In this document: positions 1 through 35,336 of the stretch, piece after piece
How positions within the stretch are numbered: the first letter of the stretch is position 1
How the letters are laid out: every line of letters starts with the position of its first letter
Virus genome (UHGV): UHGV-0373725
Length of the DNA: 35,336 nt
Reading direction: 5' to 3' (one strand)
Origin: a virus
Program-made: the position numbers and the translations under genes
Notes under the pieces: model-generated
What the model was told of the DNA's origin: nothing
The model's database searches: none
What the model saw: the letters and a program-made list of their open reading frames with translations, nothing else

Positions 1-54
1 TTAAAATCCCTCGGCGTTCGCGCTGTGCGGGTTCAAGTCCCGCTCCGGGTACCA
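1..54 (+). tRNA. tRNA-Leu, 3' portion only (anticodon loop to CCA end); 5' part lies left of the window; probable phage attachment site
   Basis: Sequence reads anticodon loop (tTAAaa, UAA anticodon), long class II variable arm, T-arm GCGGGTTCAAGTCCCGC, acceptor TCCGGGT and ACCA end; integrase gene directly adjacent. Confidence 0.75.
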
Positions 55-96
55 TTGGGATAAAGCAGAATAATCAAAGCAATAAGCAGTGTCGTG

Positions 97-121
97 AAAC
101 CACCTACGGGTGGTTTTTTTG
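97..121 (+). terminator. Intrinsic terminator-like hairpin plus T-run downstream of the tRNA
   Basis: AAACCACC-tac-GGGTGGTTT stem-loop followed by TTTTTTT. Confidence 0.5.
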
Positions 122-184
122 TATCTGAAACTCTCCTTTCCGAAGATGCGTCCGAAGATGATTTTTCAACGAACGCATAGCGAT

Positions 185-1201
185 TCATTTTTTCTGACCA
201 CCAACAACCGGCACAATTTTAGTTTTCCTGTCGTAAATCGCCGTTTGTCTCGAATTCTTATGGCCTGAAATCGCCTGTTTCTCCTCGAGGCTTCCTTCCA
301 GATCAGAGACACCTTTCGCTTTCAGATCGTGGAAAGTGAAATCTATCTGCAGGTGTGGGTTCTTTTCCTGCGCTGCGATTTTCGCGTCGCGCCAGCGTGA
401 ATTAAAACCGTCACGGGTGTATTTGCTGCCGCTGGTCTGGTGAATGACAAACAGGCTACGGATACCCGGCTTTAACGGCAGGGAACGGGCGAGGGCGACA
501 GCGGCGCGCAGGCGTGGCGACCATGCTTTGATTTGCTTCACGCCTGTTTTCCCCTGGCGGATAAAGATCCCGGTTTCGCGTATCTGGTCTTCAGTCAAAG
601 CCAGCACATCGCTTTGTCTGGCCAGACACAAATAAGCGATTTCCATGGTGGCGCGAACTACGTCTGGAGCAACATCGTAAACCGCTTTGTATTCTTCGTC
701 GGTGATGTAACGCTCCCGGGCTGCCTCTTTGAACTTCTTAACGCCCTGACAGGGATTATGCTGGACGTAACCCCGCTCATAACCCCAGCGGAATACCCGA
801 GAAAGAAAACTCTTTTCCCGGTTGGCCTGCGTTTTACTGGCCATGCCACGCTGATCCATATAGCGCCGGATGTGTTCCGGTTTAATTTTATCGGGGTTAA
901 CCTTCCCGAACACCGGCAACACTTTGCCTGCGTATTTCGTGTAGTCTTTGCGGGTTTCTGCCGCTAAATCCTGCCAGTCAGGGGAAGACATGAATTGATC
1001 GGCCAGAGCCTGAAACGTCTTGCGCTCGACTTCTTCTCCCATGGCTTTTTCATATGCCAGCCATACAGCTGATTGAGGCTCGGAGAGCGCACATAGCCTG
1101 ATAGCCTTGTTATCTTTATTCCTGAATTCATACGCCGCCTTACCGCGATACACGCGGGGCGGCATCCAGTTATCAGCGGGGTTCTTACGTTTTCCGGCCA
1201 T
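185..1201 (-). CDS. int: Phage integrase, tyrosine recombinase family
   Basis: 338-aa ORF; C-terminal half carries the R...H..R...Y catalytic pattern (ARQSD, HDLKAKG, HKNSRQTAIYDR); position beside the tRNA 3' end is typical of tRNA-targeting integrases. Confidence 0.9.
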   Translation of the reverse strand: MAGKRKNPADNWMPPRVYRGKAAYEFRNKDNKAIRLCALSEPQSAVWLAYEKAMGEEVERKTFQALADQFMSSPDWQDLAAETRKDYTKYAGKVLPVFGKVNPDKIKPEHIRRYMDQRGMASKTQANREKSFLSRVFRWGYERGYVQHNPCQGVKKFKEAARERYITDEEYKAVYDVAPDVVRATMEIAYLCLARQSDVLALTEDQIRETGIFIRQGKTGVKQIKAWSPRLRAAVALARSLPLKPGIRSLFVIHQTSGSKYTRDGFNSRWRDAKIAAQEKNPHLQIDFTFHDLKAKGVSDLEGSLEEKQAISGHKNSRQTAIYDRKTKIVPVVGGQKK

Positions 1202-1430
1202 TAAAGATAGCTCCGAAGTCTGGTTCTTCCTCCCGCACCGTCTCTTCCTGCTGGTTGCGGTATTTAATCGGGTTCAGGAAATGGCCCCACGTCGTTTTAG
1301 GATGGCCGTCTGCCCTTTCCATGAAAAAGACACCGGCCCGACGTAGCGCTTCACACTGCCTCGATTTAAGTGGGGTCCCCGTCAGTTCGATCATTTCCTC
1401 TCTGGTGATGATGTCGTGATCGTGTCTCAT
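1185..1430 (-). CDS. Putative excisionase / small DNA-binding protein
   Basis: 81-aa ORF immediately upstream of int with a 17-nt overlap; start codon sits in the conserved GAGGAAAGACC-ATG cassette; functional call is by position and size only. Confidence 0.45.
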   Translation of the reverse strand: MRHDHDIITREEMIELTGTPLKSRQCEALRRAGVFFMERADGHPKTTWGHFLNPIKYRNQQEETVREEEPDFGAIFNGRKT

Positions 1431-1441
1431 GGTCTTTCCTC
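1428..1441 (-). promoter_or_regulatory. Conserved translation-initiation cassette GAGGAAAGACC-ATG (variant lacking one A), at the excisionase-like gene
   Basis: Minus strand reads gctGAGGAAAGACCATG; same element recurs at 4541, 5102, 6609, 9249 and 17807. Confidence 0.6.
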
Positions 1442-1585
1442 AGCATGCCGGCTATCGCGTTGTCTGCCGTATCGCAAGCGCGTTGGATATCGGACTGGGT
1501 CAGAGTCCTCTTTCTAACGCTGGCTGATAGCCTGCCAATTTTGATATCGAAATCTGAAAGTAAAAGTGTGCCTGGTTGCCAACGT

Positions 1586-1624
1586 AGCATTGTGATCTCC
1601 GGTTCATAGGTAGATCACAATGCT
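1586..1624. repeat. Perfect 13-bp inverted repeat AGCATTGTGATCT / AGATCACAATGCT with a 13-nt spacer, intergenic
   Basis: Read directly; no flanking T-run on either strand, so it looks like a protein-binding site rather than a terminator. Confidence 0.7.
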
Positions 1625-1639
1625 AACGACAGTTGCGAG

Positions 1640-1825
1640 TTATTTCTGATTAGGCTTAATCAGGTTTGGTTTATTCCGGAACGCGCCATTTTCGCGGGTG
1701 ATTTTGGCACTGCGCGGAAAATGCATAGCCAGTTCACAACGCGCGCAGGCTTCGATTATCCCGTTAGTACCGTCCGGAAAAACGACGTGAAGCGCGTCGC
1801 CTCGTTTCAGTGTGAGTTTCAGCAT
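1640..1825 (-). CDS. Small hypothetical prophage protein (DUF4222-like, tentative)
   Basis: 61 aa from the internal Met (MLKLTLKRGDALHVVFPDGT...); start lies 1 nt after the upstream gene's stop (TGAtATG). Confidence 0.5.
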   Translation of the reverse strand: MLKLTLKRGDALHVVFPDGTNGIIEACARCELAMHFPRSAKITRENGAFRNKPNLIKPNQK

Positions 1826-1826
1826 A

Positions 1827-2393
1827 TCAGCGCACCTGCAGCGAACGTTCGCCAATCTCAAGGTGAGCGCCCGGCACTGGGTTTAACAGTTCTTCCGGTA
1901 TCTCTCCGCCGTCAGCGGTAATCTGGGCCGCCGCTGCCTGTGCTGATTCAATCGCTTCCTTGATGGCTTTCTTGTCCGGAGTGACTAACGTCTGAACTGT
2001 CACTAATTCATCCGGCAGTAATTCATCATTATCGATCACGACGTTTATAGCTCCCTTACGTGCGGTAAAGGTATTTTTGGCGGTTTTAACCGTATCCTGA
2101 CCGGCGGCCAGTAGACACTGGAGAACATATTTCTTCAGGTTCGTGATCTTACCTTCGAATGATTTTTTGCGGGCGGCAAGGCGTTTGGCCTCTTCATCGC
2201 AGGTTTTTGCCAGGCCTTCCAGATTGCGAACGTGGACGAAAACGGCATCCAGTTTATCGCCGAGTTGTAACTCAAGACCTTCCATTGTGTCGGCGATCAT
2301 TTCAGGAGACAGACCAGCACCGTCTTCGTTTTCCAGTAGTGCCTGGAGTTTTGACATATCGGCTGCGATAGCAATTGCAGTGGTGGAAGTCAT
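1827..2393 (-). CDS. Siphovirus Gp157-family protein (recombination-module accessory protein)
   Basis: 188 aa, acidic helical N-terminus, family-like composition; ATGA start/stop overlap with the upstream annealing-protein gene, so co-transcribed. Confidence 0.55.
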   Translation of the reverse strand: MTSTTAIAIAADMSKLQALLENEDGAGLSPEMIADTMEGLELQLGDKLDAVFVHVRNLEGLAKTCDEEAKRLAARKKSFEGKITNLKKYVLQCLLAAGQDTVKTAKNTFTARKGAINVVIDNDELLPDELVTVQTLVTPDKKAIKEAIESAQAAAAQITADGGEIPEELLNPVPGAHLEIGERSLQVR

Positions 2394-4543
2394 TATGCTT
2401 TCTCCTCGGCTTTATTCAGTTCTTTAATGCGCCCATCTTTGATGGAGATGAGTCGGCGGAGCCGGCCAGACAGATAACGTTCATGCTGCGTGTCGCCGTT
2501 GGCCTGGGCGGCTTTAATGTGAACATCGATCTCACGTGCGATAGGGGAAAACACACCGTTGATTTCGTTCACCGTCACGCCATGCGCCAGGGTATTAGCA
2601 ACGCGGCTTAATTTATCGTCAAACTCCTGGCGGAGCCGTGCTGCATCTTCGGCTGATTCGCTGGCGTTCTTCAGGTCAAACTCGGCCTTGTTCTTCTGGC
2701 GGTACTCCAGATTGTCGTAAAGCCCCATAAAGATATCGCCACTGAATCCGAGGCCGGATAACGCTTTTTTGGTCGCATCTGTCAGTGATTTTTTGGCTGC
2801 TTCGCCGTCGCAGGTGATCCCGTATTTACTACCGTAAATGTAGGGTGTACAGCCGTATGCTGTTTCCTCACCTCGTACTCCGTTCAGGATGTACCAGAGC
2901 CGGACAGTCACAACATGGTGCTGTTCGTTGACGGTATTACCATTCCCATCAAGAACCAGCTCCCACGATGCGTTGTTGTCTTTGCCTTTTACCTGCCGAG
3001 TGATCGGCGCGCCAATATCGAAACGCTCTTCAACAATATCCACGCCCCAGCCGATGCCCTTAGGGCCAAACTCACGTGTGGCAAGCATGGTCATGTAGGT
3101 ACCGTTGATCGAGGTGCCACCGCCGTTCTGTGTGAAAGCCTTAGTAAACCTTTCGTCGGTTTTAAATACGCGTTTCCAGAGGTCTAAATTGTCTTCCCCG
3201 ATAATTGGTTTTCCGACAGCCTGCACAACATCCTCAGCGTTAGGCAGGCTTTCAGCGTGAGCGATTTGTTTTGCTAAACGCTCGGAATCATCAGCCAGTT
3301 TTTCAGCCTTAACGCTTAACTTCTCTTCCGGCTCTGCACCTTCACCAGAGGCATATACGCCATAACCCATATCATTGAGCGTCTCACGCGCCTGTTTGGC
3401 CTGAGTGTCGGTTACAACCGGCTGCTGCGCTTCCACTTTTTCGCCCACGTTTGAGGCGGTATTTTGCGTCGCCTCTGGTTGTTTAACGGATCCTGTCTCG
3501 GTTTCCTCAAAGCGACCGTTGGCCGCCAGCCATGAATCGATATGGCGGCGCAGGCTGTCAGGGAAATGGTAGGTATCTTTCGCCGGTACGTTTTGTACCA
3601 CGCCGAAGATGCTGGCACGGTCGTATTTGAGTATCTGCGGCGTGGTGTGCAGCGATGCTGACCAGCGTTTAAAATCTTCCCGGTCATCGGAAATCATCTT
3701 CTTAGCGTCCAGAAGGTTTCCGGATAGTACCGGCGCATCAGGCGCCAGCGGGAGAAGGGCGGTAGCGATCTCCTGATCCAGCGTTGCATAAGTGTGTTTA
3801 TACCCGCGCTTAGAAATTACCACGGGTGTTTTATCATCGGTGCTGGTGCTGAGAGCGGTATTTTTATATACGCCGGGGGCCAGTTCGTCGCGCTTGCCCG
3901 GATTCTCAAGCCAGCGTTTAACGAACTGAGAGATAGCCGCTTTGCCCGGCGTCTGGTTTTCAAAGTGGGAGAAAATACCCTGAATAAGATTGTTCAGACC
4001 TTCCACATGCATGCTTTGAACCGGGAAGTTATTTTGCAGGGCGCACAGAACATTAAAGTTAAAGCGATCTTCCTCTTCAAATTCCCCATCGTGGTTTTTC
4101 AGATTATCCAGATAATCCACAACCTGAGAATAAAGATGGCCATCAATCGCCGCGGTGCTAAAAAGCAGGACGGCAGCAAAGCGTTCATCAGGGGAAACGG
4201 TCATCAGGTCGATCACTTCATCGTCGGCTGGTAAACCTGCACCACTTCCGGAAGCGCTATCCTGCGCAGTAGAAACCCATTTTTCACCGTCAAAAGTATG
4301 CTGCTGGGCGAATGACTCATCGAACTGGCCAACGGTCGGCAGCGGCTGGCCTTCAACGTGTTCCCACAGTTTCGGTTTGAAATAGTTGTCACCATTGGCC
4401 GGGTATGATTCCCAGAGTTTGCCGGTCATAATGCTTTCGGCCACTTTTTTGTTTGGCGCATCGATGGCGATCGCCAGCTGCACGGCGCCGCAGTCTTTAA
4501 TCGCCGATTTCTTTGGCTCAAATGAGCCGTTGTAGATGGTCAT
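2393..4543 (-). CDS. Large (716 aa) protein with a C-terminal Rad52-like single-strand annealing domain and an uncharacterised ~450-aa N-terminal region
   Basis: Residues ~470-640 show the Rad52/Sak-type pattern (FGPKGIGWG, beta-hairpin VVTVRLWYILNG, AKKSLTDATKKALSGLGFSG compared with human Rad52 ARKEAVTDGLKRALRSFG). Start set at Met12, which sits in the conserved cassette (gaggaaagaccaATGACCATC). Confidence 0.6.
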   Translation of the reverse strand: MTIYNGSFEPKKSAIKDCGAVQLAIAIDAPNKKVAESIMTGKLWESYPANGDNYFKPKLWEHVEGQPLPTVGQFDESFAQQHTFDGEKWVSTAQDSASGSGAGLPADDEVIDLMTVSPDERFAAVLLFSTAAIDGHLYSQVVDYLDNLKNHDGEFEEEDRFNFNVLCALQNNFPVQSMHVEGLNNLIQGIFSHFENQTPGKAAISQFVKRWLENPGKRDELAPGVYKNTALSTSTDDKTPVVISKRGYKHTYATLDQEIATALLPLAPDAPVLSGNLLDAKKMISDDREDFKRWSASLHTTPQILKYDRASIFGVVQNVPAKDTYHFPDSLRRHIDSWLAANGRFEETETGSVKQPEATQNTASNVGEKVEAQQPVVTDTQAKQARETLNDMGYGVYASGEGAEPEEKLSVKAEKLADDSERLAKQIAHAESLPNAEDVVQAVGKPIIGEDNLDLWKRVFKTDERFTKAFTQNGGGTSINGTYMTMLATREFGPKGIGWGVDIVEERFDIGAPITRQVKGKDNNASWELVLDGNGNTVNEQHHVVTVRLWYILNGVRGEETAYGCTPYIYGSKYGITCDGEAAKKSLTDATKKALSGLGFSGDIFMGLYDNLEYRQKNKAEFDLKNASESAEDAARLRQEFDDKLSRVANTLAHGVTVNEINGVFSPIAREIDVHIKAAQANGDTQHERYLSGRLRRLISIKDGRIKELNKAEEKA

Positions 4544-4555
4544 TGGTCTTTCCTC
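4541..4555 (-). promoter_or_regulatory. Conserved translation-initiation cassette GAGGAAAGACCAATG at the annealing-protein gene, preceded by a GGCGC-gtgacct-GCGCC hairpin
   Basis: Read directly on the minus strand. Confidence 0.6.
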
Positions 4556-4587
4556 TTGGTTACTGGCGCAGGTCACGCGCCGGTTAA

Positions 4588-4911
4588 TTAAAACGGTACG
4601 TCGCTTTCTTCAATTGGAGAGTGATCGATGCACAGCAGCTGCTGAATCTGGTCTTCAATAACACCCAGCTCCTTCTTTGCTTCGGCAGAGATTTTCTCTT
4701 TCTTCGCACGAAGGGCATTAACCTGCATACCAATAATGTCGATTGGCTCTAAAGCTGGAATGGCAACCTCTACCGTTTTGGTAGTAACGAGGACATACAG
4801 ATCAGGGTATTGCTGTGACATGTCACAGGTGAATGAGTGATAAGACGTTGGTAGATATGGTTTGGTTGTGGCCATAACGTAAATAGTTACGGGGATGGTA
4901 AGCGCTTCCAT
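4588..4911 (-). CDS. Hypothetical early protein (107 aa) with an acidic C-terminal tail ending ...IEESDVPF
   Basis: Good Shine-Dalgarno (AAGGAGtcgctATG); first gene of the leftward early operon. Confidence 0.6.
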   Translation of the reverse strand: MEALTIPVTIYVMATTKPYLPTSYHSFTCDMSQQYPDLYVLVTTKTVEVAIPALEPIDIIGMQVNALRAKKEKISAEAKKELGVIEDQIQQLLCIDHSPIEESDVPF

Positions 4912-4973
4912 AGCGACTCCTTGATGATATATACTCAGAGCCGATCAGCGGCTCTGTCGTTGGTCTTTCCTCG

Positions 4974-4995
4974 CTACAGGGTTGGTCCCCTGTAG
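4974..4995. promoter_or_regulatory. Hairpin CTACAGG-gttggtcc-CCTGTAG next to a degenerate copy of the cassette (GAGGAAAGACCAAcg, no start codon)
   Basis: 7-bp perfect stem read directly; adjacent motif at 4960-4972. Confidence 0.5.
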
Positions 4996-5029
4996 CATTC
5001 TGGGCGGTTTGGTCACTGTCCCGGGTAAA

Positions 5030-5104
5030 TTAGCCCACTTCGGTGGGCTTTTTTACGCCTGAAGGTTGCCGGTCTTTCCCGGCTGTCAGGGTGGTCAGCC
5101 CCAT
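5030..5104 (-). CDS. Possible 24-codon mini-ORF (MGLTTLTAGKDRQPSGVKKPTEVG) behind a perfect copy of the cassette
   Basis: gaggaaagaccaATG at 5102-5116 on the minus strand followed by an open frame to TAA; too short for the ORF track; could be a leader peptide or fortuitous. Confidence 0.2.
   Translation of the reverse strand: MGLTTLTAGKDRQPSGVKKPTEVG
5032..5055 (+). terminator. Strong intrinsic terminator on the plus strand (7-bp stem, UUCG tetraloop, T-run) with no plus-strand gene upstream
   Basis: AGCCCAC-ttcg-GTGGGCT followed by TTTTTT. Confidence 0.55.
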
Positions 5105-5262
5105 TGGTCTTTCCTCGTTACTGCGTGAATGCTTTAAAAAAATGCCCGGGGCGCCCGGGCCAAGACTACACACAGCAATTCGTATTCGTTGCGGTCTTTC
5201 CCGCATGTCATCGTACTGTCGGCGACCCGAAGAATTCGCGCCCGTCTTTCCGGACTGTCAGA
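5068..5262 (-). repeat. Three ~20-nt direct repeats, each a short hairpin with a GAAAGA loop (minus-strand sense) and a different but complementary stem
   Basis: Plus strand: GCCGG-TCTTTC-CCGGC (5068-5083), TGCGG-TCTTTC-CCGCA (5189-5204), CCG-TCTTTC-CGG (5244-5255); each followed by a TGTCA(G) box. Confidence 0.65.
5136..5160 (-). terminator. Intrinsic terminator for leftward transcription
   Basis: GCCCGGG-gcg-CCCGGGC stem-loop preceded on the plus strand by AAAAAAA, which is a U-run after the hairpin on the minus strand. Confidence 0.55.
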
Positions 5263-5374
5263 ACTGTTTCTGAACAACTGCCGCGTGGTTAGTGCGTCTT
5301 TGATGTGGTGAAGCATAACCAAAGGTATTTTTATTGGCAATGTTTTTTACTAACAAAAGTTAATATTAGAGGTG

Positions 5375-5420
5375 TAAAAAAAGGCAATGCATTGAAAACA
5401 TTGCCTTTAATTTATTTTTT
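5375..5420 (-). terminator. Terminator immediately downstream of the repressor gene (hairpin flanked by A-run and T-run, possibly bidirectional)
   Basis: AAGGCAATG-cattgaaaa-CATTGCCTT with flanking A7 and T-rich runs. Confidence 0.55.
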
Positions 5421-5825
5421 TGGAGTGTTTTTTTTCTTTTTTACCAAAAGTAACTCATCAAACAATCGCTGGAATCCGTCAACTTTATCTTTCAACTCAT
5501 TGATATGTCTATCTTTTTCTGATTCAGGTAGAGAATCAAAAAGATCAAGCAGTAGCTTTTGGCGATCATCTAACCGAGGTAAAAGCTCTTCTGCCTTCAA
5601 CGGTTCATCGCTATCGGTACCGTTAAGTAACCATGTCGGAGAGCAACGAAGAGCCTCAGCGAGAGAAAACAGATTTTGCCCTTTTGGGGTGTTAATACCT
5701 GCTTCCCACTTGTAAACGCTGACGCCAGATATGCCAACGGCATCGGCGAGCTGCTGTTGTGTCAAACCAAGCTCTTTCCGTCTCGATGTAATGCGATCGT
5801 TAAAGGTCAATTTTTTCATATCCAT
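5412..5825 (-). CDS. Phage repressor, XRE-family helix-turn-helix (CI / RacR-like); no LexA-type S24 peptidase domain
   Basis: 137 aa; HTH LTQQQLADAVGISGVSVYKWEAG; divergent from a Cro-like gene; no Shine-Dalgarno, TATATT immediately upstream of the ATG (possible leaderless mRNA). Confidence 0.8.
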   Translation of the reverse strand: MDMKKLTFNDRITSRRKELGLTQQQLADAVGISGVSVYKWEAGINTPKGQNLFSLAEALRCSPTWLLNGTDSDEPLKAEELLPRLDDRQKLLLDLFDSLPESEKDRHINELKDKVDGFQRLFDELLLVKKKKNTPKK

Positions 5826-5893
5826 AATATAAGTTAACTTGACATAACTTTCGTTAGTATTTATGTTCCTAACTGACGTTAGGAGAGGAAACT
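5826..5893. promoter_or_regulatory. Divergent promoter/operator region of the immunity switch
   Basis: Plus-strand -35 TTGACA (5839-5844) with a -10-like TATGTT 17 bp downstream; palindrome CCTAAC-tgac-GTTAGG (5868-5883) and a further CGTTAG half-site (5852-5857). Confidence 0.5.
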
Positions 5894-6091
5894 ATGAAGA
5901 CCGAAACTGTTATCAGATTTTTTGGAACTAAAACCGCTGTTGCGCGTGCATTAGGTATCTCTCAAGTCGCTGTAACCCGCTGGGGGACTGTTGTTCCTGA
6001 AAAGCGAGCTGCGCGACTTGAGCATGTAACCGCGGGCGCCTTGAAGTACGACCCTACTTTTTACGAAGAGCAAAACACGTCTAAAGCATAA
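5894..6091 (+). CDS. Cro-like / YdaS-like HTH regulator
   Basis: 65 aa, HTH TKTAVARALGISQVAVTRWG; first gene of the rightward operon; Shine-Dalgarno AGGAGAGG. Confidence 0.7.
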   Translation: MKTETVIRFFGTKTAVARALGISQVAVTRWGTVVPEKRAARLEHVTAGALKYDPTFYEEQNTSKA

Positions 6092-6153
6092 CTACAGGCG
6101 TTATCGAAATCTGATTACGCTTAATCAATTTTCAGCGACAGGAGACGCTCGAA

Positions 6154-6600
6154 GTGGAATACCTCGAAGAACTTAAACGAGAGATCTTTAACTGGGCAGC
6201 GGAAAGCGGGCAGGAGCTGGTTGCTATCGAGATAAGCCGCATGTGGTTTCGTCTTGGTGGTAATACCGGTTCGCTGAAGCTGCACCAGATCGAAGATGCA
6301 GATGGAAACGCCGACTGGCGGGCAATCAACAACAACCGCCAACAAATTTTTCGTTGGTTGCGAGGCGAGACCAAAGCCGCGAGAGCCAAAACTCTGGCGC
6401 TGGTCAAAGCGATGGAAGCGGCGCTGCCGGCAGAACGTTACGCGCGCTTGGGTATGTCCACCCAGTATTTAATTTGTGTGGCCATTCGTGAGTTTGCCGC
6501 GGCGATTATCGCGTTATTACTCGACGCCAGAGACGGGCCGCAGCAAGTCGCCAGAGCATTGCAAGCTATGCGAGAAACACAGCGCCTGACCAGCGTTTAA
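6154..6600 (+). CDS. CII-like / YdaT-family regulator (tentative)
   Basis: 148 aa, GTG start with CAGGAG Shine-Dalgarno; position after the Cro-like gene and motif ...FRWLRGETK... recalled from YdaT-like proteins. Confidence 0.5.
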   Translation: MEYLEELKREIFNWAAESGQELVAIEISRMWFRLGGNTGSLKLHQIEDADGNADWRAINNNRQQIFRWLRGETKAARAKTLALVKAMEAALPAERYARLGMSTQYLICVAIREFAAAIIALLLDARDGPQQVARALQAMRETQRLTSV

Positions 6601-6608
6601 CCTGTACC

Positions 6609-6623
6609 GAGGAAAGACCAATG
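6609..6623 (+). promoter_or_regulatory. Conserved translation-initiation cassette GAGGAAAGACCAATG, preceded by a GCGCctgaccaGCG hairpin and TTAACC
   Basis: Read directly; identical 15-mer at 9249 and 17807. Confidence 0.6.
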
Positions 6624-6842
6624 AGAACACAAGACCGCATCACCTGGCGGAACGGGTTTCGCCGGAACGGGGTACAAGTCCCGATGGAAGATATCGAATC
6701 GATTTTCGAGGAACGTCGCGCTACTGCGCTGACAATCTGGGAACGCTACGAACTGCGCAAGGCAGACCTGCAGGAAGCGGGACTTACCCAGAAAGAATAC
6801 GAAATCGCCTGCCGTCAGCTGGCTGACTCGCTGGGGATCTGA
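6621..6842 (+). CDS. Hypothetical protein (73 aa)
   Basis: ORF starting in the conserved cassette; no recognisable motif. Confidence 0.5.
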   Translation: MRTQDRITWRNGFRRNGVQVPMEDIESIFEERRATALTIWERYELRKADLQEAGLTQKEYEIACRQLADSLGI

Positions 6843-6844
6843 GT

Positions 6845-7837
6845 ATGAATATTTTGCCATTACTCGACAGGCCGATCGCCTTCCAGCGCAGTTTTATTCG
6901 TCTGGATATTGGTGTGACGGCTGCGCTGTTTCTATCACAAATGACCTACTGGACTAACCGGTCCGACGATGACGGATGGGTGTATAAAACTCAGGAAGAA
7001 TGGGAAGAAGAAACCGGCCTTTCCCGCTATGAGCAGGAGGGGGCGCGTAAGAAACTCCGCTCAATTGGTGTACTACTGGAAAAAAGAAAAGGCGTTCCTG
7101 CGCGACTTTTCTACAAAGTAGATAATAACGTTTTATATCAGGTGCTTGCAGCTGCAAACAAGAATGCGGAAAAACCACATACTGGAATGCGGAAAACCAC
7201 CAAACAAGTCAGGGGAAAACCAGCAAACTTTCTTACAGAGAATACTACAGAGAATATATATACCCCTAACCCCTTAGAGGAGGAAGGCGTTGAGTTAATT
7301 CTTTCTGATGCACAAAAAGCGCTGGAATTTTACAACGAGCAAACCGGTACCCGCTGCCGTGACCTGAAACCGTTTGTGATGATGCTGACGCCGACCACCA
7401 CCCGGGAAGGGTACACACTGGACGAATTGCAGTTAGTTATCCGCTGGGTGCTGGCCACATGGCGCCGCCGTGGCGATAGCCTGCCGAAGCCAGCGAACAT
7501 CTGCCGGGTAAACCGCTTTGATGGTTATCTCGCTGACGCTGAAGCATGGGCGGTGACCGAAACCGATATTGATCCGGAAGCCGTTATGAACGGCTACAAC
7601 GAAATTTTTGCTGATGTTCTGCCCGCTGCTGAATTGGACACAGACCGCCGCCGGATGATCACCCGTCTGGCCGCCCATATGAAAAACAAAACCACGGGCG
7701 CATTTCTGGGCTATTTCGAAAAATTCCGCGCTGACGCCTCCGATTTTTACTTTGGTGAAAATGGCGGATGGCGCGCCAGCTTTGACTACCTGATGAAGCC
7801 TGAAACATTGCGTAAAACTCGTGAGGGATCGCTATGA
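6845..7837 (+). CDS. Phage replisome organiser / replication initiation protein (O-like, tentative)
   Basis: 330 aa; position immediately upstream of the helicase gene with ATGA overlap; N-terminal winged-helix-like region. Confidence 0.55.
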   Translation: MNILPLLDRPIAFQRSFIRLDIGVTAALFLSQMTYWTNRSDDDGWVYKTQEEWEEETGLSRYEQEGARKKLRSIGVLLEKRKGVPARLFYKVDNNVLYQVLAAANKNAEKPHTGMRKTTKQVRGKPANFLTENTTENIYTPNPLEEEGVELILSDAQKALEFYNEQTGTRCRDLKPFVMMLTPTTTREGYTLDELQLVIRWVLATWRRRGDSLPKPANICRVNRFDGYLADAEAWAVTETDIDPEAVMNGYNEIFADVLPAAELDTDRRRMITRLAAHMKNKTTGAFLGYFEKFRADASDFYFGENGGWRASFDYLMKPETLRKTREGSL

Positions 7838-9222
7838 CTCCGCAGGAACTGGAATCTTGTGTACTGGCTGGACTGCTGAACGGTGGAGCAAGTCCGGACG
7901 CTTTCGACGTGATCGCATCGACGCCTGAAGAATCATTCAGCATTGTTTTTCATCGTCGCGCCTTCTCGGAAATCAAAAAACAGGCGTTGACGAACGGTCT
8001 GATCGATATGCTGTTTGTCAGTGAGGCTCTGGGAGGGAGTAGCCTGGCTGATTTATCAGAGATTTCGCGTATGCCCGCCACGGTACCAAACCTGAAAGGT
8101 TACGCCGGGAAAATGGTGAAGGCGTGGCGCAGCCGCCGTATGGCTGAATTACTGCAAAATGGTGCTGATGGTATCCGCCAGGCGAATAATCAGGAGCAGC
8201 GCGATGAGATTGTCGAAACTGCCGTGGCGCAGCTGCTGGACATGACCGGCGACACTGGCGACGTGCAGCCGGTACACATGAGCGAATTATTGCCGGTGTA
8301 CATGGAAACCATGCAGAAGCGCATGGACGGCGAAGAGGGTACTCGCAACCTGAAAACCGGGATCGAGGAACTTGACGATGCGACCGGCGGAATCAACCTG
8401 CAGGATTTGATTGTCGTCGCTGGGCGTCCGGGCATGGGAAAAACAGAATTTGCGCTGAAGATTGTCGATGGTGTTACCGCTGCTGGCGGTGGCGCGTTGA
8501 TATTCAGCATGGAAATGGCCGCTGCGCAAATCGTAGAACGCGCTCTAGCGGGTTCTGGCAACATGTCAGTGTCACGCCTGCGTAATCCCCTCGATATGCA
8601 GGACGAGGACTGGGCGCGCTTTACAGCGGCCATGGAGACCATGAACGGGCGCGATATCTGGATCGTTGATGCTACCGATCTGACGATTGAGCAAATCCGC
8701 GCCGTTGCCGAAACGCATAAGCGCCGGTATCCGCATCTGGCGATGATCGTTGTCGATTACCTTGGCCTGATTAAAAAACCGAAGGCAGAGCGTAACGACC
8801 TCGCGATCGCCCACATATCCCGAAACTTAAAAACTATGGCTATGCGCCTGCATACGCCGACGTTCGCGCTTAGCCAGCTTTCCCGCGCCGTGGATTCCCG
8901 CCCGGCGGCCCAGCGCCGCCCGGTCATGTCAGACCTGCGCGATTCCGGTTCCATTGAGCAGGACGCCGACAGCATCATGTTTCTGTACCGCGATGAGGTT
9001 TACAACCCGGAAAGCCCGGCGGCTGGCGTCGCTGAAATTATCCTGGGTAAAAGCCGCTTCAGCGCCGCAGGCGCAATTATTTATCAGGAATTTAAAAACG
9101 GACACTTTCTGTCAATGGATCAGCATGTTGGCAAAGAGAAAACACGTATCCAACTGGAGGCCGCGAAACCCCGGAAACAACCCCGTAAATACTCAGAGAA
9201 ATTCAATACCGATGCATTTTAA
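7834..9222 (+). CDS. Replicative DNA helicase, DnaB family
   Basis: Walker A GRPGMGKT; DnaB C-terminal motifs (SQLSRAVDSR, DLRDSGSIEQDADSIMFLYRDE). Confidence 0.9.
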   Translation: MTPQELESCVLAGLLNGGASPDAFDVIASTPEESFSIVFHRRAFSEIKKQALTNGLIDMLFVSEALGGSSLADLSEISRMPATVPNLKGYAGKMVKAWRSRRMAELLQNGADGIRQANNQEQRDEIVETAVAQLLDMTGDTGDVQPVHMSELLPVYMETMQKRMDGEEGTRNLKTGIEELDDATGGINLQDLIVVAGRPGMGKTEFALKIVDGVTAAGGGALIFSMEMAAAQIVERALAGSGNMSVSRLRNPLDMQDEDWARFTAAMETMNGRDIWIVDATDLTIEQIRAVAETHKRRYPHLAMIVVDYLGLIKKPKAERNDLAIAHISRNLKTMAMRLHTPTFALSQLSRAVDSRPAAQRRPVMSDLRDSGSIEQDADSIMFLYRDEVYNPESPAAGVAEIILGKSRFSAAGAIIYQEFKNGHFLSMDQHVGKEKTRIQLEAAKPRKQPRKYSEKFNTDAF

Positions 9223-9248
9223 CCGCGCCTGACCAGCGCGATTTAACT

Positions 9249-9263
9249 GAGGAAAGACCAATG
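9249..9263 (+). promoter_or_regulatory. Conserved translation-initiation cassette GAGGAAAGACCAATG, preceded by a CGCGC-ctgacca-GCGCG hairpin
   Basis: Read directly. Confidence 0.6.
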
Positions 9264-9929
9264 ACCACGAATTTAAATTACCCAAAACCAGTAAAACCGG
9301 ATGATGGCTGCAACTGGCTCCCCGTTATTCTCTGGCGCATGAATGCCGGTGCGCGCGCCCGTAGCCGTTCCGTGTTCGTAGCGGCGCCACGTCCGGCCCC
9401 TGTACCAGGCATCACCCCGCAAAAACCGATTAAGCGAGAAATTATCGCCCCTACGGTTTCCGGCCGCAGGCGTAAAACCCACATCGGCACCGTGATTTAT
9501 TCCAGAGGTGAAAAAAGCGTTCGCCTTAGCGAAGGCGCGACTGTCTGGTCTGCTGGCTCAAATGAGCATTTCGATAAAAAAACGGGCCAGCGCGTCGGCA
9601 GTATTGGTCGTCACCGTCTGGTGCTGGAGAGTATCCGCCCATTGCAGGCCAGCGACGCACAACAGGACGCCGGGAGCGTCACCGCGCAGCAACTGGTAGC
9701 CGTGATGAAAGGCAAAACGCTTTCTTACCAGGGCATTCTGGCATTAATCCAGAAGCACTATCCCGATTGTCAGGTGACGACTAAAGAACTTCACGATCGC
9801 GTGTTCGGCATGTTCATGTCGAATTACGTGGGTATCACCCGTCACGACGATATGCCGGTGGTTCACTTCACGCTTAACAGCGTCGATCCCCGTTATTACA
9901 TCGAGTCAGCGAAGAACAAGAGGGCATAA
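9261..9929 (+). CDS. Hypothetical protein (222 aa)
   Basis: ORF with the conserved cassette; basic Pro/Arg-rich N-terminal region; no recognised domain. Confidence 0.55.
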   Translation: MTTNLNYPKPVKPDDGCNWLPVILWRMNAGARARSRSVFVAAPRPAPVPGITPQKPIKREIIAPTVSGRRRKTHIGTVIYSRGEKSVRLSEGATVWSAGSNEHFDKKTGQRVGSIGRHRLVLESIRPLQASDAQQDAGSVTAQQLVAVMKGKTLSYQGILALIQKHYPDCQVTTKELHDRVFGMFMSNYVGITRHDDMPVVHFTLNSVDPRYYIESAKNKRA

Positions 9930-9932
9930 GGC

Positions 9933-10166
9933 ATGGCCGGGCAATCAGATTACTTGCCGCCCGGCTTACCGCTTAATCGCGCCAAATGGCCGCAGGAGTG
10001 CCAGATCAAAGAGCACTACGACATGCGGGCCGCGGCACTCATACGCCAGCTGTTCGAGAAAAAAGTTACTCGACAGGCCATCGTAGAGCAGATTGCAGCG
10101 ACGCCGGAAAGCTACCGGGAGTTTTTCAAAGAACGATTAAATTTTTGGCGGGAGAAGCGGACATGA
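9933..10166 (+). CDS. Hypothetical protein (77 aa)
   Basis: ORF with plausible ribosome-binding site, tightly packed in the operon. Confidence 0.45.
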   Translation: MAGQSDYLPPGLPLNRAKWPQECQIKEHYDMRAAALIRQLFEKKVTRQAIVEQIAATPESYREFFKERLNFWREKRT

Positions 10167-10333
10167 AATTTTCAACACCTGATTTTATGCATTGCAGCCG
10201 CAGGACGCTGATGCTGTTCGTACTCAGTGCAAACGTTGTTGGCTGGATAGTCATTATCGCTCTGATATGGGCTGGATGTGAGGTTGCACAGTGGGCGCTG
10301 GAATGTCTCCGCAGTAGTGGGGTGCTTGCGTGA
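10164..10333 (+). CDS. Small putative membrane protein (56 aa)
   Basis: Internal ATG with GGAGAAG Shine-Dalgarno; one hydrophobic segment (LMLFVLSANVVGWIVIIALIWAG); stop overlaps the next gene's GTG start. Confidence 0.35.
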
Positions 10334-10920
10334 ATAACAAATACACCCTGATTTATGCGGATCCTCCATGGACTTACCGCGACAAAGCCAAAGACGGGGA
10401 ACGCGGCGCCGGGCACAAATACCAGACCATGACTGTGCTCGATATCTGCCGTCTCCCGGTCTGGGAACTGGCCGCTGAAAACTGCCTGCTGGCTATGTGG
10501 TGGGTACCGACTCAGCCGCTGGAGGCGTTGCGAGTAGTCGAGGCGTGGGGCTTCCGTCTGATGACCATGAAAGGCTTTACGTGGAACAAATGCTACAGCC
10601 GGCAGACCGACAAACTGGCCCTTGGAATGGGCCATTTGACCAGGGCGAACAGCGAGGATTGCCTTTTCGCTGTGCAGGGGAAATTACCCGCCCGGATGGA
10701 TGCAGGGATCGTTCAGTCATTCACGGCCCCGCGTCTGGAGCATTCGCGCAAACCGGATATCGTGCGCGAAAAGCTGGTGCAGCTGCTGGGCGATGTGCCG
10801 CGTATTGAGTTATTCGCCCGCCAGTCGTCGCATGGTTTCGACGTGTGGGGCAATCAGTGTGAGTCGCCAGCGGTGGCGCTGCTGCCGGGCATTGCAGAAT
10901 ATATCGGGGAGGTAGCCTAA
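10330..10920 (+). CDS. DNA N6-adenine methyltransferase, MT-A70 family (orphan, no cognate restriction enzyme evident)
   Basis: DPPW catalytic motif (LIYADPPWTY) near the N-terminus; size typical of phage MT-A70 methyltransferases. Confidence 0.85.
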   Translation: MNNKYTLIYADPPWTYRDKAKDGERGAGHKYQTMTVLDICRLPVWELAAENCLLAMWWVPTQPLEALRVVEAWGFRLMTMKGFTWNKCYSRQTDKLALGMGHLTRANSEDCLFAVQGKLPARMDAGIVQSFTAPRLEHSRKPDIVREKLVQLLGDVPRIELFARQSSHGFDVWGNQCESPAVALLPGIAEYIGEVA

Positions 10921-10922
10921 CC

Positions 10923-11153
10923 ATGAAAAACACTATTCAGGATTTAATGAATCACCAGTTCGCCATGCTGGAAACCGTCACCGATCCCAATATCAAAGGC
11001 GACCTGCTTCAGGAAGAGTTATCGAGGGCTAAAGCGGTAGTGGAAATCGTCGGGGTGATGGTCGGTACTTATCGAGTTGCGCTCGACGCCCAGAAGGCTA
11101 TTTATGACGGTACCGCAGGCAATGTACCTAAGATTATGGGGATCGAAAAATGA
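10923..11153 (+). CDS. Hypothetical protein (76 aa)
   Basis: ORF with GGAGG Shine-Dalgarno. Confidence 0.5.
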   Translation: MKNTIQDLMNHQFAMLETVTDPNIKGDLLQEELSRAKAVVEIVGVMVGTYRVALDAQKAIYDGTAGNVPKIMGIEK

Positions 11154-11767
11154 TAGAGAAATACACTCCAGCCCAGGAGTTGTTTATCAAGCAGCATATT
11201 AAAAGCTCCACTGCGCGGGAATTAACTGAAATGTTTAACGCTAAATTTGGTACAAATAAGAGCGTGGGCGCTATTCGTATCTGGTGCAAATCTCATGGGT
11301 TAGGAAAGCAGTTTTTAATTGAGCCGCGCTATTCCGATGAGCAGCTGACTTTCATTTATGCCAATAGGAATCTAACGAATGCTGAACTTACAGAAAGGTT
11401 CAACAGGAGATTCGGTACCGATAAAAAACCTGACAATATCAAGGATGTAAAGATAGCTCGCGGATGGACACGCGAACCTAAAGGCCGGAAACGCATTCTT
11501 CCACAGTACATCACTGTTAATAAAGAGAAAATTAGACTCGATGTATACGTATATGAATGCGTACATGGAAAATTACCGTCTGGTTATTCGGTTATCCATC
11601 TGGATAATGATTTGAATAACAACAATATCAATAATCTACGCGCGGCACCTAAAGAAATACGCCGCCTGTTCTCTGGGGCGGGCTACTCAAAAATGCCGCA
11701 GGTTCTTGCTCCGGCGCTGTATGCACAAGTTATGCTCCGCCATGCAATTAAACGATTATCCAGCTAA
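11150..11767 (+). CDS. HNH homing-type endonuclease with two N-terminal repeated modules
   Basis: HNH-like motif (YECVHGKLP...HLDNDLNNNNINNL); duplicated ~45-aa N-terminal modules; markedly AT-rich compared with flanking genes. Confidence 0.6.
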   Translation: MIEKYTPAQELFIKQHIKSSTARELTEMFNAKFGTNKSVGAIRIWCKSHGLGKQFLIEPRYSDEQLTFIYANRNLTNAELTERFNRRFGTDKKPDNIKDVKIARGWTREPKGRKRILPQYITVNKEKIRLDVYVYECVHGKLPSGYSVIHLDNDLNNNNINNLRAAPKEIRRLFSGAGYSKMPQVLAPALYAQVMLRHAIKRLSS

Positions 11768-11779
11768 CTGAGGTGGTTA

Positions 11780-12118
11780 ATGGCTAAATCATCCGCAGAA
11801 CGTAAAGCCGCGCAGAGGGCGCGGCAATCTGCCGCCGGCAACCGCAAAATTGAGCTGGTTCTCGATACGCAGGAACTGGACATGCTGGCGCATAACTGCG
11901 CCGCCCGGCGTCCGGGGCGTGAACCGTACGAACTGGCCGAGTACATCGCTATGCTGATCCGTCAGGATGATGCGCGGCTTAGTGGCCACATCAAATCGAT
12001 CAGCAAACGTCTGTGTAGAAAATGCGGTGAGACGCTGCCGATCACCTCCTGCCCGTGTGCTGGTGATTCGCAATGCTGGGTAACGCGAGGGTGGCACGAA
12101 ACCAAACTGTCAGCATAG
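11780..12118 (+). CDS. Hypothetical protein with C-terminal zinc-ribbon-like Cys cluster
   Basis: 112 aa; CRKCGETLPITSCPCAGDSQC; Shine-Dalgarno GAGGTGG. Confidence 0.5.
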   Translation: MAKSSAERKAAQRARQSAAGNRKIELVLDTQELDMLAHNCAARRPGREPYELAEYIAMLIRQDDARLSGHIKSISKRLCRKCGETLPITSCPCAGDSQCWVTRGWHETKLSA

Positions 12119-12143
12119 CGAACAACCATACCAGTTAAAACAG

Positions 12144-12170
12144 AACCGTCAGAAATGGCGGTTTTCTTTT
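12144..12170 (+). terminator. Weak terminator-like hairpin with T-rich tail
   Basis: AACCG-tcagaaatgg-CGGTT followed by TTCTTTT. Confidence 0.35.
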
Positions 12171-12300
12171 GAATTCAATCGGATATTTTGAGATTTATTG
12201 TTGATTTTTAACGATTCGTGCTCTTAAAAATTTGCGCTCACTGTCAGTTGGTAGTATATATACTGTAATTTTATACAGTATTGTTGTTGAGGGAGAGGTA

Positions 12301-12492
12301 GTGGTTGATAAGAAAGACGCAGGAGACCTTCTCCCCGACGATGGTGATGTACTGATAACGTGTGAAAATGGGAAGATTAAGAAGACCAGAATTGTCCATT
12401 CCGATGAGCACGTAGCGACACTTAACGCGTTGTTTGAATTAGCTAAATTGACGGGTTATACCATTATCAAACCAGACGGCAATATGCTATAA
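12301..12492 (+). CDS. Small hypothetical protein in an AT-rich island (probable GTG start)
   Basis: GAGGGAGAGG Shine-Dalgarno then GTG; promoter-like TTGCGC-N18-TATATA upstream; low GC. Confidence 0.35.
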   Translation: MVDKKDAGDLLPDDGDVLITCENGKIKKTRIVHSDEHVATLNALFELAKLTGYTIIKPDGNML

Positions 12493-12560
12493 TTACCCCG
12501 TTGGCCTGAACACCCAACACCATGTAATTCTGAACAATTGCTGCGCTAAAGGGGAACCCA

Positions 12561-13157
12561 ATGGCGCAGTATTCTTTTGTAAAAGCACCCGGCGGTGTAT
12601 TAATTCCGGCAACGCCTGACGCCCGCGAATTCTTAGAAAAAAAAGTCCGCATGGGCGGTATTCTGTATGCGGATTTTAAACAGGCAAGGAACTCGGCATT
12701 TCACCGTAAATTTTTTGCCCTCCTGAATCTGGGATTTGATTACTGGCAACCTTCCGGCGGTGCAATATCGCCAGCCGATAAAAAACTGGTTCGGGGTTAC
12801 GTGCAGCTGGTGGCCCACTATGCCGGGCATGGCGACACATTGCAGGAACTGGCGGATCAGTATCTGCGCGATGAGGCAGAAAAACGCGCCGGCAATATCA
12901 GCGCGGTTAAATCGTTTGAAGCTTTCCGTTCCTGGGTAACTATCGAGGCCGGTTTTTATACCGAATACCAGATGCCTGATGGCACCACCCGCAAGGAACC
13001 CAAATCCATATCGTTCGCAAAAATGGACGATGTAGAATTTTCCCAGCTGTACAAATCCGTATTAGACGTCCTCTGGAATTTTATTTTATTCCGCACCTTC
13101 CCTAATCAGCAGGCAGCAGAAAACGCAGCCTCTCAGCTTTTCAGTTATGCGGCCTGA
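12561..13157 (+). CDS. Hypothetical phage protein (198 aa), possibly NinB/Orf-like or DUF1367-like (tentative)
   Basis: Shine-Dalgarno AAGGGG; motif FHRKFFALLNLG loosely resembles the NinB QNRKLWACLG region; family assignment not verified. Confidence 0.5.
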   Translation: MAQYSFVKAPGGVLIPATPDAREFLEKKVRMGGILYADFKQARNSAFHRKFFALLNLGFDYWQPSGGAISPADKKLVRGYVQLVAHYAGHGDTLQELADQYLRDEAEKRAGNISAVKSFEAFRSWVTIEAGFYTEYQMPDGTTRKEPKSISFAKMDDVEFSQLYKSVLDVLWNFILFRTFPNQQAAENAASQLFSYAA

Positions 13158-13167
13158 GGCGGACACT

Positions 13168-13644
13168 ATGAAATTCAATATTCGCTCTCATATCGTCGAG
13201 ATGGATGAGGCCGACGCCTTGATCTTTGTGGGTTACCCCATCCACATCGGCTCGAATGGTTATGCAAAAGTCACCGGCTGGCATTTTGGCAAGGAAAGAT
13301 ACCTTCATCGCGTCATCATGAATGCGGGGCCTCATGATGTTGTAGATCACATTGATGGTAATAAGCTCAACTGCACCCGCTCAAATCTGAGGATCTGCAC
13401 ACAGGCCGACAATACCAAAAATGTGGGCTTGAGGAGTGACAATAGCTCAGGAATTCCGGGAATTTACTGGGTATCCACTCGCCTAAAATGGGCGGCGCAA
13501 ATTTCAGTTGATGGCAGGACCGTTAGTTTAGGCCGCTTTGATGAAATTGCCGATGCTATCAATGCCCGCCGGAAAGCAGAAGATTTGTATTACGGGGAGT
13601 TTGCAGCCAGCAAGGGGGTGCTTTGTGAAAAAGCGCGCCAGTAA
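13168..13644 (+). CDS. HNH endonuclease with AP2-type DNA-binding domain
   Basis: HNH motif (HRVIMN...HIDGNKLNCTRSNLRICTQADNTKN) followed by an AP2-like segment (IPGIYWV...KWAAQISVDGRTVSLGRFDEIADAINARRKAE). Confidence 0.75.
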   Translation: MKFNIRSHIVEMDEADALIFVGYPIHIGSNGYAKVTGWHFGKERYLHRVIMNAGPHDVVDHIDGNKLNCTRSNLRICTQADNTKNVGLRSDNSSGIPGIYWVSTRLKWAAQISVDGRTVSLGRFDEIADAINARRKAEDLYYGEFAASKGVLCEKARQ

Positions 13645-13939
13645 ATCAGATAAGCAATATTTCCAAGATCTCGTTGAGATAGGTTGTATTGTCTGCAAAG
13701 TACACTTCGGCGTGTACTCCGCCCCCGAAATCCATCACATCCGAACCGGTCAGGGCATAGCCCAGCGCGCCGACCACAAAGAAACTCTCCCGCTTTGCCC
13801 GCCACACCACAGAACCGGCGGACACGGCGTAGCTATCCACGCAGGGCAAAAAACATGGGAAGAAAACTACGGCACGGAGACTGAATTGCTCGAACAGGTC
13901 ACTAACGAGATAAAGGAATTACGTCTATGCAGAATTTAA
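13625..13939 (+). CDS. Putative Cys/His-rich zinc-binding phage nuclease (YbcO/Ref-like, tentative)
   Basis: GTG start overlapping the upstream stop; CIVCK...EIHHIRTG...LPLCPPHHR...HGVAIH pattern. Confidence 0.4.
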   Translation: MKKRASKSDKQYFQDLVEIGCIVCKVHFGVYSAPEIHHIRTGQGIAQRADHKETLPLCPPHHRTGGHGVAIHAGQKTWEENYGTETELLEQVTNEIKELRLCRI

Positions 13940-14091
13940 TTCCGTCTCTAAGAGCAGCAGATAACGCTAAAAAATGCGGTTGGCCAGCACGTGCGGAAAG
14001 CATGAAATTCTGTTCAGGCTCCTTTTCCATTCTGGCGGGCGGCGATTTTGCCCTTCTCTATGCTCGCGCACGCGCGCGTTTAGGGGGCTGA
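13927..14091 (+). CDS. Possible small ORF (54 aa), not in the ORF track
   Basis: ATG overlapping the upstream stop (ATGcagaatTTAA) and ending 3 nt before the next start; fills an otherwise empty gap. Confidence 0.3.
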   Translation: MQNLIPSLRAADNAKKCGWPARAESMKFCSGSFSILAGGDFALLYARARARLGG

Positions 14092-14094
14092 ATT

Positions 14095-14391
14095 ATGCCG
14101 CTGGTCGCCACCTTCCGTACAGACTGGTTCAGAGTCATTACCGACCTGACCCGAAAAAATCTCACCACTCAGCAAATCGCCGATGAACTTGGCGTTTCAA
14201 AATCCGCCGTCCTCGGCTGGAAATCTGGATCAGAGCCTCGCCATGGTCACGGTGAAGCGCTGATTGCTCTCTGGTGTCTGGCTACCAGCTCAGACCGTAA
14301 AAAACTCCCCACAGTGCTTTACCGCCAGTGGTGGACGTTCCGCCGCCCTGTTTTTGGTCGGGAAACTGACCAGAAGGGCAACACACAATGA
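14095..14391 (+). CDS. HTH-containing protein, candidate late-gene regulator (function unknown)
   Basis: 98 aa; HTH-like LTTQQIADELGVSKSAVLGW; sits at the junction between the accessory region and the virion module. Confidence 0.5.
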   Translation: MPLVATFRTDWFRVITDLTRKNLTTQQIADELGVSKSAVLGWKSGSEPRHGHGEALIALWCLATSSDRKKLPTVLYRQWWTFRRPVFGRETDQKGNTQ

Positions 14392-14418
14392 CGACTCACT
14401 AATACAGGAGTGAAAAAA

Positions 14419-14859
14419 ATGGTTCGACCGAAAAAAATCGTTGAGATGCCGGGGCAGGAAAAAGCGGCGCCGGAAGAAAAAACGTTCGTTACAGAGGGGC
14501 AGTTAATTACTGCTGAACAGACCGGCGCGCAGCAGCAGGGTAGCGATAGCGACGAACAGACCGTGCAGCAGAATGTTTCAACCCTGCTTGATGGTACTCA
14601 GTTGGCAGAACGTAACGCCATTCTAGCCACACTCAACGCGCAGGGCGCTGCGATCGTTGCCCGCTTCGAAGAGTACGGCTTCACCGACACTATCGGCCAC
14701 CCGCTGACCAACTGTCTCGATTTCCTCAGTCTGGTACGCAAAGCCACTGATGTAAGCACTGGCGGCACAGCGGAGCAGGTGACAAACGAGGAAGGCAAAA
14801 AGCAACCCGTACGCAGTGCGCCGGTATTAACCGAACACGGCTGGCACGTTCCGGGCTAA
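14419..14859 (+). CDS. Hypothetical protein (146 aa), possibly virion-associated
   Basis: AGGAG Shine-Dalgarno 8 nt upstream of the ATG; acidic/Gln-rich; position just before the gp6.7-like and portal genes. Confidence 0.5.
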   Translation: MVRPKKIVEMPGQEKAAPEEKTFVTEGQLITAEQTGAQQQGSDSDEQTVQQNVSTLLDGTQLAERNAILATLNAQGAAIVARFEEYGFTDTIGHPLTNCLDFLSLVRKATDVSTGGTAEQVTNEEGKKQPVRSAPVLTEHGWHVPG

Positions 14860-14869
14860 GGAGAATTTT

Positions 14870-15091
14870 ATGTGTGGTAGCGCACCAAAAGTTGTTCAGT
14901 CAGACCCGCAGGCCGAAGCCGACGCAGCAGCAGACGCAGCGGCCAAAGCTGCGAACGCTGACGCAGCAGCGCGCAAAAAGCGCAAACAGGGATCATCCCT
15001 GCTGGCCAGCGGCGCAGAAGGCGCAACGGATACAGGTTCTTCCCTGCTGTCCACTGGCGCACAGGCCGCAAAAAATACGTTAGGGGCTTAA
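14870..15091 (+). CDS. T7 gp6.7-like small virion protein
   Basis: N-terminus MCGSAPKVV compared with T7 gp6.7 MCFSPKIKT; AAGGAG Shine-Dalgarno; immediately upstream of the portal gene. Confidence 0.45.
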   Translation: MCGSAPKVVQSDPQAEADAAADAAAKAANADAAARKKRKQGSSLLASGAEGATDTGSSLLSTGAQAAKNTLGA

Positions 15092-15094
15092 TTC

Positions 15095-16720
15095 ATGGAT
15101 CAACTCGCCAGCCGGTTAATCAGGCGCGCTGACACGCTGAAAGCAAATCGCCAGGTGCACGAAAGCGTCTGGCGGGAATGCTACGACTACACCTATCCGC
15201 TGCGCGGGGCCGGGTTTTCGTCTGAGGTGCTGGACGCACAGAGCGCAAAGCACAAGGTTGCGAAGCTGCTGGACGGCACAGCCACCGACAGCGCCCGTAT
15301 GCTGGCGTCCGCGCTTATGTCAGGGATGACCCCGGCGAATGCTCAATGGCTGAACCTCGACAGCGAATTACTTCCTGATGACGCTAAGGCGTGGTTGTCC
15401 ACCTGTGCAACGCTGGTATGGGAAAATATCCACGCCGCTAACTTTGACGCGGAAGGGTACGAGGCCAATCTCGATGTGGTCTGTGCTGGCTGGTTCGCGC
15501 TGTACGTCGATGAGGACAAGGAAGAGGGAGGATTTACCTTCCAGCAGTGGCCGCTGGCGCAATGCTTTGTGACTTCCACCCGCCGGGATGGCATCGTGGA
15601 CACGATTTATCGGTGCTATCAGCTCACCGCTGAACAGGCAGTGAAAGAATTCGGCGCGGACAAGGTAAGCGAAAAAATCCGCGATGCTGCAAAAAACAAA
15701 CCTGACGATAAATTTGATTTCCTGCACTGCATTTTCCCGCGTGATACCTACGCCGTAAATGCGAAGCTGGCGCGCAATATGCGTTTTGCATCGTTCAACG
15801 TGGAAGTGAACGGCAAGCGTATCGTGCGTGAATCCGGCTATCACGAATTCCCTGTGTGCGTCCCGCGCTGGATGAAAATTCCCGGCGGCTCCTACGGTAT
15901 CGGCCCGGTATACGACGCGCTGCCGGACTGCAAAGAGCTGAACGAAACCAAACGCATGGAGAAGGCCGCGCAGGATCTGGCTATCTCCGGTATGTGGATT
16001 GCTGAGGATGACGGCGTGCTCAACCCGCGAACGGTAAAAGTTGGCCCGCGCCGCGTCATCGTGGCGAACAGCACCGAAAGCATGAAACCTTTGCTCACCG
16101 GCGCAGATTTCAACGTGGCGTTTACCGCTGAACAGCGCCTGCAGGCTTCCATTCGCAAAATCATGATGGCCGATCAGTTGCAACCGCAGGACGGCCCGGC
16201 AATGACTGCTACCGAAGTGCATGTGCGTGTCGCGCTGATCCGCCAGTTGCTTGGCCCGGTCTATGGACGATTCCAGGCTGAATACCTGCAACCGCTGGTG
16301 GAGCGCTGCTTCGGTATTGCGTTCCGCGCTGGCGTTTTTCCTCCCGCTCCCGAGAGCCTCCAGAGCGCCAATTTCAACGTGCGTTATATCTCCCCGCTGG
16401 CCCGTGCGCAGAAGCTGGAAGATGTGACCGCCATCGAGCGATACGGCCAGAACATCATGCAGCTGGCGCAGGCGTACCCGGATGTACTGGACAACATGGA
16501 CAGCGACGAGGCGAGCAAGGTTGTCGGCGAGGCTCTTGGCGTTCCGGCAAAAGTTATGCGTTCCGCTGATGCGGTCGAGCAACTTCGACAGCAGCGCCAG
16601 CAGATGCAACAGCAGCAGGCGCAACAGCAGTTGCTGATGCAGGCCGGGACGGAAGCCGCCGGCGCAGCAGGGCAGGCAGCAGGCGCAATTATGGGACAAC
16701 GACTGGCGGGCAACCAATGA
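15095..16720 (+). CDS. Portal (head-to-tail connector) protein, T7 gp8-like
   Basis: 541 aa; collinear resemblance to T7 gp8 including the Gln/Ala-rich C-terminal tail. Confidence 0.85.
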   Translation: MDQLASRLIRRADTLKANRQVHESVWRECYDYTYPLRGAGFSSEVLDAQSAKHKVAKLLDGTATDSARMLASALMSGMTPANAQWLNLDSELLPDDAKAWLSTCATLVWENIHAANFDAEGYEANLDVVCAGWFALYVDEDKEEGGFTFQQWPLAQCFVTSTRRDGIVDTIYRCYQLTAEQAVKEFGADKVSEKIRDAAKNKPDDKFDFLHCIFPRDTYAVNAKLARNMRFASFNVEVNGKRIVRESGYHEFPVCVPRWMKIPGGSYGIGPVYDALPDCKELNETKRMEKAAQDLAISGMWIAEDDGVLNPRTVKVGPRRVIVANSTESMKPLLTGADFNVAFTAEQRLQASIRKIMMADQLQPQDGPAMTATEVHVRVALIRQLLGPVYGRFQAEYLQPLVERCFGIAFRAGVFPPAPESLQSANFNVRYISPLARAQKLEDVTAIERYGQNIMQLAQAYPDVLDNMDSDEASKVVGEALGVPAKVMRSADAVEQLRQQRQQMQQQQAQQQLLMQAGTEAAGAAGQAAGAIMGQRLAGNQ

Positions 16721-16950
16721 TCAAAAAAGACGTAACCCCTGAAGACTACCGGCGCATTTTCGAGGAGATGCCCGGCGGGCCGCAGGTGCTGGACGAATTA
16801 ACGCGCCGCTTCGGGCGTGAGGCGTATGTCAAAGGCGGTACCGAAGGCGACCGGGAAACCTGTTACCGGGCCGGACAGCGTTCCGTGCTCGATTTCATTC
16901 TGATGCAAATCAACAAAGCAGACGGAGTAAACGACGATGTGGAAGTTTAA
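16717..16950 (+). CDS. Hypothetical protein (77 aa) between portal and scaffold genes
   Basis: ATGA overlap with the portal stop. Confidence 0.5.
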   Translation: MIKKDVTPEDYRRIFEEMPGGPQVLDELTRRFGREAYVKGGTEGDRETCYRAGQRSVLDFILMQINKADGVNDDVEV

Positions 16951-17785
16951 ACACTTATTCATGAACACCGAAACAGGTGCAGAAGCGCCAGCGGGTAACG
17001 CAGGAGGGGATGATGCTGGTAATAGCGATGGTACTCAAAATCCGGGCGGCGGTACTCCTGCTGGTACTTCGCTACTCAGCACCGGCGCGGGCGAACAAGG
17101 CGCGGATGACTGGCTACCTGAAAAATACCGCGTTATGGGCGATGACGGAAAACTCAACGTTGAAGGCTCAGCCCGCAAACTGGCGGATGCTTACACGCAC
17201 CTTGAAAAGCGCATGGGCAGCGGCGACACGCCGCCGAAAACGGCTGATGAGTATGCGCCAAAGGTAGAGGTCGAGGGTTTTAAGTGGGACGAATTCAAAG
17301 CCGACCCGCGCATGCAATCCTTCATGAAATCGGCTCATGCCAAAGGCATCACCAACGATCAGATGGGTTTCATCCTGGGCGAATATGCACAGCTGGCCCC
17401 CGAACTGGTTAACGGTGCTGCGGCGCTGGATTCGGAAGCCGCCGCCACGCAGCTGCGCGAGACGTGGAAAACTGACGCCGAGTTTAATAAAAACATCGGT
17501 CTGGCTTTCCGGGCATTTAACTCTCTGGCAGATGACGGCGACAAAGGGCGCATGGATGAAATCGGCAATAACCCGATGGTGATCCGCATGCTGGCGAAAA
17601 TCGGCGCTGAAATGCAGGAGGATGCGCCGGCGGGCGGCGATGTGAATCTCGAAGAACAGCAATCAATCCGTGACCTGATGAAGTCCCCGGCCTACATGGA
17701 TCCTAAACACGCCGACCATGAGAACGTTTCCGCCCGGGTTCGCGCGTACTACCAGAAGCGTTACGGTGATCAAACTGTAGCGTGA
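16937..17785 (+). CDS. Putative scaffolding protein (T7 gp9 position)
   Basis: 282 aa, acidic, Gly-rich N-terminus, helical composition; located between portal and capsid genes. Confidence 0.5.
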   Translation: MWKFKHLFMNTETGAEAPAGNAGGDDAGNSDGTQNPGGGTPAGTSLLSTGAGEQGADDWLPEKYRVMGDDGKLNVEGSARKLADAYTHLEKRMGSGDTPPKTADEYAPKVEVEGFKWDEFKADPRMQSFMKSAHAKGITNDQMGFILGEYAQLAPELVNGAAALDSEAAATQLRETWKTDAEFNKNIGLAFRAFNSLADDGDKGRMDEIGNNPMVIRMLAKIGAEMQEDAPAGGDVNLEEQQSIRDLMKSPAYMDPKHADHENVSARVRAYYQKRYGDQTVA

Positions 17786-17806
17786 CATGTCACGACAACC
17801 TAACCA

Positions 17807-17821
17807 GAGGAAAGACCAATG
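17807..17821 (+). promoter_or_regulatory. Conserved translation-initiation cassette GAGGAAAGACCAATG inside the virion module, preceded by palindrome CGTGACATGTCACG
   Basis: Read directly; the only copy outside the early region. Confidence 0.6.
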
Positions 17822-18235
17822 AGCGACAAAGATATCGAGCAGCAAATTCAGGCTAAAGGCTTAACCGCGCCGCGCGTTACGCCTGATCATATCGAGAGCG
17901 TTATCAAAGAGTGCCATTATCTCAACGTCGGCGAAGCGGTTCAGGCGGGCTGGCCTGATAAGTCGGCAATGGACGATTGCAGCCCAGCGCTGAACCTGCT
18001 GACGATTTGTGTTCTGGTGCTGCACAACGGCTTCACCGTCACGGGCGAAAGCGCCTGCGCCAGCCCGCAAAACTTCGACCCGGAGATCGGTCGCAAGATT
18101 GCCCGCGAGAATGCGGTTAACAAGATTTGGATGCTGGAAGGTTACCTGCTGAAACAAAAGCTCAGTGAGCAGTGTACCGATGAGCGCATGTGTGAAAACT
18201 GCTACTCCGGCCAGGGCGCCTGTAATAACAAGTAA
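17819..18235 (+). CDS. Hypothetical Cys-rich protein (138 aa)
   Basis: Carries the early-type cassette; C-terminus CENCYSGQGACNNK; followed by a terminator. Confidence 0.55.
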   Translation: MSDKDIEQQIQAKGLTAPRVTPDHIESVIKECHYLNVGEAVQAGWPDKSAMDDCSPALNLLTICVLVLHNGFTVTGESACASPQNFDPEIGRKIARENAVNKIWMLEGYLLKQKLSEQCTDERMCENCYSGQGACNNK

Positions 18236-18259
18236 CACCGTGACCAGTCACAACCAGAA

Positions 18260-18286
18260 GCCAGCCTAACCCGCTGGCTTTTTTAT
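18260..18286 (+). terminator. Intrinsic terminator
   Basis: GCCAGC-ctaaccc-GCTGGC followed by TTTTTTATT. Confidence 0.6.
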
Positions 18287-18288
18287 TT

Positions 18289-18304
18289 GGTCGGGATTCC
18301 GACC
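18289..18304 (+). promoter_or_regulatory. Conserved late element GGTCGGGATTCCGACC, copy 1 (upstream of the capsid gene)
   Basis: 16-nt palindrome (GGTCGG/CCGACC arms); flanks identical to copy 3 (ttGGTCGGGATTCCGACCGC). Confidence 0.6.
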
Positions 18305-18454
18305 GCGCACCTCGATAACAATCACTCCATAACCAGCCCGGCGGGGACGCCGGATACCTGATTTCTCCCGCAATGCGCCAGCGCCAACCGCATTGTGCAG
18401 ATTTGGGCCGGGAAACCGACACCCCGCAGGCGATTTTTTACTGGAGTGATTTTT

Positions 18455-19360
18455 ATGTCATTTGATGCAAACAAGAACATGATCACCGCTGCGTTTGTTA
18501 CGCAGTTTCATGATTCTTTCGAAATTGCTGCACAGCAAAAGGATTCGCGCCTGCAAGCGGCTGTCCATGACCGTGGCAGCATCACCGGTGCGTCGTTCAC
18601 CATCAACGATATGGGTACCATTGAGATGAACCAGATCACCACGCGTTTCGGTGATACCGTCTGGGATGTTCCGGAAGCCGGTACCCGTAATGCGCTGATG
18701 GCCGACTACGGCGTTTTCGTCCCGGTCGAGAAACGCGACCTGCGCAAGCTGATTGCCGACCCGCAGGGGCCGTATTTGCAGCTCACCCTGTCCGCCGCCA
18801 ACCGCAAAAAAGACGATGTAATTTACCGCGCGCTGCTCGATGCGGTACTGCGTAAGACTGAGAACAACGGCGCGTATGCATCCGTTACCCTCCCGGCCTC
18901 GCAGAAAATCGTTGCTGGCGGTACTGGCATGACCAAAGCCAAACTGATCGCAGCAAAAGCGATGTTCCGCCGTAACGAATGTGACGAGCAGAACGGCGAA
19001 GAGCTGTACATGACGTACAACGCCGACATGCTGACGCAGATCCTCAGCGATACCACGCTGACCAGCGCCGACTTTATGGCGGTGAAAATGCTTCAGGAAG
19101 GTTCGGTGTCGTCTAAATGGCTGGGCTTTAACTGGCTGGCATACGAGAAGCTGGATTCTGCCACTGCCGAAAACGTCACCACCAAAACCGCCGCCGCCTG
19201 GTGTAAGTCCGCTGTGCATTTCGGTACCGGCGCTGAGTACAACGTCGATATCGGCCCGCGTCGCGATAAAAATAACACCATCCAGATTTCCGTTGATGCG
19301 TCCTATGGCGCTGGCCGCGCCAACGAGAAAAAAGTCGTTGCCATCGATTTTGTAGCATAA
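18455..19360 (+). CDS. Major capsid protein (by position and size)
   Basis: 301 aa from ATG with GGAG Shine-Dalgarno; follows the scaffold gene and is bracketed by terminators as T7 gene 10 is; sequence not obviously T7 gp10-like. Confidence 0.6.
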   Translation: MSFDANKNMITAAFVTQFHDSFEIAAQQKDSRLQAAVHDRGSITGASFTINDMGTIEMNQITTRFGDTVWDVPEAGTRNALMADYGVFVPVEKRDLRKLIADPQGPYLQLTLSAANRKKDDVIYRALLDAVLRKTENNGAYASVTLPASQKIVAGGTGMTKAKLIAAKAMFRRNECDEQNGEELYMTYNADMLTQILSDTTLTSADFMAVKMLQEGSVSSKWLGFNWLAYEKLDSATAENVTTKTAAAWCKSAVHFGTGAEYNVDIGPRRDKNNTIQISVDASYGAGRANEKKVVAIDFVA

Positions 19361-19376
19361 AGCCGCTGGTACCTTT

Positions 19377-19404
19377 GCCGGGGGATCCCTCCCGGCCTTT
19401 TTTC
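19377..19404 (+). terminator. Intrinsic terminator immediately after the capsid gene
   Basis: GCCGGG-ggatccct-CCCGGC followed by CTTTTTT. Confidence 0.6.
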
Positions 19405-19419
19405 ATCTGAGGTAAGGCT

Positions 19420-19983
19420 ATGGCTTCCAGTATCTCTATCTGTTCTAACGTACTGCTGGCGCTCGGCGCTCATCCCATTAACAGCTTCGACGAAGCGACC
19501 GAACACGCCCGCCTGTGCTCCAATATTTACCCTACCGTACGCAATGACCTGCTGCGAAAACATCCATGGAACTGCGCGGTAAAACGCGTCGTGCTCTCAC
19601 CGTCCAGCACCGCGCCCGCGTTTGGTTTCGGCTACCAGTTCCCGCTGCCGGGCGATTTAATCCGGATCCTGTCCGTTGGCCGTGAGTATGAGGATATCGG
19701 GTACCGCGTTGAAGGAAACCGCCTGCTGGCGAATCAGAACGTAATTTATCTGCGCTACCTGTTTCGTAACGAGGATGAATCGACGTGGGATTCGTCGCTG
19801 GTCAATCTGGCCGAAGCGTTCATGGCCGCAAAGCTGGCGTACGCCGTCACCGGCTCCGCGAGTCTGCGCGACAGTCTGACGCAGGAAGCTGCATTCCTTC
19901 TTCGCCAGGCCAAATCTATCGACGGACAGGAAGAACCGCCGGAAACGCTGGACGGCTATCCAACTTATGAATCGAGGTTCTGA
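19420..19983 (+). CDS. Tail tubular protein A-like (T7 gp11 position; tentative)
   Basis: 187 aa, immediately upstream of and overlapping the large tail-tube gene; call is by synteny only. Confidence 0.4.
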   Translation: MASSISICSNVLLALGAHPINSFDEATEHARLCSNIYPTVRNDLLRKHPWNCAVKRVVLSPSSTAPAFGFGYQFPLPGDLIRILSVGREYEDIGYRVEGNRLLANQNVIYLRYLFRNEDESTWDSSLVNLAEAFMAAKLAYAVTGSASLRDSLTQEAAFLLRQAKSIDGQEEPPETLDGYPTYESRF

Positions 19984-21974
19984 TGCGCGCGAACCTAATA
20001 AAAACCAATTTTACCGCGGGTGAAATTTCCCCGCGCCTGATGGGGCGTGTTGATATCGCCCGCTATGCCAACGGTGCAAAAATTATCGAAAACGCGGTGT
20101 GCGTGGTGCAGGGCGGTGTCGTTCGCCGACCGGGTACGCGCTTTGCCGCTGCCGCTAAATATGGTGACCGGACAGCACGACTGATCCCCTACGTCTTTAA
20201 CCGCTCGCAGGCGTACATGCTCGAATTTGGCGACGGGTATCTGCGCATCTACCAGAACGGCCGGCAGCTGGTAAACGACGATAATACCCCGTATGAAATC
20301 GCCAGCCCGTACACCGTCGATATGTTGTCTGAGGTGAATTACGTGCAGGGCGCTGACACGATGTTTTTAGTGCACCAGAGCGTCCCGCCGCACCGCTTGC
20401 AGCGTAAGGGGCAAACTGATTGGGTACTGGAAGCCGCGCCGTTTATCGTGGAACCATTCGACGAAATCCGCGACACGCCGGAGAAATGGTGTAAGCCATC
20501 GGTTAAAGAATTCGTCGGCTCAGAAATCACGCTGACGCTCAGTGATGCCGAACCCGCAGATGATGACGATTCCCCCGCGTTTACTGGTACCGGCTGGATA
20601 TCGGAGGACGTTGGTTCGTACGTTCGCATTAACAGCGGTCTGGTGCTAATTAAGAGCATCACCAGCGCGCAGATTGCTGTCGGCACCATCCGCACCGATT
20701 TAAGCGCAACGCAGGCGGCATCCCCCGGAGCCTGGACACGTGAAGATACTGTCTGGACGGAGGAATTTGGCTACCCCGGCGCGGTGACGCTGTACCAGCA
20801 GCGGCTGGTTCTGGCTGGTTCCCCGCAGTACCCGCAAACAATCTGGTGGAGCGAAACCGGCGTTTACCTGTCGTTTGAGCTGGGAACGGACGACGACGAC
20901 GCGATCAGCTTTACGCTGTCTTCTGACCAGTTAAACCCGATCGTGCATCTGGCGCAGATGAATACGCTTATCGCGCTGACGTACGGCGGCGAGTTTACAA
21001 TCACTGCCGGCAGCGACGCGGCGATCACCCCGACCAATATTTCGGTAAAAAATCCCAGCCCGTACGGCTGCAACAGCATTCGCCCGGTTCGTGTCGGTAC
21101 CGAAATTATGTTTATCCAGCGTGCCGGGAAAAAACTGTATGCCGTGGCGTATGACCCCGACAGCTACGTTTCGTATTCCGCCAATGATTTAACGGTGCTG
21201 GCCGAACACATCACGGCCGGCGGCGTCCTCGATATGGCGTATCAGCAACAGCCTGATGCGTTCGTGTGGCTGATCCGCGCCGATGGCGTACTGGTGACGA
21301 TGGGTATCGACCGGGCGCAGGATGTAGTCGCATGGTCACGCCAGATCACCGATGGCGTTTTTGAATCGGTGGCGAGTATTCCCTCGGAAAGCGACGACGT
21401 GATTTATGTTCTGGTGCGCCGGGAAGTTAACGGCCAGACCGTTCGTTATGTTGAAGTATTCGACAGCAACCTGAATACCGATTCCGCAGTAACCGGCTCC
21501 AGTTCAGAAGGTGCCACCACGTGGACAGGTCTTTCTCACCTCAATGGAAAAACGGTTGATGTGGTGGCCGATGGTTCCGTGATGCCGCAGGCAACGGTAA
21601 CAGACGGGCAAATCACTCTCAGCCGCAAAGCGAAAAAAATCGAAGTAGGCCTGCATTACGAAACCACCATCCAGACGCTGACGCCGGAAATCTCAACGAC
21701 CGAAGGCACCACGCAGAACGCCCGCAAGCGTACCAGCGAAGTCACGCTCCGCTTTATGGAAACCACTGGCGCGGAGTGCAACGGTCAGGTGATCCCCTTC
21801 CGTACCTTCGGCCCAAAAATCCTTAACCAGCCCGCGCCACTTTTCACCGGTGATCATTATTTCGGGAAACTTGGCTGGGAGCGCGGGGAAGACACTTTGA
21901 TTATTCAGCAACGCCAGCCGCTGCCGTTTCATCTGCTGGCGATTATTTTCACGTTCTCCAGCAACGGGGGCTAA
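19983..21974 (+). CDS. Tail tubular protein B-like (T7 gp12 position)
   Basis: 663 aa; N-terminal pattern GEISPRLMGRVDIARYANGAKIIENAVCVVQGGVVRRPGTRF typical of podovirus tail-tube proteins; synteny. Confidence 0.5.
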   Translation: MRANLIKTNFTAGEISPRLMGRVDIARYANGAKIIENAVCVVQGGVVRRPGTRFAAAAKYGDRTARLIPYVFNRSQAYMLEFGDGYLRIYQNGRQLVNDDNTPYEIASPYTVDMLSEVNYVQGADTMFLVHQSVPPHRLQRKGQTDWVLEAAPFIVEPFDEIRDTPEKWCKPSVKEFVGSEITLTLSDAEPADDDDSPAFTGTGWISEDVGSYVRINSGLVLIKSITSAQIAVGTIRTDLSATQAASPGAWTREDTVWTEEFGYPGAVTLYQQRLVLAGSPQYPQTIWWSETGVYLSFELGTDDDDAISFTLSSDQLNPIVHLAQMNTLIALTYGGEFTITAGSDAAITPTNISVKNPSPYGCNSIRPVRVGTEIMFIQRAGKKLYAVAYDPDSYVSYSANDLTVLAEHITAGGVLDMAYQQQPDAFVWLIRADGVLVTMGIDRAQDVVAWSRQITDGVFESVASIPSESDDVIYVLVRREVNGQTVRYVEVFDSNLNTDSAVTGSSSEGATTWTGLSHLNGKTVDVVADGSVMPQATVTDGQITLSRKAKKIEVGLHYETTIQTLTPEISTTEGTTQNARKRTSEVTLRFMETTGAECNGQVIPFRTFGPKILNQPAPLFTGDHYFGKLGWERGEDTLIIQQRQPLPFHLLAIIFTFSSNGG

Positions 21975-22426
21975 TGATGATCCGTAATGCAACCGCCGGT
22001 GATATTCCGGCGCTTATCGAACTGGGAACCCGGATGTACCTGGAATCCCGCTATTCCGAAAACTCACCCTTTGACGCGGACAAATGCGCGGAACTGGCTG
22101 AGAGCCTGATTTATTCCCCCGCCGGATGCGTGCTGGTGGCAGAGAAAAACGGCCTGGTGATTGGCTGGCTCGGCGGCGGCATCGCGGAGCAGTTTTTTTC
22201 CCGCCAGTTGATGGCGTTTGAATATGGCCTGTTCGTCGCTCCGGAGTACCGGGGCGGCAGCGCGGGCCCACGGCTGGCCCGTGCATTTATCGAATGGTCG
22301 AAAGAACACGGCGCCGCAGTGATCAACATGGGGATCACCACGGGCGTCCATGCCGAACGTACTGGCCAGCTTTATTCCCGCCTCGGTCTGCAACGTACCG
22401 GGCTGCTTTATTCGATGGAGGTTTAA
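21974..22426 (+). CDS. GNAT-family N-acetyltransferase inserted in the virion module
   Basis: 150 aa; acetyl-CoA binding motif region (FVAPEYRGGSAGPRLARAFIEWSKEHGA); start and stop overlap neighbouring structural genes. Confidence 0.75.
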   Translation: MMIRNATAGDIPALIELGTRMYLESRYSENSPFDADKCAELAESLIYSPAGCVLVAEKNGLVIGWLGGGIAEQFFSRQLMAFEYGLFVAPEYRGGSAGPRLARAFIEWSKEHGAAVINMGITTGVHAERTGQLYSRLGLQRTGLLYSMEV

Positions 22427-22428
22427 CG

Positions 22429-22917
22429 ATGTGTACAGGTGTTGAAATCGCACTGGTGGCTTCTTCGGTTCTCGCTGCTGGCGGGGCAGTGGCCAGCGGC
22501 CAGCAGCAAAAGAAAATGGCGAACTATCAGGCCGCGCAGGCTGAAGCCGACGCCGAAGCATCAAAAGCAGCGGCAAAAGTTGAAGCGGAGCGTATTCGTA
22601 AAGCCGGTCGCCAGCAGGCATCTGCCGCCAATGCTGCGTTGGCAGCTTCAGGCGTTGAGACGGGAGAGGGAACGGCGCTCCGTGTCACGTCAGGTATTGC
22701 AGGGGATGCGGAGCAGGACGCCTATCAGACAATCCTTAATGGCGTGAATTCTTCTAATCGCCTGCAGGCGCAGGCACAAGCCGACAGGATCAGCGGCAGT
22801 AATGCGGCGACAGCGGGGAATATTAGTGCTGGCAGTTCATTACTTAGTGCTGGCGGAACTGCATACAGCGGCTGGAAAAAAGCAAAAACAGGCAAATACG
22901 GTTTATATGCGGAGTAA
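22429..22917 (+). CDS. Internal virion (ejection) protein, T7 gp14-like
   Basis: N-terminus MCTGVEIALVASS...QQQKKMANYQAAQAEA resembles T7 gp14 MCWAAAIPIAISG...NAQAKMIAAQTAAG; GGAGG Shine-Dalgarno. Confidence 0.6.
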   Translation: MCTGVEIALVASSVLAAGGAVASGQQQKKMANYQAAQAEADAEASKAAAKVEAERIRKAGRQQASAANAALAASGVETGEGTALRVTSGIAGDAEQDAYQTILNGVNSSNRLQAQAQADRISGSNAATAGNISAGSSLLSAGGTAYSGWKKAKTGKYGLYAE

Positions 22918-22922
22918 GTGAC

Positions 22923-35336: not shown

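What the first reader, a model, noticed from the sequence alone, without database searches (positions are those of the whole stretch)
1428..17821. Near-identical hairpin plus GAGGAAAGACCAATG translation-initiation cassette reused at six gene starts
The 15-mer GAGGAAAGACCAATG (start codon included) occurs perfectly at 6609, 9249 and 17807 on the plus strand and at 4541 and 5102 on the minus strand, with a one-base variant at 1428 and a degenerate start-less copy at 4960. Most copies are preceded by a short GC hairpin with a TGACC-containing loop and a TAAC(C) spacer. Ordinary ribosome-binding sites are not conserved over 15 nt, which suggests a specific recognised element such as a translational operator, an mRNA processing site analogous to T7 intergenic RNase III sites, or a recombination-generated module boundary. 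One copy lies inside the late virion module (gene 17819-18235), hinting that this gene is an inserted early-type cassette.
Basis: seen in the sequence. Interest (0 to 1): 0.65.

Follow-up and report, generated by a model that had tools for sequence, protein, structure and literature searches.

The report
Shared gene-start cassette matching antisense sRNA
Seven genes of this prophage start with the same ~15-base ribosome-binding cassette. The sequence is the exact complement of the 5' end of a conserved small antisense RNA gene in the same phage, so one RNA probably switches all of these genes off together, and the cassette also marks where genes get swapped between phages.

Summary
GAGGAAAGACCAATG occurs exactly five times (0.03 expected by chance), and there is also an ACG copy and a one-base-deletion copy. 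All seven lie on the transcribed strand.

The window is a Klebsiella-type, Rac/lambda-like prophage. In relatives whose proteins are only 40-57% identical, the core (G)AGGAAAGACCA and usually a GC hairpin with a YUGACCW loop persist at the same gene starts. The spacers around them and the position of the start codon vary.

One leader copy (4958-4972) has no conserved ORF. It lies inside a conserved opposite-strand small-RNA gene (about 4942-5055, + strand) with:
- a -10 box;
- a single-stranded anti-cassette;
- two hairpins with UUGGUC loops;
- a terminator.

G·U pairs and folding energies favour that strand in 27 of 27 relatives.

Sister lineages use GAGGCAAGACC or GAGGCAAAACC at all their gene starts, and their antisense gene carries the matching complement (172/173, 16/17 and 5/5 concordant).

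Insertions and homology breaks fall exactly at cassettes.

Best reading (inferred, untested): a shared translational operator for an antisense sRNA weakly resembling IsrB, which also serves as a mosaic junction. The RNase III reading is not supported.

The parts
1428..1441 (-). Cassette variant GAGGAAAGACC-ATG (one base shorter) at the start of the excisionase gene (1185-1430)
   Evidence: The homology block with phage BUCT708 begins exactly here.
4541..4555 (-). Exact cassette at the start of the 716-aa exonuclease gene (2393-4543)
   Evidence: Conserved in orthologues at 55-78% protein identity.
4565..4581 (-). Hairpin GGCGCG-UGACC-UGCGCC upstream of the exonuclease cassette
   Evidence: Stem covariation across relatives.
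4958..4972 (-). Start-less cassette copy (ACG) in the leftward leader. Its complement on the + strand is the anti-cassette (seed) of the antisense sRNA.
   Evidence: In relatives it heads non-conserved 10-47 aa ORFs or no ORF at all.
4930..4935 (+). Candidate -10 box TATACT of the antisense sRNA promoter
   Evidence: A -10-like hexamer (TATACT, TATAAT or TAAAAT) is kept in 43 of 47 unique relatives.
4942..5055 (+). Predicted antisense sRNA (weakly IsrB-like). It has a 5' hairpin, the single-stranded seed CGUUGGUCUUUCCUC (4958-4972), HP1 (4973-4996, loop UUGGUC), HP2 (5000-5024, loop UUUGGUCA) and a terminator (5032-5054).
5102..5116 (-). Exact cassette copy in the leftward leader, just after terminator tL0. 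It heads a 24-aa ORF that is not conserved in more distant relatives. Candidate decoy.
5087..5103 (-). Leader hairpin UGGGG-CUGACCA-CCCUG that overlaps the ATG of the 5102 copy
6581..6597 (+). Hairpin AGCGC-CUGACCA-GCGUU at the end of the cII/YdaT-like gene
6609..6623 (+). Exact cassette at the start of the 73-aa gene (6621-6842)
9224..9240 (+). Hairpin CGCGC-CUGACCA-GCGCG after the dnaB stop codon
   Evidence: Kept in orthologues with 40-57% protein identity.
9249..9263 (+). Exact cassette at the start of the 222-aa gene (9261-9929)
17781..17794 (+). Palindromic hairpin CGTGACATGTCACG upstream of the late-region cassette
   Evidence: The same palindrome-plus-cassette pair occurs in relatives and in the sister lineage in front of other genes.
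17807..17821 (+). Exact cassette at the start of accessory gene p138 (17819-18235, Pfam Phage_gp49_66)

Best explanation
The cassette is the translation-initiation region (SD core GAGG, fixed spacer AAAGACCA, start codon) of each early or accessory gene that is translated on its own in this prophage family.

Its spacer is held constant because the whole 15-17 nt stretch is the pairing site of a phage-encoded antisense small RNA. That RNA is transcribed from the + strand at about 4942-5055, opposite the leader of the leftward early operon. Its single-stranded 5' part, (C/U)(G/A)UUGGUCUUUCCUC, is the exact complement of the cassette, because the gene overlaps a start-less leader copy of it. Its two hairpin loops (UUGGUC) are complementary to the GACCA of the cassette and to the YUGACCW loops of the hairpins in front of most cassettes.

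Pairing would cover the SD and the AUG. It would therefore shut off translation of xis, the exonuclease, p73, p222 and p138 together, most plausibly in the lysogen, where the converging leftward promoter is silent. On induction, the leftward transcript would titrate the RNA, because it carries the perfect complement plus an extra start-less cassette/hairpin unit.

Every such gene begins with the same short sequence, so the cassette also serves as the junction at which genes are inserted, lost or exchanged between phages.

Shown: the elements, their conservation, the strand-specific structure of the antisense gene, and the concordance of alleles. Inferred: transcription of the sRNA, pairing in trans, the direction of regulation, and the decoy role.
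For: 1. Seven sense-strand copies against 0.03 expected by chance. The other genes have ordinary RBSs.

2. Nine loci retrieved through proteins rather than through the motif (exonuclease at 55-78% identity; p222 homologues at 40-57%) all keep AGGAAAGACCA at the orthologous starts. The hairpin-to-cassette spacer varies in length (9-20 nt) and sequence, and the start codon slides (ATG, AATG, AATATG, AACATG, AAGTG). Selection therefore acts on the core itself.

3. Leader copies lack start codons or head non-conserved ORFs of 8-47 aa.

4. Evidence for the antisense gene:
- A terminator with its T-run on the + strand only.
- In an alignment of 27 unique relatives, the seed TTGGTCTTTCCT and the loop TTGGTC are invariant while the stems carry compensatory changes.
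- The + strand RNA is the more stable in 27 of 27 (mean -43.9 vs -38.1 kcal/mol), with 94 G·U pairs against 6.
- In the window the MFE is -58.6 (z -7.4) for the + strand and -42.7 (z -5.3) for the - strand.
- A -10-like hexamer is kept in 43 of 47 unique sequences, although the hexamer itself changes (TATACT, TATAAT, TAAAAT).
- There is a sub-threshold Rfam match to isrB (28.7 bits, E 0.014). IsrB is an sRNA detected experimentally on the opposite strand between a small gene and the exonuclease gene sbcA in Gifsy prophages (PMC2330248; expressed in lysogens, 10.1101/787010).

5. Seed and targets co-vary. Sister lineages use GAGGCAAGACC (4-7 copies per genome, in unrelated AT-rich flanks) or GAGGCAAAACC (6 of 6 in L162), and their antisense gene carries the matching complement. 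Concordance is 172/173, 16/17 and 5/5. The two variable positions lie in the SD-AUG spacer, which the ribosome does not read.

6. Co-folding ranks the five cassette genes next after the cis-overlapping p107 region: ddG -21.6 to -28.6 kcal/mol against -14.5 or weaker for 34 other gene starts. This partly follows from the complementarity itself.

7. 75 of 94 TGACC motifs lying within 45 nt upstream of a core sit in hairpin loops. Stem covariation gives 61 double-change cells against 18.4±5.1 in shuffles, 0 of 500 reaching the observed value.

8. Mosaic junctions fall at cassettes.
Against: - There are no expression data. The 5' end of the sRNA is inferred from a -10-like box with a poor -35. If transcription starts downstream of 4972, the 15-nt seed is not in the RNA.
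- The antisense gene contains a cassette copy by construction. Seed-target concordance therefore shows concerted evolution of all copies, but cannot by itself separate an RNA from a co-evolving protein or from gene conversion.
- The UUGGUC loops are necessarily the complement of the sense-strand GACCAA loops.
- Similarity to IsrB is below Rfam's threshold and weak by nhmmer (8 bits, E 0.16). Gifsy-2 has no cassettes.
- In the sister lineage many cassettes have no upstream hairpin, so the loop-loop step cannot be essential.
- In the predicted fold, part of the seed (UUGGUC) pairs with the conserved GAUCAG.
- The loci come from pattern scans, and many are near-duplicates.
Confidence: 0.5

Rival explanations
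1. Protein-bound translational operator. A phage (or host) RNA-binding protein recognises RACC(A) motifs, which occur in the hairpin loop (UGACCA), the spacer (UAACC) and between SD and AUG (AGACCA). It represses or activates all cassette genes, as T4 RegA or CsrA do. The leader copies titrate or nucleate the protein.
For: - Three RACC motifs per module at loose spacing.
- The loop sequence is conserved while the stems covary.
- Start-less copies are clustered in the leader.
- Concerted allele change within genomes would also fit a co-evolving protein.
Against: - No candidate protein was found. p73, p107 and p222 have no Pfam family.
- The p222 model shows a C-terminal winged helix typical of DNA binders.
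- This reading does not explain the conserved promoter, terminator and G·U-rich structure on the opposite strand.
- In the sister lineage many cassettes lack both the hairpin and the TAACC motif.
Confidence: 0.2
2. A portable strong start region and recombination linker only. The cassette is simply a good RBS that travels with genes. Its identity is kept by recombination or gene conversion between copies (phage exonuclease, Gam, NinB), and no factor reads the spacer. The antisense RNA acts only in cis on the leader.
For: - Indels and homology breaks lie exactly at cassettes. The BUCT708 homology block spans 1427-5115. A 315-nt gene insertion in L123 is flanked by GAGGAAAGACCA repeats. After an identical upstream sequence the gene is p138 here and a Tad2-like gene in a relative.
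- The same cassette precedes many unrelated genes.
- Precedent: PeSL cassettes of T4-type phages (PMC2839356, PMC4122927).
Against: - 12-15 nt islands in unrelated flanks are poor substrates for homologous gene conversion, yet 4-7 dispersed copies per genome share lineage-specific spacer alleles.
- The sequence between hairpin and cassette diverges freely, so the region is not homogenised as a block.
- GAGG plus an 8-nt spacer is a moderate SD, not an exceptional one (sequence).
- Start-less copies are conserved.
Confidence: 0.2
3. An mRNA processing or stabilising module. An RNase cuts in the AU-rich stop-codon region (UUUUAA(UUAA)CC), and the hairpin then protects the 5' end of the downstream cistron.
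For: - UUUUAA-CC often precedes the hairpin.
- The hairpins are intercistronic and on the sense strand.
Against: - Stems of 4-6 bp are far too short for RNase III.
- A stabiliser hairpin does not need a conserved loop or a fixed SD-AUG spacer.
- The hairpin at 6581-6597 lies inside the upstream coding sequence.
- Hairpins are often absent in the sister lineage.
- No Rfam family matched.
Confidence: 0.06
4. nut-like antitermination sites. The hairpins are boxB analogues (GCGCCUGACCAGCGC compared with P22 boxB GCGCUGACAAAGCGC, the latter quoted from memory) that load an N-like protein onto RNA polymerase.
For: - Superficial similarity of stem and loop to P22 boxB.
- A terminator lies about 150 nt after the leftward promoter, so read-through is needed.
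Against: - At least five sites per genome, each fixed a few nucleotides before an RBS rather than after the promoters.
- No N-like or Q-like protein among the early genes.
- No boxA-like partner was seen.
- The first leader hairpin with a CUGACCA loop lies after the terminator, not before it.
Confidence: 0.04

Closest known systems
c4 antisense RNA of phages P1/P7 (immI) and CI RNA of satellite phage P4 (Rfam C4, RF01695)
   Same: A small phage RNA acts as an immunity factor. Its short exposed sequences pair with repeated complementary sites on phage mRNA, one of them covering an RBS. The regulator and its targets are sequence copies of each other within one leader region. (From established knowledge of these systems.)
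   Different: - c4 and CI are processed from the same strand as their targets. Here the RNA is on the opposite strand.
- Their targets lie in one operon. Here at least five dispersed genes in both early operons and in the late region share the site.
- There is no Rfam C4 match.
IsrB-1/IsrB-2 sRNAs of Salmonella Gifsy-2/Gifsy-1 prophages (Rfam RF01386)
   Same: - Same place and strand: antisense, between a small early-left gene and the exonuclease gene.
- A hairpin with a UUUGGUC loop followed by a GCCCRC-UUCG-GYGGGC terminator.
- 88-94 nt, detected by Northern blot and primer extension, and expressed in lysogens (PMC2330248, 10.1101/787010).
   Different: - The match is below the Rfam threshold (28.7 vs 35 bits) and weak by nhmmer.
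- Gifsy-2 has no cassette copies, and GACCAA occurs only once in its early region.
- IsrB has no anti-cassette seed, and no function has been published for it in the papers found.
PeSL 'mobile regulatory cassettes' of T4-type phages (Arbiol et al. 2010, PMC2839356; Comeau et al. 2014, PMC4122927)
   Same: Near-identical short regulatory sequences at the starts of many genes flank insertions, deletions and replacements, and are thought to mediate modular shuffling.
   Different: PeSLs are composites of an early promoter and a stem-loop terminator, not RBS cassettes. No complementary trans-acting RNA is described for them. They occur in lytic myoviruses, not temperate lambdoid phages.
T4 RegA translational repressor, RegB endoribonuclease and CsrA-type regulators
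   Same: One factor recognises a short motif at or next to the SD of many early mRNAs and co-regulates them. CsrA bridges a hairpin-loop motif and an SD-overlapping motif.
   Different: Those are proteins that recognise degenerate motifs. Here 11-15 nt are invariant and a complementary RNA gene is present. No RegA, RegB or CsrA homologue was found.
P22 sar RNA and lambda OOP RNA
   Same: Short antisense RNAs of temperate phages, ended by intrinsic terminators, that block translation or stability of an early gene.
   Different: They act only in cis on the overlapping transcript. Here complementarity extends in trans to several unlinked genes.

Membership tests
Rfam isrB (RF01386) | Covariance-model score at or above the gathering threshold (35 bits) | tested here: not met
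   28.7 bits, E 0.014, for window 4969-5053(+). No isrB hit at gathering threshold in the window or in 8 relatives. nhmmer against the Gifsy-2 IsrB locus gives 8 bits, E 0.16.
Rfam isrB (RF01386) | Encoded antisense between a small early-left gene and the prophage exonuclease gene, ending in an intrinsic terminator | tested here: met
   Window: between p107 (4588-4911) with the exonuclease gene on one side and the leftward promoter on the other, on the + strand, with terminator 5032-5054. Gifsy-2: between STM1010 and sbcA on the opposite strand.
Rfam isrB (RF01386) | A stable transcript of about 90 nt is detected | not testable with these tools
   No expression data are available for this phage.
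C4 antisense RNA (RF01695; P1 c4, P4 CI) | Covariance-model match; RNA on the same strand as, and upstream of, its target sites | tested here: not met
   No C4 hit even at E<=10 in 4400-6700. The candidate RNA is on the opposite strand.
PeSL mobile regulatory cassette | Composite of an early promoter and a stem-loop terminator | tested here: not met
   The promoter scan finds no promoter-like site at any cassette. The cassette is an SD, a spacer and a start codon.
PeSL mobile regulatory cassette | Copies flank indels and replacements between related genomes | tested here: met
T7-type intercistronic RNase III site | Long (about 20 bp or more) imperfect hairpin between cistrons | tested here: not met
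   Stems are 4-6 bp (9 bp at 4973-4996).
lambdoid nut site (boxA + boxB) | One site downstream of each early promoter, a boxA partner, a GNRA-like pentaloop boxB, and an N protein | tested here: not met
   At least 5 RBS-proximal sites with 7-nt YUGACCW loops. No N-like protein in PHROGs or Pfam scans. boxA was checked by eye only.
trans-acting base-pairing sRNA with an anti-SD seed | Own promoter and intrinsic terminator, conserved structure on its own strand, and an accessible seed complementary to target RBSs | tested here: inconclusive
   Terminator, strand-specific structure and a -10 box are conserved. The seed is complementary to 5 RBSs and co-varies with them. The transcription start, accessibility (partly paired in the MFE) and regulation itself are untested.

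The most novel reading that the evidence does not exclude
A family of enterobacterial temperate phages runs an RNA-addressed 'regulon by cassette'. Any gene that acquires the ~15-nt start cassette comes under control of one antisense sRNA. The same cassette is the recombination joint through which genes are plugged in. Lineages have diverged into incompatible cassette/sRNA alleles (GGAAAGACC, GGCAAGACC, GGCAAAACC), which would act as RNA-level immunity or compatibility groups, analogous to repressor-operator heteroimmunity.
Probability: 0.3. Interest if true: 0.85.

Novelty: new variant of a known kind. Interest (0 to 1): 0.72.

Why it matters
Antisense RNA control is known in phages, but it normally involves one RNA and one overlapping target. 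Here a single short address sequence would tie several unlinked early genes and accessory genes, including the excisionase and recombination genes, to one RNA. The same sequence would act as the plug-in point for new genes.

This gives a concrete, testable molecular version of the old 'linker sequence' idea for phage mosaicism. It suggests a function for the orphan IsrB class of prophage sRNAs. It also offers a natural, portable, orthogonal set of RBS/sRNA pairs (three alleles) for engineering.

If the RNA part proves wrong, what remains is still one of the clearest cases of concerted evolution of dispersed start regions in a phage genome.

Tried and rejected
- Rfam at gathering threshold on the window and on 8 relatives found nothing but tRNAs.
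- A literature search for the sequence itself returned only unrelated hits. A search for prophage sRNAs acting on RBSs found nothing describing this.
- Extended pairing of the cassette with the 3' end of 16S rRNA was checked by hand. Only GAGG pairs (4 bp), so this was rejected.
- RNase P or tRNA-end mimicry by ACCA was rejected. The stems are too short and the ACC lies in the loop. ARAGORN finds no tRNA in the window or in the related leaders.
- EcoP1I site (AGACC) or methylase target: no support, since orientation follows transcription.
- Gifsy-2 was examined for cassettes and has none.
- The three TGACAK-CGGGAAAGACCG repeats in the leader (family D9) were first taken for cassette copies. 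They are separate hairpins with a GAAAGA loop and covarying stems, and they keep GGAAAGAC even in the GGCAAGACC lineage.
- The first pairwise 'one-sided homology' count used thresholds too close to background and was uninformative. It was replaced by explicit alignments.
- GACC versus GGTC strand bias is genome-wide (132 vs 63) and so not diagnostic.

Full report
**What is in the window**

GAGGAAAGACCAATG occurs exactly at 4541-4555(-), 5102-5116(-), 6609-6623(+), 9249-9263(+) and 17807-17821(+). An ACG variant lies at 4958-4972(-). That makes six matches against 0.03 expected, and no shuffle out of 100 reached six. A seventh copy, GAGGAAAGACC-ATG, lies at 1428-1441(-) and is one base shorter.

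The window is a temperate phage. Its genes include:
- integrase (185-1201) and excisionase;
- a leftward early operon with a Gam-like protein and a 716-aa exonuclease;
- a cI-like repressor (5412-5825), cro, and a YdaT/cII-like protein;
- replication genes (O-like protein, DnaB);
- virion and lysis genes.

Close homologues of its proteins come from Klebsiella and relatives. The nearest deposited phage is 'Stenotrophomonas' phage BUCT708, 81-88% identical over the early region.

All seven copies lie on the transcribed strand. Five are the start regions of xis, the exonuclease, p73, p222 and p138. The remaining ~36 genes have ordinary, varied Shine-Dalgarno regions.

Canonical GC hairpins with an NTGACCN loop precede three copies. 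The other copies have related or different hairpins.

**Conservation**

An exact-pattern scan of IMG/VR returned at least 120 loci, many with 2-5 copies at the same orthologous genes. That set is biased by the pattern, so I also retrieved loci through proteins:
- four genomes through the exonuclease (55-78% identity);
- five contigs through p222 homologues at 40-57% identity.

Every one keeps (G)AGGAAAGACCA, and usually GCGC-CTGACCA-GCGC, at the orthologous starts. The 9-20 nt between hairpin and cassette differ freely. The start codon sits 0-4 nt after GACCA (ATG, AATG, AATATG, AACATG, AAGTG). The conserved unit is therefore the core AGGAAAGACCA rather than the ATG, and the region is not homogenised as a block.

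Of 94 distinct TGACC motifs within 45 nt upstream of a core, 75 lie in hairpin loops. The stems show compensatory change: 61 double-change cells against 18.4±5.1 in shuffles, with 0 of 500 shuffles reaching the observed value. That set was pre-filtered for pairing.

**The leader and the antisense gene**

Downstream of a promoter-like site (5340-5312, minus strand), the leftward transcript first meets a strong terminator (5160-5144). After that comes a cassette copy (5102) fused to a CUGACCA hairpin. Further on lies the ACG copy (4958), just before the real RBS of p107. In relatives these two copies carry AAG, ACG or AGTG instead of ATG, or head ORFs of 8-47 aa that are not conserved. They are therefore kept for a non-coding reason.

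On the opposite (+) strand there is an intrinsic terminator (5032-5054) with no + strand gene to serve. A permissive Rfam scan matched 4969-5053(+) to isrB (28.7 bits against a threshold of 35; E 0.014).

An alignment of 27 distinct relatives shows, in this order on that strand:
- a -10-like hexamer;
- a small 5' hairpin;
- an invariant TTGGTCTTTCCT, the complement of the cassette;
- a 9-bp hairpin with loop UUGGUC and many compensatory stem changes;
- a ~10-bp hairpin with loop UUUGGUC that is rich in G·U pairs;
- a terminator with its T-run on this strand only.

Strand comparison favours the + strand:
- It folds better in 27 of 27 sequences (mean -43.9 vs -38.1 kcal/mol).
- It has 94 G·U pairs against 6. 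A G·U pair becomes a C·A mismatch on the other strand, so this points to the + strand as the structured RNA.
- In the window the MFE is -58.6 kcal/mol (z -7.4) for the + strand and -42.7 (z -5.3) for the - strand.

A 5-of-6 match to TATAAT is kept in 43 of 47 unique sequences, although the hexamer itself varies (TATACT 34, TATAAT 5, TAAAAT 4). It lies mostly 23-34 nt upstream of the GGTCTT motif of the seed.

IsrB-1 and IsrB-2 of Salmonella Gifsy prophages are experimentally detected 88-94-nt RNAs. They lie in the same place and orientation, antisense next to the sbcA exonuclease gene (PMC2330248), and are expressed in lysogens (10.1101/787010). The sequence link is weak, however, and Gifsy-2 has no cassettes. 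I therefore treat IsrB as the closest relative by position, not as the same family.

**Seed and targets change together**

A scan for the hairpin alone turned up variant cassettes.

L162 uses GAGGCAAAACCAATG at all six sites. Its antisense gene reads CATTGGTTTTGCCTCG and keeps TATACT, both hairpins and the terminator.

A large sister lineage uses GAGGCAAGACC(A)ATG at 4-7 gene starts per genome. The flanks there are AT-rich and unrelated, often with no hairpin. Its antisense gene again carries the matching CATTGGTCTTGCCTC.

Across 55 loci with a recognisable antisense gene, the allele inside that gene matches the other gene-start cassettes in 172 of 173, 16 of 17 and 5 of 5 cases for the three alleles.

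The two variable positions lie in the SD-AUG spacer and the SD core GAGG is unchanged. The ribosome cannot be what holds the spacer constant within a genome. Dispersed 12-15-nt islands in unrelated flanks are also poor substrates for ordinary gene conversion. A trans-acting reader that co-evolves with its sites is the simplest explanation, and a complementary RNA gene is present.

One caveat matters here. The antisense gene contains a cassette copy by construction, so this concordance cannot by itself exclude a co-evolving protein.

Co-folding the predicted RNA with all 40 gene starts ranks p222, p138, exo, p73 and xis next after the cis-overlapping p107 region (ddG -21.6 to -28.6 kcal/mol, against -14.5 or weaker for the rest). 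This largely restates the complementarity.

**Module boundary**

The homology block with BUCT708 runs from 1427 to 5115, that is, from one cassette to another.

L123 carries an extra 93-aa gene in front of the exonuclease gene. The 315-nt insertion is flanked on both sides by GAGGAAAGACCA.

After an identical protease-gene end, palindrome and cassette, the window has p138 (Pfam Phage_gp49_66) where L129 and L056 have a Tad2-like gene. The same palindrome-plus-cassette unit precedes yet another gene in the sister lineage.

This function is compatible with the operator function: any gene that joins through the cassette would also come under the same control.

**Mechanism proposed, and what is inferred**

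Shown:
- the elements and their selective conservation;
- the strand-specific structure of the antisense gene;
- allele concordance;
- junctions at cassettes.

Inferred:
- that the + strand RNA is made from about 4942;
- that its UUUCCUC/UUGGUC seed pairs with SD-spacer-AUG in trans and blocks initiation;
- that its UUGGUC loops contact the YUGACCW loops (CUGA is a YUNR-type loop, as in many antisense targets; from general knowledge);
- that it acts in the lysogen;
- that the leftward leader titrates it on induction.

I put the overall statement at 0.5. Broken down:
- cassette as start region, about 0.9;
- existence of the antisense RNA gene, about 0.8;
- trans control as the reason for conservation, about 0.5;
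- loop-loop contacts, about 0.3.

**Rivals**

A protein operator and a pure RBS/recombination linker each get about 0.2. RNA processing and nut-type antitermination are unlikely, because the stems are only 4-6 bp, the sites are RBS-proximal and numerous, and there is no N-like protein.

**Comparison with known systems and novelty**

The system would work like P1 c4 or P4 CI, where a small phage RNA has repeated complementary target boxes, one of them at an RBS. It would also work like P22 sar. It is not a member of the C4 family (no model match, and the RNA is on the opposite strand). It also fails Rfam's threshold for isrB.

As a mobile junction it resembles the PeSL cassettes of T4-type phages, but it lacks their promoter-terminator make-up.

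I found no description of this cassette or of its link to an antisense RNA. The region is unannotated in RefSeq E. coli genomes that carry related prophages. I rate it a new variant of a known kind.

Noticed in passing
window 5134-5235 (-): The first ~165 nt of the leftward early transcript end in a segment almost identical to the 3' half of the host sRNA RprA (ACGAAUUGCUGUGUGUAGUCUU plus terminator). The Rfam RF00034 score is 43.3 bits, below the threshold of 70. The AUUGCUGUGUGUAGUCUU(U)GCCC-terminator part is conserved in all related leaders examined. It could be a phage-borne RprA mimic.
   Followed up: partly
window 14356-14371, 18289-18304, 29067-29082, 31000-31015, 33903-33918 (+): The imperfect palindrome GGTCGGGATTCCGACC occurs at five sites (seven strand-matches against 0.26 expected by chance). 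Each site lies roughly 40-110 nt upstream of a late gene start (p149, major head protein, p113, p839, holin). The variants break the hairpin, so this looks like a DNA site for a late activator or late promoter rather than an RNA structure.
   Followed up: partly
window 5069-5082, 5191-5204, 5242-5253 (sense = minus strand): Three leader hairpins with a GAAAGA loop and covarying stems (CCGG/CCGG, CCCG/CGGG, CTCG/CGAG in relatives), each preceded by TGACAG or TGACAT. Two lie before and one after the leader terminator. They are distinct from the cassette, since they keep GGAAAGAC even in the GGCAAGACC lineage. Function unknown; they may be read-through (nut/put-like) elements.
   Followed up: partly
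window 4815-4826 and 17782-17793: The 12-bp perfect palindrome GTGACATGTCAC occurs inside the p107 coding sequence (conserved in relatives) and again just upstream of the late-region cassette. In the sister lineage the same palindrome plus cassette precedes a different early gene.
   Followed up: partly
L162 about 2930-3010 (minus strand), L043 leader: The leftward leaders of some relatives contain tRNA T-arm-like segments (GGTTCGACTCCGGG...ACCA). ARAGORN calls no tRNA there.
   Followed up: partly
L002 (OM816834, 'Stenotrophomonas phage vB_SmeS_BUCT708'): The early region of this deposited phage is 81-88% identical to this Klebsiella-type prophage, and related prophages lie in Klebsiella, Raoultella, Citrobacter and Enterobacter. 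The host named in the record looks doubtful. It also annotates the p73 homologue as 'adenylate cyclase', a label that has spread through NCBI records without visible support.
   Followed up: no
[not shown]
   Followed up: partly
window 1-132: The left end is about 91% identical to the ends of several E. coli phage or prophage records. It is probably the bacterial or attachment-site flank next to the integrase gene. No tRNA is called in the window.
   Followed up: no
window 4942-4965 (+): In the predicted sRNA fold, the invariant GAUCAG near the 5' end pairs with the UUGGUC of the seed, leaving only UUUCCUC (the anti-SD part) single-stranded. This may be a self-masking feature of the seed.
   Followed up: no

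Follow-up and report, generated by a model that had tools for sequence, protein, structure and literature searches.

A Klebsiella prophage gene labelled "exonuclease" encodes a Rad52-type annealing protein with a RecE-type N-terminal region

The window analysed here, a 35,336-nucleotide stretch of viral DNA (UHGV-0373725), derives from a Klebsiella prophage. It carries a gene that is labelled "exonuclease" in databases and that encodes a Rad52-type annealing protein with the N-terminal region of RecE. The 716-residue product is built from an N-terminal module of the RecE/YdfE type, a linker, a Rad52-like annealase and a helical tail (Table 1). The parts were already known, and the combination of a RecE-type N terminus with a Rad52-like annealase is new. 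We consider it likely that this chimeric protein is the strand-annealing component of a prophage Rec module that contains no nuclease and in which it is paired with a Gp157-family protein.

Table 1. Features of the chimeric gene and its neighbours, with positions in the window
Feature	Position	Strand	Basis
Upstream gene, 107 residues, phrog_2479	4588..4911	(-)	PHROG match
Shine-Dalgarno-like AAGAGGA	4551..4557	(-)	7 nt upstream of ATG 4543, read directly
Chimeric gene, whole, 716 residues	2393..4543	(-)	phrog_2489 full-length match; homologues
N-terminal module, residues 1-345, Pfam PF27430 YdfE_N	3509..4543	(-)	hhalign, NCBIfam, BLASTP, PF27430, dN/dS
N-terminal core, residues 245-345	3509..3811	(-)	most widely conserved part of module
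Linker, residues 346-450, acidic, variable	3194..3508	(-)	low-confidence model; mosaic pattern
Rad52/Sak-type single-strand annealing domain, residues 451-611	2711..3193	(-)	
Signature helix AKKSLTDATKKALSGLGFS, residues 582-600	2744..2800	(-)	Rad52_Rad22 profile positions 105-137
Three-helix tail, residues 612-716	2396..2710	(-)	model helices H171-212, H217-240, H244-274
Gp157-family gene, 188 residues	1827..2393	(-)	Sipho_Gp157 PF05565, phrog_253

ATG 4543 was taken as the start codon because a ribosome-binding site is present and the N termini of homologues begin MTIYNG; it was preferred to an in-frame GTG at 4576, which would give a protein of 727 residues. The stop codon occupies 2393-2395. 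The first-pass annotation had described the protein as unusually large, and it is indeed the product of one intact gene, roughly three times as large as the free-standing relatives. These are 210-285 residues long, the usual size for the free-standing type, and start at an NLxLW motif that corresponds to residue ~451.

The C-terminal fold was modelled by AF2 with a pLDDT of 94.1. Its annealing domain consists of a β-hairpin, a helix, an extended three-stranded sheet and a signature helix. A Foldseek search of the PDB returned the human RAD52 N-terminal domain as all of the top seven matches (E 1.5e-6 to 4.7e-6, prob 1.0), the first match after these having an E-value of 0.04, and the BFVD matches included phage proteins named Rad52 or SSAP. 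The RAD52 matches and the free-standing homologues bear out the initial placing of a Rad52-like annealing domain in the C-terminal part of the protein. The long hairpin and the tail keep the TM-scores to RAD52 at a moderate level, about 0.5 when taken on the target.

The signature helix (AKKSLTDATKKALSGLGF at residues 582-599) is basic and conserved and corresponds to the inner ssDNA-groove helix of RAD52. All 51 sequences of the free-standing family keep K585, S586, T588, D589, K593 and G599 without change, and K584 is additionally invariant in A3. The Pfam profile Rad52_Rad22 (PF04098) matched 24 of the 51 family members weakly and always on this helix, with a best E-value of 1.4e-5. Of the profiles named at first pass, Sipho_Gp157 matched the neighbouring gene, but the 716-residue protein scored only 13.7 bits against Rad52_Rad22, below the cut-off of 20.3, and had no match to DUF1071. 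Searches of PDB sequences with the whole protein and with the C-terminal family profile gave no match. Because the Rad52_Rad22 score is below the cut-off and DUF1071 does not match, membership of the Rad52/Sak group holds at the level of the fold or superfamily and not of a curated Pfam family. The protein also departs from the Rad52/Sak SSAPs used for comparison (human RAD52 N-terminal domain, yeast Mgm101, lactococcal ul36 Sak and staphylococcal 80alpha Sak/DUF1071) in that its annealing domain lies in the C-terminal part, preceded by a 450-residue extension, and has an unusually long β-hairpin and sheet followed by a three-helix tail. This tail is kept in the free-standing homologues.

The N-terminal region had been thought to contain no recognizable motif and to be novel. 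Residues 9-343 are in fact homologous to residues ~11-354 of RecE, which belong to its non-nuclease part (hhalign against RecE N termini, 99.6%, E 1.2e-23), and the region is a known common fusion partner. PF27430 (YdfE_N) is a precomputed match for the exact 716-residue protein and for all full-length homologues. The NCBIfam ExoVIII profile (PRK09709) matches partially, at residues 165-362, and BLASTP of the module detected mEp460 (3e-27) and K-12 YdfE (2e-10). No match to the 716-residue protein was found for Pfam PF06630 (Exonuc_VIII), and none to PDB sequences for the N-terminal family profile. The breadth of the module was sampled from the phage collection and IMG/VR. It is acidic overall (net -25), but its core (YKHTYATLDQEIA...DREDFKRWS...LKYDR..IFGV) is basic, with a pI of 9, and is common to all RecE-type and DEDD-type relatives. 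The linker holds a conserved TLNxMGYGVYA motif. A second linker motif, RGE[YF]V[ED]GISDPxDPKW, occurs in every RecE-type and DEDD-type relative examined but is missing from the 716-residue allele. Residues 1-449 were modelled with pLDDT <50, because the alignment is too shallow in the N terminus.

The same N-terminal module precedes PDDEXK DUF3799 domains in Gifsy-1 and Klebsiella RecE-type proteins and an Rv2179c-like DEDD 3'-5' exonuclease in mEp460/YdfE-type proteins. Judged from these homologies, the RecE N terminus is a portable accessory module common to three different effector domains. RecE of Rac and Gifsy shares ~345 N-terminal residues with the present protein and the same early-left operon position near xis and int. 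However, the annealase here takes the place of the C-terminal PD-(D/E)XK 5'-3' exonuclease of RecE, and there is no recT partner. The closest N-terminal relatives are of the YdfE/mEp460 type (E. coli Qin, CP-933P and HannyBb; residues 10-386 28% identical, E 3e-27). Their gene likewise adjoins xis-int and encodes a YdfE_N region, but the "exodeoxyribonuclease" so annotated ends in the DEDD domain and has no Gp157 neighbour.

The gene downstream of the fusion had been assigned to the Gp157 family, and its match to Sipho_Gp157 (120.7 bits against a cut-off of 28.6, E 8e-35) confirms this. The two genes do not overlap by ATGA, as first read; they share a single nucleotide at a TAATG junction, with GAGGAG upstream of the Gp157 start. 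This start lies -6 to +12 nt from the fusion stop in all but two of 160 rows, the exceptions being one without a Gp157 match and one at +179 nt. Gp157 also follows the annealase in ZF40, AH02 and D80, and SSAP genes are known as neighbours of Gam, Gp157 or DUF1351 genes (PMC8093625). A 436-residue gene upstream of the free-standing annealase of Pseudomonas phage AH02 was considered as a split N-terminal module and rejected (hhalign prob 0.1%). The label of phrog_253 is "Mu Gam-like end protection", and hhalign of a four-sequence Gp157 alignment with Mu Gam gave a probability of 0.6%, so that the relationship was not reproduced by profile comparison. The Gp157 product is a putative DNA-end protection or anti-RecBCD partner whose proposed kinship with Mu Gam comes from PHROG and literature labels.

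In agreement with the first reading, the leftward operon yielded no separate 5'-3' exonuclease, and neither did the early right operon. The operon contains no RecT, the gene downstream being Gp157. The missing phage nuclease needs no special explanation, since 84 of the 246 lambdoid Rec modules counted in a 2025 survey also have none (PMC12315714). As described there, the Rec module of P22 (Erf and Abc2) has the same functional composition, an annealase together with a protein that counters RecBCD or protects ends, and without an exonuclease of the phage. The families differ, a Rad52-like fusion and Gp157 standing here against Erf and Abc2, and equivalents of Arf and Abc1 are absent here. Pectobacterium phage ZF40 has a full-length homologue of the fusion (gp07; 35% identity over 99%), annotated "exonuclease", with a Gp157 gene likewise downstream (gp06). 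The survey credits ZF40 with anti-RecBCD alone and scores it as lacking an annealase; it also mentions "RecE-2" proteins that have no nuclease and no assigned role (PMC12315714). RecE-2 probably includes the family of ZF40 gp07 and the 716-residue protein.

As the family leads one to expect, residues 451-611 would oligomerise, bind ssDNA through a basic groove containing K584, K585, K592 and K593, and pair complementary strands without ATP. The three-helix tail may bind a partner, by analogy with Red-beta's C-terminal domain. The fusion gene would be translationally coupled to Gp157, whose product may protect DNA ends or counter RecBCD. The pair would make up a Rec module with an annealase and an anti-RecBCD component but no nuclease, the "P22 functional type", with its substrate ssDNA probably coming from host nucleases or replication forks. 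The acidic and flexible linker joins the N-terminal module to the annealase, and the module most likely does the same job as in RecE, namely accessory tethering or targeting by which the attached enzyme is brought to a host factor or to DNA ends.

A broader proposal, possible although we think it unlikely, is that enterobacterial prophages use the RecE/YdfE N-terminal module as a general targeting device. It would deliver the fused DNA-end enzyme, whether a 5'-3' exonuclease, a 3'-5' exonuclease or an annealase, to a common site, which might be a DNA end, the replisome or one of the host nucleases (RecBCD or RecJ, for instance), and in the fusion it would recruit a host nuclease to the annealase. 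Recruitment of this kind would stand in for the protein contact between exonuclease and annealase in the Red and RecET systems. It would account for the missing phage nuclease as well as for the enhancement of linear-linear recombination by the RecE N terminus (PMC11611040).

That the module is instead a counter-defence or host-manipulation domain, which might shield the annealase from a recombinase-sensing defence or bind and inhibit a host nuclease, seems to us quite improbable. Phage SSAPs are targeted by defence systems and satellites (PMC11846896), and the acidity of the module, its shuffling independently of the annealase and its attachment to three unrelated effector domains would all suit such a role. 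However, the module has no homology to known anti-defence proteins, its dN/dS of 0.08-0.19 indicates purifying and not obviously diversifying selection, and the boost to linear-linear recombination given by the RecE N terminus points to a function in recombination.

The suggestion made at first pass that the N-terminal region might itself provide the absent 5'-3' exonuclease, so that one chain would be both exonuclease and annealase, is very unlikely to be correct. The early operons hold no separate exonuclease gene, the family carries the database label "exonuclease", and a cryptic site could lie within residues 1-450, which were modelled only at low confidence. Nevertheless, the label derives from homology to the non-nuclease part of RecE, every other host of the module has a distinct C-terminal nuclease domain, and there was no nuclease-family match in Pfam, NCBIfam or PDB profiles. 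Moreover, RecE needs its N-terminal region neither for nuclease activity nor for recombination, residues 564-866 alone providing both (PMC11611040), and Rec modules without a nuclease are common (PMC12315714). Because the same module fronts separate nuclease domains elsewhere, it is better read as a shared accessory module than as the missing nuclease.

It is extremely unlikely that the database annotation is right and that the protein is a RecE-like exonuclease VIII. PHROG 2489/7838 is labelled "exonuclease", the NCBI names include "exonuclease family protein" and "putative exodeoxyribonuclease VIII", and PRK09709 matches in part. However, that match reaches 41.6 bits where the cut-off is 1269 and is confined to the N-terminal region, no PD-(D/E)XK/DUF3799 or DEDD domain is matched, the C terminus is predicted to fold as Rad52 and there is no RecT neighbour. 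This reading is already refuted at the domain level.

The fused frame is intact in 77 of 80 and 78 of 80 contigs in two sets of related viral contigs, and about 150 of the 160 have an intact fusion followed by Gp157. Values of dN/dS were 0.007-0.07 for the annealing domain, and with those for the N-terminal module they show that the fusion gene is under purifying selection. The two modules have been exchanged: one contig (L016) has 98% identity in the N-terminal part and 49% in the C-terminal part, and another (L026) has 82% and 97%, respectively. The fusion is mosaic at the linker, which is the recombination joint between the N- and C-terminal modules. A sequencing or assembly error that merged two genes, a doubt raised in the first-pass annotation, is scarcely credible and already refuted by the population data: the C-terminal domain does exist free-standing and the frame is broken in 3 of 80 related contigs in one set, but more than 1000 homologue clusters share the same length (708-725 residues), contigs in 54 of the collection's blocks carry the identical 716-residue sequence, the fused frame persists at N-terminal identities as low as 25-39% and in ZF40, and the domain boundary has neither a Met nor a ribosome-binding site. 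An internal start giving a free annealase was also rejected; besides the boundary having no Met, the conserved M391 lies within a protein motif and is Leu in ZF40.

These assignments correct a widespread annotation: prophages of Klebsiella, Salmonella and Pectobacterium carry thousands of genes named "exonuclease" or "exodeoxyribonuclease VIII" that encode annealases without a nuclease domain. They also fill a gap in the catalogue of lambdoid Rec modules, in which ZF40 stood alone without an annealase and RecE-2 without a role (PMC12315714). The annealase fusion is a natural construct with which to probe the function of the RecE N terminus without a nuclease in cis, a function relevant to RecET direct cloning, and the fusion with Gp157 is a compact two-gene recombineering candidate for Klebsiella.

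The gene upstream of the fusion (phrog_2479) showed no similarity to ZF40 gp09. It occupies this position in 79 of 80 related contigs, and its identity varies independently.

The element is a Klebsiella prophage adjoining pgsA-uvrC, and its leftward operon is laid out in the table. The 716-codon frame and its Gp157 partner were found intact, as in the first-pass annotation. An in-frame GTG at 4576 is an unlikely start, because AAGAGGA precedes the ATG and homologues likewise begin MTIYNG. The junction with the Gp157 gene is TAATG, a 1-base overlap with GAGGAG just upstream, and not the ATGA originally given. Joined in this way, the two genes are plainly co-transcribed, as had been proposed, and probably translationally coupled. 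Assignment of the downstream gene to the Gp157 family proved solid; PHROGs names this family "Mu Gam-like end protection". No exonuclease gene was found in the leftward operon, in line with the earlier reading. The early right operon, with its CII-like, replication initiator, DnaB-like helicase, methyltransferase, and HNH genes, has none either.

Features of the prophage and of the fusion protein
Feature	Position	Strand	Remarks
Left end of the window	1-132		91-92% identity to ends of several E. coli phage/prophage records; no tRNA by ARAGORN
Integrase			after the excisionase gene
DUF4224 excisionase			after the two small ORFs
Gp157-family gene	1827-2393	-	fourth in leftward operon, then two small uncharacterised ORFs; Sipho_Gp157 PF05565, E 8e-35
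Fusion gene	2393-4543	-	third in leftward operon; one ORF, 716 codons
Start codon ATG	4543	-	
107-aa gene	4588-4911	-	second in leftward operon; phrog_2479, no Pfam match
CI-like repressor			first in leftward operon, in transcription order
CII-like activator	6154-6600	+	PHROGs name
Chi octamers	12806, 16294, 22132, 34296	+	GCTGGTGG
Conserved blocks of N-terminal module	residues 1-90, 110-215, 245-345		
Three-helix tail	residues 612-716		present also in free-standing relatives

In 79 of 80 related contigs the fusion gene is preceded by the 107-aa gene, which varies from 45% to 99% in identity independently of the adjoining fusion gene and is unrelated to gp09 of Pectobacterium phage ZF40, also of 107 aa. 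The CII-like activator nevertheless has a precomputed Pfam match to YdaT_toxin, and the Cro-like gene has a weak YdaS match; these labels are a naming conflict between libraries. The left end of the window is possibly attachment-site or flanking sequence beside pgsA.

With residues 442-716 as the query, ∼100 relatives were retrieved. The majority stand alone as 210-285-aa proteins, come from Yersinia, Mixta, and metagenomes, and have N termini that align exactly at the NLDLW motif (residue ∼451 of the fusion protein). Core residues H, W, G-T, G, KS-TD, K, G, D, G, D, and Y do not vary within the family, whose consensus EAPKKSLTDAxKKALSMLGFSADIFLGLYDD is the counterpart of the Rad52 signature helix. 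Sequence methods scarcely detect the Rad52 relationship: the fusion protein scored 13.7 bits with Pfam Rad52_Rad22 against a cut-off of 20.3, weak matches to this model occurred in 24 of 51 aligned family members (best E 1.4e-5), and PDB sequence searches for the relationship gave no match. The predicted structure settles it. An AlphaFold2 model of the C-terminal part on the 51-sequence alignment had a mean pLDDT of 94.1, and the best seven Foldseek matches in the PDB were all to the human RAD52 N-terminal domain (E 1.5e-6 to 4.7e-6, probability 1.0), with the next match at E 0.04. Among predicted viral structures the model matched phage proteins of 170-290 aa, several of them named Rad52, Rad52/59/22, or single-strand annealing protein, with Erf and Bet lower down. 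By its predicted fold the C-terminal part is a Rad52-type annealase, as the first-pass annotation had recognized, and from this fold we infer annealing activity. The analogy of Red-beta, whose C-terminal domain binds lambda Exo (PMC11611040), suggests that the three-helix tail may bind a partner.

The N-terminal region, previously taken for a motif-less orphan, is instead a RecE/YdfE module. A profile of 13 N-terminal sequences matched one of five RecE-type N termini (K-12 RecE, Gifsy-1, SP-016, a Klebsiella phage, and vB_EcoS-813R8) with a probability of 99.6% and an E of 1.2e-23, aligning fusion residues 9-343 with RecE ∼11-354. The exact fusion protein carries a precomputed Pfam assignment to PF27430, YdfE_N, and K-12 YdfE, an IS2-truncated Qin-prophage pseudogene, aligns to it at E 2e-10. 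The NCBIfam exonuclease VIII model covers residues 165-362 (E 4e-11, far under that family's cut-off), and the matched model positions, 176-381, lie upstream of the RecE nuclease domain (residues 564-866). RecE-like PHROG families match residues 233-392. In tblastn searches of phage genomes, residues 10-350 were found in the 823-aa "exodeoxyribonucleases" of mEp460, HannyBb, and PPompW and residues 154-473 in the RecE-like proteins of Gifsy-1 and FSL SP-016. A PDB profile search with the module was empty, and structure prediction from an alignment of close homologues placed residues 1-449 under pLDDT 50.

The RecE N terminus is a portable module to which three kinds of cargo are attached. It precedes an Rv2179c-like DEDD 3'-5' exonuclease in mEp460 and 813R8, a PD-(D/E)XK domain (DUF3799) with recT adjoining in Gifsy-1 and the Klebsiella RecE type, and the Rad52-like annealase here. 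Since proteins with different effector ends have it in common, the module is a common fusion partner and not a unique extension. That it supplies the missing nuclease, as first suggested, is unlikely given that the effectors it precedes include nucleases. The RecE nuclease domain replaces the whole protein genetically, and full-length RecE outperforms in linear-linear recombination (PMC11611040).

The common E. coli prophage "exodeoxyribonuclease VIII" (∼820 aa, beside xis-int) has a catalytic part that is not RecE-like. The mEp460, 813R8, HannyBb, and PPompW proteins (loci L003, L005, L007, and L009) have the Rv2179c-like DEDD 3'-5' exonuclease end and no RecT neighbor; K-12 ydfE is a remnant of this DEDD-ended type.

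Overall, the N-terminal module is acidic (net -25), and it includes one basic sub-domain, residues 245-345. Low-complexity spacers separate its conserved blocks, with STSTST runs in some alleles; in contigs L086, L089, and L090, the position of residues ∼219-240 is taken up by (ST)n runs that reach ∼20 repeats. The motif RGE[YF]V[ED]GISDP[NT]DPKW is absent from the window's linker (3194-3508), BUCT708, and ZF40. It is near-invariant in the linkers of all RecE-type and DEDD-type relatives examined (residue 483 in L003, 414 in locus L004, and 463 in L010, which is K-12 RecE) and occurs in several of the aligned divergent annealase-fusion alleles, in linkers within the set L057-L090 (for example L057, L070, L080, L081, L086, L089, and L090). 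It resembles a short linear interaction motif.

This is a genuine fusion of long standing, and a modular one. The exact 716-aa sequence is indexed in 54 blocks of a public assembly collection, of which 24 carrying contigs were read, and there are >1000 homologue clusters of 708-725 aa, mostly from Klebsiella. Both parts share one frame of 708-760 aa in 77 of 80 IMG/VR contigs retrieved by the N-terminal region, and among those of sufficient length the Gp157 start falls within a few bases of the fusion stop with a single exception. Retrieval with the C-terminal family gave 78 fused contigs out of 80; the fusion persists even where identity has dropped to 56% in the C-terminal part and 25-39% in the N-terminal part, and all but one have Gp157 -6 to +12 bases from the stop. 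These intact frames and same-length clusters rule out two genes joined by a sequencing error.

Relative to the window's protein, contig L016 is 98% identical in the N-terminal module and 49% in the annealase, and L026 is 82% and 97% identical, respectively; by these identities, the halves have separate histories with a breakpoint in the linker. dN/dS, taken only where synonymous divergence was unsaturated, was 0.08-0.19 in the N-terminal blocks (0.56 for L016 residues 1-100, a near-identical comparison of negligible divergence), 0.11-0.34 in the linker, and 0.007-0.07 in the annealing core. The N-terminal module is thus maintained by selection. In L016, L020-L023, L038, and L085 the N-terminal module is 80-98% identical and the annealase 49% identical to 2396-3193, a pattern of clean module swapping at a linker breakpoint; Gp157 identity is ∼71-74% in most of these and 96-98% in L023 and L085.

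Homology to ZF40 gp07 extends over the full length (35% identity), and in ZF40, too, a Gp157 gene follows. Free-standing relatives are likewise paired with Gp157 in Pseudomonas phage AH02 and Vibrio phage D80; in F116 the adjacent gene is a weak DUF1351 match. The early region is 82% identical in nucleotides to Stenotrophomonas phages vB_SmeS_BUCT708/709 (L001; OM816834.1 / OM816835.1), whose fusion protein is 81% identical, unexpectedly close given their stated host.

The conserved unit is annealase plus Gp157. In a survey of Firmicutes SSAPs, Gam, Gp157, DUF2483, and DUF1351 genes are reported to be interchangeable neighbors of erf and sak4 (PMC8093625). In a 2025 survey of 325 lambdoid phages, MuGam-type proteins are classed as anti-RecBCD functions, a nuclease is missing from 84 of 246 Rec modules, and the P22 type (anti-RecBCD plus annealase) alone accounts for 46 phages (PMC12315714). 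Most simply read, the prophage carries a P22-type Rec module, with Gp157 as putative protector. The Rad52-like domain would coat and anneal ssDNA coming from host nucleases or replication forks, Gp157 would shield ends or restrain RecBCD, and the N-terminal module would play the accessory part it has in RecE. Comparing profiles gave no support for kinship between Gp157 and Mu Gam.

Each part is of a known kind: the annealase is a Rad52/Sak-type SSAP, the N-terminal region is that of RecE/YdfE and by now a Pfam family, and the partner is Gp157. Database labels for this abundant combination are "exonuclease", "exodeoxyribonuclease VIII", and "hypothetical", and we found no literature description of the fusion protein as an annealase. 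What is new is therefore a re-assignment of function, together with the portable RecE N terminus, and not a new mechanism. The annotation of "exonuclease"-labelled genes is corrected, and a published Rec-module class gains its missing annealase: in the 2025 survey ZF40 is alone among Rec modules in having just an anti-RecBCD function and lacking an annealase, and "RecE-2" proteins without a nuclease domain or assigned roles are mentioned (PMC12315714), which are presumably the annealase-fusion family. The fusion is also a natural construct with which to probe the RecE N terminus.

The four Chi octamers compare with an expectation of ∼1.1 (3 of 100 shuffles reach four), and the - strand has 0. 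They may have a bearing on how a nuclease-less Rec module uses RecBCD (cf. PMC12315714).

What the first reader, a model, noticed from the sequence alone, without database searches (positions are those of the whole stretch)
4588..4911. Small early protein whose C-terminus ends ...EESDVPF, resembling the acidic tail of single-strand DNA-binding protein
Bacterial SSB ends in an acidic tail with a terminal hydrophobic motif (DDDIPF) that docks partner proteins. This 107-aa protein is too small to be an SSB but ends with a similar acidic stretch and terminal DVPF, and it is the first gene of the recombination operon. It could act as an SSB-tail mimic that recruits or blocks SSB-interacting host enzymes. 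This rests on a short motif only.
Basis: inference. Interest (0 to 1): 0.4.

Follow-up and report, generated by a model that had tools for sequence, protein, structure and literature searches.

The report
Phage recombination protein with SSB-like tail
A small, uncharacterised prophage protein at the head of the recombination genes ends in a conserved copy of the docking tip that bacterial SSB uses to hold its partner enzymes, so it probably plugs into or competes for that network, but no binding has been tested.

Summary
A 107-aa ORF on the minus strand (4588..4911, strong Shine-Dalgarno) ends ...IDHSPIEESDVPF. The amino acids are kept while the codons vary.

The protein belongs to a large uncharacterised phage family (phrog_2479; 504 cluster representatives). 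It has no Pfam or PDB relative. The confident AF2 model shows a three-strand beta-meander, a 38-residue helix and a flexible end.

Only about 18% of family representatives carry the tail (24 of 133, against about 0.03 expected by chance). Examples include exact DDDIPF, DDDGLPF and EEDDFPF. Tailed members are scattered among tail-less relatives and have longer acidic linkers.

The family sits at the head of phage recombination modules of four types. Here the next gene is mislabelled "exonuclease" elsewhere. It is actually a RecE-N-like protein with a Rad52-type annealing domain.

Best reading: a recombination accessory protein whose SSB-tip mimic docks into SSB-tail pockets, either on host enzymes such as ExoI, RecQ or RecO, or on the phage annealing protein. 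The target and the direction (recruit or block) are inferred only. Interest 0.6; a new variant of a known kind.

The parts
4588..4911 (-). Gene for the 107-aa protein, a phrog_2479 family member; stop TAA at 4588-4590, start ATG at 4909-4911
   Evidence: ORF list; full-length match to phrog_2479, E 2e-53; 69 homologues
4917..4922 (-). Shine-Dalgarno AAGGAG, 5 nt before the ATG
   Evidence: Read directly from the sequence
4759..4902 (-). Residues 4-51: three-strand beta-meander (strands 4-15, 24-27, 39-51) with the conserved D30-M-S32 loop
   Evidence: AF2 model m6282e07b79f9, pLDDT 91-98 in this region; column conservation
4633..4746 (-). Residues 56-93: long helix with a heptad-like hydrophobic pattern, ending in the family signature IQQLLCI; probably an oligomerisation or coiled-coil element
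   Evidence: AF2 model; I89, L92 and L67 are at least 90% conserved in 129 sequences. The heptad reading is my inference from the sequence
4591..4626 (-). Residues 96-107, DHSPIEESDVPF: flexible acidic extension ending in the SSB-tip-like D-V-P-F-COOH (the last seven codons, EESDVPF, are 4591-4611)
   Evidence: Lower pLDDT, 82 then 74; tail conserved in 90 of 92 loci with synonymous codon turnover; the same kind of tip in 24 of 133 family representatives
2393..4576 (-). Downstream gene (727-aa ORF; likely real start is ATG 4541-4543 = Met12). It is a RecE-N-like protein with a C-terminal Rad52-type annealing domain (aa 459-652 = 2621-3202) and is the conserved neighbour
   Evidence: phrog_2489 alignment starts at residue 12; RecE middle-region similarity; 21 of 31 domain homologues hit Pfam Rad52_Rad22, and P0268 scores 28.3 bits against a 20.3 cut-off; downstream on the same strand in 89 of 92 loci
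1827..2393 (-). Sipho_Gp157 gene (PHROG label 'Mu Gam-like end protection'), third conserved member of the module
   Evidence: Pfam PF05565, E 8e-35; phrog_253; conserved in all contexts seen
5412..5825 (-). cI-like HTH repressor upstream; it marks the start of the early-left region
   Evidence: Pfam HTH_3, E 4.6e-16; the same arrangement in homologous prophages

Best explanation
The gene encodes a small acidic accessory protein of the phage recombination module. Its core is a beta-meander plus a long, probably oligomerising helix. That core is shared by a large, uncharacterised phage family (phrog_2479) found at the head of recombination gene clusters.

In this lineage, and in several other scattered branches, the core carries a short flexible acidic extension. 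The extreme end of that extension, [DE]-aliphatic-Pro-Phe/Tyr-COOH, copies the C-terminal tip of bacterial SSB (DDDIPF).

Most likely the tip inserts into the same kind of pocket that binds the SSB tip. In that pocket a hydrophobic hole takes the terminal Phe and basic residues take the free carboxylate and the acidic residues. The pocket could be on host SSB-interacting enzymes (ExoI, RecQ, RecJ, RecO, PriA and others) or on the phage's own annealing protein. The accessory protein would then be tethered to these proteins, or would compete with SSB for them, at ssDNA intermediates, biasing end processing toward phage single-strand-annealing recombination.

Shown: the tail is under protein-level selection, is strongly enriched in the family, behaves as a module, and is linked to recombination genes.

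Inferred: that it binds SSB-tip pockets, which protein it binds, and whether it recruits or blocks.
For: 1. Tail conservation. The tail is [DE][IVLF]P[FY] in full-length homologues down to 46% identity. It is present in 90 of 92 loci. All 14 terminal codon positions show synonymous variation while Pro and Phe are kept in 39 of 40 distinct tail sequences.

2. Enrichment in the wider family. A profile search finds 504 representatives. Of 133 usable ones, 24 end in the motif, for example ...PSDDDIPF...SDDDGLPF...DFDIEEDDFPF...GEFDEIPF and ...FLDDDGVPF. About 0.03 would be expected by chance, P about 1e-60.

3. Modularity. Tailed members have a longer post-helix extension (median 14.5 aa against 7) that is net acidic. 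Many have tail-less nearest relatives. At least 13 state changes are needed on a core-only UPGMA tree.

5. Context. Synteny with the Rad52-type annealing gene holds in 89 of 92 loci and in the distant phages ZF40 and VvAW1. Other family members sit beside Sak4-like plus exonuclease genes, Erf-YqaJ-SSB, or NinB/Orf.

6. Literature. The SSB-Ct peptide WMDFDDDIPF binds ExoI at 98 nM and Red-beta at about 11 uM, and F177A abolishes binding (PMC6393309). The phage annealing protein Sak4 needs the last six residues (NDYPPF) of its SSB (PMC5928155).
Against: - No interaction was or could be tested here, and multimer modelling was not available.
- About 80% of family representatives lack the tail, so the core function does not depend on it.
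- The tail here has Ser at -4 and only three acidic residues in the last seven, so it is weaker than DDDIPF.
- Some relatives end in Tyr, which to my knowledge is unusual for SSBs.
- The gain/loss count rests on a UPGMA tree of short, divergent sequences and is only rough.
- The list of 150 representatives is ranked by similarity to a profile built from tailed proteins, which may inflate the 18% figure.
Confidence: 0.5

Rival explanations
1. Pure decoy or inhibitor. The oligomer displays several SSB-like tips and soaks up one host SSB-interacting enzyme. ExoI is the most plausible target, because it degrades the 3' ssDNA tails that annealing proteins need. This would protect recombination intermediates or shut off host DNA transactions.
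For: ExoI binds SSB-Ct most tightly, 98 nM against micromolar values for the other partners (PMC6393309). A paper title and abstract report that a xonA (ExoI) mutation enhances RecET-mediated assembly (PMC13048471, listed; I did not read the body). The protein is acidic and has a long helix suited to oligomerisation. It is the first gene of the operon, so it is expressed early.
Against: A decoy needs only a scaffold plus a tail, yet the core is conserved in hundreds of tail-less relatives that keep the same genomic position. The core therefore must bind something itself. No toxicity or inhibition data exist.
Confidence: 0.2
2. The tail is for the phage's own annealing protein. The small protein would be a cognate mediator that hands the Rad52-type protein an SSB-like tip, for example to load it on or release it from SSB-coated ssDNA, without touching host enzymes.
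For: Adjacency to the annealing gene is near-universal. Phage annealing proteins of different folds bind SSB tips: Red-beta and Sak4. This phage's early region shows no SSB gene among the ORFs scanned.
Against: Tail-less members (ZF40, VvAW1) pair with the same annealing domain. Tailed members occur with unrelated recombinases, Sak4-like or NinB/Orf. The tail therefore does not track one partner family.
Confidence: 0.15
3. The protein is itself a compact, non-OB single-strand DNA-binding protein, a functional SSB analogue. Its tail would then do exactly what an SSB tail does.
For: SSB genes are common in lambdoid recombination modules, and non-homologous SSBs exist, such as HK620 'SSB-2' ending NDYPPF (PMC12315714; PMC5928155). 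The protein has several aromatic residues in the beta domain.
Against: Net charge is -7 for this protein. The family median is -6, and the beta domain median is -4. No OB fold was found. One tail-less relative sits in a module that already has a canonical SSB (PF00436, L102).
Confidence: 0.08
4. The conserved C-terminus is a different signal, such as a degron, a beta-clamp-binding motif or an intramolecular contact. The likeness to SSB would then be coincidental.
For: Short C-terminal motifs are degenerate. AF2 gives the tail intermediate rather than very low confidence, with a short helical turn at residues 102-104.
Against: Independent branches converge on strings that are SSB tips letter for letter (DDDIPF, DDDGLPF, DEIPF) after linkers of variable length. 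There is no match to the clamp motif QL[SD]LF (read from the sequence; the motif is from my own knowledge). The protein's association with recombination genes fits SSB biology.
Confidence: 0.06

Closest known systems
C-terminal tip of bacterial SSB (SSB-Ct, ...MDFDDDIPF in E. coli)
   Same: It is at the extreme C-terminus. Phe is the last residue, Pro is at -1, an aliphatic residue is at -2, and acidic residues lie at -3, -5 and -6. It follows a flexible linker. Distant family members carry an exact DDDIPF (motif as quoted in PMC6393309 and PMC5872125).
   Different: The scaffold is not an OB-fold SSB and is unlikely to bind DNA. The linker is only about 12 residues. Ser is at -4.
Phage T7 gene 4 helicase-primase acidic C-terminal tail, which resembles the tail of the T7 SSB gp2.5 (from my own knowledge, not checked with the tools)
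   Same: It is a non-SSB phage protein carrying an SSB-like acidic tail with a terminal aromatic residue, used to dock onto a partner that also binds the SSB tail.
   Different: In T7 both the tail and the partner are phage proteins in a replisome. Here the tail copies the host SSB tip and sits on a small recombination-module protein of unknown activity.
P22 Arf and Abc1, accessory recombination proteins of unknown mechanism
   Same: They are small proteins inside or at the head of the phage Rec module. Arf lies directly upstream of the annealing gene erf and is acidic.
   Different: There is no sequence relationship: the family profile scores at most 4.5 bits against them. They have no SSB-like end (Arf ends ...FAGYYS).
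Lambda Gam and other small anti-RecBCD proteins
   Same: They are small, acidic, helix-rich proteins encoded with phage recombination genes.
'RecE-2' proteins without a nuclease domain (PMC12315714), for the neighbouring gene
   Same: The 727-aa neighbour resembles the non-nuclease part of RecE and no nuclease domain was detected.
   Different: Here its C-terminal domain is assigned to the Rad52 annealing family. That paper gives its role as unknown and lists ZF40 as lacking an annealing protein.

Membership tests
Bacterial SSB family (Pfam PF00436) | OB-fold ssDNA-binding domain | tested here: not met
Bacterial SSB family (Pfam PF00436) | Flexible linker followed by an acidic tip ending in aliphatic-Pro-Phe | tested here: met
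   The end is ...DHSPIEESDVPF, with lower pLDDT over the last 12 residues.
Bacterial SSB family (Pfam PF00436) | ssDNA binding | not testable with these tools
   Net charge of -7 argues against it, but there is no assay.
SSB-Ct-type docking motif | Located at the extreme C-terminus with a free carboxylate on an aromatic last residue | tested here: met
   F107 is followed by TAA. Phe occurs in 39 and Tyr in 1 of 40 distinct tails.
SSB-Ct-type docking motif | Pro at -1 and an aliphatic residue at -2 | tested here: met
   P106 is invariant in the 30-sequence alignment. Position -2 is I, V, L or A.
SSB-Ct-type docking motif | Run of acidic residues at -3 to -5/-6 | tested here: inconclusive
   D at -3, S at -4, E at -5 and E at -6 here. 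Relatives have DADE, DEDE or DDD. This tail is acidic but less so than DDD.
SSB-Ct-type docking motif | Binds the hydrophobic pocket and basic rim of an SSB-interacting protein, abolished by changing the last Phe | not testable with these tools
   This needs a binding assay or multimer modelling. The benchmark values are in PMC6393309.
phrog_2479 (phage family of unknown function) | Full-length match to the family profile | tested here: met
   E 2e-53, residues 1-107 on profile positions 1-107. Ten distant relatives also match.
P22 Arf / Abc1 accessory recombination proteins | Sequence homology | tested here: not met
   The family profile run against P22 Arf, Abc1, Abc2 and Kil with filters off gives at most 4.5 bits.
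Lambda Gam-type RecBCD inhibitors | Gam fold or sequence | tested here: not met
Rad52/Sak-type annealing proteins (for the neighbouring 727-aa protein) | Match to Pfam Rad52_Rad22 above the curated cut-off | tested here: inconclusive
   The window protein itself scores 13.7 bits, below the 20.3 cut-off. Its homologue P0268 (41% identical) scores 28.3 bits over profile positions 23-139, and 21 of 31 homologues hit at E 0.1 or better. A profile search against PDB sequences found nothing.

The most novel reading that the evidence does not exclude
Phages have repeatedly grafted a copy of the host SSB docking tip onto a small oligomeric recombination-module protein. This would create natural protein inhibitors or hijackers of the SSB interaction hub, for example by blocking SSB-stimulated ExoI or diverting RecQ/RecJ/RecO/PriA. 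It would be a class of host-motif mimicry not described in the phage papers I could search.
Probability: 0.25. Interest if true: 0.8.

Novelty: new variant of a known kind. Interest (0 to 1): 0.6.

Why it matters
The SSB C-terminal tip is the hub that organises a large set of bacterial replication, repair and recombination enzymes. It is also being pursued as an antibacterial target through synthetic SSB-tip mimetics (PMC10143822 and PMC5872125, abstracts listed).

A natural, evolutionarily tuned mimic on a non-SSB scaffold would show how phages exploit that hub. The tail variants (DVPF, DIPF, ELPY, DDDIPF, DDGFPF) would form a ready-made set for probing pocket specificity. It could also explain part of the host dependence of phage annealing proteins used in recombineering.

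The work also gives a first handle on a large unannotated phage family (phrog_2479). It re-annotates the neighbouring 'exonuclease' as a Rad52-type annealing protein.

Tried and rejected
- **Family and sequence searches.** Pfam and NCBIfam scans of the 107-aa protein found nothing. PDB sequence searches with the two family profiles gave only coiled-coil noise, E 0.27 or worse.
- **Literature.** Searches for natural SSB-tip mimics in phages and for YdfE found no description of such a protein.
- **Related loci.** The search for related loci with the 129-sequence alignment failed because there was no conserved stretch.
- **RNA.** An Rfam scan of 4000-6300 gave only sub-threshold hits.
- **DNA-level constraint rejected.** I considered whether the tail is conserved because of an overlapping DNA feature. 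The next gene starts about 44 nt after the stop. Some relatives have an extra 92-94-aa gene inserted there yet keep the tail. The codons also vary synonymously.
- **A possible second case.** An unrelated 95-aa protein upstream of a stand-alone Rad52-like gene ends EADDDGVPL. Only 6 of 120 homologues keep that end and the last residue is Leu, so it is at best a weak parallel.
- **Tail versus phage SSB.** The idea that tail presence tracks absence of a phage SSB rests on one tail-less locus that has an SSB. That is too few to judge.
- **Clamp-binding motif.** Reading IQQLLCI as a clamp-binding motif was rejected by inspection.

Full report
**Observation.** The ORF is real and lies on the minus strand. 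It runs from ATG at 4909-4911 to TAA at 4588-4590 and encodes 107 aa: MEALTIPVTIYVMATTKPYLPTSYHSFTCDMSQQYPDLYVLVTTKTVEVAIPALEPIDIIGMQVNALRAKKEKISAEAKKELGVIEDQIQQLLCIDHSPIEESDVPF. AAGGAG at 4917-4922 lies 5 nt before the ATG. Many database records call only 77 aa from Met31. The first 30 residues are nevertheless conserved down to 46% identity and form two strands of the predicted fold, so the 107-aa form is the right one.

The gene is the first ORF after a cI-like repressor (5412..5825, minus strand) and a roughly 500-bp gap. It is followed on the same strand by a 727-aa ORF, a Sipho_Gp157 gene, a DUF4224 excisionase-like gene and an integrase. The window is a temperate phage of the Klebsiella/Raoultella/Enterobacter type. 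The closest records are two phages deposited as Stenotrophomonas phages (91% identity) and an E. coli prophage next to tRNA-Leu.

- Among 69 homologues, every full-length, unframeshifted one ends [DE][IVLF]P[FY]. P106 is invariant, and F107 is Phe in 28 of 30 and Tyr in 2.
- In 92 loci carrying the gene, 90 have the tail. The two exceptions are the distant phages ZF40 and VvAW1.
- Over 40 distinct tail DNA sequences, the amino acids are held while the codons drift. Pro uses CCA/CCG/CCT/CCC, Phe uses TTT/TTC, Asp uses GAT/GAC, and Ile/Val use eight codons. Selection therefore acts on the peptide, not on the DNA.
- The stop codon is about 44 nt from the next start. Relatives with an extra 92-94-aa gene inserted there keep the tail. 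An overlapping DNA signal is therefore not the cause.

**What the protein is.** It has no Pfam or NCBIfam family. It matches phrog_2479, a family of unknown function, over its full length at E 2e-53. A profile search of 1.84 billion cluster representatives found 504 relatives at E 0.001 or better. Nearly all are 90-115 aa, and ten distant ones tested also fall in phrog_2479.

With 129 of them as the alignment, AlphaFold2 gives a confident model (pLDDT 93.5). It has strands 4-15, 24-27 and 39-51, a helix over 56-93, and a less confident end. The helix has a heptad-like hydrophobic spacing and ends in the family signature IQxLLCIE. I read this as an oligomerisation element, which is inference.

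**The tail is a module.** Of 133 usable representatives, 24 (18%) end in [DE].?[IVLFMA]P[FY]. From composition the per-protein chance is about 2.6e-4, so about 0.03 proteins would be expected, P about 1e-60. The ends include:
- ...APRQSTPSDDDIPF, the exact E. coli SSB hexapeptide
- ...QQAGSDDDGLPF
- ...DFDIEEDDFPF
- ...DSGEFDEIPF
- ...KFLDDDGVPF
- ...KDDEDDGFPF

Tailed members have longer, net-acidic extensions after the helix (median 14.5 aa against 7). The tail-less majority stop a few residues after ...CIEHKPE. Many tailed proteins have tail-less nearest neighbours when only the core is compared. At least 13 changes of state are needed on a core-only UPGMA tree, against a mean of 21 for shuffled labels.

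The tail is therefore clustered but has been gained or lost several times. This count is rough, because the sequences are short and divergent. The ranking by a profile built from tailed proteins may also inflate the 18%.

**Context.** The 727-aa neighbour is labelled 'exonuclease' or 'phage-associated endonuclease' in PHROGs and GenBank, but no nuclease domain was detected.
- Residues 175-373 resemble the non-nuclease middle of RecE.
- Residues 459-652 correspond to stand-alone proteins of about 240 aa, for example VvAW1 gp29 at 42% identity, E 4e-42.
- 21 of 31 such homologues hit Pfam Rad52_Rad22. One of them (P0268, 41% identical to the window domain) scores above the curated cut-off, 28.3 against 20.3 bits over profile positions 23-139.
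- The window sequence itself scores only 13.7 bits, and a profile search against PDB sequences was empty. The assignment is therefore transitive.

A 2025 survey of lambdoid Rec modules mentions 'RecE-2' proteins without a nuclease domain and of unknown role. It lists ZF40 as having no annealing protein (PMC12315714). The present result suggests that ZF40 does have one.

The small gene precedes this annealing gene on the same strand in 89 of 92 loci. The same is true in Serratia and Enterobacter prophages, in Pectobacterium phage ZF40 and in Vibrio phage VvAW1. More distant family members sit with other recombination genes:

| Neighbouring genes | Loci | Tail of the family member |
|---|---|---|
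| Exonuclease plus Sak4-like AAA_24 | L096, L099 | DDDIPF, DDDGLPF |
| HNH plus NinB/Orf | L098 | DDGFPF |
| Erf-YqaJ-SSB | L102 | none |

One tailed member (L100) had no clear recombination neighbour. Some stand-alone Rad52-like genes in Pseudomonas and Yersinia prophages have unrelated small genes upstream instead. The link is therefore to recombination modules in general, not to one recombinase family.

**Mechanism.** It is established in the literature that the SSB tip docks partner proteins through its last residues. The peptide WMDFDDDIPF binds ExoI at 98 nM and Red-beta at about 11 uM, and F177A abolishes binding (PMC6393309). [quoted passage not shown]

The window tail matches the tip at positions 0 (Phe), -1 (Pro), -2 (aliphatic), -3 (Asp), -5 and -6 (Glu). 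It has Ser at -4. My best reading, at confidence 0.5, is that the tip docks the accessory protein into SSB-tip pockets. Because the core is conserved without the tail, the core must bind something of its own. A two-handed adaptor is therefore somewhat more economical than a bare decoy.

The data cannot say which of three things happens:
- the tail recruits host enzymes;
- the tail blocks a host enzyme, with ExoI, the destroyer of 3' tails, as the obvious candidate;
- the tail engages the phage annealing protein.

Rival readings are weaker. The idea that the protein is a non-OB SSB is disfavoured by its charge and fold. The idea that the tail is a different C-terminal signal is disfavoured by letter-for-letter SSB tips in independent branches.

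**Comparison and novelty.** The protein fails the defining feature of the SSB family, the OB fold, but carries its tail. It is unrelated to P22 Arf and Abc1 and to Gam. The nearest precedent I know is the T7 helicase tail, which resembles the T7 SSB tail; this is from my own knowledge and was not checked here. Three literature searches found no description of a phage non-SSB protein that mimics the host SSB tip. The library lacks most subscription journals, so this absence is weak evidence. I rate it a new variant of a known kind, with interest 0.6. The evolutionary signal is strong, and the idea is testable with a peptide and one point mutant, but the function is still inferred.

Noticed in passing
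window 2393-4576 (-); domain aa 459-652 = 2621-3202: The 727-aa gene is annotated as 'exonuclease' or 'endonuclease' in databases, but no nuclease domain was detected. It combines a RecE-middle-like region with a Rad52-type annealing domain. The likely true start is ATG 4541-4543 (Met12). A 2025 survey lists the homologous ZF40 module as lacking an annealing protein.
   Followed up: partly
window 4912-5411: This roughly 500-bp gap between the repressor and the 107-aa gene has no convincing ORF. It holds a promoter-like site (minus strand, 5340-5312) and terminator-like hairpins (minus strand 5160-5144; plus strand 5032-5049). It also has sub-threshold Rfam hits: RprA-like at 5134-5235 minus strand (43 bits against a cut-off of 70) and isrB-like at 4969-5053 plus strand. 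It may be a leader or a small RNA.
   Followed up: no
window 4588-4911 (-), Met31 at 4819-4821: Most NCBI records for this gene family call a truncated 77-aa product starting at Met31. This removes two conserved strands of the fold.
   Followed up: yes
one of the IMG/VR loci L010-L089 (tail ...IDHTPVQESDISF): One natural variant has Ser in place of the otherwise invariant Pro at -1. To my knowledge the same Pro-to-Ser change in E. coli SSB is the ssb113 defect. It may be a sequencing error or a loss-of-function allele.
   Followed up: no
L095 1332-1619: An unrelated 95-aa protein directly upstream of a stand-alone Rad52-like gene ends EADDDGVPL. Only 6 of 120 homologues keep DDDG[VI]PL, and the rest end in short acidic strings such as KESEE. 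This may be a weak second case of an SSB-like tip at this position.
   Followed up: partly
L003 6329-6607; L001 5271-5555: Some prophages have an extra 92-94-aa gene inserted between the small gene and the annealing gene. The two versions are unrelated in sequence, so this is a variable slot within the module.
   Followed up: no
P0063 (176 aa): One assembly encodes a fusion of the small protein (up to ...CIDHT) to the C-terminal end of the annealing protein. This is presumably an internal deletion of the module.
   Followed up: no
L002 (OM816834.1) and OM816835.1: The only phage-database records carrying this module are deposited as Stenotrophomonas maltophilia phages. Every other close relative is from Klebsiella, Raoultella, Enterobacter or E. 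coli prophages, so the host assignment looks doubtful.
   Followed up: no
L102 942-3357: A tail-less family member sits upstream of Erf, YqaJ and a canonical SSB gene. None of the tailed loci examined showed a recognisable SSB gene nearby. The sample is far too small to test whether the tail substitutes for a phage SSB.
   Followed up: partly

What the first reader, a model, noticed from the sequence alone, without database searches (positions are those of the whole stretch)
4912..5411. 500-bp non-coding region with GAAAGA-loop hairpin repeats, covarying stems and terminators of opposite polarity
Between the repressor gene and the leftward early operon there is no ORF with a credible start, but the region holds three ~20-nt direct repeats that each fold into a hairpin with the same GAAAGA loop and different yet complementary stems (CCG/CGG, UGCGG/CCGCA, GCCGG/CCGGC), a pattern that suggests selection on RNA structure. 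It also holds a 7-bp hairpin (4974-4995), a leftward intrinsic terminator (5136-5160), a strong rightward UUCG-tetraloop terminator (5032-5055) with no plus-strand gene upstream, and a cassette-led 24-codon mini-ORF (5030-5104). It occupies the position of PL/nutL/N in lambda but no N-like gene is present, so it may encode a cis-acting antitermination RNA, an antisense small RNA ending at the plus-strand terminator, or an operator array.
Basis: seen in the sequence. Interest (0 to 1): 0.7.

Follow-up and report, generated by a model that had tools for sequence, protein, structure and literature searches.

The report
Two facing small-RNA genes beside PL
This non-coding stretch between a prophage's repressor gene and its leftward early genes holds the early promoter, a structured leader RNA ending in a copy of the host small RNA RprA's tail, and a facing small-RNA gene related to Salmonella IsrB. 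A stretch of that small RNA matches the ribosome-binding "cassette" of five phage genes, which suggests one RNA could silence many phage genes at once.

Summary
The motif GGAAAGAC occurs 11 times against 0.85 expected, both terminators are present, and the hairpin stems covary. The 24-codon mini-ORF is not conserved.

About 85 related prophages (Escherichia, Citrobacter, Serratia) let me resolve the region into these parts:
- **PL promoter:** it carries the same TAAC-N4-GTTA operators as OR.
- **Leftward leader (5305-5136):** it is conserved from the predicted start site. It has two GAAAGA-loop hairpins and ends at an intrinsic terminator. Its last ~45 nt match the processed, active form of RprA, with 22 identical bases.
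- **Hairpin array:** about 36-nt hairpin modules whose copy number varies between relatives.
- **Plus-strand sRNA (~4941-5055):** it folds at -56 kcal/mol (z -6.8). G·U pairs favour the plus strand (41 against 4), and 18 base pairs show changes on both sides. It matches Gifsy-2 IsrB reciprocally, but both matches are below threshold.

The sRNA segment UUGGUCUUUCCUCG is perfectly complementary over 12-14 nt to the SD-to-AUG cassette of five phage genes. In two divergent lineages both the cassette and this segment differ, yet they still match, up to 22 nt.

The best reading is an antisense sRNA acting in cis and in trans, facing a terminated leader RNA. A nut-like role for the GAAAGA hairpins is not excluded. 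No transcript data exist.

The parts
5374..5407 (-). Terminator of the repressor gene: hairpin AAGGCAATG...CATTGCCTT followed by a U run.
   Evidence: Read from the sequence. There is a weak terminator-type Rfam match, STnc240, below threshold.
5351..5362 (.). OL operator TAACAAAAGTTA, an exact TAAC-N4-GTTA site.
   Evidence: The only three exact matches in 35 kb are this site plus 5845-5856 and 5870-5881 in OR.
5316..5327 (.). Second OL operator, TAACCAAAGGTA (one mismatch), overlapping the PL spacer and -10.
5312..5340 (-). PL promoter: -35 TTGCCA, 17-nt spacer, -10 TATGCT.
   Evidence: Promoter scan. In relatives, sequence upstream of 5305 is variable and sequence from 5305 onward is conserved.
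5136..5305 (-). PL leader RNA of about 170 nt, running from the predicted start site to the intrinsic terminator.
   Evidence: The leader family was found in 87 loci, giving 81 unique leaders. It is 86% identical among the short forms. MFE is -62.7 kcal/mol with z -3.0.
5268..5305 (-). Conserved 5' module CAUCAA(A/C)GACGCACUAACCACGCGGCAGUUGUUCAGAAA.
   Evidence: Invariant across immunity types. It is predicted to pair with the RprA-like 16-mer, though covariation support is weak. Part of the leader is shared with the Gifsy-2 PL leader.
5240..5255 (-). Hairpin B1, GUCCG-GAAAGA-CGGGC, preceded by the conserved flank UUCUGACAG.
   Evidence: Compensatory stem changes with an invariant loop and flank, including in lineages that use a different cassette.
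5190..5205 (-). Hairpin B2, UGCGG-GAAAGA-CCGCA, preceded by AUGACAU.
5136..5182 (-). RprA-tail-like module: AAUUGCUGUGUGUAGUCUU followed by the terminator (stem 5160-5144, then U7).
   Evidence: Rfam RprA scores 43.3 bits, below the gathering score of 70. RprA nt 55-106 align to leader nt 122-170 with 22 identical bases. The terminator is confirmed. The 16-mer is invariant in the family and occurs in 100 or more further viral contigs next to terminators.
5056..5135 (-). Inter-terminator module array. It holds a cassette CGAGGAAAGACCAA (5117-5104), a hairpin with loop CUGACCA (5102-5089), CUGACAG, and hairpin B3 (5083-5068). The unconserved mini-ORF start at 5104 lies here.
   Evidence: Unit copy number varies from 1 to 4 among relatives. 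There are 29 distinct stem variants around the (N)U(G/A/C)ACCA loops. The mini-ORF ATG is absent in 44 of 67 relatives.
4930..4935 (+). Candidate -10 hexamer (TATACT) of the plus-strand sRNA.
   Evidence: TATACT or TATAAT is invariant in 55 of 55 relatives. In Gifsy-2, TAGAAT lies 5 nt before the mapped 94-nt IsrB 5' end (PMC2330248).
4941..5055 (+). IsrB-like antisense sRNA of about 115 nt. The 5' end is inferred.
   Evidence: MFE -56 kcal/mol with z -6.8, against -37.3 with z -4.5 for the other strand. Plus-strand G·U pairs outnumber minus-strand ones 41 to 4. 85.5% of cells are paired, 18 pairs change on both sides, and slid controls give 39-54%. Rfam isrB scores 28.7 bits against a gathering score of 35. 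The family model finds Gifsy-2 IsrB at 18.7 bits, E 0.0036.
4960..4973 (+). Single-stranded seed UUGGUCUUUCCUCG, the antisense of a pseudo-RBS cassette.
   Evidence: The GGAAAGACC complement is invariant in 55 of 55 relatives. It has 12-14-nt perfect complements at 6608-6621(+), 9249-9261(+), 17807-17819(+), 5104-5117(-), 4543-4555(-) and 1430-1441(-).
4973..4996 (+). sRNA hairpin 1, with loop UUGGUC.
   Evidence: 8 of its 9 pairs show changes on both sides.
4999..5025 (+). sRNA hairpin 2, with loop UUGGUC (5009-5014). It is rich in G·U pairs and forms only on the plus strand.
5032..5055 (+). sRNA terminator GCCCAC-UUCG-GUGGGC followed by U6.
   Evidence: The stem shows compensatory changes and relatives keep the A run on the minus strand.

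Best explanation
The 500-bp region is the leftward early control region of a Gifsy/Rac-like lambdoid prophage that lacks an N gene. It contains two small-RNA units that face each other.

**1. PL and its leader.** PL (-35 at 5340, -10 at 5312) is flanked by two repressor operators. It starts a conserved, structured leader of about 170 nt. The leader carries two GAAAGA-loop hairpins and stops at a strong intrinsic terminator (5160-5136).

**2. RprA-like tail.** The last ~45 nt of the leader are a near copy of the RNase E-processed, independently active 47-nt tail of the host sRNA RprA. They include the AA|UUGCUG junction where the 47-nt processed form of RprA begins. A terminated or processed leader would therefore resemble that host regulator. 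This step is inferred.

**3. Plus-strand sRNA.** A ~115-nt sRNA (about 4941-5055) starts at a conserved -10 hexamer that overlaps the RBS region of the first leftward gene. It ends at the UUCG terminator. It is a distant relative of Salmonella Gifsy IsrB and sits in the same position and orientation.

**4. Proposed action (inferred).** The sRNA is antisense to the 5' UTR of the left operon, which gives it a cis action. Its unpaired segment UUGGUCUUUCCUCG is also perfectly complementary to the SD-to-AUG cassette GAGGAAAGACCAAUG. That cassette heads five phage genes in both divergent operons: the exonuclease, a DUF4224 protein, and genes of 73, 222 and 138 aa. The sRNA would therefore block their translation in trans. 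This would keep leaky lytic, recombination and excision functions silent in the lysogen.

**5. Release on induction (speculative).** Strong PL transcription, which converges on the sRNA gene and carries extra copies of the target word, would relieve the block.

**Shown:** sequence anatomy, conservation, strand-specific structure, complementarity and its co-variation across lineages.

**Inferred:** expression of both RNAs, their 5' ends, and all regulatory outcomes.
For: **PL assignment.**
- Promoter scan.
- Exact TAAC-N4-GTTA sites occur only at OL and OR.
- Conservation begins exactly at the predicted start site, while the promoter region varies with immunity type.

**Leader and terminator.**
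-.
- Rfam RprA scores 43-50 bits in the window and in relatives.
- 22 identical nt plus a similar terminator align to RprA nt 55-106.
- RprAproc is the last 47 nt of RprA and is active on its own (PMC9262595). RNase E releases it (PMC6202311).

**Plus-strand sRNA.**
- Fold z -6.8 against -4.5 for the opposite strand.
- In 37 distinct GACCAA-loop hairpins, 41 A·C against 4 G·U in the minus sense.
- GU 181 against AC 13 on the plus strand.
- Covariation well above shuffled and slid controls.
- Invariant -10 hexamer.
- Reciprocal isrB and Gifsy-2 matches at the mapped IsrB locus (PMC2330248).
- IsrB is ProQ-associated and presumed to act in lysogeny maintenance (PMC5391140).

**Trans targets.**
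- Six 12-14-nt perfect complements, all sense-strand, five of them at real gene starts.
- The top two trans duplexes in the whole window are cassette-led start regions.
- The pseudo-cassette inside the sRNA gene is invariant in 55 of 55 relatives although often not followed by ATG.
- In divergent sRNA homologues L278 and L317 (47 bits), both seed and cassette are different (GGAGCAUAACCAAUGACCAACC) and still match over 14-22 nt at several gene starts in both operons. L303 has a third seed with one 21-nt and one 11-nt complement in its own locus.
Against: - There are no transcript data for this phage. Both RNAs and their ends are inferred.
- The isrB match (28.7 against a gathering score of 35) and the reverse match (18.7 bits) are both below threshold.
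- The -35 of the sRNA promoter is poor.
- With a start near 4941-4943, an alternative fold pairs part of the seed.
- Seed-cassette co-variation could arise passively. If intergenic cassettes are homogenised by recombination, the sRNA would simply overlap one copy.
- Gifsy-2 IsrB has no trans sites above chance in its own genome (27 matches against 23.6 expected).
- The B1 hairpin keeps its GAAAGA loop in lineages whose sRNA seed is not complementary to it. The decoy idea therefore cannot explain the hairpins in general.
- No specific pairing of the leader with the rpoS leader was shown.
- How RNA polymerase passes the leader terminator to express the left operon is unexplained.
Confidence: 0.6

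Rival explanations
1. The GAAAGA-loop hairpins, with their UUCUGACAG flank, are nut/boxB-like or put-like antitermination signals. They would load a phage or host factor onto RNA polymerase, or act directly on it. Transcription from PL could then read through the leader terminator into the recombination and excision genes. This reading can coexist with the sRNA explanation.
For: - B1 lies just downstream of PL in every lineage. Its loop and 5' flank are invariant and its stems are compensatory, even where the cassette and sRNA seed differ.
- A strong terminator separates PL from all left-operon genes.
- The loop resembles lambda boxB loops GAAAA and GAAGA (from memory).
- In L278 an arginine-rich 70-aa ORF (MNAAQRRKAYRKH...) follows the hairpin directly.
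Against: - No N-like ORF was found in the window: Pfam and PHROG searches, tblastn with the L278 ORF, and an arginine-rich ORF scan.
- The L278 ORF has no PHROG match.
- No comparable hairpin exists in the PR operon.
- There is no similarity to HK022 putL.
- Some family members replace the GAAAGA hairpins with other hairpins while keeping both ends of the leader (L138 type).
Confidence: 0.2
2. The repeats are recombination linkers or decayed gene-start cassettes left by module exchange and deletion. They would have no RNA-level function of their own. Under this reading the plus-strand RNA acts only in cis, or merely terminates stray transcription.
For: - The same cassette sits at module junctions in both operons.
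- Unit number varies between relatives and genes are interspersed in some of them.
- Some copies are followed by ATG and short ORFs.
- Gifsy-2 IsrB has no trans sites.
Against: - GGAAAGACC is invariant in copies that lack a start codon.
- Extensive compensatory stem changes surround conserved loops.
- All copies lie on the transcribed strand.
- 21-22-nt perfect trans matches are kept in a second lineage with a different cassette.
Confidence: 0.12
3. GGAAAGACC and the GACCA-loop hairpins are operators for a sequence-specific RNA-binding protein. This could be a translational regulator or nuclease in the style of T4 RegA/RegB or Mu Com, or a host factor. The non-coding array would act as a binding-site sponge.
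For: - Short invariant words are presented in loops or at SD sites.
- Copy number in the leader is variable, as in sponge RNAs.
- The words occur only on the sense strand.
Against: - No candidate RNA-binding protein was identified.
- The perfectly matching antisense RNA offers a simpler partner.
- The region's base composition does not suggest a Rho-utilisation site.
Confidence: 0.08

Closest known systems
IsrB-1/IsrB-2 sRNA of Salmonella prophages Gifsy-2 and Gifsy-1 (Rfam RF01386)
   Same: Both are about 90-115 nt and run in the opposite orientation inside the PL operon. Each starts in the RBS region of a left-operon gene and covers its 5' UTR. Both have a hairpin with a UUUGGUC loop and a GCCC(A/G)CUUCGG(U/C)GGGC terminator. 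The matches are reciprocal (PMC2330248).
   Different: Both scores are below threshold. The window RNA has an extra hairpin and an anti-RBS seed with multiple trans sites, which Gifsy-2 IsrB lacks. The flanking genes also differ.
RprA, especially its processed 47-nt form RprAproc (Rfam RF00034)
   Same: There are 22 identical bases (ACGAAUUGCUGUGUGUAGUCUU) followed by a similar terminator. Some relatives even share the RprA terminator sequence. The AA|UUGCUG junction, where RprAproc begins, is also the same.
   Different: The score is below the Rfam threshold (43 against 70). The RprA 5' stem-loop and the UCCCCUG rpoS-pairing block are absent. The RNA is transcribed from a phage PL, not an Rcs-controlled promoter, and is embedded in a longer leader.
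StxS, the terminated PR' leader of Stx phages (PMC7547250)
   Same: Both are phage leader transcripts ended by a terminator that lies ahead of the operon. Such a leader can become a trans-acting sRNA that copies host sRNA functions.
   Different: StxS comes from the constitutive late promoter. Here the leader comes from the repressor-controlled PL, and no target has been shown.
P1/P7 c4 and P4 CI immunity RNAs, P22 sar, lambda OOP (from memory)
   Same: These are small phage antisense RNAs that pair with repeated or RBS sequences in phage transcripts to hold lytic functions down.
   Different: There is no Rfam C4 match. Here the RNA is cis-encoded opposite PL, and its targets are a common RBS cassette spread over both operons.
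Lambda nut (boxA/boxB-N) and HK022 put
   Same: The position is the same: immediately downstream of PL and ahead of terminators. The short GC stem with a purine-rich GAAAGA loop recalls boxB.
   Different: There is no N-like protein, no PR-side copy, and no sequence similarity to putL.

Membership tests
IsrB (RF01386) | Score at or above the Rfam gathering threshold (35 bits). | tested here: not met
   28.7 bits, E 0.015, at 4969-5053(+). Relatives gave no hit at E 0.1 or better.
IsrB (RF01386) | Lies in a lambdoid prophage left operon, opposite in orientation to both flanking genes, overlapping the 5' region of the downstream gene. | tested here: met
   Window: the sRNA is on the plus strand, between the leader and the 107-aa gene, both on the minus strand. 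Gifsy-2: IsrB lies between STM1010 and exoVIII, both on the minus strand (PMC2330248 Table 1).
IsrB (RF01386) | Shared architecture, with recognition by a model built from the other side. | tested here: inconclusive
   Family model R1 finds the IsrB locus as its best Gifsy-2 hit, but only at 18.7 bits, E 0.0036.
IsrB (RF01386) | Expressed as a stable RNA of about 90 nt. | not testable with these tools
   No transcript data are available.
RprA (RF00034) | Score at or above the Rfam gathering threshold (70 bits). | tested here: not met
   43.3 bits in the window, 50.2 and 48.3 in relatives.
RprA (RF00034) | 3' 47-nt RprAproc module (UUGCUGUGUGUAGUCUUU plus terminator). | tested here: met
   22 identical nt and an aligned terminator. 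The module is invariant in the family.
RprA (RF00034) | 5' stem-loop and the rpoS-activating seed (UCCCCUG plus AACGAAUU). | tested here: not met
   Only a 7-nt match to AAUUCGUU is present and there is no UCCCCUG. The duplex energy with the rpoS leader is no better than shuffles.
HK022 put | About 70-nt two-stem RNA similar to putL/putR, starting at PL, with a second copy after PR. | tested here: not met
   No similarity to the HK022 putL sequence. No PR-side repeat of the leader.
Lambda-type nut/N | An N protein with an arginine-rich motif encoded in the phage. | tested here: not met
   No Pfam or PHROG hit. No credible arginine-rich ORF. No homologue of the L278 candidate.
Lambda-type nut/N | A boxB-like hairpin next to PL with conserved loop and covarying stem. 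| tested here: met
   B1: loop GAAAGA and flank UUCUGACAG are invariant, with five stem variants.
Lambda-type nut/N | A corresponding site in the rightward operon. | tested here: not met
   No GAAAGA-loop hairpin on the plus strand after cro. Only linear cassettes are present.
C4/CI antisense immunity RNA (RF01695) | Match to the Rfam model. | tested here: not met
   No hit at E 10 or better in 4000-6500.

The most novel reading that the evidence does not exclude
A single prophage sRNA, related to IsrB, acts as a phage-wide translational master switch. It pairs with a common SD-to-AUG cassette that heads genes in both early operons. Seed and cassette have co-evolved in at least two, perhaps three, phage lineages. 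The PL leader opposes the sRNA by convergent transcription and by carrying extra target copies. At the same time the leader releases a copy of the host RprA tail that reprogrammes the host. The widely distributed 16-mer UGCUGUGUGUAGUCUU would then mark a large, undescribed class of prophage RprAproc mimics.
Probability: 0.3. Interest if true: 0.8.

Novelty: new variant of a known kind. Interest (0 to 1): 0.66.

Why it matters
IsrB has been known since 2008 but has no assigned function. This family gives a concrete, testable proposal: cis antisense control of the left operon, plus trans repression of several phage genes through a shared ribosome-binding cassette. A natural swap experiment already exists, because sister lineages carry different matched seed-cassette pairs.

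The region also shows that the active tail of a core stress sRNA (RprA) is copied at the end of prophage early leaders, and is found in 100 or more other viral contigs. This points to a broad, unrecognised way for prophages to tap into host sRNA networks.

Finally, it shows how lambdoid phages without N organise their PL region. How they pass the first terminator remains an open question.

Tried and rejected
- **HK022 put.** I fetched the HK022 PL region and found no convincing similarity to the leader.
- **N-like protein.** Pfam and PHROG searches of the window ORFs, tblastn with an arginine-rich ORF from relative L278, and a scan for arginine-rich small ORFs all failed.
- **Coding potential.** The mini-ORF start is absent in 44 of 67 relatives, and the four ORFs in the region have no PHROG hits.
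- **rpoS activation by the leader.** The duplex energy with the E. coli rpoS leader was no better than shuffles. duplexfold on long RNAs proved non-discriminating.
- **Rho-utilisation site.** The leftward RNA is U-poor but not C>G.
- **tRNA-like element.** ARAGORN found none in the window or in the inserted RNAs of relatives.
- **Extended pairing of the cassette with the 16S rRNA 3' end.** By inspection only GAGG and CCAA could pair, so I rejected it.
- **Hairpins as sRNA decoys in general.** This is weakened because B1 is conserved in a lineage whose sRNA seed is not complementary to it.
- **Trans targets for Gifsy-2 IsrB.** None above chance.
- **AgvB, rsmX and STnc240 Rfam hits.** All were far below threshold and explained by terminators.
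- **Literature.** No paper describes an RprA-like phage RNA or the cassette word.
- **Long-range helix between the 5' module and the 16-mer.** It is predicted in all variants, but both partners are nearly invariant, so covariation cannot confirm it.
Full report
**Setting.** The window is a prophage of about 35 kb. It runs from the integrase (185-1201, minus strand) into the structural genes.
- The finding lies between a 107-aa gene (4588-4911, minus) and an HTH-only repressor of 137 aa (5412-5825, minus).
- The 107-aa gene is the first gene of a leftward operon. That operon also encodes a 716-aa exonuclease, a Gp157 protein, a DUF4224 protein and the integrase.
- A P22-Cro/YdaS-like gene and a YdaT-like gene follow the repressor on the plus strand.
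- None of the four ORFs inside 4912-5411 has a PHROG match, whereas the flanking genes do.

**Checking the observation.**
- GGAAAGAC occurs 11 times in the window against 0.85 expected. Five copies lie in the region, all on the minus strand.
- The three direct repeats fold on the leftward strand into GAAAGA-loop hairpins: B1 (5255-5240), B2 (5205-5190) and B3 (5083-5068).
- The leftward terminator (5160-5136) and the rightward UUCG terminator (5032-5055) are both found by the scan.
- The 24-codon mini-ORF exists, but its ATG is missing in 44 of 67 relatives.

**Relatives.**
- Two phage records (labelled as Stenotrophomonas phages) match the region. Ten of 5,426 complete E. coli genomes carry partial matches.
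- A pattern scan of viral contigs for the leader start gave, together with these, 87 loci with 81 distinct leaders.
- A scan of species-representative genomes added Serratia grimesii, S. quinivorans, a Citrobacter and Escherichia whittamii. All four were confirmed with a covariance model.

**PL and the leader.**
- A promoter (TTGCCA-17-TATGCT, 5340-5312, minus) is flanked by TAAC-N4-GTTA sites at 5351-5362 and 5316-5327.
- The only other exact copies in 35 kb are the two between the repressor and cro genes. This promoter is therefore the repressor-controlled PL.
- In the alignment of relatives the promoter region differs with immunity type. Sequence becomes almost invariant exactly at the predicted start, CAUCAA..., at 5305.
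- The leader holds a conserved 5' module, then B1 and B2, then the invariant AUUGCUGUGUGUAGUCUU and an intrinsic terminator.
- B1 shows compensatory stem changes (GUCCG/CGGGC, GUCUG/CAGGC, GCCCG/CGGGC, GCCG/CGGC, UUCGG/CCGAA) around an invariant loop and an invariant 5' flank UUCUGACAG.
- Many relatives carry 150-870 nt of extra, structured-looking sequence between B2 and the 3' module. One subgroup replaces B1 and B2 with other hairpins while both ends of the leader stay fixed.
- The predicted fold pairs the 5' module with the 3' 16-mer. Both partners are nearly invariant, so this helix cannot be tested by covariation.

**The RprA-like tail.**
- Rfam's RprA model matches 5134-5235 (minus) at 43.3 bits, and relatives at 48-50 bits. 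All are below the gathering score of 70.
- Aligned with E. coli RprA, leader nt 122-170 match RprA nt 55-106. There are 22 consecutive identical bases and a similar terminator. Some relatives even share RprA's own terminator sequence.
- This part of RprA is the 47-nt processed form. It coexists with full-length RprA and regulates on its own (PMC9262595). RNase E releases it (PMC6202311).
- The leader is therefore not RprA, because the 5' stem-loop and the UCCCCUG block are missing. It does end in an RprAproc-like module.
- I could not show specific pairing with the rpoS leader.
- The 16-mer UGCUGUGUGUAGUCUU followed by a terminator also occurs in at least 100 further viral contigs that lack this leader and cassette. 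None of the ten such contigs tested matches an Rfam family other than tRNA.
- StxS is a precedent for a terminated phage leader acting as a host-directed sRNA (PMC7547250).

**The plus-strand sRNA.** Five lines of evidence show that 4941-5055 is a functional RNA on the plus strand.
1. It folds into a 5' hairpin, two internal hairpins and a terminator at -56 kcal/mol (z -6.8). The minus-strand copy gives -37.3 kcal/mol (z -4.5).
2. Across 37 distinct orthologous and paralogous hairpins with GACCAA loops (minus sense), non-Watson-Crick positions are A·C 41 times and G·U 4 times. They therefore form G·U pairs only on the plus strand. On the plus strand the counts are GU 181 and AC 13.
3. On 16 representatives, 85.5% of cells pair and 18 of 34 pairs change on both sides. 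No shuffle reaches these values, and slid controls give 39-54%.
4. A -10 hexamer, TATACT or TATAAT, is invariant in 55 of 55 relatives at 4930-4935.
5. Rfam's isrB model matches 4969-5053(+) at 28.7 bits against a gathering score of 35. A model built from this family finds, as its best hit in Gifsy-2, the exact IsrB-1 locus between exoVIII and STM1010, at 18.7 bits and E 0.0036.
   - IsrB was mapped experimentally as an 88/94-nt RNA in the opposite orientation to both neighbours, and is induced by starvation (PMC2330248).
   - In Gifsy-2 a TAGAAT hexamer lies 5 nt before the 94-nt 5' end. This is the same geometry as in the window.
   - IsrB is ProQ-associated and presumed to act in lysogeny maintenance (PMC5391140).

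I therefore classify the window RNA as IsrB-like. It is not a member by Rfam's threshold.

**The cassette link.**
- Between the first and second hairpins the sRNA carries UUGGUCUUUCCUCG (4960-4973). This is the antisense of a pseudo-RBS copy on the leftward strand.
- The complementary word GAGGAAAGACCAA(UG) occurs as 12-14-nt perfect matches at six other sites, always on the transcribed strand. Five of these run from the SD to the AUG of real genes:
  - the 73-aa gene at 6621;
  - the 222-aa gene at 9261;
  - the 138-aa gene at 17819;
  - the exonuclease at 4543;
  - the DUF4224 gene at 1430.
- Three of these sites are preceded by a GCGC-CUGACCA-GCGC-type hairpin whose loop can pair with the sRNA's UGGUCA loop.
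- The GGAAAGACC complement inside the sRNA gene is invariant in 55 of 55 relatives, although the copy is often not followed by a start codon.

**Co-variation across lineages.**
- The family model found divergent homologues in other prophages: L278 and L317 at 47 bits, and L303 at 20 bits.
- In L278 and L317 the seed reads CAUUGGUUAUGCUCC. Those phages use a different gene-start cassette, GGAGCAUAACCAAUGACCAACC. It matches the seed over 14-22 nt at several gene starts in both operons.
- L303 has a third seed with one 21-nt and one 11-nt complement in its own locus.
- This is what a functional sRNA-target relationship predicts. It could also arise if cassettes are homogenised within a genome and the sRNA merely overlaps one copy.
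- Gifsy-2 IsrB has no trans sites above chance. The cis-antisense role is therefore probably the general one and the trans role a lineage addition.

**What remains unexplained.**
- The left operon lies behind a strong terminator, and I found no antiterminator.
- B1 is conserved next to PL even in L278 and L317, where the sRNA seed cannot pair with its loop. The GAAAGA hairpins must therefore have their own partner.
- A nut/boxB-like role is the main rival. L278 has an arginine-rich 70-aa ORF right after the hairpin, but it has no homologue in the window and no PHROG family. No N-like ORF exists in the window, and there is no PR-side site.
- The segment between the two terminators (5056-5135) is an array of about 36-nt units. 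Each unit is a cassette word, a GACCA-loop hairpin, CUGACAG and a GAAAGA hairpin. Copy number varies from one to four among relatives. Its role is open; it could be target copies, protein sites or scars.

**Verdict.**
- The antisense-sRNA reading is supported, the operator reading is not, and the antitermination reading remains a live rival for the hairpins.
- The locus is a new variant of known kinds: an IsrB-type antisense sRNA facing a terminated leader sRNA.
- It has two features I could not find described in the searched literature:
  - an RprAproc-like tail on a PL leader;
  - an sRNA seed matched to a shared RBS cassette that co-varies across lineages.
- All functional statements are inferred from sequence. 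No expression data were available.

Noticed in passing
L002:2880-3215(-), L001, L004, L005, L021, L090 and others (relatives; absent from the window): Many relatives carry a 150-870-nt insertion between hairpin B2 and the RprA-like module. Several subtypes share blocks (CCCUGUCACGGCAGUGAA, GCCCCGUGAGGCUUAA) and a long closing stem (CACCACUAUCAAAGAGCG...CGCUCUUUUUGAUAGUGGUG). Some also have a tRNA-like T arm. There is no Rfam family and no tRNA call. This may be an undescribed large structured RNA.
   Followed up: partly
window 5162-5177 (-); L262-L361: The 16-mer UGCUGUGUGUAGUCUU next to a terminator occurs in at least 100 further viral contigs that lack this leader and cassette. In 89 of 100 a T5 run follows within 70 nt, and CCACAAC often precedes it. 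One contig (L272) has an HK022 putL-like leader upstream.
   Followed up: partly
window 4943-4946: A GATC (Dam) site is invariant in all 55 relatives, just after the predicted start of the plus-strand sRNA. This hints at methylation-sensitive expression.
   Followed up: no
L278:5908-6117(+), also L270 and L265: A 70-aa ORF with an arginine-rich N-terminus (MNAAQRRKAYRKHPKAG...) follows a GAAAGA-loop hairpin right after PL in a divergent lineage. It is a possible N-like factor. It has no PHROG family and no homologue in the window.
   Followed up: partly
window 9197-9292 (-) and 4507-4613 (+): The sRNA covariance model also gives weak hits (17-20 bits) to the antisense of two full gene-junction cassettes. 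The sRNA gene therefore looks like an antisense copy of a junction module with its own promoter and terminator.
   Followed up: no
window 5412-6600: The immunity region is Gifsy/Rac-like. The repressor is a 137-aa HTH-only protein with no peptidase domain. It is followed by a P22-Cro/YdaS-like gene and a YdaT-like gene. This suggests induction through an antirepressor rather than self-cleavage.
   Followed up: no
L001 (OM816835.1) and OM816834.1: The phage records vB_SmeS_BUCT708 and BUCT709, labelled as Stenotrophomonas phages, are about 91% identical to this enterobacterial prophage family. The stated host may be questionable.
   Followed up: no
L243:6700-6760(-) (Gifsy-2) compared with family leaders: The Gifsy-2 PL leader shares AACGUUCCGC..GCCGGCGAUAAGGCAAA with some family leaders. 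Part of the leader is therefore older than this family.
   Followed up: no
window 10330-10920, 11150-11767, 13147-13644: The window encodes an MT-A70 methyltransferase and two HNH endonucleases in the rightward operon. A PHROG 'transcriptional regulator' lies at 11780-12118 and may be the late-gene regulator.
   Followed up: no

Follow-up and report, generated by a model that had tools for sequence, protein, structure and literature searches.

The window analysed here, a 35,336-nucleotide stretch of viral DNA (UHGV-0373725), belongs to a temperate enterobacterial phage whose lysis/lysogeny switch is an ordinary member of the DicA (Qin/Gifsy) class. The surrounding element is a near-complete temperate enterobacterial prophage that looks complete and is no remnant, with a host apparently from the Klebsiella/Enterobacter group. 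The favored model, to which we assign a probability of about 0.72, is an immunity region on the DicA/DicC plan with a YdaT-type CII analogue that is induced by an antirepressor. The gene content, the family memberships, and the motifs with their conservation are established directly by sequence analysis. The open reading frames of the repressor, the cro-like, and the ydaT-like gene are found in the ORF list at the positions originally given. The designation of the module as “Rac-type” in the original prediction is not upheld, as the repressor lacks similarity to RacR and belongs to the DicA family and the Cro partner is of the DicC/P22_Cro type. An Rfam scan and a tRNA scan of the whole window gave no match.

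The repressor gene is located on the minus strand at 5412..5819 (stop codon at 5412-5414) and encodes a DicA-family protein of 135 aa when read from the conserved second ATG. An in-frame first ATG at 5825 gives a longer ORF of 137 aa (5412-5825). The sole Pfam domain in the protein is HTH_3 (residues 15-66, 59 bits). The 137-aa product had been described as an HTH with a short C-terminal region and without a peptidase domain, which agrees with the Pfam result; the HMM check for a peptidase domain proposed at the time detected no Peptidase_S24 even at E <= 0.1. In the AlphaFold2 model, which is of moderate confidence (pLDDT 70), a five-helix HTH is followed by a linker and two C-terminal helices (85-95 and 99-130). 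The tail is a conserved helical segment of ~50 aa, and the last 50 residues are modelled as these two helices. The N-terminal domain matches P22 c2 (PDB search 5e-13; Foldseek TM 0.96; ~41% identity). The fold search with the C-terminal domain returned no independent confident match; the resemblances it gave, to SinR-SinI and to arbitrium-phage repressor/AimX complexes, span the whole chain and have a high rmsd.

Membership in the DicA subfamily is indicated by the NCBIfam model NF007257 (“transcriptional repressor DicA”), which scores 152.7 bits against a cut-off of 101 and aligns residues 1-131 with model positions 1-133 of 135. The repressor and DicA of Qin are 44% identical over their full length without gaps, and both carry the C-terminal motif LPESE...F..LF.ELL. 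Twelve columns of this region are invariant in 39-40 sequences (L93, F94, L97, P98, E99, S100, E101, F116, L119, E122, L123, and L124). The 93 homologues are spread across the Enterobacterales and are mostly 129-137 aa long. GtgR, a repressor of Gifsy-1/-2, is 33% identical, including the motif LL.LF..LPE.EK. Homology to RacR was considered and dropped: the best BLASTP alignment has E = 0.5 over 15 residues, no PHROG families are shared, and the two proteins are unrelated.

Self-cleaving repressors of the LexA/CI type have a C-terminal Peptidase_S24 domain with a Ser/Lys dyad and an Ala-Gly cleavage site, and the repressor falls outside this group by its domain content. RecA-stimulated autocleavage of the classical type has no more in its favor than the general precedent of lambda/P22 and the P22-c2-like N-terminal domain, and it is hardly conceivable. 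The S24 peptidase domain is absent, the repressor measures 135 aa versus 216-237 aa in cleavable repressors, and its C-terminal part is modelled as two helices; the Gifsy homologues are not cleaved in vivo (PMC3121763). The earlier expectation that induction does not proceed via autocleavage therefore stands, as the repressor is short and has no protease domain.

The minus strand at the start of the repressor gene reads AAGTTAACTTATATT-ATG-GAT-ATG-AAA. The first ATG is immediately preceded by TATATT, and no Shine-Dalgarno sequence (AGGA, GGAG, or GAGG) occurs in the 18 nt upstream, both as originally described. TATATT (5826..5831, minus strand) represents a PRM-like -10 hexamer whose predicted start site lies 7 nt downstream, on the A of the ATG at 5819. 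Transcription cannot start at the base right after a -10 hexamer, which is established promoter geometry. A hexamer that abuts the first ATG thus cannot yield a transcript starting there, and the leaderless start would be the next ATG, 6 nt downstream. That this second ATG (5819) is the conserved start is suggested by the family alignment, which begins there, by the 135-aa homologues called by NCBI, and by one relative (L008) without an upstream ATG. The proposal of a leaderless mRNA like that of lambda cI is therefore retained in part: the missing Shine-Dalgarno sequence and the -10 element near the start hold throughout the family, but the start is predicted at the second ATG instead of the first.

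In all 28 repressor-family loci (28/28), the family-consensus ATG has a -10-like hexamer 6-9 nt ahead of it and no Shine-Dalgarno sequence. This geometry is more than chance, because it is kept in every locus although the intergenic sequences have diverged. In E. coli dicA, the closest mapped case, transcription starts 3 nt upstream of the ATG (PMC4681348, Table S3), and the aligned TAGCAT hexamer precedes this start site by exactly 7 nt. By the same 7-nt rule, the start site of the repressor falls on the second ATG, and a transcript that begins at the A of AUG 5819 with a zero-length, lambda-cI-like leader is predicted. The arrangement TATATT-N6-ATG without a Shine-Dalgarno sequence fits the leaderless mRNAs of the racR/paaR2/lambda cI type; racR and ymfK have 0-nt leaders (PMC4681348). 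Given its conservation across the DicA family, a repressor mRNA with no leader or almost none seems to be characteristic of the family and not peculiar to E. coli K-12. The zero-length leader may possibly couple repressor supply to the stress-dependent translation of leaderless mRNAs.

Alternatively, the repressor mRNA could carry a leader, either because translation begins at the first ATG (137 aa) or because the transcript is longer and originates upstream, for example from a YdaT-activated, PRE-type promoter, with TATATT being incidental. Several close relatives do keep the upstream in-frame ATG (ATGnnnATG), Gifsy-3 GfhR has an N-terminally extended form that is produced from an upstream promoter during induction (PMC3121763), and a PRE-type transcript is expected when lysogeny is established (PMC8630535, PMC11879457). 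Such a transcript would, however, supplement and not replace the leaderless PRM transcript in lysogens. A leadered mRNA is also quite unlikely in view of the -10-to-ATG geometry, which is shared by 28/28 loci from diverged subgroups with a Shine-Dalgarno sequence in none, the relative without the upstream ATG, the validation of the aligned -10 by the mapped dicA start site, and the impossibility of a start directly behind the hexamer.

The predicted leaderless transcript would be driven by a PRM with a poor -35 element (ACGAAA) over which a candidate operator is positioned. On the opposite strand, a promoter scan identifies the PR-like promoter of the cro-like gene (TTGACA-17-TATGTT, 5839..5867, plus strand, 10/12 consensus matches), and GTCAA, the complement of its -35 element, is kept at the same place in related loci. 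A pattern search for YTAAC-N4-GTTAR yields two candidate operators: O2 (5844-5857) is situated between the PR -35 and -10 elements and is the one that covers the PRM -35, and O1 (5869-5882) lies over the PR start site. They are 25 bp apart and form direct repeat D1, and pairs of TAAC-N4-GTTA are found at the same positions in relatives. The center of O1 is at about -56.5 from the predicted repressor start, which is the position of the DicA site Oc in E. coli, the sequence and role of which have been described (PMC3441716). Positive autoregulation of the repressor is probable by the analogy with DicA Oc only.

The O1/O2 pattern search returned no third repressor operator equivalent to OR3. The palindrome AAGTTAACTT at 5831..5840, between the PRM -10 and the PR -35, is a candidate for OR3 or a Cro-type site, but its half-site differs from that of O1 and O2. 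Relatives carry a palindrome there too, either AAGTTAACTT or AAATTAATTT. An intrinsic terminator with hairpin and U-run (inverted repeat I5, 5380..5408, minus strand, -14.8 kcal/mol, z = -4.6) follows just past the repressor stop codon and is predicted to isolate the repressor gene from the leftward early operon. The PL-like promoter of this operon (TTGCCA-17-TATGCT, minus strand, 5340->5312, within 5312..5363) comes from the promoter scan, and the operator pattern search places an operator-like site, CTAACAAAAGTTAA, just upstream of its -35 element (5350-5363, minus strand). The position of the promoter matches that of dicBp downstream of dicA in Qin (PMC10448788).

The leader of the leftward early operon has features of its own. 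In roughly 400 nt on the minus strand (4912-5305) it contains two terminators, of which one is at 5144-5160, and five copies of GGAAAGAC(C), so that the GGAAAGACC repeats form an array. Three of the copies lie within short hairpins, and another comes after a hairpin with a stem that seems to covary between relatives. This 9-mer also makes up the ribosome-binding region of the exonuclease, xis, and orf73 genes in the phage, and for that reason the array could offer a translational regulator a decoy or titration site, or could function in antitermination so that the two terminators are read through. The idea that the leader is a conserved regulatory RNA of DicA-type immunity regions, of a kind not yet described, is tentative and rather improbable.

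The cro-like gene (5894-6091, plus strand, 65 aa) is preceded by the Shine-Dalgarno sequence AGGAGAGG. Its product scores 75.8 bits with P22_Cro PF14549 (cut-off 30.2), is assigned to phrog_409, and is 42% identical to DicC; with the DicC NCBIfam model it reaches 64, below the cut-off of 130. Identity as YdaS was rejected, since YdaS_toxin PF15943 scores 28.4 bits with a gathering score of 30. The adjacent gene (6154..6600, plus strand) encodes a YdaT-family CII analogue of 148 aa that scores 76.1 bits with PF06254 (cut-off 21) and falls into phrog_163, “CII-like transcriptional activator” (4e-39). It is 42% identical to Rac YdaT over 96 aa and matches 3C4R and 8BT1 in the PDB (about 1e-6). 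The suggested resemblance of the divergent partners to YdaS/YdaT thus applies to the third gene of the module but not to the Cro partner, which is of the DicC/P22_Cro type and below the YdaS cut-off.

The cognate inverted repeat NTGATT-N6-AATCAA adjoins ydaT. This YdaT box (CTGATT-ACGCTT-AATCAA, CTGATTACGCTTAATCAA, 6111..6128) occupies the gap between cro and ydaT, in a candidate PRE-type control region, and is the only match, with 0.14 expected in the whole window. The corresponding boxes are TTGATT-N6-AATCAA in CP-933P (PMC9986795) and ATGATT-N6-AATCAA in Rac (PMC11879457). The pattern CTGATT-N6-AATCA occurs at two sites (0.01 expected); three rows correspond to these two sites because the second box is palindromic and is listed on both strands. 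This second box (CTGATT-AAGCCT-AATCAG, 1646..1663) lies upstream of orf74-xis-int in a PI-like position. A box at the 5′ end of ydaT is found in 18/33 related loci, and a further box some 4.5 kb left of the repressor is present in many. Proteins of the YdaT family form tetramers via the long helix alpha-6 and activate a leftward PRE-type promoter; the consensus scan near the 6111-6128 box revealed no leftward promoter, as expected for activator-dependent promoters.

These boxes bear on the Rac-type reading, in which a RacR-like repressor holds down a toxic YdaS/YdaT pair and derepression kills or arrests the host. The third gene does belong to the YdaT family, expression of Rac YdaT is toxic (PMC11879457), and DicA and RacR are both listed among the small non-cleavable repressors by Lemire et al. 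The repressor nevertheless shows DicA-subfamily membership and no RacR similarity, the Cro partner is of the DicC/P22_Cro type and below the YdaS cut-off, and the YdaT boxes are at PRE-like and PI-like positions. YdaS and YdaT are moreover Cro/CII analogues (PMC8630535, PMC9986795, PMC11879457) and have been shown not to form a toxin-antitoxin pair, with YdaT of CP-933P being non-toxic (PMC8630535). The toxic-pair interpretation is superseded by this literature and by the YdaT box at the expected place; for the repressor and Cro the reading is already refuted at the sequence level, and as a whole it is very improbable.

For induction of the DicA-type switch, antirepression by a 63-aa Rem-family protein under a LexA box, 6.5 kb to the right, is the most likely route suggested by the sequence; the original prediction had missed this route. 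The ORF (12301..12492, plus strand, GTG start) encodes a candidate Rem-family antirepressor. A near-consensus LexA (SOS) box, TACTGTAATTTTATACAGTA (12261..12280), lies 21 nt upstream of its GTG start, and an AT-rich TATATATA tract abuts the box; the consensus scan identified no sigma-70 promoter for the ORF. A terminator-like hairpin (12142..12165, plus strand, -16.5 kcal/mol, z = -3.0) is situated just upstream of the putative LexA-controlled unit. The search for CTGT-N8-ACAG gave two sites with 0.23 expected. The other site (4813-4828) has a GC-rich center inside a coding region and was discarded as a LexA box.

The 63-aa ORF and E. coli Rem both fall into phrog_340 (4.7e-23 and 4.4e-21, respectively) and both align from profile position 12; the family is annotated as “unknown function.” Rem is a proven antirepressor of DicA that derepresses dicBp 165-fold (PMC10448788). 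The link is at the profile level only, as the pairwise BLASTP alignment with Rem is marginal (E = 0.019 over 26 residues). The ORF has no match in Pfam and NCBIfam, a tblastn search of deposited phages returned matches only in BUCT708/709, and homologues of 63 aa are annotated by NCBI. An antirepressor profile built from the ORF, nine homologues, and Rem recovers K-12 Rem itself and, in 21 related loci, a homologous ORF on the strand of the cro side. A LexA box of this kind also stands before the homologous ORF of 11 related loci; 12/23 Rem-like ORFs carry one when the window and K-12 Rem are included. E. coli Rem has no LexA box, and LexA control is therefore not universal in the Rem family. 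The Gifsy repressors (136 aa) likewise escape cleavage, and small antirepressors under LexA control inactivate them (PMC3121763). In the related phage phiES15, the repressor is annotated as “DicA” and is 59.5% identical, and the recorded host/source is “UV-induced Cronobacter sakazakii ES15.”

Induction could also occur without the 63-aa ORF, through intrinsic instability of the repressor, temperature, proteolysis, or a stochastic takeover by Cro, as reported for Qin without Rem, and the ORF could then have another SOS-related role or target the repressors of other prophages. Derepression of dicBp does occur independently of Rem, either spontaneously or with urea or temperature (PMC10448788), operator binding by DicA is stronger at 25 °C than at 37 °C (PMC3441716), antirepressors are able to act on non-cognate repressors (PMC3121763), and phrog_340 is unannotated. 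This route is nonetheless rather unlikely, considering that in 21 related loci a Rem-like ORF accompanies the DicA-family repressor on the same strand side, that 12/23 Rem-like ORFs overall have a LexA box, and that terminator, LexA box, and small ORF follow one another rightward of the replication genes as in Gifsy.

From these features we infer the repressor start site, operator occupancy, binding of the antirepressor to the repressor, LexA control, and activation by YdaT, and the following sequence of events is proposed. In lysogeny, the 135-aa repressor, which most likely dimerizes through its conserved C-terminal helices, would bind the paired TAAC-N4-GTTA operators via its P22-c2-like HTH. 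The operators overlap the putative rightward promoter (cro, ydaT, and replication genes) and adjoin the leftward one (recombination genes, xis, and int), and binding would shut both promoters. The repressor would probably stimulate its own weak promoter, as DicA does at Oc. Upon DNA damage, inactivation of host LexA would derepress the small unit 6.5 kb to the right, and the 63-aa antirepressor would be made, bind the repressor, and remove it from the DNA. The DicC-like Cro would then lock the lytic state. After infection, YdaT is expected to bind the boxes before ydaT and before the xis/int region and to promote the synthesis of repressor and integrase.

If the model is true, the prophage is SOS-inducible, and DNA-damaging antibiotics would induce it despite its non-cleavable repressor. 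The antirepressor might further act on other DicA-type prophages of the same host and cross-induce them, as in Salmonella. For annotation, the repressor is best given as a DicA-family protein of 135 aa, “YdaT toxin” as a CII-like regulator, and the unnamed 63-aa ORF behind the LexA box as a probable antirepressor. The understanding of phage switches is unchanged by these results, and DicA/DicC, the leaderless repressor, and the antirepressor scheme are all already described for Qin and Gifsy.

The DicA/DicC/Rem system of Qin is similar in its repressor and Cro (44% and 42% identical, respectively), in the leftward early promoter that follows the repressor gene in the same direction, and in the Rem-family small ORF on the cro side. 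dicA likewise has no Shine-Dalgarno sequence, a -10 element close to the ATG, and a mapped 3-nt leader. The -10-to-ATG spacing, however, is 6 nt here versus 9 nt in dicA, which predicts a true zero-length leader in this phage. Further differences are the operators (CTAAC-N4-GTTAG versus TTGTTAG-N6-CTAACAA for Oc), the LexA box before the antirepressor gene that is absent in K-12, and the intact YdaT gene after cro, where K-12 has ydfX/ydfW. In addition, the phage has no dicB/dicF and is complete-looking.

Gifsy-1/-2/-3 share the small non-cleavable repressors of about 136 aa (GfoR, GfhR, and GtgR) and LexA-controlled small antirepressors (GfoA, GfhA, and GftA) to the right of the replication genes and behind a terminator (PMC3121763). 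The small ORF after dinI in Gifsy-1 of LT2 is in phrog_4847 and is not similar to the 63-aa ORF, and elsewhere in that locus the antirepressor profile gives no more than a marginal hit (E = 0.001, 13 bits); the Gifsy-2-type antirepressor is therefore a different family. Unlike in Gifsy, no dinI homologue separates the LexA box from the antirepressor gene here, and the CII analogue is YdaT instead of the lambda/D3-type CII.

Rac (RacR/YdaS/YdaT) and CP-933P (PaaR2/YdaS/YdaT) have in common with this phage the YdaT-family CII analogue with an NTGATT-N6-AATCAA box beside ydaT, a repressor mRNA that is leaderless there (racR 0 nt, paaR2 0 nt) and predicted to be so here, and a repressor without a peptidase domain. 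They differ in the repressor, which is unrelated to RacR here, and in the Cro partner, which is not of the YdaS type. The YdaT box is located 26 nt upstream of ydaT in this phage, over the start codon in Rac, and at the end of ydaS in CP-933P.

Lambda (CI/Cro/CII) and P22 (C2) resemble this switch in the divergent PR/PRM and the paired operators about 24-25 bp apart. The arrangement predicted here for a leaderless repressor mRNA, with a -10 element, then 6 nt, and then the AUG, is also found in lambda, where the cI start reads TAGATT-TAACGT-ATG. The phage differs in having no C-terminal S24 domain and no RecA-dependent cleavage as judged from its repressor. PR and PRM are also much closer, with predicted start sites about 55 bp apart versus 82 bp in lambda, and the CII function would be taken over by an unrelated fold (YdaT, a POU-like tetramer). 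Coliphage 186 (CI/Tum) and N15 (CB/AntC) are likewise SOS-induced via a LexA-repressed antirepressor without cleavage (cited in PMC3121763), but their repressor and antirepressor families are unrelated to those found here, and Tum measures 146 aa with a DinI-like half.

The immunity region consists of a leftward repressor gene on the minus strand (5412-5825, 137 aa from the first ATG) and two rightward genes that encode a Cro-like protein (5894-6091, 65 aa, Shine-Dalgarno AGGAGAGG) and YdaT (6154-6600, 148 aa), which is the arrangement originally described. Pfam assigns the repressor HTH_3 alone (residues 15-66, 59 bits) and no peptidase domain, again as described. The label "Rac-type", however, does not fit: a BLASTP search of the repressor against RacR of Rac gives no match, whereas DicA of prophage Qin aligns ungapped with 44% identity, and the NCBIfam profile NF007257 ("transcriptional repressor DicA", cut-off 101) is matched with 152.7 bits. 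The 93 repressor homologues, mostly 129-137 aa long, are spread over the Enterobacterales and share an invariant C-terminal signature (LLxLFxxLPESE...FxxLFxELL), which is also present in the Gifsy-1/-2 repressor GtgR (33% identity). The N-terminal domain is P22-c2-like (PDB 1ADR, 5e-13; Foldseek TM 0.96, 41% identity) and is followed in the AF2 model (pLDDT 70) by a linker and two C-terminal helices (85-95 and 99-130). The partners had been described as YdaS/YdaT-like, which holds for the second only. The Cro-like protein matches P22_Cro (75.8 bits), is 42% identical to DicC, and scores under the YdaS cut-off, while the 148-aa protein does belong to the YdaT family (PF06254, 76 bits; phrog_163 "CII-like transcriptional activator"; 42% identical to Rac YdaT across 96 residues; PDB matches 3C4R and 8BT1). 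By the family matches of its three proteins, the module is assigned to the Qin/Gifsy type (DicA/DicC) with a YdaT-type CII analogue; the missing RacR match, the DicA membership, and the Cro partner rule out a Rac-type module.

The idea of a leaderless repressor mRNA stands, but with a start two codons further in. The minus strand reads ...GTCAAGTTAACTTATATT-ATG-GAT-ATG-AAA-AAA, and, as originally noted, TATATT directly abuts the first ATG (5825) with no Shine-Dalgarno upstream of it. For comparison, 32 related loci were fetched from reference genomes, and the 27 with an identifiable start were aligned upstream together with the window. All 28 carry a -10-like hexamer 6-9 nt 5' of the family-consensus ATG (6 nt in nine loci, 7 in two, 8 in six, 9 in eleven), and none has AGGA, GGAG, or GAGG within 18 nt upstream of it; both properties hold across subgroups that differ in operators and intergenic sequences. 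The window's subgroup has TATATT-N6-ATG, in which the ATG is the second one (5819). The upstream ATG is wholly missing in one relative (L008), homologues of 135 aa are annotated at NCBI, and the second methionine is where the protein alignment starts. Differential RNA-seq in E. coli K-12 places dicA, racR, and ymfK among five leaderless mRNAs, their leaders being 3, 0, and 0 nt long (PMC4681348). In dicA, which reads TAGCAT-TAGCTAACT-ATG, transcription was mapped to begin 3 nt ahead of the ATG, on the seventh base after TAGCAT; this supports reading the aligned hexamer as a -10 element. Applying this 7-nt rule to the window puts the predicted start at the A of the second ATG, and a transcript starting there cannot contain the first. 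Lambda PRM (TAGATT-TAACGT-ATG) has the same geometry of -10, 6 nt, and ATG. Leaderless repressor mRNA is already a known property of the DicA family; the PaaR2 mRNA of CP-933P has likewise been proven leaderless (PMC8630535).

For the switch itself, we infer a rightward PR (TTGACA-17-TATGTT, 5839-5867), operators, and a leftward promoter. One operator-like site, ATAACTTTCGTTAG (5844-5857), lies between the PR hexamers, and a second, CTAACTGACGTTAG (O1, 5869-5882), covers the PR start site. They are spaced by 25 bp, and the TAAC-N4-GTTA pairs occupy the same positions in relatives. The O1 centre lies ~56.5 bp 5' of the predicted repressor start, which is also the computed relative position of Oc in E. 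coli; through that site, DicA represses dicC and stimulates dicA (PMC3441716). The -35 of PRM is poor (ACGAAA), consistent with activator dependence. The repressor stop codon is followed by a strong terminator (5380-5408, z = -4.6), beyond which the leftward promoter (TTGCCA-17-TATGCT, 5340->5312) and the operator-like site CTAACAAAAGTTAA (5350-5363) take the position of dicBp, 3' of dicA, in Qin (PMC10448788).

In CP-933P, YdaT recognizes TTGATT-N6-AATCAA, located between ydaS and ydaT, and switches on a PRE-type promoter (PMC9986795, PMC8630535); its Rac counterpart binds ATGATT-N6-AATCAA and drives racR expression from a reverse promoter (PMC11879457). A corresponding box in the window, CTGATT-ACGCTT-AATCAA (6111-6128), is located in the 62-bp cro-ydaT gap. 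A second, perfectly symmetric box, CTGATT-AAGCCT-AATCAG (1646-1663), precedes orf74-xis-int at a place resembling lambda PI. By chance, 0.01 such sites would be expected in the window. In 18/33 related loci, ydaT likewise has a box at its 5' end, and in many a second box is present ~4.5 kb left of the repressor. YdaT had been regarded as a toxic partner; these boxes support a CII-like role with putative PRE-like and PI-like targets instead.

Judged by its sequence, the repressor, with 135 aa and no S24 domain, is incapable of self-cleavage, so that the predicted absence of RecA-stimulated autocleavage is upheld. Gifsy repressors of the DicA-type class stay intact during mitomycin C induction and are inactivated by small antirepressors, whose LexA-controlled promoters are found rightward of the replication genes and after a terminator (PMC3121763). 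Rem, the DicA antirepressor of Qin, derepressed a DicA-controlled promoter 165-fold (PMC10448788). The window contains a terminator-like hairpin (12142-12165), then a single AT-rich CTGT-N8-ACAG site, TACTGTAATTTTATACAGTA (12261-12280), as LexA-box candidate, and just after it a 63-aa ORF with a GTG start (12301-12492). The ORF (4.7e-23) and E. coli Rem (4.4e-21) both match phrog_340. A search profile that combines the ORF with nine of its homologues and with Rem detects a family member on the strand of the cro side in 21 related loci, or 23 with the window ORF and K-12 Rem, and the CTGT-N8-ACAG box directly precedes the Rem-like ORF in 12 of the 23, window included. No such box is found upstream of K-12 Rem (Qin loci L021/L004), which suggests that K-12 lost an ancestral SOS box; its absence is also consistent with the published statement that the Rem-inducing signal is unknown. 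Cronobacter phiES15, whose DicA-type repressor is 59.5% identical, has the recorded source "UV-induced Cronobacter sakazakii ES15". Given the noncleavable repressor, the Gifsy and Rem precedents, the LexA-type site with terminator and phrog_340 ORF, and phiES15, SOS-dependent antirepression is rated the most likely induction route, with a probability of roughly two in three. It rests on putative repressor binding by the ORF product and is tempered by weak pairwise similarity to Rem, by the lack of a clean promoter for the ORF, and by switching in Qin that also occurs without Rem.

Just outside this finding, the leader of the leftward early operon (4912-5305, minus-strand RNA) shows one unexplained feature, an array of GGAAAGAC(C) repeats and hairpins that is conserved. 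Five copies occur at about 5251, 5201, 5114, 5079, and 4970; three are placed in short hairpins (e.g., CCGG-GAAAGA-CCGG), and one follows the hairpin ACAGGG-GACCAA-CCCTGT, whose stem shows compensatory changes in the related loci L001 (CGTAGGG/CCCTACG) and L011 (CACGAGGG/CCCCGTG). The cluster is kept 3' of the repressor in L001, L005, L006, L011, L012, L014, and L015. The leader also harbors terminator-like hairpins (5160-5144, minus; 5032-5049, plus) and has no Rfam match; the array may represent an antitermination element, a group of decoy ribosome-binding sites, or else an antisense sRNA. The same 9-mer, GGAAAGAC, builds a stereotyped ribosome-binding region, GAGGAAAGACC(A)ATG, before several real genes: the exonuclease (4543-4560), for which this places the true start at the ATG near 4543 and not at the GTG at 4576, xis (1430-1446), a 73-aa ORF after ydaT (6605-6623), and a 24-aa small ORF within the leader (5104-5122). 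This suggests a shared translational control signal. For the homologue of the 73-aa ORF in phage BUCT708, the annotation "adenylate cyclase" found no support. A perfect 16-bp palindrome, CTGTGACATGTCACAG (4813-4828), lies within the first gene of the leftward operon (107 aa, phrog_2479, unknown function); it is formally CTGT-N8-ACAG, but with its GC-rich centre it is unlikely to be a LexA site.

As a whole, the window amounts to an almost complete temperate phage. Left of the immunity region lie the genes for integrase, excisionase, a Gam-like protein, and a 727-aa exonuclease; to its right come those for an O-like initiator, a DnaB-type helicase, a methyltransferase, HNH endonucleases, and NinB, and then a podovirus-type structural module. 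HNH-endonuclease genes (11150-11767 and 13147-13644) flank the LexA-box/antirepressor/NinB segment, the second overlapped by a RecA-dependent-nuclease-like ORF (13538-13939). No Q-type antiterminator was seen in the window; a 98-aa HTH protein (14095-14391, phrog_16553 "transcriptional repressor") just 5' of the structural genes occupies the expected place of a late-gene regulator. The only close deposited phages, "Stenotrophomonas" vB_SmeS_BUCT708/BUCT709 (OM816834/OM816835), are ~90% identical over half of the immunity region (4900-6900 compared). Their recorded host looks doubtful, because almost all named proteins homologous to the repressor and to the 63-aa ORF come from Enterobacterales (Pluralibacter, Raoultella, Klebsiella, Enterobacter).

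Overall, the sequence observation of the original prediction is confirmed and its interpretation partly supported. The result helps annotation of the immunity region and is unsurprising: for each of its elements a counterpart has been described in Qin, Gifsy, Rac, or CP-933P, namely for the noncleavable DicA-type repressor, its predicted leaderless mRNA, the DicC-type Cro, YdaT as CII analogue together with its box, and the candidate LexA-controlled small antirepressor.

What the first reader, a model, noticed from the sequence alone, without database searches (positions are those of the whole stretch)
9261..14391. nin-like accessory region packed with nucleases, an orphan methyltransferase and unknowns, including two AT-rich islands
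Between the helicase and the virion genes lie an MT-A70 adenine methyltransferase, two different HNH endonucleases (one AT-rich with duplicated N-terminal modules, one with an AP2 domain), a Cys/His-rich putative nuclease, a zinc-ribbon protein and several unknown ORFs, including ones too small for the ORF track. This is the region where lambdoid phages collect anti-restriction, recombination and superinfection-related cargo, so the unknowns (9261-9929, 9933-10333, 10923-11153, 11780-12118, 12301-12492, 12561-13157) are candidates for anti-defence or defence functions.
Basis: partly seen in the sequence, partly recalled or inferred. Interest (0 to 1): 0.5.

Follow-up and report, generated by a model that had tools for sequence, protein, structure and literature searches.

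The report
Prophage accessory region hiding SOS switch
This stretch of a Klebsiella-type prophage is an ordinary mosaic of replication helpers, a methyltransferase and two selfish nucleases, but one "unknown" small gene is most likely the DNA-damage-controlled antirepressor that wakes the prophage.

Summary
Three details are wrong. The span 9933-10333 holds two genes: a Pol III theta/Hot homologue and a 56-aa membrane protein. ORF 12561-13157 is IrsA/DUF1367.

ORF 12301-12492 is the main result. AT-rich island 2 is a control region, not foreign cargo. It holds an intrinsic terminator (12135-12172) and the window's only LexA box (12261-12280, perfect). A GTG-initiated 63-aa gene follows, then irsA and ref. 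The 63-aa protein falls in PHROG 340, as do Fels-1 FsoA and a GfoA orthologue, both from the experimentally defined Salmonella antirepressor group. The prophage repressor (5412-5825) is a short, non-cleavable GtgR-like protein. A perfect LexA core precedes 72 of 79 family copies in related loci.

AT-rich island 1 is an HNH gene that always travels with a 76-aa gene. The HNH-AP2 gene occurs in 4 of 56 relatives.

The slot between theta and the antirepressor is a real cargo hotspot. Relatives carry AbiL, C5 methyltransferases and nuclease-like genes there. No unknown ORF in this window matches a defence profile. Verdict: a new member of a known kind, of modest interest.

The parts
5412..5825 (-). 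Prophage repressor, outside the finding's coordinates. 137 aa, HTH_3 domain only, GtgR/GfoR-like and non-cleavable. Presumed target of the antirepressor.
   Evidence: Pfam finds HTH_3 at E 5e-16 and no Peptidase_S24. It is 33% identical (E 1e-12) to Gifsy-2 GtgR, including the C-terminal LLxLFxxLPExEK motif. That C-terminal ~50 aa is conserved across at least 5 N-terminal types in 42 relatives.
9261..9929 (+). 222-aa conserved backbone protein of unknown function, with a central beta domain and a C-terminal winged helix.
   Evidence: phrog_4183 E 1e-123, no Pfam match. In the relatives whose fetched stretch includes dnaB, it lies between DnaB and theta in almost all. AF2 pLDDT is 75. Foldseek finds only generic winged-helix hits, best E 7e-3.
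9933..10166 (+). Homologue of the DNA polymerase III theta subunit (P1 Hot-like).
   Evidence: phrog_1105 E 4e-29. Pfam PF06440 gives E 2e-4, below its cut-off. The only PDB hit is P1 Hot (1se7), E 0.11.
10163..10333 (+). 56-aa hydrophobic protein, probably membrane-located, translationally coupled on both sides (ATGA and GTGA overlaps).
   Evidence: phrog_2936 E 1e-8. Sequence read directly. Present in 15 of 54 relatives.
10330..10920 (+). MT-A70 family adenine methyltransferase with a DPPW motif. No restriction partner is nearby.
   Evidence: PF05063 E 2e-23; PADLOC MTase_II 7e-78. It is 78% identical to the Stx2a-phage gp5-type enzyme and to the epsilon15 methylase. Present in 35 of 54 relatives.
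10923..11153 (+). 76-aa protein of unknown function (phrog_2044). Always found with the downstream HNH gene in this clade.
   Evidence: phrog_2044 E 7e-25. Co-occurs with the HNH gene in 24 of 24 loci. Homologues occur in Vibrio, Aeromonas, Staphylococcus and Streptococcus phages.
11150..11767 (+). AT-rich island 1: HNH_3 endonuclease with two tandem N-terminal modules. Probably a free-standing homing-type endonuclease.
   Evidence: PF13392 E 1e-9; phrog_1891 E 2e-41; GC 0.42; internal repeat E 1e-7.
11780..12118 (+). 112-aa protein with a basic N-terminus and a C-terminal Cys cluster (zinc-ribbon-like). Last gene before the terminator.
   Evidence: phrog_536 E 2e-50, labelled 'transcriptional regulator'. 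791 homologues, all named 'hypothetical'. Cys79/82/91/93/99 are invariant.
12135..12172 (+). Intrinsic-terminator-like hairpin with a T run, ending the upstream early operon.
   Evidence: The terminator scan places the stem at 12142-12165. RNA fold gives -15.8 kcal/mol, z = -4.3.
12232..12260 (+). Putative sigma-70 promoter (-35 TTGCGC, 17-nt spacer, -10 TATATA) directly abutting the LexA box. Inferred only.
   Evidence: Read from the sequence. It does not pass the consensus scan. Relatives show the same layout.
12261..12280 (.). LexA (SOS) box TACTGTAATTTTATACAGTA.
   Evidence: It is the only match in the 35 kb window, even with 2 mismatches allowed. A perfect CTGT-N8-ACAG lies 15-53 nt upstream of 72 of 79 family copies, in 24 distinct sequence variants.
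12301..12492 (+). 63-aa GfoA/FsoA-family small antirepressor with a GTG start. Forms AT-rich island 2 together with its control region.
   Evidence: phrog_340 E 5e-23. FsoA and a GfoA orthologue fall in the same PHROG, at E 1e-26 and 8e-21. hhalign probabilities are 97% and 89.5%. FsoA identity was fixed from published primers.
12561..13157 (+). IrsA / DUF1367 protein (PHROG label 'NinB/Orf-like'). Second gene of the SOS unit.
   Evidence: PF07105 E 1e-83. 56% identical to Gifsy-1/2 STM2620/STM1020. A Rac record names the homologue irsA. It follows the antirepressor gene in 75 of 79 copies.
13147..13644 (+). HNH_3 (+AP2-like) homing-type endonuclease inserted between irsA and ref.
   Evidence: PF13392 E 2e-7; phrog_99 E 7e-42; weak match to I-HmuI. 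Present in 4 of 56 relatives. In most of the others the irsA-ref gap is 16-20 nt.
13625..13939 (+). Ref-family (RecA-dependent, HNH-type) nuclease.
   Evidence: PF16786 E 9e-14, above the cut-off. The RefSeq annotation of the relative reads 'Ref family recombination enhancement nuclease'.
14095..14391 (+). 98-aa HTH protein that co-varies with the virion (portal) module. Either a late regulator or a small terminase; unresolved.
   Evidence: phrog_16553 E 2e-42. Only weak HTH and terminase-small Pfam hits. Found only in loci with the same portal type.

Best explanation
The region is the distal early region of a temperate Enterobacteriaceae (Klebsiella-type) phage. It has three layers.

(1) A conserved replication-associated backbone: DnaB, a 222-aa winged-helix protein, and a Pol III theta/Hot homologue.

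(2) A variable cargo slot. In this window it holds a 56-aa membrane protein, an MT-A70 adenine methyltransferase, a 76-aa gene with an AT-rich HNH endonuclease, and a 112-aa zinc-ribbon-like protein. An intrinsic terminator closes the slot.

(3) A separate SOS-controlled transcription unit. A promoter overlapped by a perfect LexA box drives a 63-aa antirepressor of the GfoA/FsoA family. IrsA (DUF1367) and a Ref-family nuclease follow. A mobile HNH-AP2 endonuclease has inserted between irsA and ref.

Proposed mechanism:
- In the lysogen, host LexA keeps the unit silent.
- DNA damage activates RecA and LexA cleaves itself.
- The antirepressor is made and binds the short, non-cleavable GtgR-like repressor (5412-5825), probably through the C-terminal domain that heteroimmune relatives share.
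- The repressor leaves its operators and lytic growth begins.

Shown here: the LexA box and its conservation, family membership with FsoA and GfoA, synteny, and the repressor type. Inferred: actual LexA binding, the protein-protein contact, and co-transcription of irsA and ref.
For: Control elements:
- The LexA box is unique and perfect at 12261-12280.
- A terminator lies just upstream.

Family membership of the 63-aa protein:
- It matches phrog_340 at E 5e-23.
- Fels-1 FsoA also matches phrog_340, at E 1e-26. I identified FsoA from the primer sequences in Table S1 of PMC3121763. hhalign against the window family gives 97% probability.
- A GfoA orthologue, SEN34_55, matches phrog_340 at E 8e-21. 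It matches the published GfoA primers at both ends. hhalign gives 89.5%.

Synteny:
- The Gifsy layout is terminator, LexA box, (dinI), GUG/UUG-start antirepressor, irsA.
- The window has the same order without dinI.

Repressor:
- It has an HTH_3 domain only and is 33% identical to GtgR.

Comparative data:
- 72 of 79 family copies have a perfect LexA core 15-53 nt upstream. There are 24 sequence variants whose spacers differ while the cores stay invariant.
- 75 of 79 copies are followed by irsA. This holds in Klebsiella, Raoultella, Serratia, Symbiopectobacterium and Escherichia.
- Repressors in 42 relatives have at least 5 different N-terminal types but one conserved C-terminal domain, while the antirepressor stays 95-100% identical.

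Cargo slot and mobile HNH genes.
Against: - There is no experimental evidence for this phage.
- The 63-aa protein shows no pairwise similarity to GftA or Tum. hhalign against GftA gives only 7.6% probability.
- The AF2 model of the 63-aa protein is poor (pLDDT 61), so no structural support was obtained.
- The promoter hexamers are weak; the -35 matches 3 of 6 positions and fails the consensus scan.
- FsoA itself is dispensable for induction of its own phage, so family membership does not prove that this copy is the induction trigger.
- The antirepressor does not co-vary with repressor N-terminal type. This fits a promiscuous antirepressor, but it would also fit a function unrelated to the repressor.
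- The related loci are phylogenetically non-independent.
Confidence: 0.75

Rival explanations
1. One reading: the unknown ORFs are defence or anti-defence cargo, such as anti-restriction or superinfection exclusion genes collected in a nin-like region.
For: The slot is a real cargo hotspot. Relatives carry AbiLi/AbiLii, C5 methyltransferases, an endonuclease-effector-like gene and DUF2971 there. The MT-A70 enzyme could protect phage DNA. The 56-aa membrane protein, the 76-aa protein and the 112-aa protein remain without a function.
Against: None of the unknown ORFs gives a PADLOC hit. Three of the six listed unknowns are explained otherwise: theta/Hot, IrsA and the antirepressor. The 222-aa gene is backbone, not cargo. 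The 76-aa family is conserved across Gram-positive and Gram-negative temperate phages, which points to a core phage function. The 112-aa protein is present in 36 of 54 relatives at a fixed position.
Confidence: 0.2
2. The 63-aa LexA-controlled protein is not an antirepressor. Instead it is another SOS-phase factor, for example a modulator of RecA or recombination acting with IrsA and Ref, or a cell-division inhibitor or toxin. Induction would then depend on something else.
For: The gene sits in one unit with IrsA and a RecA-dependent nuclease homologue. It does not co-vary with the repressor's DNA-binding domain. FsoA is not needed for Fels-1 induction (PMC3121763). The structure model is uninformative.
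Against: Two members of the same PHROG, GfoA and FsoA, were shown genetically and biochemically to inactivate repressors (PMC3121763). The repressor here is of the same non-cleavable family as their targets. No other LexA box and no S24 peptidase domain are available to couple this prophage to SOS.
Confidence: 0.12
3. The MT-A70 enzyme is not a DNA anti-restriction methylase. It would be an RNA (16S rRNA) methyltransferase that tunes prophage induction, as reported for its 78%-identical Stx-phage homologue.
For: It is 78% identical to the Stx2a-phage gp5-type enzyme and shares the TLIYADPPWT(F/Y)RD motif. PMC10810198 reports that this enzyme, together with the small subunit PNB-2, methylates 16S rRNA and raises spontaneous induction.
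Against: The window lacks a PNB-2 homologue. The upstream 56-aa protein is unrelated. The enzyme is the shorter form (196 aa against 208 aa), which that paper links to PNB-2-less strains. Without PNB-2 the Stx enzyme showed weak DNA activity.
Confidence: 0.25
4. The HNH endonucleases are functional phage components, for example helpers of terminase in cos cleavage or restriction-like nucleases paired with the methyltransferase, rather than selfish homing elements.
For: The HNH-AP2 gene lies about 450 bp upstream of the packaging and virion block. HNH proteins next to terminases are needed for cos cleavage in some phages (my own background knowledge, not checked here). HNH1 lies about 230 bp downstream of the methyltransferase.
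Against: HNH-AP2 is present in only 4 of 56 relatives, and in most of the others the irsA-ref junction is intact. HNH1 occurs without the methyltransferase in 1 locus, and the methyltransferase occurs without HNH1 in 12 loci. HNH1 has foreign base composition, GC 0.42. Both match homing-endonuclease profiles.
Confidence: 0.1

Closest known systems
Gifsy-1/Gifsy-3 GfoA/GfhA antirepressors with GfoR/GfhR repressors (Salmonella; Lemire et al. 2011, PMC3121763)
   Same: Same PHROG (340) as a GfoA orthologue. LexA box in the promoter. A terminator lies just upstream. Non-canonical start codon. irsA lies immediately downstream. Position is downstream of the replication genes. The repressor is short, non-cleavable and HTH-only, with a similar C-terminal motif.
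   Different: There is no dinI gene between the LexA box and the antirepressor. The protein is 63 aa rather than about 82 aa, with roughly 30% identity. The phage has a different virion module (T7-type head-tail connector portal, PF12236) and different downstream genes (Ref instead of NinG/Q).
Fels-1 FsoA antirepressor
   Same: This is the closest profile relative among characterised proteins: hhalign 97% probability and the same PHROG.
   Different: FsoA lies in the early-left operon under the phage repressor, not under LexA. [quoted passage not shown]
Gifsy-2 GftA and coliphage 186 Tum
   Same: The logic is the same: a LexA-repressed small protein that inactivates a non-cleavable repressor. 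The Gifsy-2 locus has the same terminator, LexA box and irsA synteny.
   Different: No significant sequence similarity was found. BLASTP finds nothing, hhalign to GftA gives 7.6%, and the PHROGs differ (4847 and 189).
Stx-phage MT-A70 methyltransferase M.EcoPA8orf6770P with PNB-2 (PMC10810198), and the epsilon15 adenine methylase
   Same: 78% amino-acid identity, the DPPW motif, and no cognate restriction enzyme.
   Different: No PNB-2 partner gene. The protein is 12 residues shorter at the C-terminus. It sits in the early-right region rather than next to int and xis.
Phage P1 Ref (RecA-dependent nuclease) and P1 Hot (theta homologue)
   Same: The Ref-type HNH core matches (PF16786 above its cut-off). 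Theta/Hot-family membership is supported by PHROG, and P1 Hot is the only PDB hit.
   Different: The Ref homologue is about 104 aa and matches only the nuclease core. P1 Ref is longer (from memory, not checked here). The theta match is below the Pfam and NCBIfam cut-offs.
Free-standing HNH homing endonucleases (I-HmuI type)
   Same: HNH_3 domain, extra DNA-binding modules (an AP2-like domain or duplicated helical modules), intergenic insertion between conserved genes, and sporadic distribution.
   Different: No cleavage site or homing has been demonstrated. HNH1 is always linked to a 76-aa upstream gene in this clade.

Membership tests
GfoA/FsoA small antirepressors (PHROG 340) | Sequence falls in the same profile family as the experimentally characterised members | tested here: met
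   Window protein matches phrog_340 at E 5e-23. FsoA gives E 1e-26 and the GfoA orthologue E 8e-21. hhalign gives 97% and 89.5%.
GfoA/FsoA small antirepressors (PHROG 340) | LexA operator in the promoter (GfoA/GfhA type) | tested here: met
   Perfect box at 12261-12280, 20 nt before the GTG, and unique in the window. Conserved in 72 of 79 family copies. Actual LexA binding was not tested.
GfoA/FsoA small antirepressors (PHROG 340) | Locus layout: downstream of replication genes, preceded by a terminator, followed by irsA | tested here: met
   Terminator at 12135-12172. irsA at 12561-13157, 56% identical to the Gifsy copies.
GfoA/FsoA small antirepressors (PHROG 340) | Cognate repressor is a short, non-cleavable GfoR/GtgR-type protein | tested here: met
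   137 aa, HTH_3 only, no S24 domain. 33% identical to GtgR, E 1e-12.
GfoA/FsoA small antirepressors (PHROG 340) | Binds the repressor, releases it from DNA, and is required or sufficient for induction | not testable with these tools
   Needs genetics and biochemistry. The monomer AF2 model was poor, and no complex prediction was available.
Tum (coliphage 186) antirepressor/DinI fusion | Sequence similarity to Tum | tested here: not met
   BLASTP gives E 11. Tum falls in phrog_189, 1993 and others, not in phrog_340.
MT-A70 (class beta) adenine methyltransferases | MT-A70 domain above the Pfam cut-off, with the DPPW catalytic motif | tested here: met
   83.6 bits against a cut-off of 23.9. The motif YADPPWTY was read.
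MT-A70 (class beta) adenine methyltransferases | Substrate (DNA motif or rRNA) and orphan status | not testable with these tools
   No restriction-enzyme-like neighbour is present. The homologue in PMC10810198 methylates 16S rRNA with PNB-2, and PNB-2 is absent here.
HNH homing endonucleases | HNH_3 domain above the cut-off | tested here: met
   38.3 and 31.0 bits against a cut-off of 24.8.
HNH homing endonucleases | Sporadic presence at an otherwise conserved intergenic site | tested here: met
   HNH-AP2 is in 4 of 56 relatives; in most of the rest the irsA-ref gap is 16-20 nt. HNH1 is in 24 of 54 relatives, but inside a generally variable slot.
HNH homing endonucleases | Cleaves the empty allele and promotes its own spread | not testable with these tools
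   Requires in vitro cleavage or co-infection crosses.
Ref family RecA-dependent nucleases | RecA_dep_nuc domain above the cut-off | tested here: met
   51.9 bits against a cut-off of 26.9. RecA dependence was not tested.
DNA polymerase III theta / P1 Hot | Profile match to theta | tested here: inconclusive
   phrog_1105 gives E 4e-29. Pfam gives 21.4 bits against a cut-off of 34.6, and NCBIfam 17 bits against 97. P1 Hot is the only PDB hit, E 0.11.
NinB/Orf recombination mediators | Homology of DUF1367/IrsA to lambda Orf | tested here: inconclusive
   Only the PHROG 319 label links them. The sequence search of PDB chains found no NinB/Orf entry and no other significant hit.
Known anti-phage defence systems (PADLOC) | Profile match of the unknown ORFs to a defence component | tested here: not met
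   Ten proteins were scanned at E <= 0.1. Only the methyltransferase (MTase_II) and the HNH-AP2 gene (homing endonuclease) gave hits.

The most novel reading that the evidence does not exclude
The 63-aa antirepressor recognises the conserved C-terminal ~50-residue domain (LLxLFxxLPESEKxRHxxELKxKVxGFxxLFxELL). This domain is shared by at least five heteroimmune repressor types in Klebsiella, Raoultella, Serratia and related prophages. The protein would then act as a universal SOS 'master key'. One LexA-controlled gene could cross-induce co-resident prophages of different immunity. The modular repressor (variable HTH domain plus constant antirepressor-docking domain) would let immunity diversify without re-evolving the induction circuit.
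Probability: 0.4. Interest if true: 0.5.

Novelty: new member of a known kind. Interest (0 to 1): 0.3.

Why it matters
Three points matter.

First, annotation. PHROG 340 is labelled 'unknown function', and every database name seen here for the window protein's close homologues is 'hypothetical protein'. Yet FsoA and a GfoA orthologue, from the antirepressor group characterised in 2011, fall in it. Recognising this lets the induction switch be annotated in many Klebsiella, Raoultella, Serratia and Escherichia prophages. It also predicts that these prophages are SOS-inducible without repressor cleavage, and possibly cross-inducible. That is relevant to antibiotic-triggered prophage induction in Klebsiella.

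Second, interpretation of composition. An AT-rich island in a phage accessory region can be a promoter and operator region rather than foreign cargo.

Third, the hotspot. The comparative map defines a cargo slot, from theta to the terminator, that carries AbiL and methyltransferases in relatives. This slot is useful for mining defence genes, even though this window's own cargo is unremarkable.

Tried and rejected
- Rfam and tRNA scans of the whole window found nothing.
- NCBIfam gave nothing beyond a weak theta hit.
- PADLOC found no defence hit for the unknowns.
- Pairwise BLASTP of the 63-aa protein against Tum and GftA found no similarity. I therefore first treated the Gifsy resemblance as analogy only. 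The link came later, through FsoA/GfoA and PHROG 340.
- Sequence searches of PDB chains were uninformative. The 63-aa family profile gave only chance HslV hits. The 222-aa, 112-aa, DUF1367 and HNH1 proteins gave nothing significant.
- The AF2 model of the 63-aa protein had pLDDT 61, so no fold search was attempted.
- The AF2 model of the 222-aa protein gave only generic winged-helix matches, best E 7e-3.
- An exact search for the GfoA primer sequence in viral contigs found nothing. A megablast of the primer against phage records then found SEN34 and mEp237.
- I considered and rejected the methyltransferase plus HNH1 as a restriction-modification pair, because they occur independently in relatives.
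- I considered and rejected strict antirepressor-repressor co-variation. The antirepressor stays 95-100% identical across repressors whose identity to the window repressor ranges from 34% to 100%.
- Papers on DUF1367 in Stx phages and on Gifsy-1 STM14_3218-3220 added nothing to this locus.

Full report
**What is there**

On the + strand, between the replicative helicase (7834-9222) and the portal gene (15095-16720), the ORF list and profile searches give this order:
- 9261-9929: 222 aa, phrog_4183, no Pfam match.
- 9933-10166: Pol III theta/Hot homologue, phrog_1105 E 4e-29.
- 10163-10333: 56-aa hydrophobic protein, phrog_2936.
- 10330-10920: MT-A70 methyltransferase, PF05063 E 2e-23, DPPW motif.
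- 10923-11153: 76 aa, phrog_2044.
- 11150-11767: HNH_3 endonuclease.
- 11780-12118: 112 aa, phrog_536.
- A 182-bp intergenic region.
- 12301-12492: 63 aa with a GTG start, phrog_340.
- 12561-13157: DUF1367, E 1e-83.
- 13147-13644: HNH_3 endonuclease with a sub-threshold AP2 match.
- 13625-13939: Ref-family nuclease, PF16786 E 9e-14.
- 14095-14391: 98-aa HTH protein.

The window contains no tRNA and no Rfam family.

- '9933-10333' is two genes in different frames, joined by an ATGA overlap.
- 12561-13157 belongs to a named family (DUF1367/IrsA).
- The Ref-like gene most likely starts at GTG 13625.

The duplicated N-terminal modules of the first HNH protein are real (41% identity over 44 aa, E 1e-7). 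The 112-aa protein has five invariant cysteines across 118 homologues. Both AT-rich islands are real. HNH1 has GC 0.42, the intergenic region 12119-12300 has GC 0.34, and the 63-aa gene has GC 0.43. The window average is 0.52.

**The second AT-rich island is a control region**

- A hairpin with a T run at 12135-12172 looks like an intrinsic terminator. It folds at -15.8 kcal/mol with z = -4.3.
- At 12261-12280 lies TACTGTAATTTTATACAGTA, a perfect LexA box.
- This is the only match in 35 kb, even when two mismatches are allowed.
- It sits directly after a TATATA hexamer and 20 nt before the GTG of the 63-aa gene.

**The prophage repressor cannot self-cleave**

The repressor (5412-5825, minus strand) is 137 aa. 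It has an HTH_3 domain and no S24 peptidase domain. It therefore cannot respond to RecA by self-cleavage in the way lambda CI does.

**Link to known antirepressors**

Lemire et al. (PMC3121763) described the Gifsy prophages. Their non-cleavable repressors are inactivated by small LexA-controlled antirepressors. The gene follows a terminator and a LexA box, starts with a non-canonical codon, and lies between dinI and irsA.

The window's DUF1367 protein is 56% identical to Gifsy-1/2 STM2620/STM1020. A Rac prophage record names that homologue irsA. The Gifsy-2 record shows terminator, LexA box, dinI, gftA (GTG start) and irsA in that order.

The window protein has no pairwise similarity to GftA or to Tum of phage 186. 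At that stage the resemblance was analogy only.

A more distant homologue from E. coli phage phi467 then hit a Fels-1 ORF. The primers in Table S1 of the paper encode MNSQQMM... and ...EAGIRFEEISNVG. These are the two termini of that ORF, so the ORF is FsoA.

- FsoA aligns to the window family profile with 97% hhalign probability, E 3e-11.
- The GfoA primers encode MSNSALQK... and ...RRLGYRVTPPSD.
- These led to Salmonella phage SEN34 gene 55, which lies in the layout terminator, LexA box, dinI, gene 55, irsA.
- That protein aligns to the window family at 89.5% probability.
- FsoA, the GfoA orthologue and the window protein all fall in PHROG 340, at E 1e-26, 8e-21 and 5e-23.
[quoted passage not shown] All sequence-testable defining features of a GfoA-type module are met.

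**Comparative support**

One genome scan and one viral-contig scan with the family alignment returned 72 loci. Adding the earlier loci and the window gives 79 family copies.

| Feature | Count |
|---|---|
| Perfect CTGT-N8-ACAG 15-53 nt upstream of the start | 72 of 79 |
| Distinct sequence variants of that box | 24 |
| irsA 70-88 nt downstream | 75 of 79 |

In those 24 variants the spacers differ while the core positions stay invariant.

The seven copies without a box are:
- two cut off by contig ends;
- one where an IS110 has inserted upstream (E. coli 23GD11002);
- phi467;
- a Rouxiella copy;
- two second copies.

The pattern holds in the 40%-identity Escherichia branch and in Serratia and Symbiopectobacterium. 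The loci are related, so the counts are not independent events. The invariant cores beside variable spacers are still what selection on a LexA site would produce.

A profile search of 1.84 billion representatives found 67 clusters. Most are 55-100 aa. A few carry the domain at the C-terminus of 180-290-aa proteins. That agrees with the weak matches to the C-termini of the 'anti-repressor' families phrog_4792 and phrog_2379.

**Repressor modularity**

In 42 relatives the repressors are 128-154 aa. They have at least five unrelated N-terminal HTH types but a shared C-terminal ~50 residues. The antirepressor stays 95-100% identical across these types. This matches the promiscuity reported for GfoA and GfhA. 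It suggests, as an inference only, that the conserved C-terminal domain is the docking site.

**The rest of the region**

DnaB, the 222-aa protein and theta are a fixed backbone in the relatives. The AF2 model of the 222-aa protein (pLDDT 75) shows a beta domain and a C-terminal winged helix. Fold matches are only generic.

Between theta and the antirepressor lies a variable slot of 1.4-5.6 kb. Among 54 relatives that span it:
- 35 carry the MT-A70 gene.
- 24 carry the 76-aa gene together with HNH1, always as a pair.
- 36 carry the 112-aa gene.

Other relatives carry different cargo in this slot:
- AbiLi/AbiLii, on the opposite strand, in 5 loci including phages BUCT708 and BUCT709.
- C5 methyltransferases of 650-754 aa, in 7 loci.
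- A ParB-HTH protein, in 17 loci.
- An HNH_5 protein.
- A protein with a CBASS-effector-like endonuclease domain.
- DUF2806 and DUF551 proteins.
- DUF2971 plus IS110.

In this window, PADLOC matched only the methyltransferase and, as a homing endonuclease, the HNH-AP2 gene.

HNH-AP2 occurs in 4 of 56 relatives. In most of the others irsA and ref are 16-20 nt apart, and one relative has an IS5-like element at that spot. This is the signature of a mobile endonuclease.

The MT-A70 enzyme is 78% identical to the Stx2a-phage gp5-type enzyme. One paper reports that this enzyme methylates 16S rRNA together with a small partner, PNB-2 (PMC10810198). The window lacks that partner, so the substrate is open.

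The 76-aa family occurs in Vibrio, Aeromonas, Staphylococcus and Streptococcus phages. It carries a doubtful 'RNA polymerase beta subunit' label.

**How it most likely works**

The early-right operon runs cro, cII, repO, dnaB, the backbone, the cargo and the 112-aa gene, and ends at the terminator. The next unit is silent in the lysogen because LexA occupies the box at the promoter.

DNA damage removes LexA. The antirepressor accumulates and sequesters the GtgR-like repressor, and lytic transcription starts.

IrsA and the Ref-type nuclease lie downstream with no strong terminator between them. They are probably made at the same time, when RecA filaments, the cofactor of Ref-type nucleases, are present.

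Shown: sequence elements, family membership, synteny and conservation. Inferred: LexA binding, the protein contact and co-transcription.

**Verdict**

The most informative feature is a new member of a known kind of module, the LexA-controlled GfoA/FsoA-type antirepressor. It sits in a family that PHROGs still lists as unknown. Nothing here is categorically new. Interest is modest.

Noticed in passing
window 13927-14091: The ~155-bp gap between ref and the 98-aa HTH gene contains a 54-aa ORF whose start overlaps the ref stop. It is open in all relatives that have this virion module. Its substitutions are largely non-synonymous, for example S/F/L/P/Y at a single position. It may be a conserved DNA element (late promoter or packaging site, with GC-rich hairpins at 14034-14053) rather than a gene.
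   Followed up: partly
window 12464-12493: This is the best sigma-70-like match in the region (TTATCA, 18-nt spacer, TATAAT with an upstream TG; 10 of 12 positions). It lies at the 3' end of the antirepressor gene, just upstream of irsA. The intergenic motif GGCCTGAACA(A/C)C is shared with the Gifsy-2, SEN34 and E. coli relatives. irsA may have its own promoter or a conserved leader.
   Followed up: no
PHROG 340; loci L080:2438-2674 and L082:1310-1558: PHROGs v4 labels family 340 'unknown function'. Yet it contains Fels-1 FsoA and a GfoA orthologue, which belong to the antirepressor group characterised experimentally in 2011. The FsoA ORF and the SEN34 GfoA orthologue are both annotated 'hypothetical protein' in their phage records. 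This is an annotation gap.
   Followed up: yes
window 5412-5825 and repressors of 42 related loci: The repressors are modular. They have at least five unrelated N-terminal HTH domains, implying different immunities. All are fused to one conserved C-terminal ~50-residue domain, which Gifsy-2 GtgR also shares.
   Followed up: partly
window 10923-11153: The 76-aa protein family (phrog_2044) is conserved across temperate phages of Vibrio, Aeromonas, Staphylococcus and Streptococcus. It carries a propagated label, 'RNA polymerase beta subunit', which is implausible for a 76-aa protein.
   Followed up: partly
L001 (OM816834 BUCT708) and OM816835 (BUCT709): These two 'Stenotrophomonas maltophilia' phages share 85-96% protein identity over the whole early region with Klebsiella-type prophages. 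They also carry an enterobacterial-type LexA box. The stated host looks doubtful. They carry AbiLi/AbiLii in the cargo slot.
   Followed up: no
L002 (E. coli 23GD11002, locus 6227-9135) and L069 8924-9892: IS elements have hit this module. In L002, an IS110 and a DUF2971 gene lie upstream of the antirepressor gene and the LexA box is absent, which predicts a prophage that SOS cannot induce. In L069, an IS5-like transposase sits exactly in the irsA-ref gap, the same site that the HNH-AP2 gene occupies elsewhere.
   Followed up: partly
window 14095-15091 versus related loci: The 98-aa HTH protein, the 149-aa protein and the 73-aa protein co-vary with the portal type. They are present with the 84-99%-identity portals and absent from loci whose portal is only 28% identical. 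No large terminase gene lies between ref and the portal in this window, so the packaging genes must be arranged unusually or lie elsewhere.
   Followed up: no
window 2393-4576 (minus strand): A 727-aa early-left protein has no Pfam match. It lies next to a Sipho_Gp157 homologue (1827-2393) and the integrase (185-1201). It is the largest unexplained gene seen in the window.
   Followed up: no

Follow-up and report, generated by a model that had tools for sequence, protein, structure and literature searches.

Acetyltransferase-family genes at the IVP-A position, beside the ejection-protein genes of podoviruses, were described in 2016 (Hardies et al. 2016, PMC4819975). In that study T7 IVP-A, gp13, was found to match acetyltransferases, and P22 gp14 was called an IVP-A homologue. 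T7 gp13 is needed for morphogenesis and is not retained in virions, as reported by Kemp et al. 2005 and cited in PMC4819975. The GNAT of SIO1 (SIO1 pc40, cobaviruses) has likewise been equated with T7 gp13 (PMC6775973). Another phage GNAT is Rac (gp28) of LUZ19, which belongs to the phiKMV-like phages and brings about cleavage of RNAP alpha. The Rac phenotype depends on the acetyl-CoA pocket, and the effect is genus-specific, the LKA1 homologue being without it (PMC7552054).

Here we analysed a 35,336-nt stretch of viral DNA (UHGV-0373725, hereafter the window), in which a GNAT gene is embedded in a virion-protein operon. The element is a temperate prophage of Klebsiella type whose virion module is T7-like, and the gene is an ordinary member of the described podovirus family, the usual occupant of its slot and the counterpart of T7 gp13. 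The original prediction had implied that a GNAT in a virion operon is an oddity; the same slot is the norm for many podoviruses, as already described (PMC4819975, PMC6775973).

Genomic context of the GNAT gene

The window carries an integrase, a DnaB-like helicase and lambdoid regulators, and no phage RNA polymerase was found among the window ORFs tested. Megablast of the window against the phage collection gave no match. The closest annotated DNA is an E. coli prophage (23GD11002) with 79% identity, and near-identical RefSeq prophages already annotate the gene as GNAT. All features described here lie on the + strand. Just after the capsid gene there is a terminator-like GC hairpin followed by a T run (19377–19396; 8 pairs, 7 of them G-C). 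It is the best-ranked terminator-like site and is probably the upstream boundary, or an attenuator, of the tail/ejectosome transcription unit. The first gene after the hairpin encodes tail tubular protein A, the adaptor (19420–19983; phrog_394, E = 3.3e-60), and the second encodes the 663-aa tail tubular protein B, or nozzle (19983–21974; PF25675 Phage_nozzle; phrog_376, E = 1.3e-220). The GNAT-fold gene follows at the IVP-A position (21974–22426). Downstream of it lies the gene for IVP-B, a T7 gp14-like ejection protein of 162 aa with the N-terminus MCTG (22429–22917), which matches phrog_418 'internal virion protein' (E = 1.5e-41) and, weakly and below cutoff, PF24072 T7_gp14 (E = 3.8e-4). 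The gp15 position is taken by a 903-aa ejection protein with a lytic transglycosylase (SLT) domain (22923–25634; PF01464, E = 1.2e-9; phrog_1044), and the series ends with a gp16-like large internal virion protein of 967 aa (25634–28537; phrog_342, E = 2.7e-194; phrog_16310). The gene order therefore corresponds to that of T7, with the window gene in the slot of gp13, and the location between the tail-tube gene and the gp14-like gene given in the original prediction is confirmed by the PF25675/phrog_376 match upstream and the phrog_418 match downstream.

No convincing + strand terminator was detected between the hairpin and the end of the gp16-like gene, and no promoter or terminator of the GNAT gene's own was found. 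Co-expression with the structural proteins, as originally proposed, can fairly be assumed, because the genes are tightly packed in a late virion/ejection-protein operon and no convincing terminator separates them. The GC content of the GNAT gene is 0.60, against 0.54–0.59 for its neighbours. At the upstream junction, TAATG, the ATG at 21974 has 1 nt in common with the tail-B stop codon and would yield a 150-aa protein. A second ATG at 21977, yielding 149 aa, is better spaced from a Shine-Dalgarno-like GGGGG run read from the sequence (21966–21970), which stands 3 nt before the first ATG and 6 nt before the second. Both start forms occur among the 80 relatives, the 450-nt form, without the first Met, in 44/80 and the 453-nt form in 35/80. 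At the downstream junction, the stop codon (22424–22426) is clear of the next gene, which starts at 22429 after a 2-nt spacer and whose apparent GGAGG ribosome-binding site (22417–22421) lies inside the 3' end of the GNAT gene. Of the overlapping start and stop codons that had been claimed, the start overlap is thus possible, by 1 nt, and the stop overlap does not exist.

The gene is under strong purifying selection (dN/dS ~0.07). The order tail B, GNAT, gp14-like, gp15 and gp16 is kept in 80/80 relatives found via the GNAT, as far as the contigs reach, and in 77/79 relatives found via the tail-B protein, the two exceptions being large deletions. The same slot is filled in Yersinia YeP5, Acinetobacter TPWB-05 and Celeribacter P12053L by members of the protein family phrog_1249 or close relatives. 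In SP6-like, Colwellvirinae and phiKMV-like phages, the homologue instead lies just upstream of the portal gene, and phrog_1249 members stand at this pre-portal position in SP6, Paso, Oiolarie, Njord and HJG. In contrast to the podoviruses of the published family (PMC4819975, PMC6775973), the window is a temperate, integrase-carrying, lambdoid-regulated Enterobacterales prophage in which no phage RNA polymerase was found. The Met-Cys N-terminus of IVP-B was considered as a substrate mark and rejected. The window group, TPWB-05 and the T7-likes have it, and it does not co-vary cleanly with the GNAT because it is absent in P12053L, L256, SP6, LUZ19 and HJG.

GNAT fold and apparent acetyl-CoA signature

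The window gene is a genuine GNAT-fold acetyltransferase-like gene. Its product matches the Pfam models PF00583 (E = 3.8e-11; 43.7 bits against a cutoff of 20.7) and PF13508 (32.9 bits against a cutoff of 27), so the HMM support for the fold that the original prediction had named as a check is there, both scores exceeding the gathering threshold. The sole PHROG matched is phrog_1249 'acetyltransferase' (E = 1.4e-47), with residues 1–149 aligned to profile positions 8–156 of 180. The protein is thereby a direct member of this large phage family, which also takes in SP6 gp28, P12053L gp44 and the TPWB-05 protein. The Acetyltransf_1 and Acetyltransf_7 Pfam models were both matched by 17/17 phrog_1249-type members tested. 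Literature searches returned neither virion proteomics nor biochemistry on any phrog_1249 protein. The AlphaFold2 model of the window protein (pLDDT 92.4) has the canonical topology, taken here as a mixed α/β fold in the order β1-α1-α2-β2-β3-β4-α3-β5-α4-β6-β7; its elements are E2–5, H8–24, H26–29, H35–47, E51–58, E61–73, E76–88, H97–111, E114–119, H127–136, E140–142 and E145–149. Pfam, PHROG and the model therefore agree on the 150-aa GNAT-family ORF that had been called at 21974–22426.

A Foldseek search against the PDB gave 837 matches at E ≤ 1e-3, and the best 50 of the 837 are almost all named acetyltransferases or GNATs. Viral GNAT matches numbered 183, marine podovirus proteins among them. 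Among the matches listed, the TM-score reaches 0.85 to YncA/PAT-type GNATs, and the best solved structures are cellular GNATs (YncA/phosphinothricin-acetyltransferase, AAC(3)-I and RimI-annotated proteins; Foldseek E about 1e-9, TM 0.66–0.85); PDB 4j3g is also related to the window protein by phmmer (E = 1.1e-5). These cellular enzymes have the geometry of motif A and motif B in common with the window protein, but they differ in that identity is merely 14–24%, the genomic context is wholly unlike, and no curated NCBIfam equivalog is reached by the window protein (best 19.6 bits against cutoffs of at least 86). A type II toxin-antitoxin GNAT toxin (TacT/AtaT/ItaT) was also considered and rejected: there is no adjacent small antitoxin, the neighbours being the 663-aa nozzle protein and the gp14-like protein, and the window protein matched none of the PADLOC defence-system models.

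We then turned to motif A, defined as the pyrophosphate-binding loop Q/R-x-x-G-x-G/A after strand β4. In the window protein it reads R93-G-G-S96-A-G98, with the fourth-position Gly replaced by S. This position is variable across the family (S/T/D/L/R/M), while every phrog_1249 member has G or A at position 6. R93 and Y134 do not vary in an alignment of phrog_1249 members, LUZ19 Rac, P22 gp14 and T7 gp13, in which the gp13 row is unreliably aligned. Since the near-canonical loop and the motif-B Tyr (Y134) are kept, acetyl-CoA binding and acyl transfer are probable, and the residues suggest that the window protein probably retains acetyl-CoA binding. The prediction carries some uncertainty because the fourth motif-A glycine is replaced.

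Relationship to T7 gp13 and P22 gp14

T7 gp13 is a divergent, degenerate GNAT-fold protein in the same slot. A model of P0070, which is 97% identical to gp13, has a pLDDT of 93.9 and GNAT topology, so that gp13 and the window protein have an acetyltransferase-like fold in common. Using hhalign, a 21-sequence GNAT profile aligned with a deep gp13 profile at P = 8.4e-5 over 118 colinear columns, the best control (reversed and 30 shuffled) giving P = 0.04. This link emerged only when the gp13 profile was enlarged with 137 representatives; with shallow profiles, comparing the GNAT family with T7 gp13 alone or with a second shallow profile, the hhalign match covered just 15–16 N-terminal residues. 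The fold and the profile-level alignment, together with PMC4819975, contradict the statement in the original prediction that gp13 is unrelated.

The two proteins nevertheless belong to separate sequence families without HMM cross-match. The GNAT-family HMM found 0 of the 137 gp13 relatives, and PF11090 (Phage_T7_Gp13) matched 0/17 window-family members, even at E ≤ 10. A Pfam scan of the 137 gp13 relatives gave PF11090 in 137/137 and one weak Acetyltransf_1 match (E = 0.0017), which alone is not significant. In addition, neither the acetyl-CoA loop (R-x-x-G-x-G/A) nor the motif-B Tyr is conserved in the gp13 family, whereas the window protein keeps the Tyr and a near-canonical loop. The genes also differ in arrangement: a dedicated promoter, phi13, serves T7 gene 13, while the window gene directly adjoins the tail-B gene.

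P22 gp14 (gene 14, 'head morphogenesis'; DUF2824, PF11039) is 151 aa long, near the 150 aa of the window protein. The micro-layout of its gene is that of the window gene: 1 nt is shared between its start and the stop codon of the preceding tail gene 26, and its end is separated from the IVP-B gene 7 by a 2-nt spacer. Local similarity is found between the two proteins, with PEIRGFS / GQMYCAMIGLKRVG in P22 gp14 against PEYRGGS / GQLYSRLGLQRTG in the window protein. The hhalign comparison of P22 gp14 with the GNAT profile gave a plausible alignment over β4-α3-β5-α4 that was not significant (P = 0.075–0.14), and the link drawn in the literature is not significant here, at P = 0.075. Relatives of P22 gp14 from the locus search were all at least 94% identical and of no use for a profile, and with 54 DUF2824 homologues the comparisons with the GNAT and gp13 profiles were still non-significant. 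A phmmer search of P22 gp14 against the PDB gave a spurious glyoxalase match alone.

Candidate roles of the GNAT protein

With a confidence slightly above even, we favour the reading that the window gene supplies IVP-A in a T7-like ejection-protein operon, which by analogy would be a late, non-virion morphogenesis factor that probably binds acetyl-CoA. Its product, a small cytoplasmic GNAT-fold protein, would be synthesised late, at the same time as the tail tube and the gp14/gp15/gp16-like ejection proteins. Like T7 gp13, it would help the ejection proteins or the internal core to enter the particle in a functional state during morphogenesis, and would be left out of the finished virion. Unlike gp13, it would bind acetyl-CoA and move an acyl group to a phage assembly substrate, most economically a neighbouring ejection protein. 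Acetylation of a virion protein, the first option in the original prediction, may be correct. On this view gp13 would descend from an acyl-transferring protein of this kind and have become a pseudoenzyme. The more specific form of this proposal, in which an IVP-A of ancestral type, still active as an enzyme, adds an acetyl or other acyl group to an ejection protein ahead of packing, for example at the N-terminus of the gp14-like protein, and gp13 is the pseudoenzyme remnant, is tentative, and we think it has only a modest chance of being correct. A morphogenesis function would have to be carried over from T7 gp13 across a very distant relationship, which counts against the proposed role.

The protein could also act as a non-catalytic assembly chaperone or scaffold, with the GNAT fold kept as a binding module and no acyl transfer. 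T7 gp13 seems to be a precedent, being a protein with the fold, without the conserved R-x-x-G-x-G/A loop or motif-B Tyr, and yet required for morphogenesis as cited in PMC4819975; the canonical fourth Gly of motif A, moreover, is not conserved in phrog_1249. We consider this unlikely, as very divergent members (28–35% identity) retain R93, Y134 and a G or A at position 6 of motif A, all 17 members tested score on both acetyltransferase models, and the relative Rac needs its acetyl-CoA pocket for function (PMC7552054). The original prediction had offered another option, that the protein is packaged and injected to modify a host target; it would enter the cell along with the ejection proteins and act when infection begins. 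The gene does adjoin ejected-protein genes and is probably co-transcribed with them. This option fares poorly, and we regard it as remote: T7 gp13 was reported not to be retained in virions (Kemp et al. 2005 as cited in PMC4819975), and virion mass spectrometry led to phiRIO-1-like acetyltransferase-family genes being classed as non-structural (PMC4819975). A similarly embedded gene of the Bcep22-like phage JC1 is named just 'acetyltransferase', while its neighbours are named virion-associated proteins, and a compact, stable 17-kDa α/β domain is unlike the ejection proteins, which are largely helical and have to unfold on exit. Acetylation of a small molecule (a polyamine, an aminoglycoside-like compound or an amino-acid analogue), by a moron or by an enzyme that adjusts the cytoplasm or polyamines for DNA packaging, would agree with the closest solved structures and sequences among the matches listed, which are small-molecule GNATs (AAC(3)-I, YncA/phosphinothricin-type and the DpA polyamine acetyltransferase), and genes in similar positions have been termed morons or auxiliary metabolic genes by some authors (PMC9144972, PMC6918029). 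It is very unlikely in our view, given that no NCBIfam equivalog is reached, that the gene lacks a separate promoter and terminator and resembles its neighbours in GC content, and that a fixed late-operon position across very different hosts is unlike moron behaviour.

A late, host-directed enzyme resembling LUZ19 Rac was judged quite unlikely. Rac and the window protein are both small phage GNATs at the edge of a structural module, if distantly related. Rac stands at the pre-portal position, where phrog_1249 members are found in the five phages listed above; its main PHROG match is phrog_3986 (E = 2e-66), its only secondary match is phrog_1249 (E = 4.9e-4), and its phenotype requires the acetyl-CoA pocket. 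Membership of the window protein in the Rac family (phrog_3986) was rejected, as it matches phrog_1249 alone. The slots also differ, since the Rac gene follows the gene for the phage RNAP and precedes that for the portal, whereas the window gene adjoins IVP-B and is not downstream of an RNAP gene. Furthermore, Rac acts on the host by a mechanism sensible only in a phage with its own RNAP, and its effect is genus-specific, being missing in the LKA1 homologue. With no phage RNAP found among the window ORFs tested, and with lambdoid replication and regulation genes (integrase, DnaB-like helicase), the late genes probably need the host RNAP, whose destruction would be self-defeating. Rac is the sole characterised GNAT at the pre-portal position and targets the host, not the virion (PMC7552054), an observation that also counts against the morphogenesis role.

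As for the proposed IVP-A role, the correction worth keeping is that T7 gp13 is not unrelated to the window protein; it occupies the same slot and has a degenerate form of the GNAT fold. In the enterobacterial prophage versions the acetyl-CoA signature appears from the residues to be intact, and they would therefore be tractable entry points to IVP-A function. If the reading of an active, acylating IVP-A is correct, the T7 gene 13/P22 gene 14 class, long without explanation, would gain its first molecular function, and true acyl transfer may be required for building the podovirus ejectosome core.

Gene arrangement and prophage context

The GNAT gene lies at 21974..22426 (+) and encodes 150 aa with the N-terminus MMIRNATAGDIPALIELG. 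The preceding tail tubular B gene (19983..21974, +) ends in a TAA stop at 21972-21974, which has one base in common with the first GNAT ATG (TAATG). A second in-frame ATG is present at 21977, for which a GGGGG run at 21966-21970 is spaced better, and the shorter form without the first Met occurs in 44 of 80 close homologues. At the 3' end, a 2-nt spacer separates the stop codon (22424-22426) from the gp14-like gene, which starts at 22429 and has its GGAGG, as read from the sequence, at 22417-22421. The overlapping start and stop codons of the original prediction are thus present at the start (1 nt) and absent at the stop. The tail B, GNAT and gp14-like genes are packed end to end.

The window is a temperate prophage. 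Its non-virion genes encode a tyrosine integrase, repressor-type regulators, a RepO-like protein and a DnaB-like helicase, and its T7-like virion module comprises a T7-type portal, capsid, tail tubular A and B, gp14-like and gp16-like proteins, an SLT-bearing protein at the gp15 position, a T7-type terminase and a T7 tail-fibre N-terminal domain. The window ORFs tested did not include a phage RNA polymerase gene. Among annotated relatives, the nearest is a prophage adjoining yecA in E. coli 23GD11002 (79% nucleotide identity), in which the GNAT counterpart is already annotated as 'GNAT family N-acetyltransferase'. Proteins 96-97% identical to the window GNAT include P0005, named from Klebsiella quasipneumoniae, and further homologues belong to Klebsiella or other Enterobacterales.

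Directly 3' of the capsid gene, a strong terminator-like hairpin (19377-19396; 8 pairs, 7 of them G-C, then a T run) recalls Tphi, which follows gene 10 in T7, and suggests that read-through to the tail and ejection genes is attenuated. From this hairpin to past the gp16-like gene, no convincing + strand terminator was observed, which, with the end-to-end packing, supports the predicted co-expression with structural genes. At 0.60, the GNAT gene has nearly the GC content of its neighbours (0.54-0.59) and therefore does not resemble a recently acquired moron. Elsewhere in the window, the 3' part of the SLT-domain gene at the gp15 position (24750-25650) has a GC content of 0.41-0.43, against 0.50-0.60 in the rest of the scanned stretch, suggesting a mosaic, horizontally replaced C-terminal part. 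A 144-aa ORF on the - strand (28542-28976), between the gp16-like and terminase genes, has no Pfam match and may be a moron; the E. coli relative carries a - strand hypothetical protein at the equivalent place.

GNAT fold and conserved placement

The window protein matched Pfam Acetyltransf_1 with 43.7 bits (curated threshold 20.7; E=3.8e-11), exceeded the curated threshold of Acetyltransf_7 and matched the phage 'acetyltransferase' family phrog_1249 across its full length (E=1.4e-47). An AlphaFold2 model built from 22 homologues (mean pLDDT 92.4) has its strands and helices in the order that is canonical for GNATs. These results confirm the GNAT assignment, for which an HMM search had been named as the test. 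Foldseek with this model gave 837 PDB matches at E<=1e-3, the top ones among those listed being YncA/phosphinothricin-type, AAC(3)-I-type and RimI-annotated GNATs (TM up to 0.85), and 183 matches among predicted viral structures, with marine podovirus GNATs at the top. None of the NCBIfam equivalog models or defence-system models was reached. As judged from its codons, strong purifying selection acts on the gene (median dN/dS 0.07 against 79 homologous IMG/VR ORFs).

In each of the 80 IMG/VR relatives retrieved via the GNAT, the genes run portal, capsid, tail A, tail B, GNAT, gp14-like, gp15, gp16, as far as the contigs reach. In a separate sample of 79 loci retrieved via the tail-B protein, a full-length GNAT lies directly 3' of tail B in 77, so that the gene is kept in related prophages, a comparison proposed at the outset. 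The two exceptions carry deletions that begin within the GNAT gene and remove the ejection-protein genes, and are therefore defective elements, probably decaying prophages. These IMG/VR deletions (L226:4495-4604 and L202:3481-3825) start at residues 19 and 113, respectively, and fuse the GNAT to the C-terminal part of a gp16-like gene or the end of a gp15-like gene.

Among distant phages, a phrog_1249 gene fills the same slot in Yersinia YeP4-6 (65% identity), Acinetobacter TPWB-05 (34%) and Celeribacter P12053L. In SP6 (gp28), Aeromonas HJG, Pseudomonas Njord and Oiolarie, and Rhizobium Paso, the GNAT homologue instead precedes the portal gene at a distance of one to three small ORFs, and in SP6 and HJG, whose loci reach that far, tail B directly adjoins IVP-B with no gene between. 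Podovirus late modules thus regularly include a phrog_1249 gene, in one of two alternative positions. A small ORF follows the pre-portal GNAT homologue in SP6 (gp28; L002:9001-9681) and LUZ19 (Rac; L172:4535-5249), the LUZ19 one being gp29, which overlaps the GNAT gene and carries the annotation of a virion structural protein. A 45% identical relative on a Logan SRR20363597 contig (L256:3001-3908) has two tandem GNATs (150 and 152 aa), both matching Acetyltransf_1, between tail-B-like and IVP-B-like genes, which points to duplication of an IVP-A gene.

Relation to T7 gp13 and P22 gp14

T7 gp13 belongs to other families (Pfam PF11090, phrog_308), and shallow profile comparisons gave no link between it and phage GNATs; sequence evidence alone for their kinship is weak. 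A model of P0070, a protein 97% identical to T7 gp13, has a pLDDT of 93.9 and the order b1-a-a-b2-b3-b4-a3-b5-a4-b6-b7, which is that of GNATs. After the gp13 profile was deepened with 137 representatives by exhaustive HMMER search, hhalign aligned it with the phage GNAT profile colinearly over 118 columns (P=8.4e-5, probability 60%); among the controls, a reversed alignment and 30 column-shuffled alignments, none was better than P=0.04. With the shared slot, these results overturn the statement that the internal protein gp13 is unrelated. As gp13 is related in both fold and position, the window gene is its counterpart and not its replacement. The link reproduces published work (Hardies et al. 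2016, PMC4819975; PMC6775973), the cobavirus paper having equated the SIO1 GNAT with T7 gp13 (PMC6775973). Hardies et al. describe T7 IVP-A as matching acetyltransferases and, citing Kemp et al. 2005, as needed for morphogenesis but not kept in virions. The exhaustive search also matched proteins of 878-5796 aa (P0193, P0207, P0208, P0211, P0217, P0326), each with a profile segment of about 50 residues in 4 to 30 repeated stretches; these may be repeat proteins in which a similar strand-turn motif recurs.

P22 gp14 is an IVP-A homologue according to Hardies et al. (PMC4819975). Its gene (L091:8911-9369; 151 aa) shares the micro-layout of the window gene, with a 1-nt start overlap with the stop of the preceding tail gene and a 2-nt spacer before the IVP-B gene 7. 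When P22 gp14 is compared with the window protein, the strings PEIRGFS and GQMYCAMIGLKRVG resemble PEYRGGS and GQLYSRLGLQRTG. Profile comparisons were not significant (P=0.075-0.14), and the link is literature-based.

Catalytic signature and possible roles

Aligned with solved GNATs, the loop after b4 of the window protein reads R93-G-G-S-A-G98, equivalent to R-G-G-G-I-G in 4j3g and Q-G-K-G-L-G in YncA. In phrog_1249 members with 28-35% identity, R93 never varies, the sixth loop position is always G or A, and the fourth-position Gly is variable. Y134 in the motif-B helix (LYxRLG) is likewise invariant; in many GNATs this Tyr site is the general acid position. In contrast, the gp13 family conserves neither the loop nor the Tyr, which is replaced by Phe, and the R-L-S-G-K-A string of T7 gp13 at the loop is not kept among its homologues. 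From these residues, the window protein has probably kept acetyl-CoA binding, while gp13 is likely to be a pseudoenzyme.

We lean modestly towards a window GNAT that is made late, stays in the cytoplasm and serves morphogenesis of the ejection-protein module from outside the virion, probably by transferring an acyl group to a phage assembly substrate. That the protein is a chaperone with no catalytic activity at all is rather unlikely. A host-directed shut-off enzyme like Rac, the LUZ19 GNAT that triggers cleavage of host RNAP alpha (PMC7552054), is unlikely too: Rac falls in another PHROG with phrog_1249 just a weak secondary match, its gene sits after a phage RNAP gene, its effect is genus-specific, and such shut-off would be self-defeating in a phage whose late genes depend on host RNAP, as those of the window probably do. 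The nearest PDB neighbours agree with a small-molecule role; this or a moron role is nevertheless improbable, being at odds with a fixed late-operon position in hosts as unlike as Klebsiella, Acinetobacter and Celeribacter. The proposed packaged and injected effector appears very improbable, given that gp13 is reported not to be retained in virions and that the phiRIO-1-group genes are classed as non-structural.

For the favoured morphogenesis factor, the IVP-B N-terminus is a reasonable candidate first substrate. The gp14-like N-termini compared lie at 22429-22440 in the window and, among other loci, at L006:3729, L004:9456, L253:1919 and L255:1913. Met-Cys is the start in the window group (MCTG, seen in each of the 79 N-termini that could be recovered from its 80 relatives), in TPWB-05 (MCNG) and in T7-likes (MCW). 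IVP-B starts with Met-Ala in SP6, LUZ19 and HJG, whose GNAT gene precedes the portal gene, and also in P12053L. We had considered Met-Cys a companion of an adjoining GNAT; P12053L and L256 break this rule, having the GNAT beside an IVP-B without N-terminal Cys, and the pattern is not evidence for the substrate.

Except for the overlap at the stop codon, the earlier observation is real; its interpretation holds for a GNAT co-expressed with virion genes and fails in the contrast with T7 gp13. The GNAT gene belongs to an already described kind. Its interest lies in being a version that looks catalytically intact and is carried by an inducible enterobacterial prophage, which would make it well suited to studying what the IVP-A class does.
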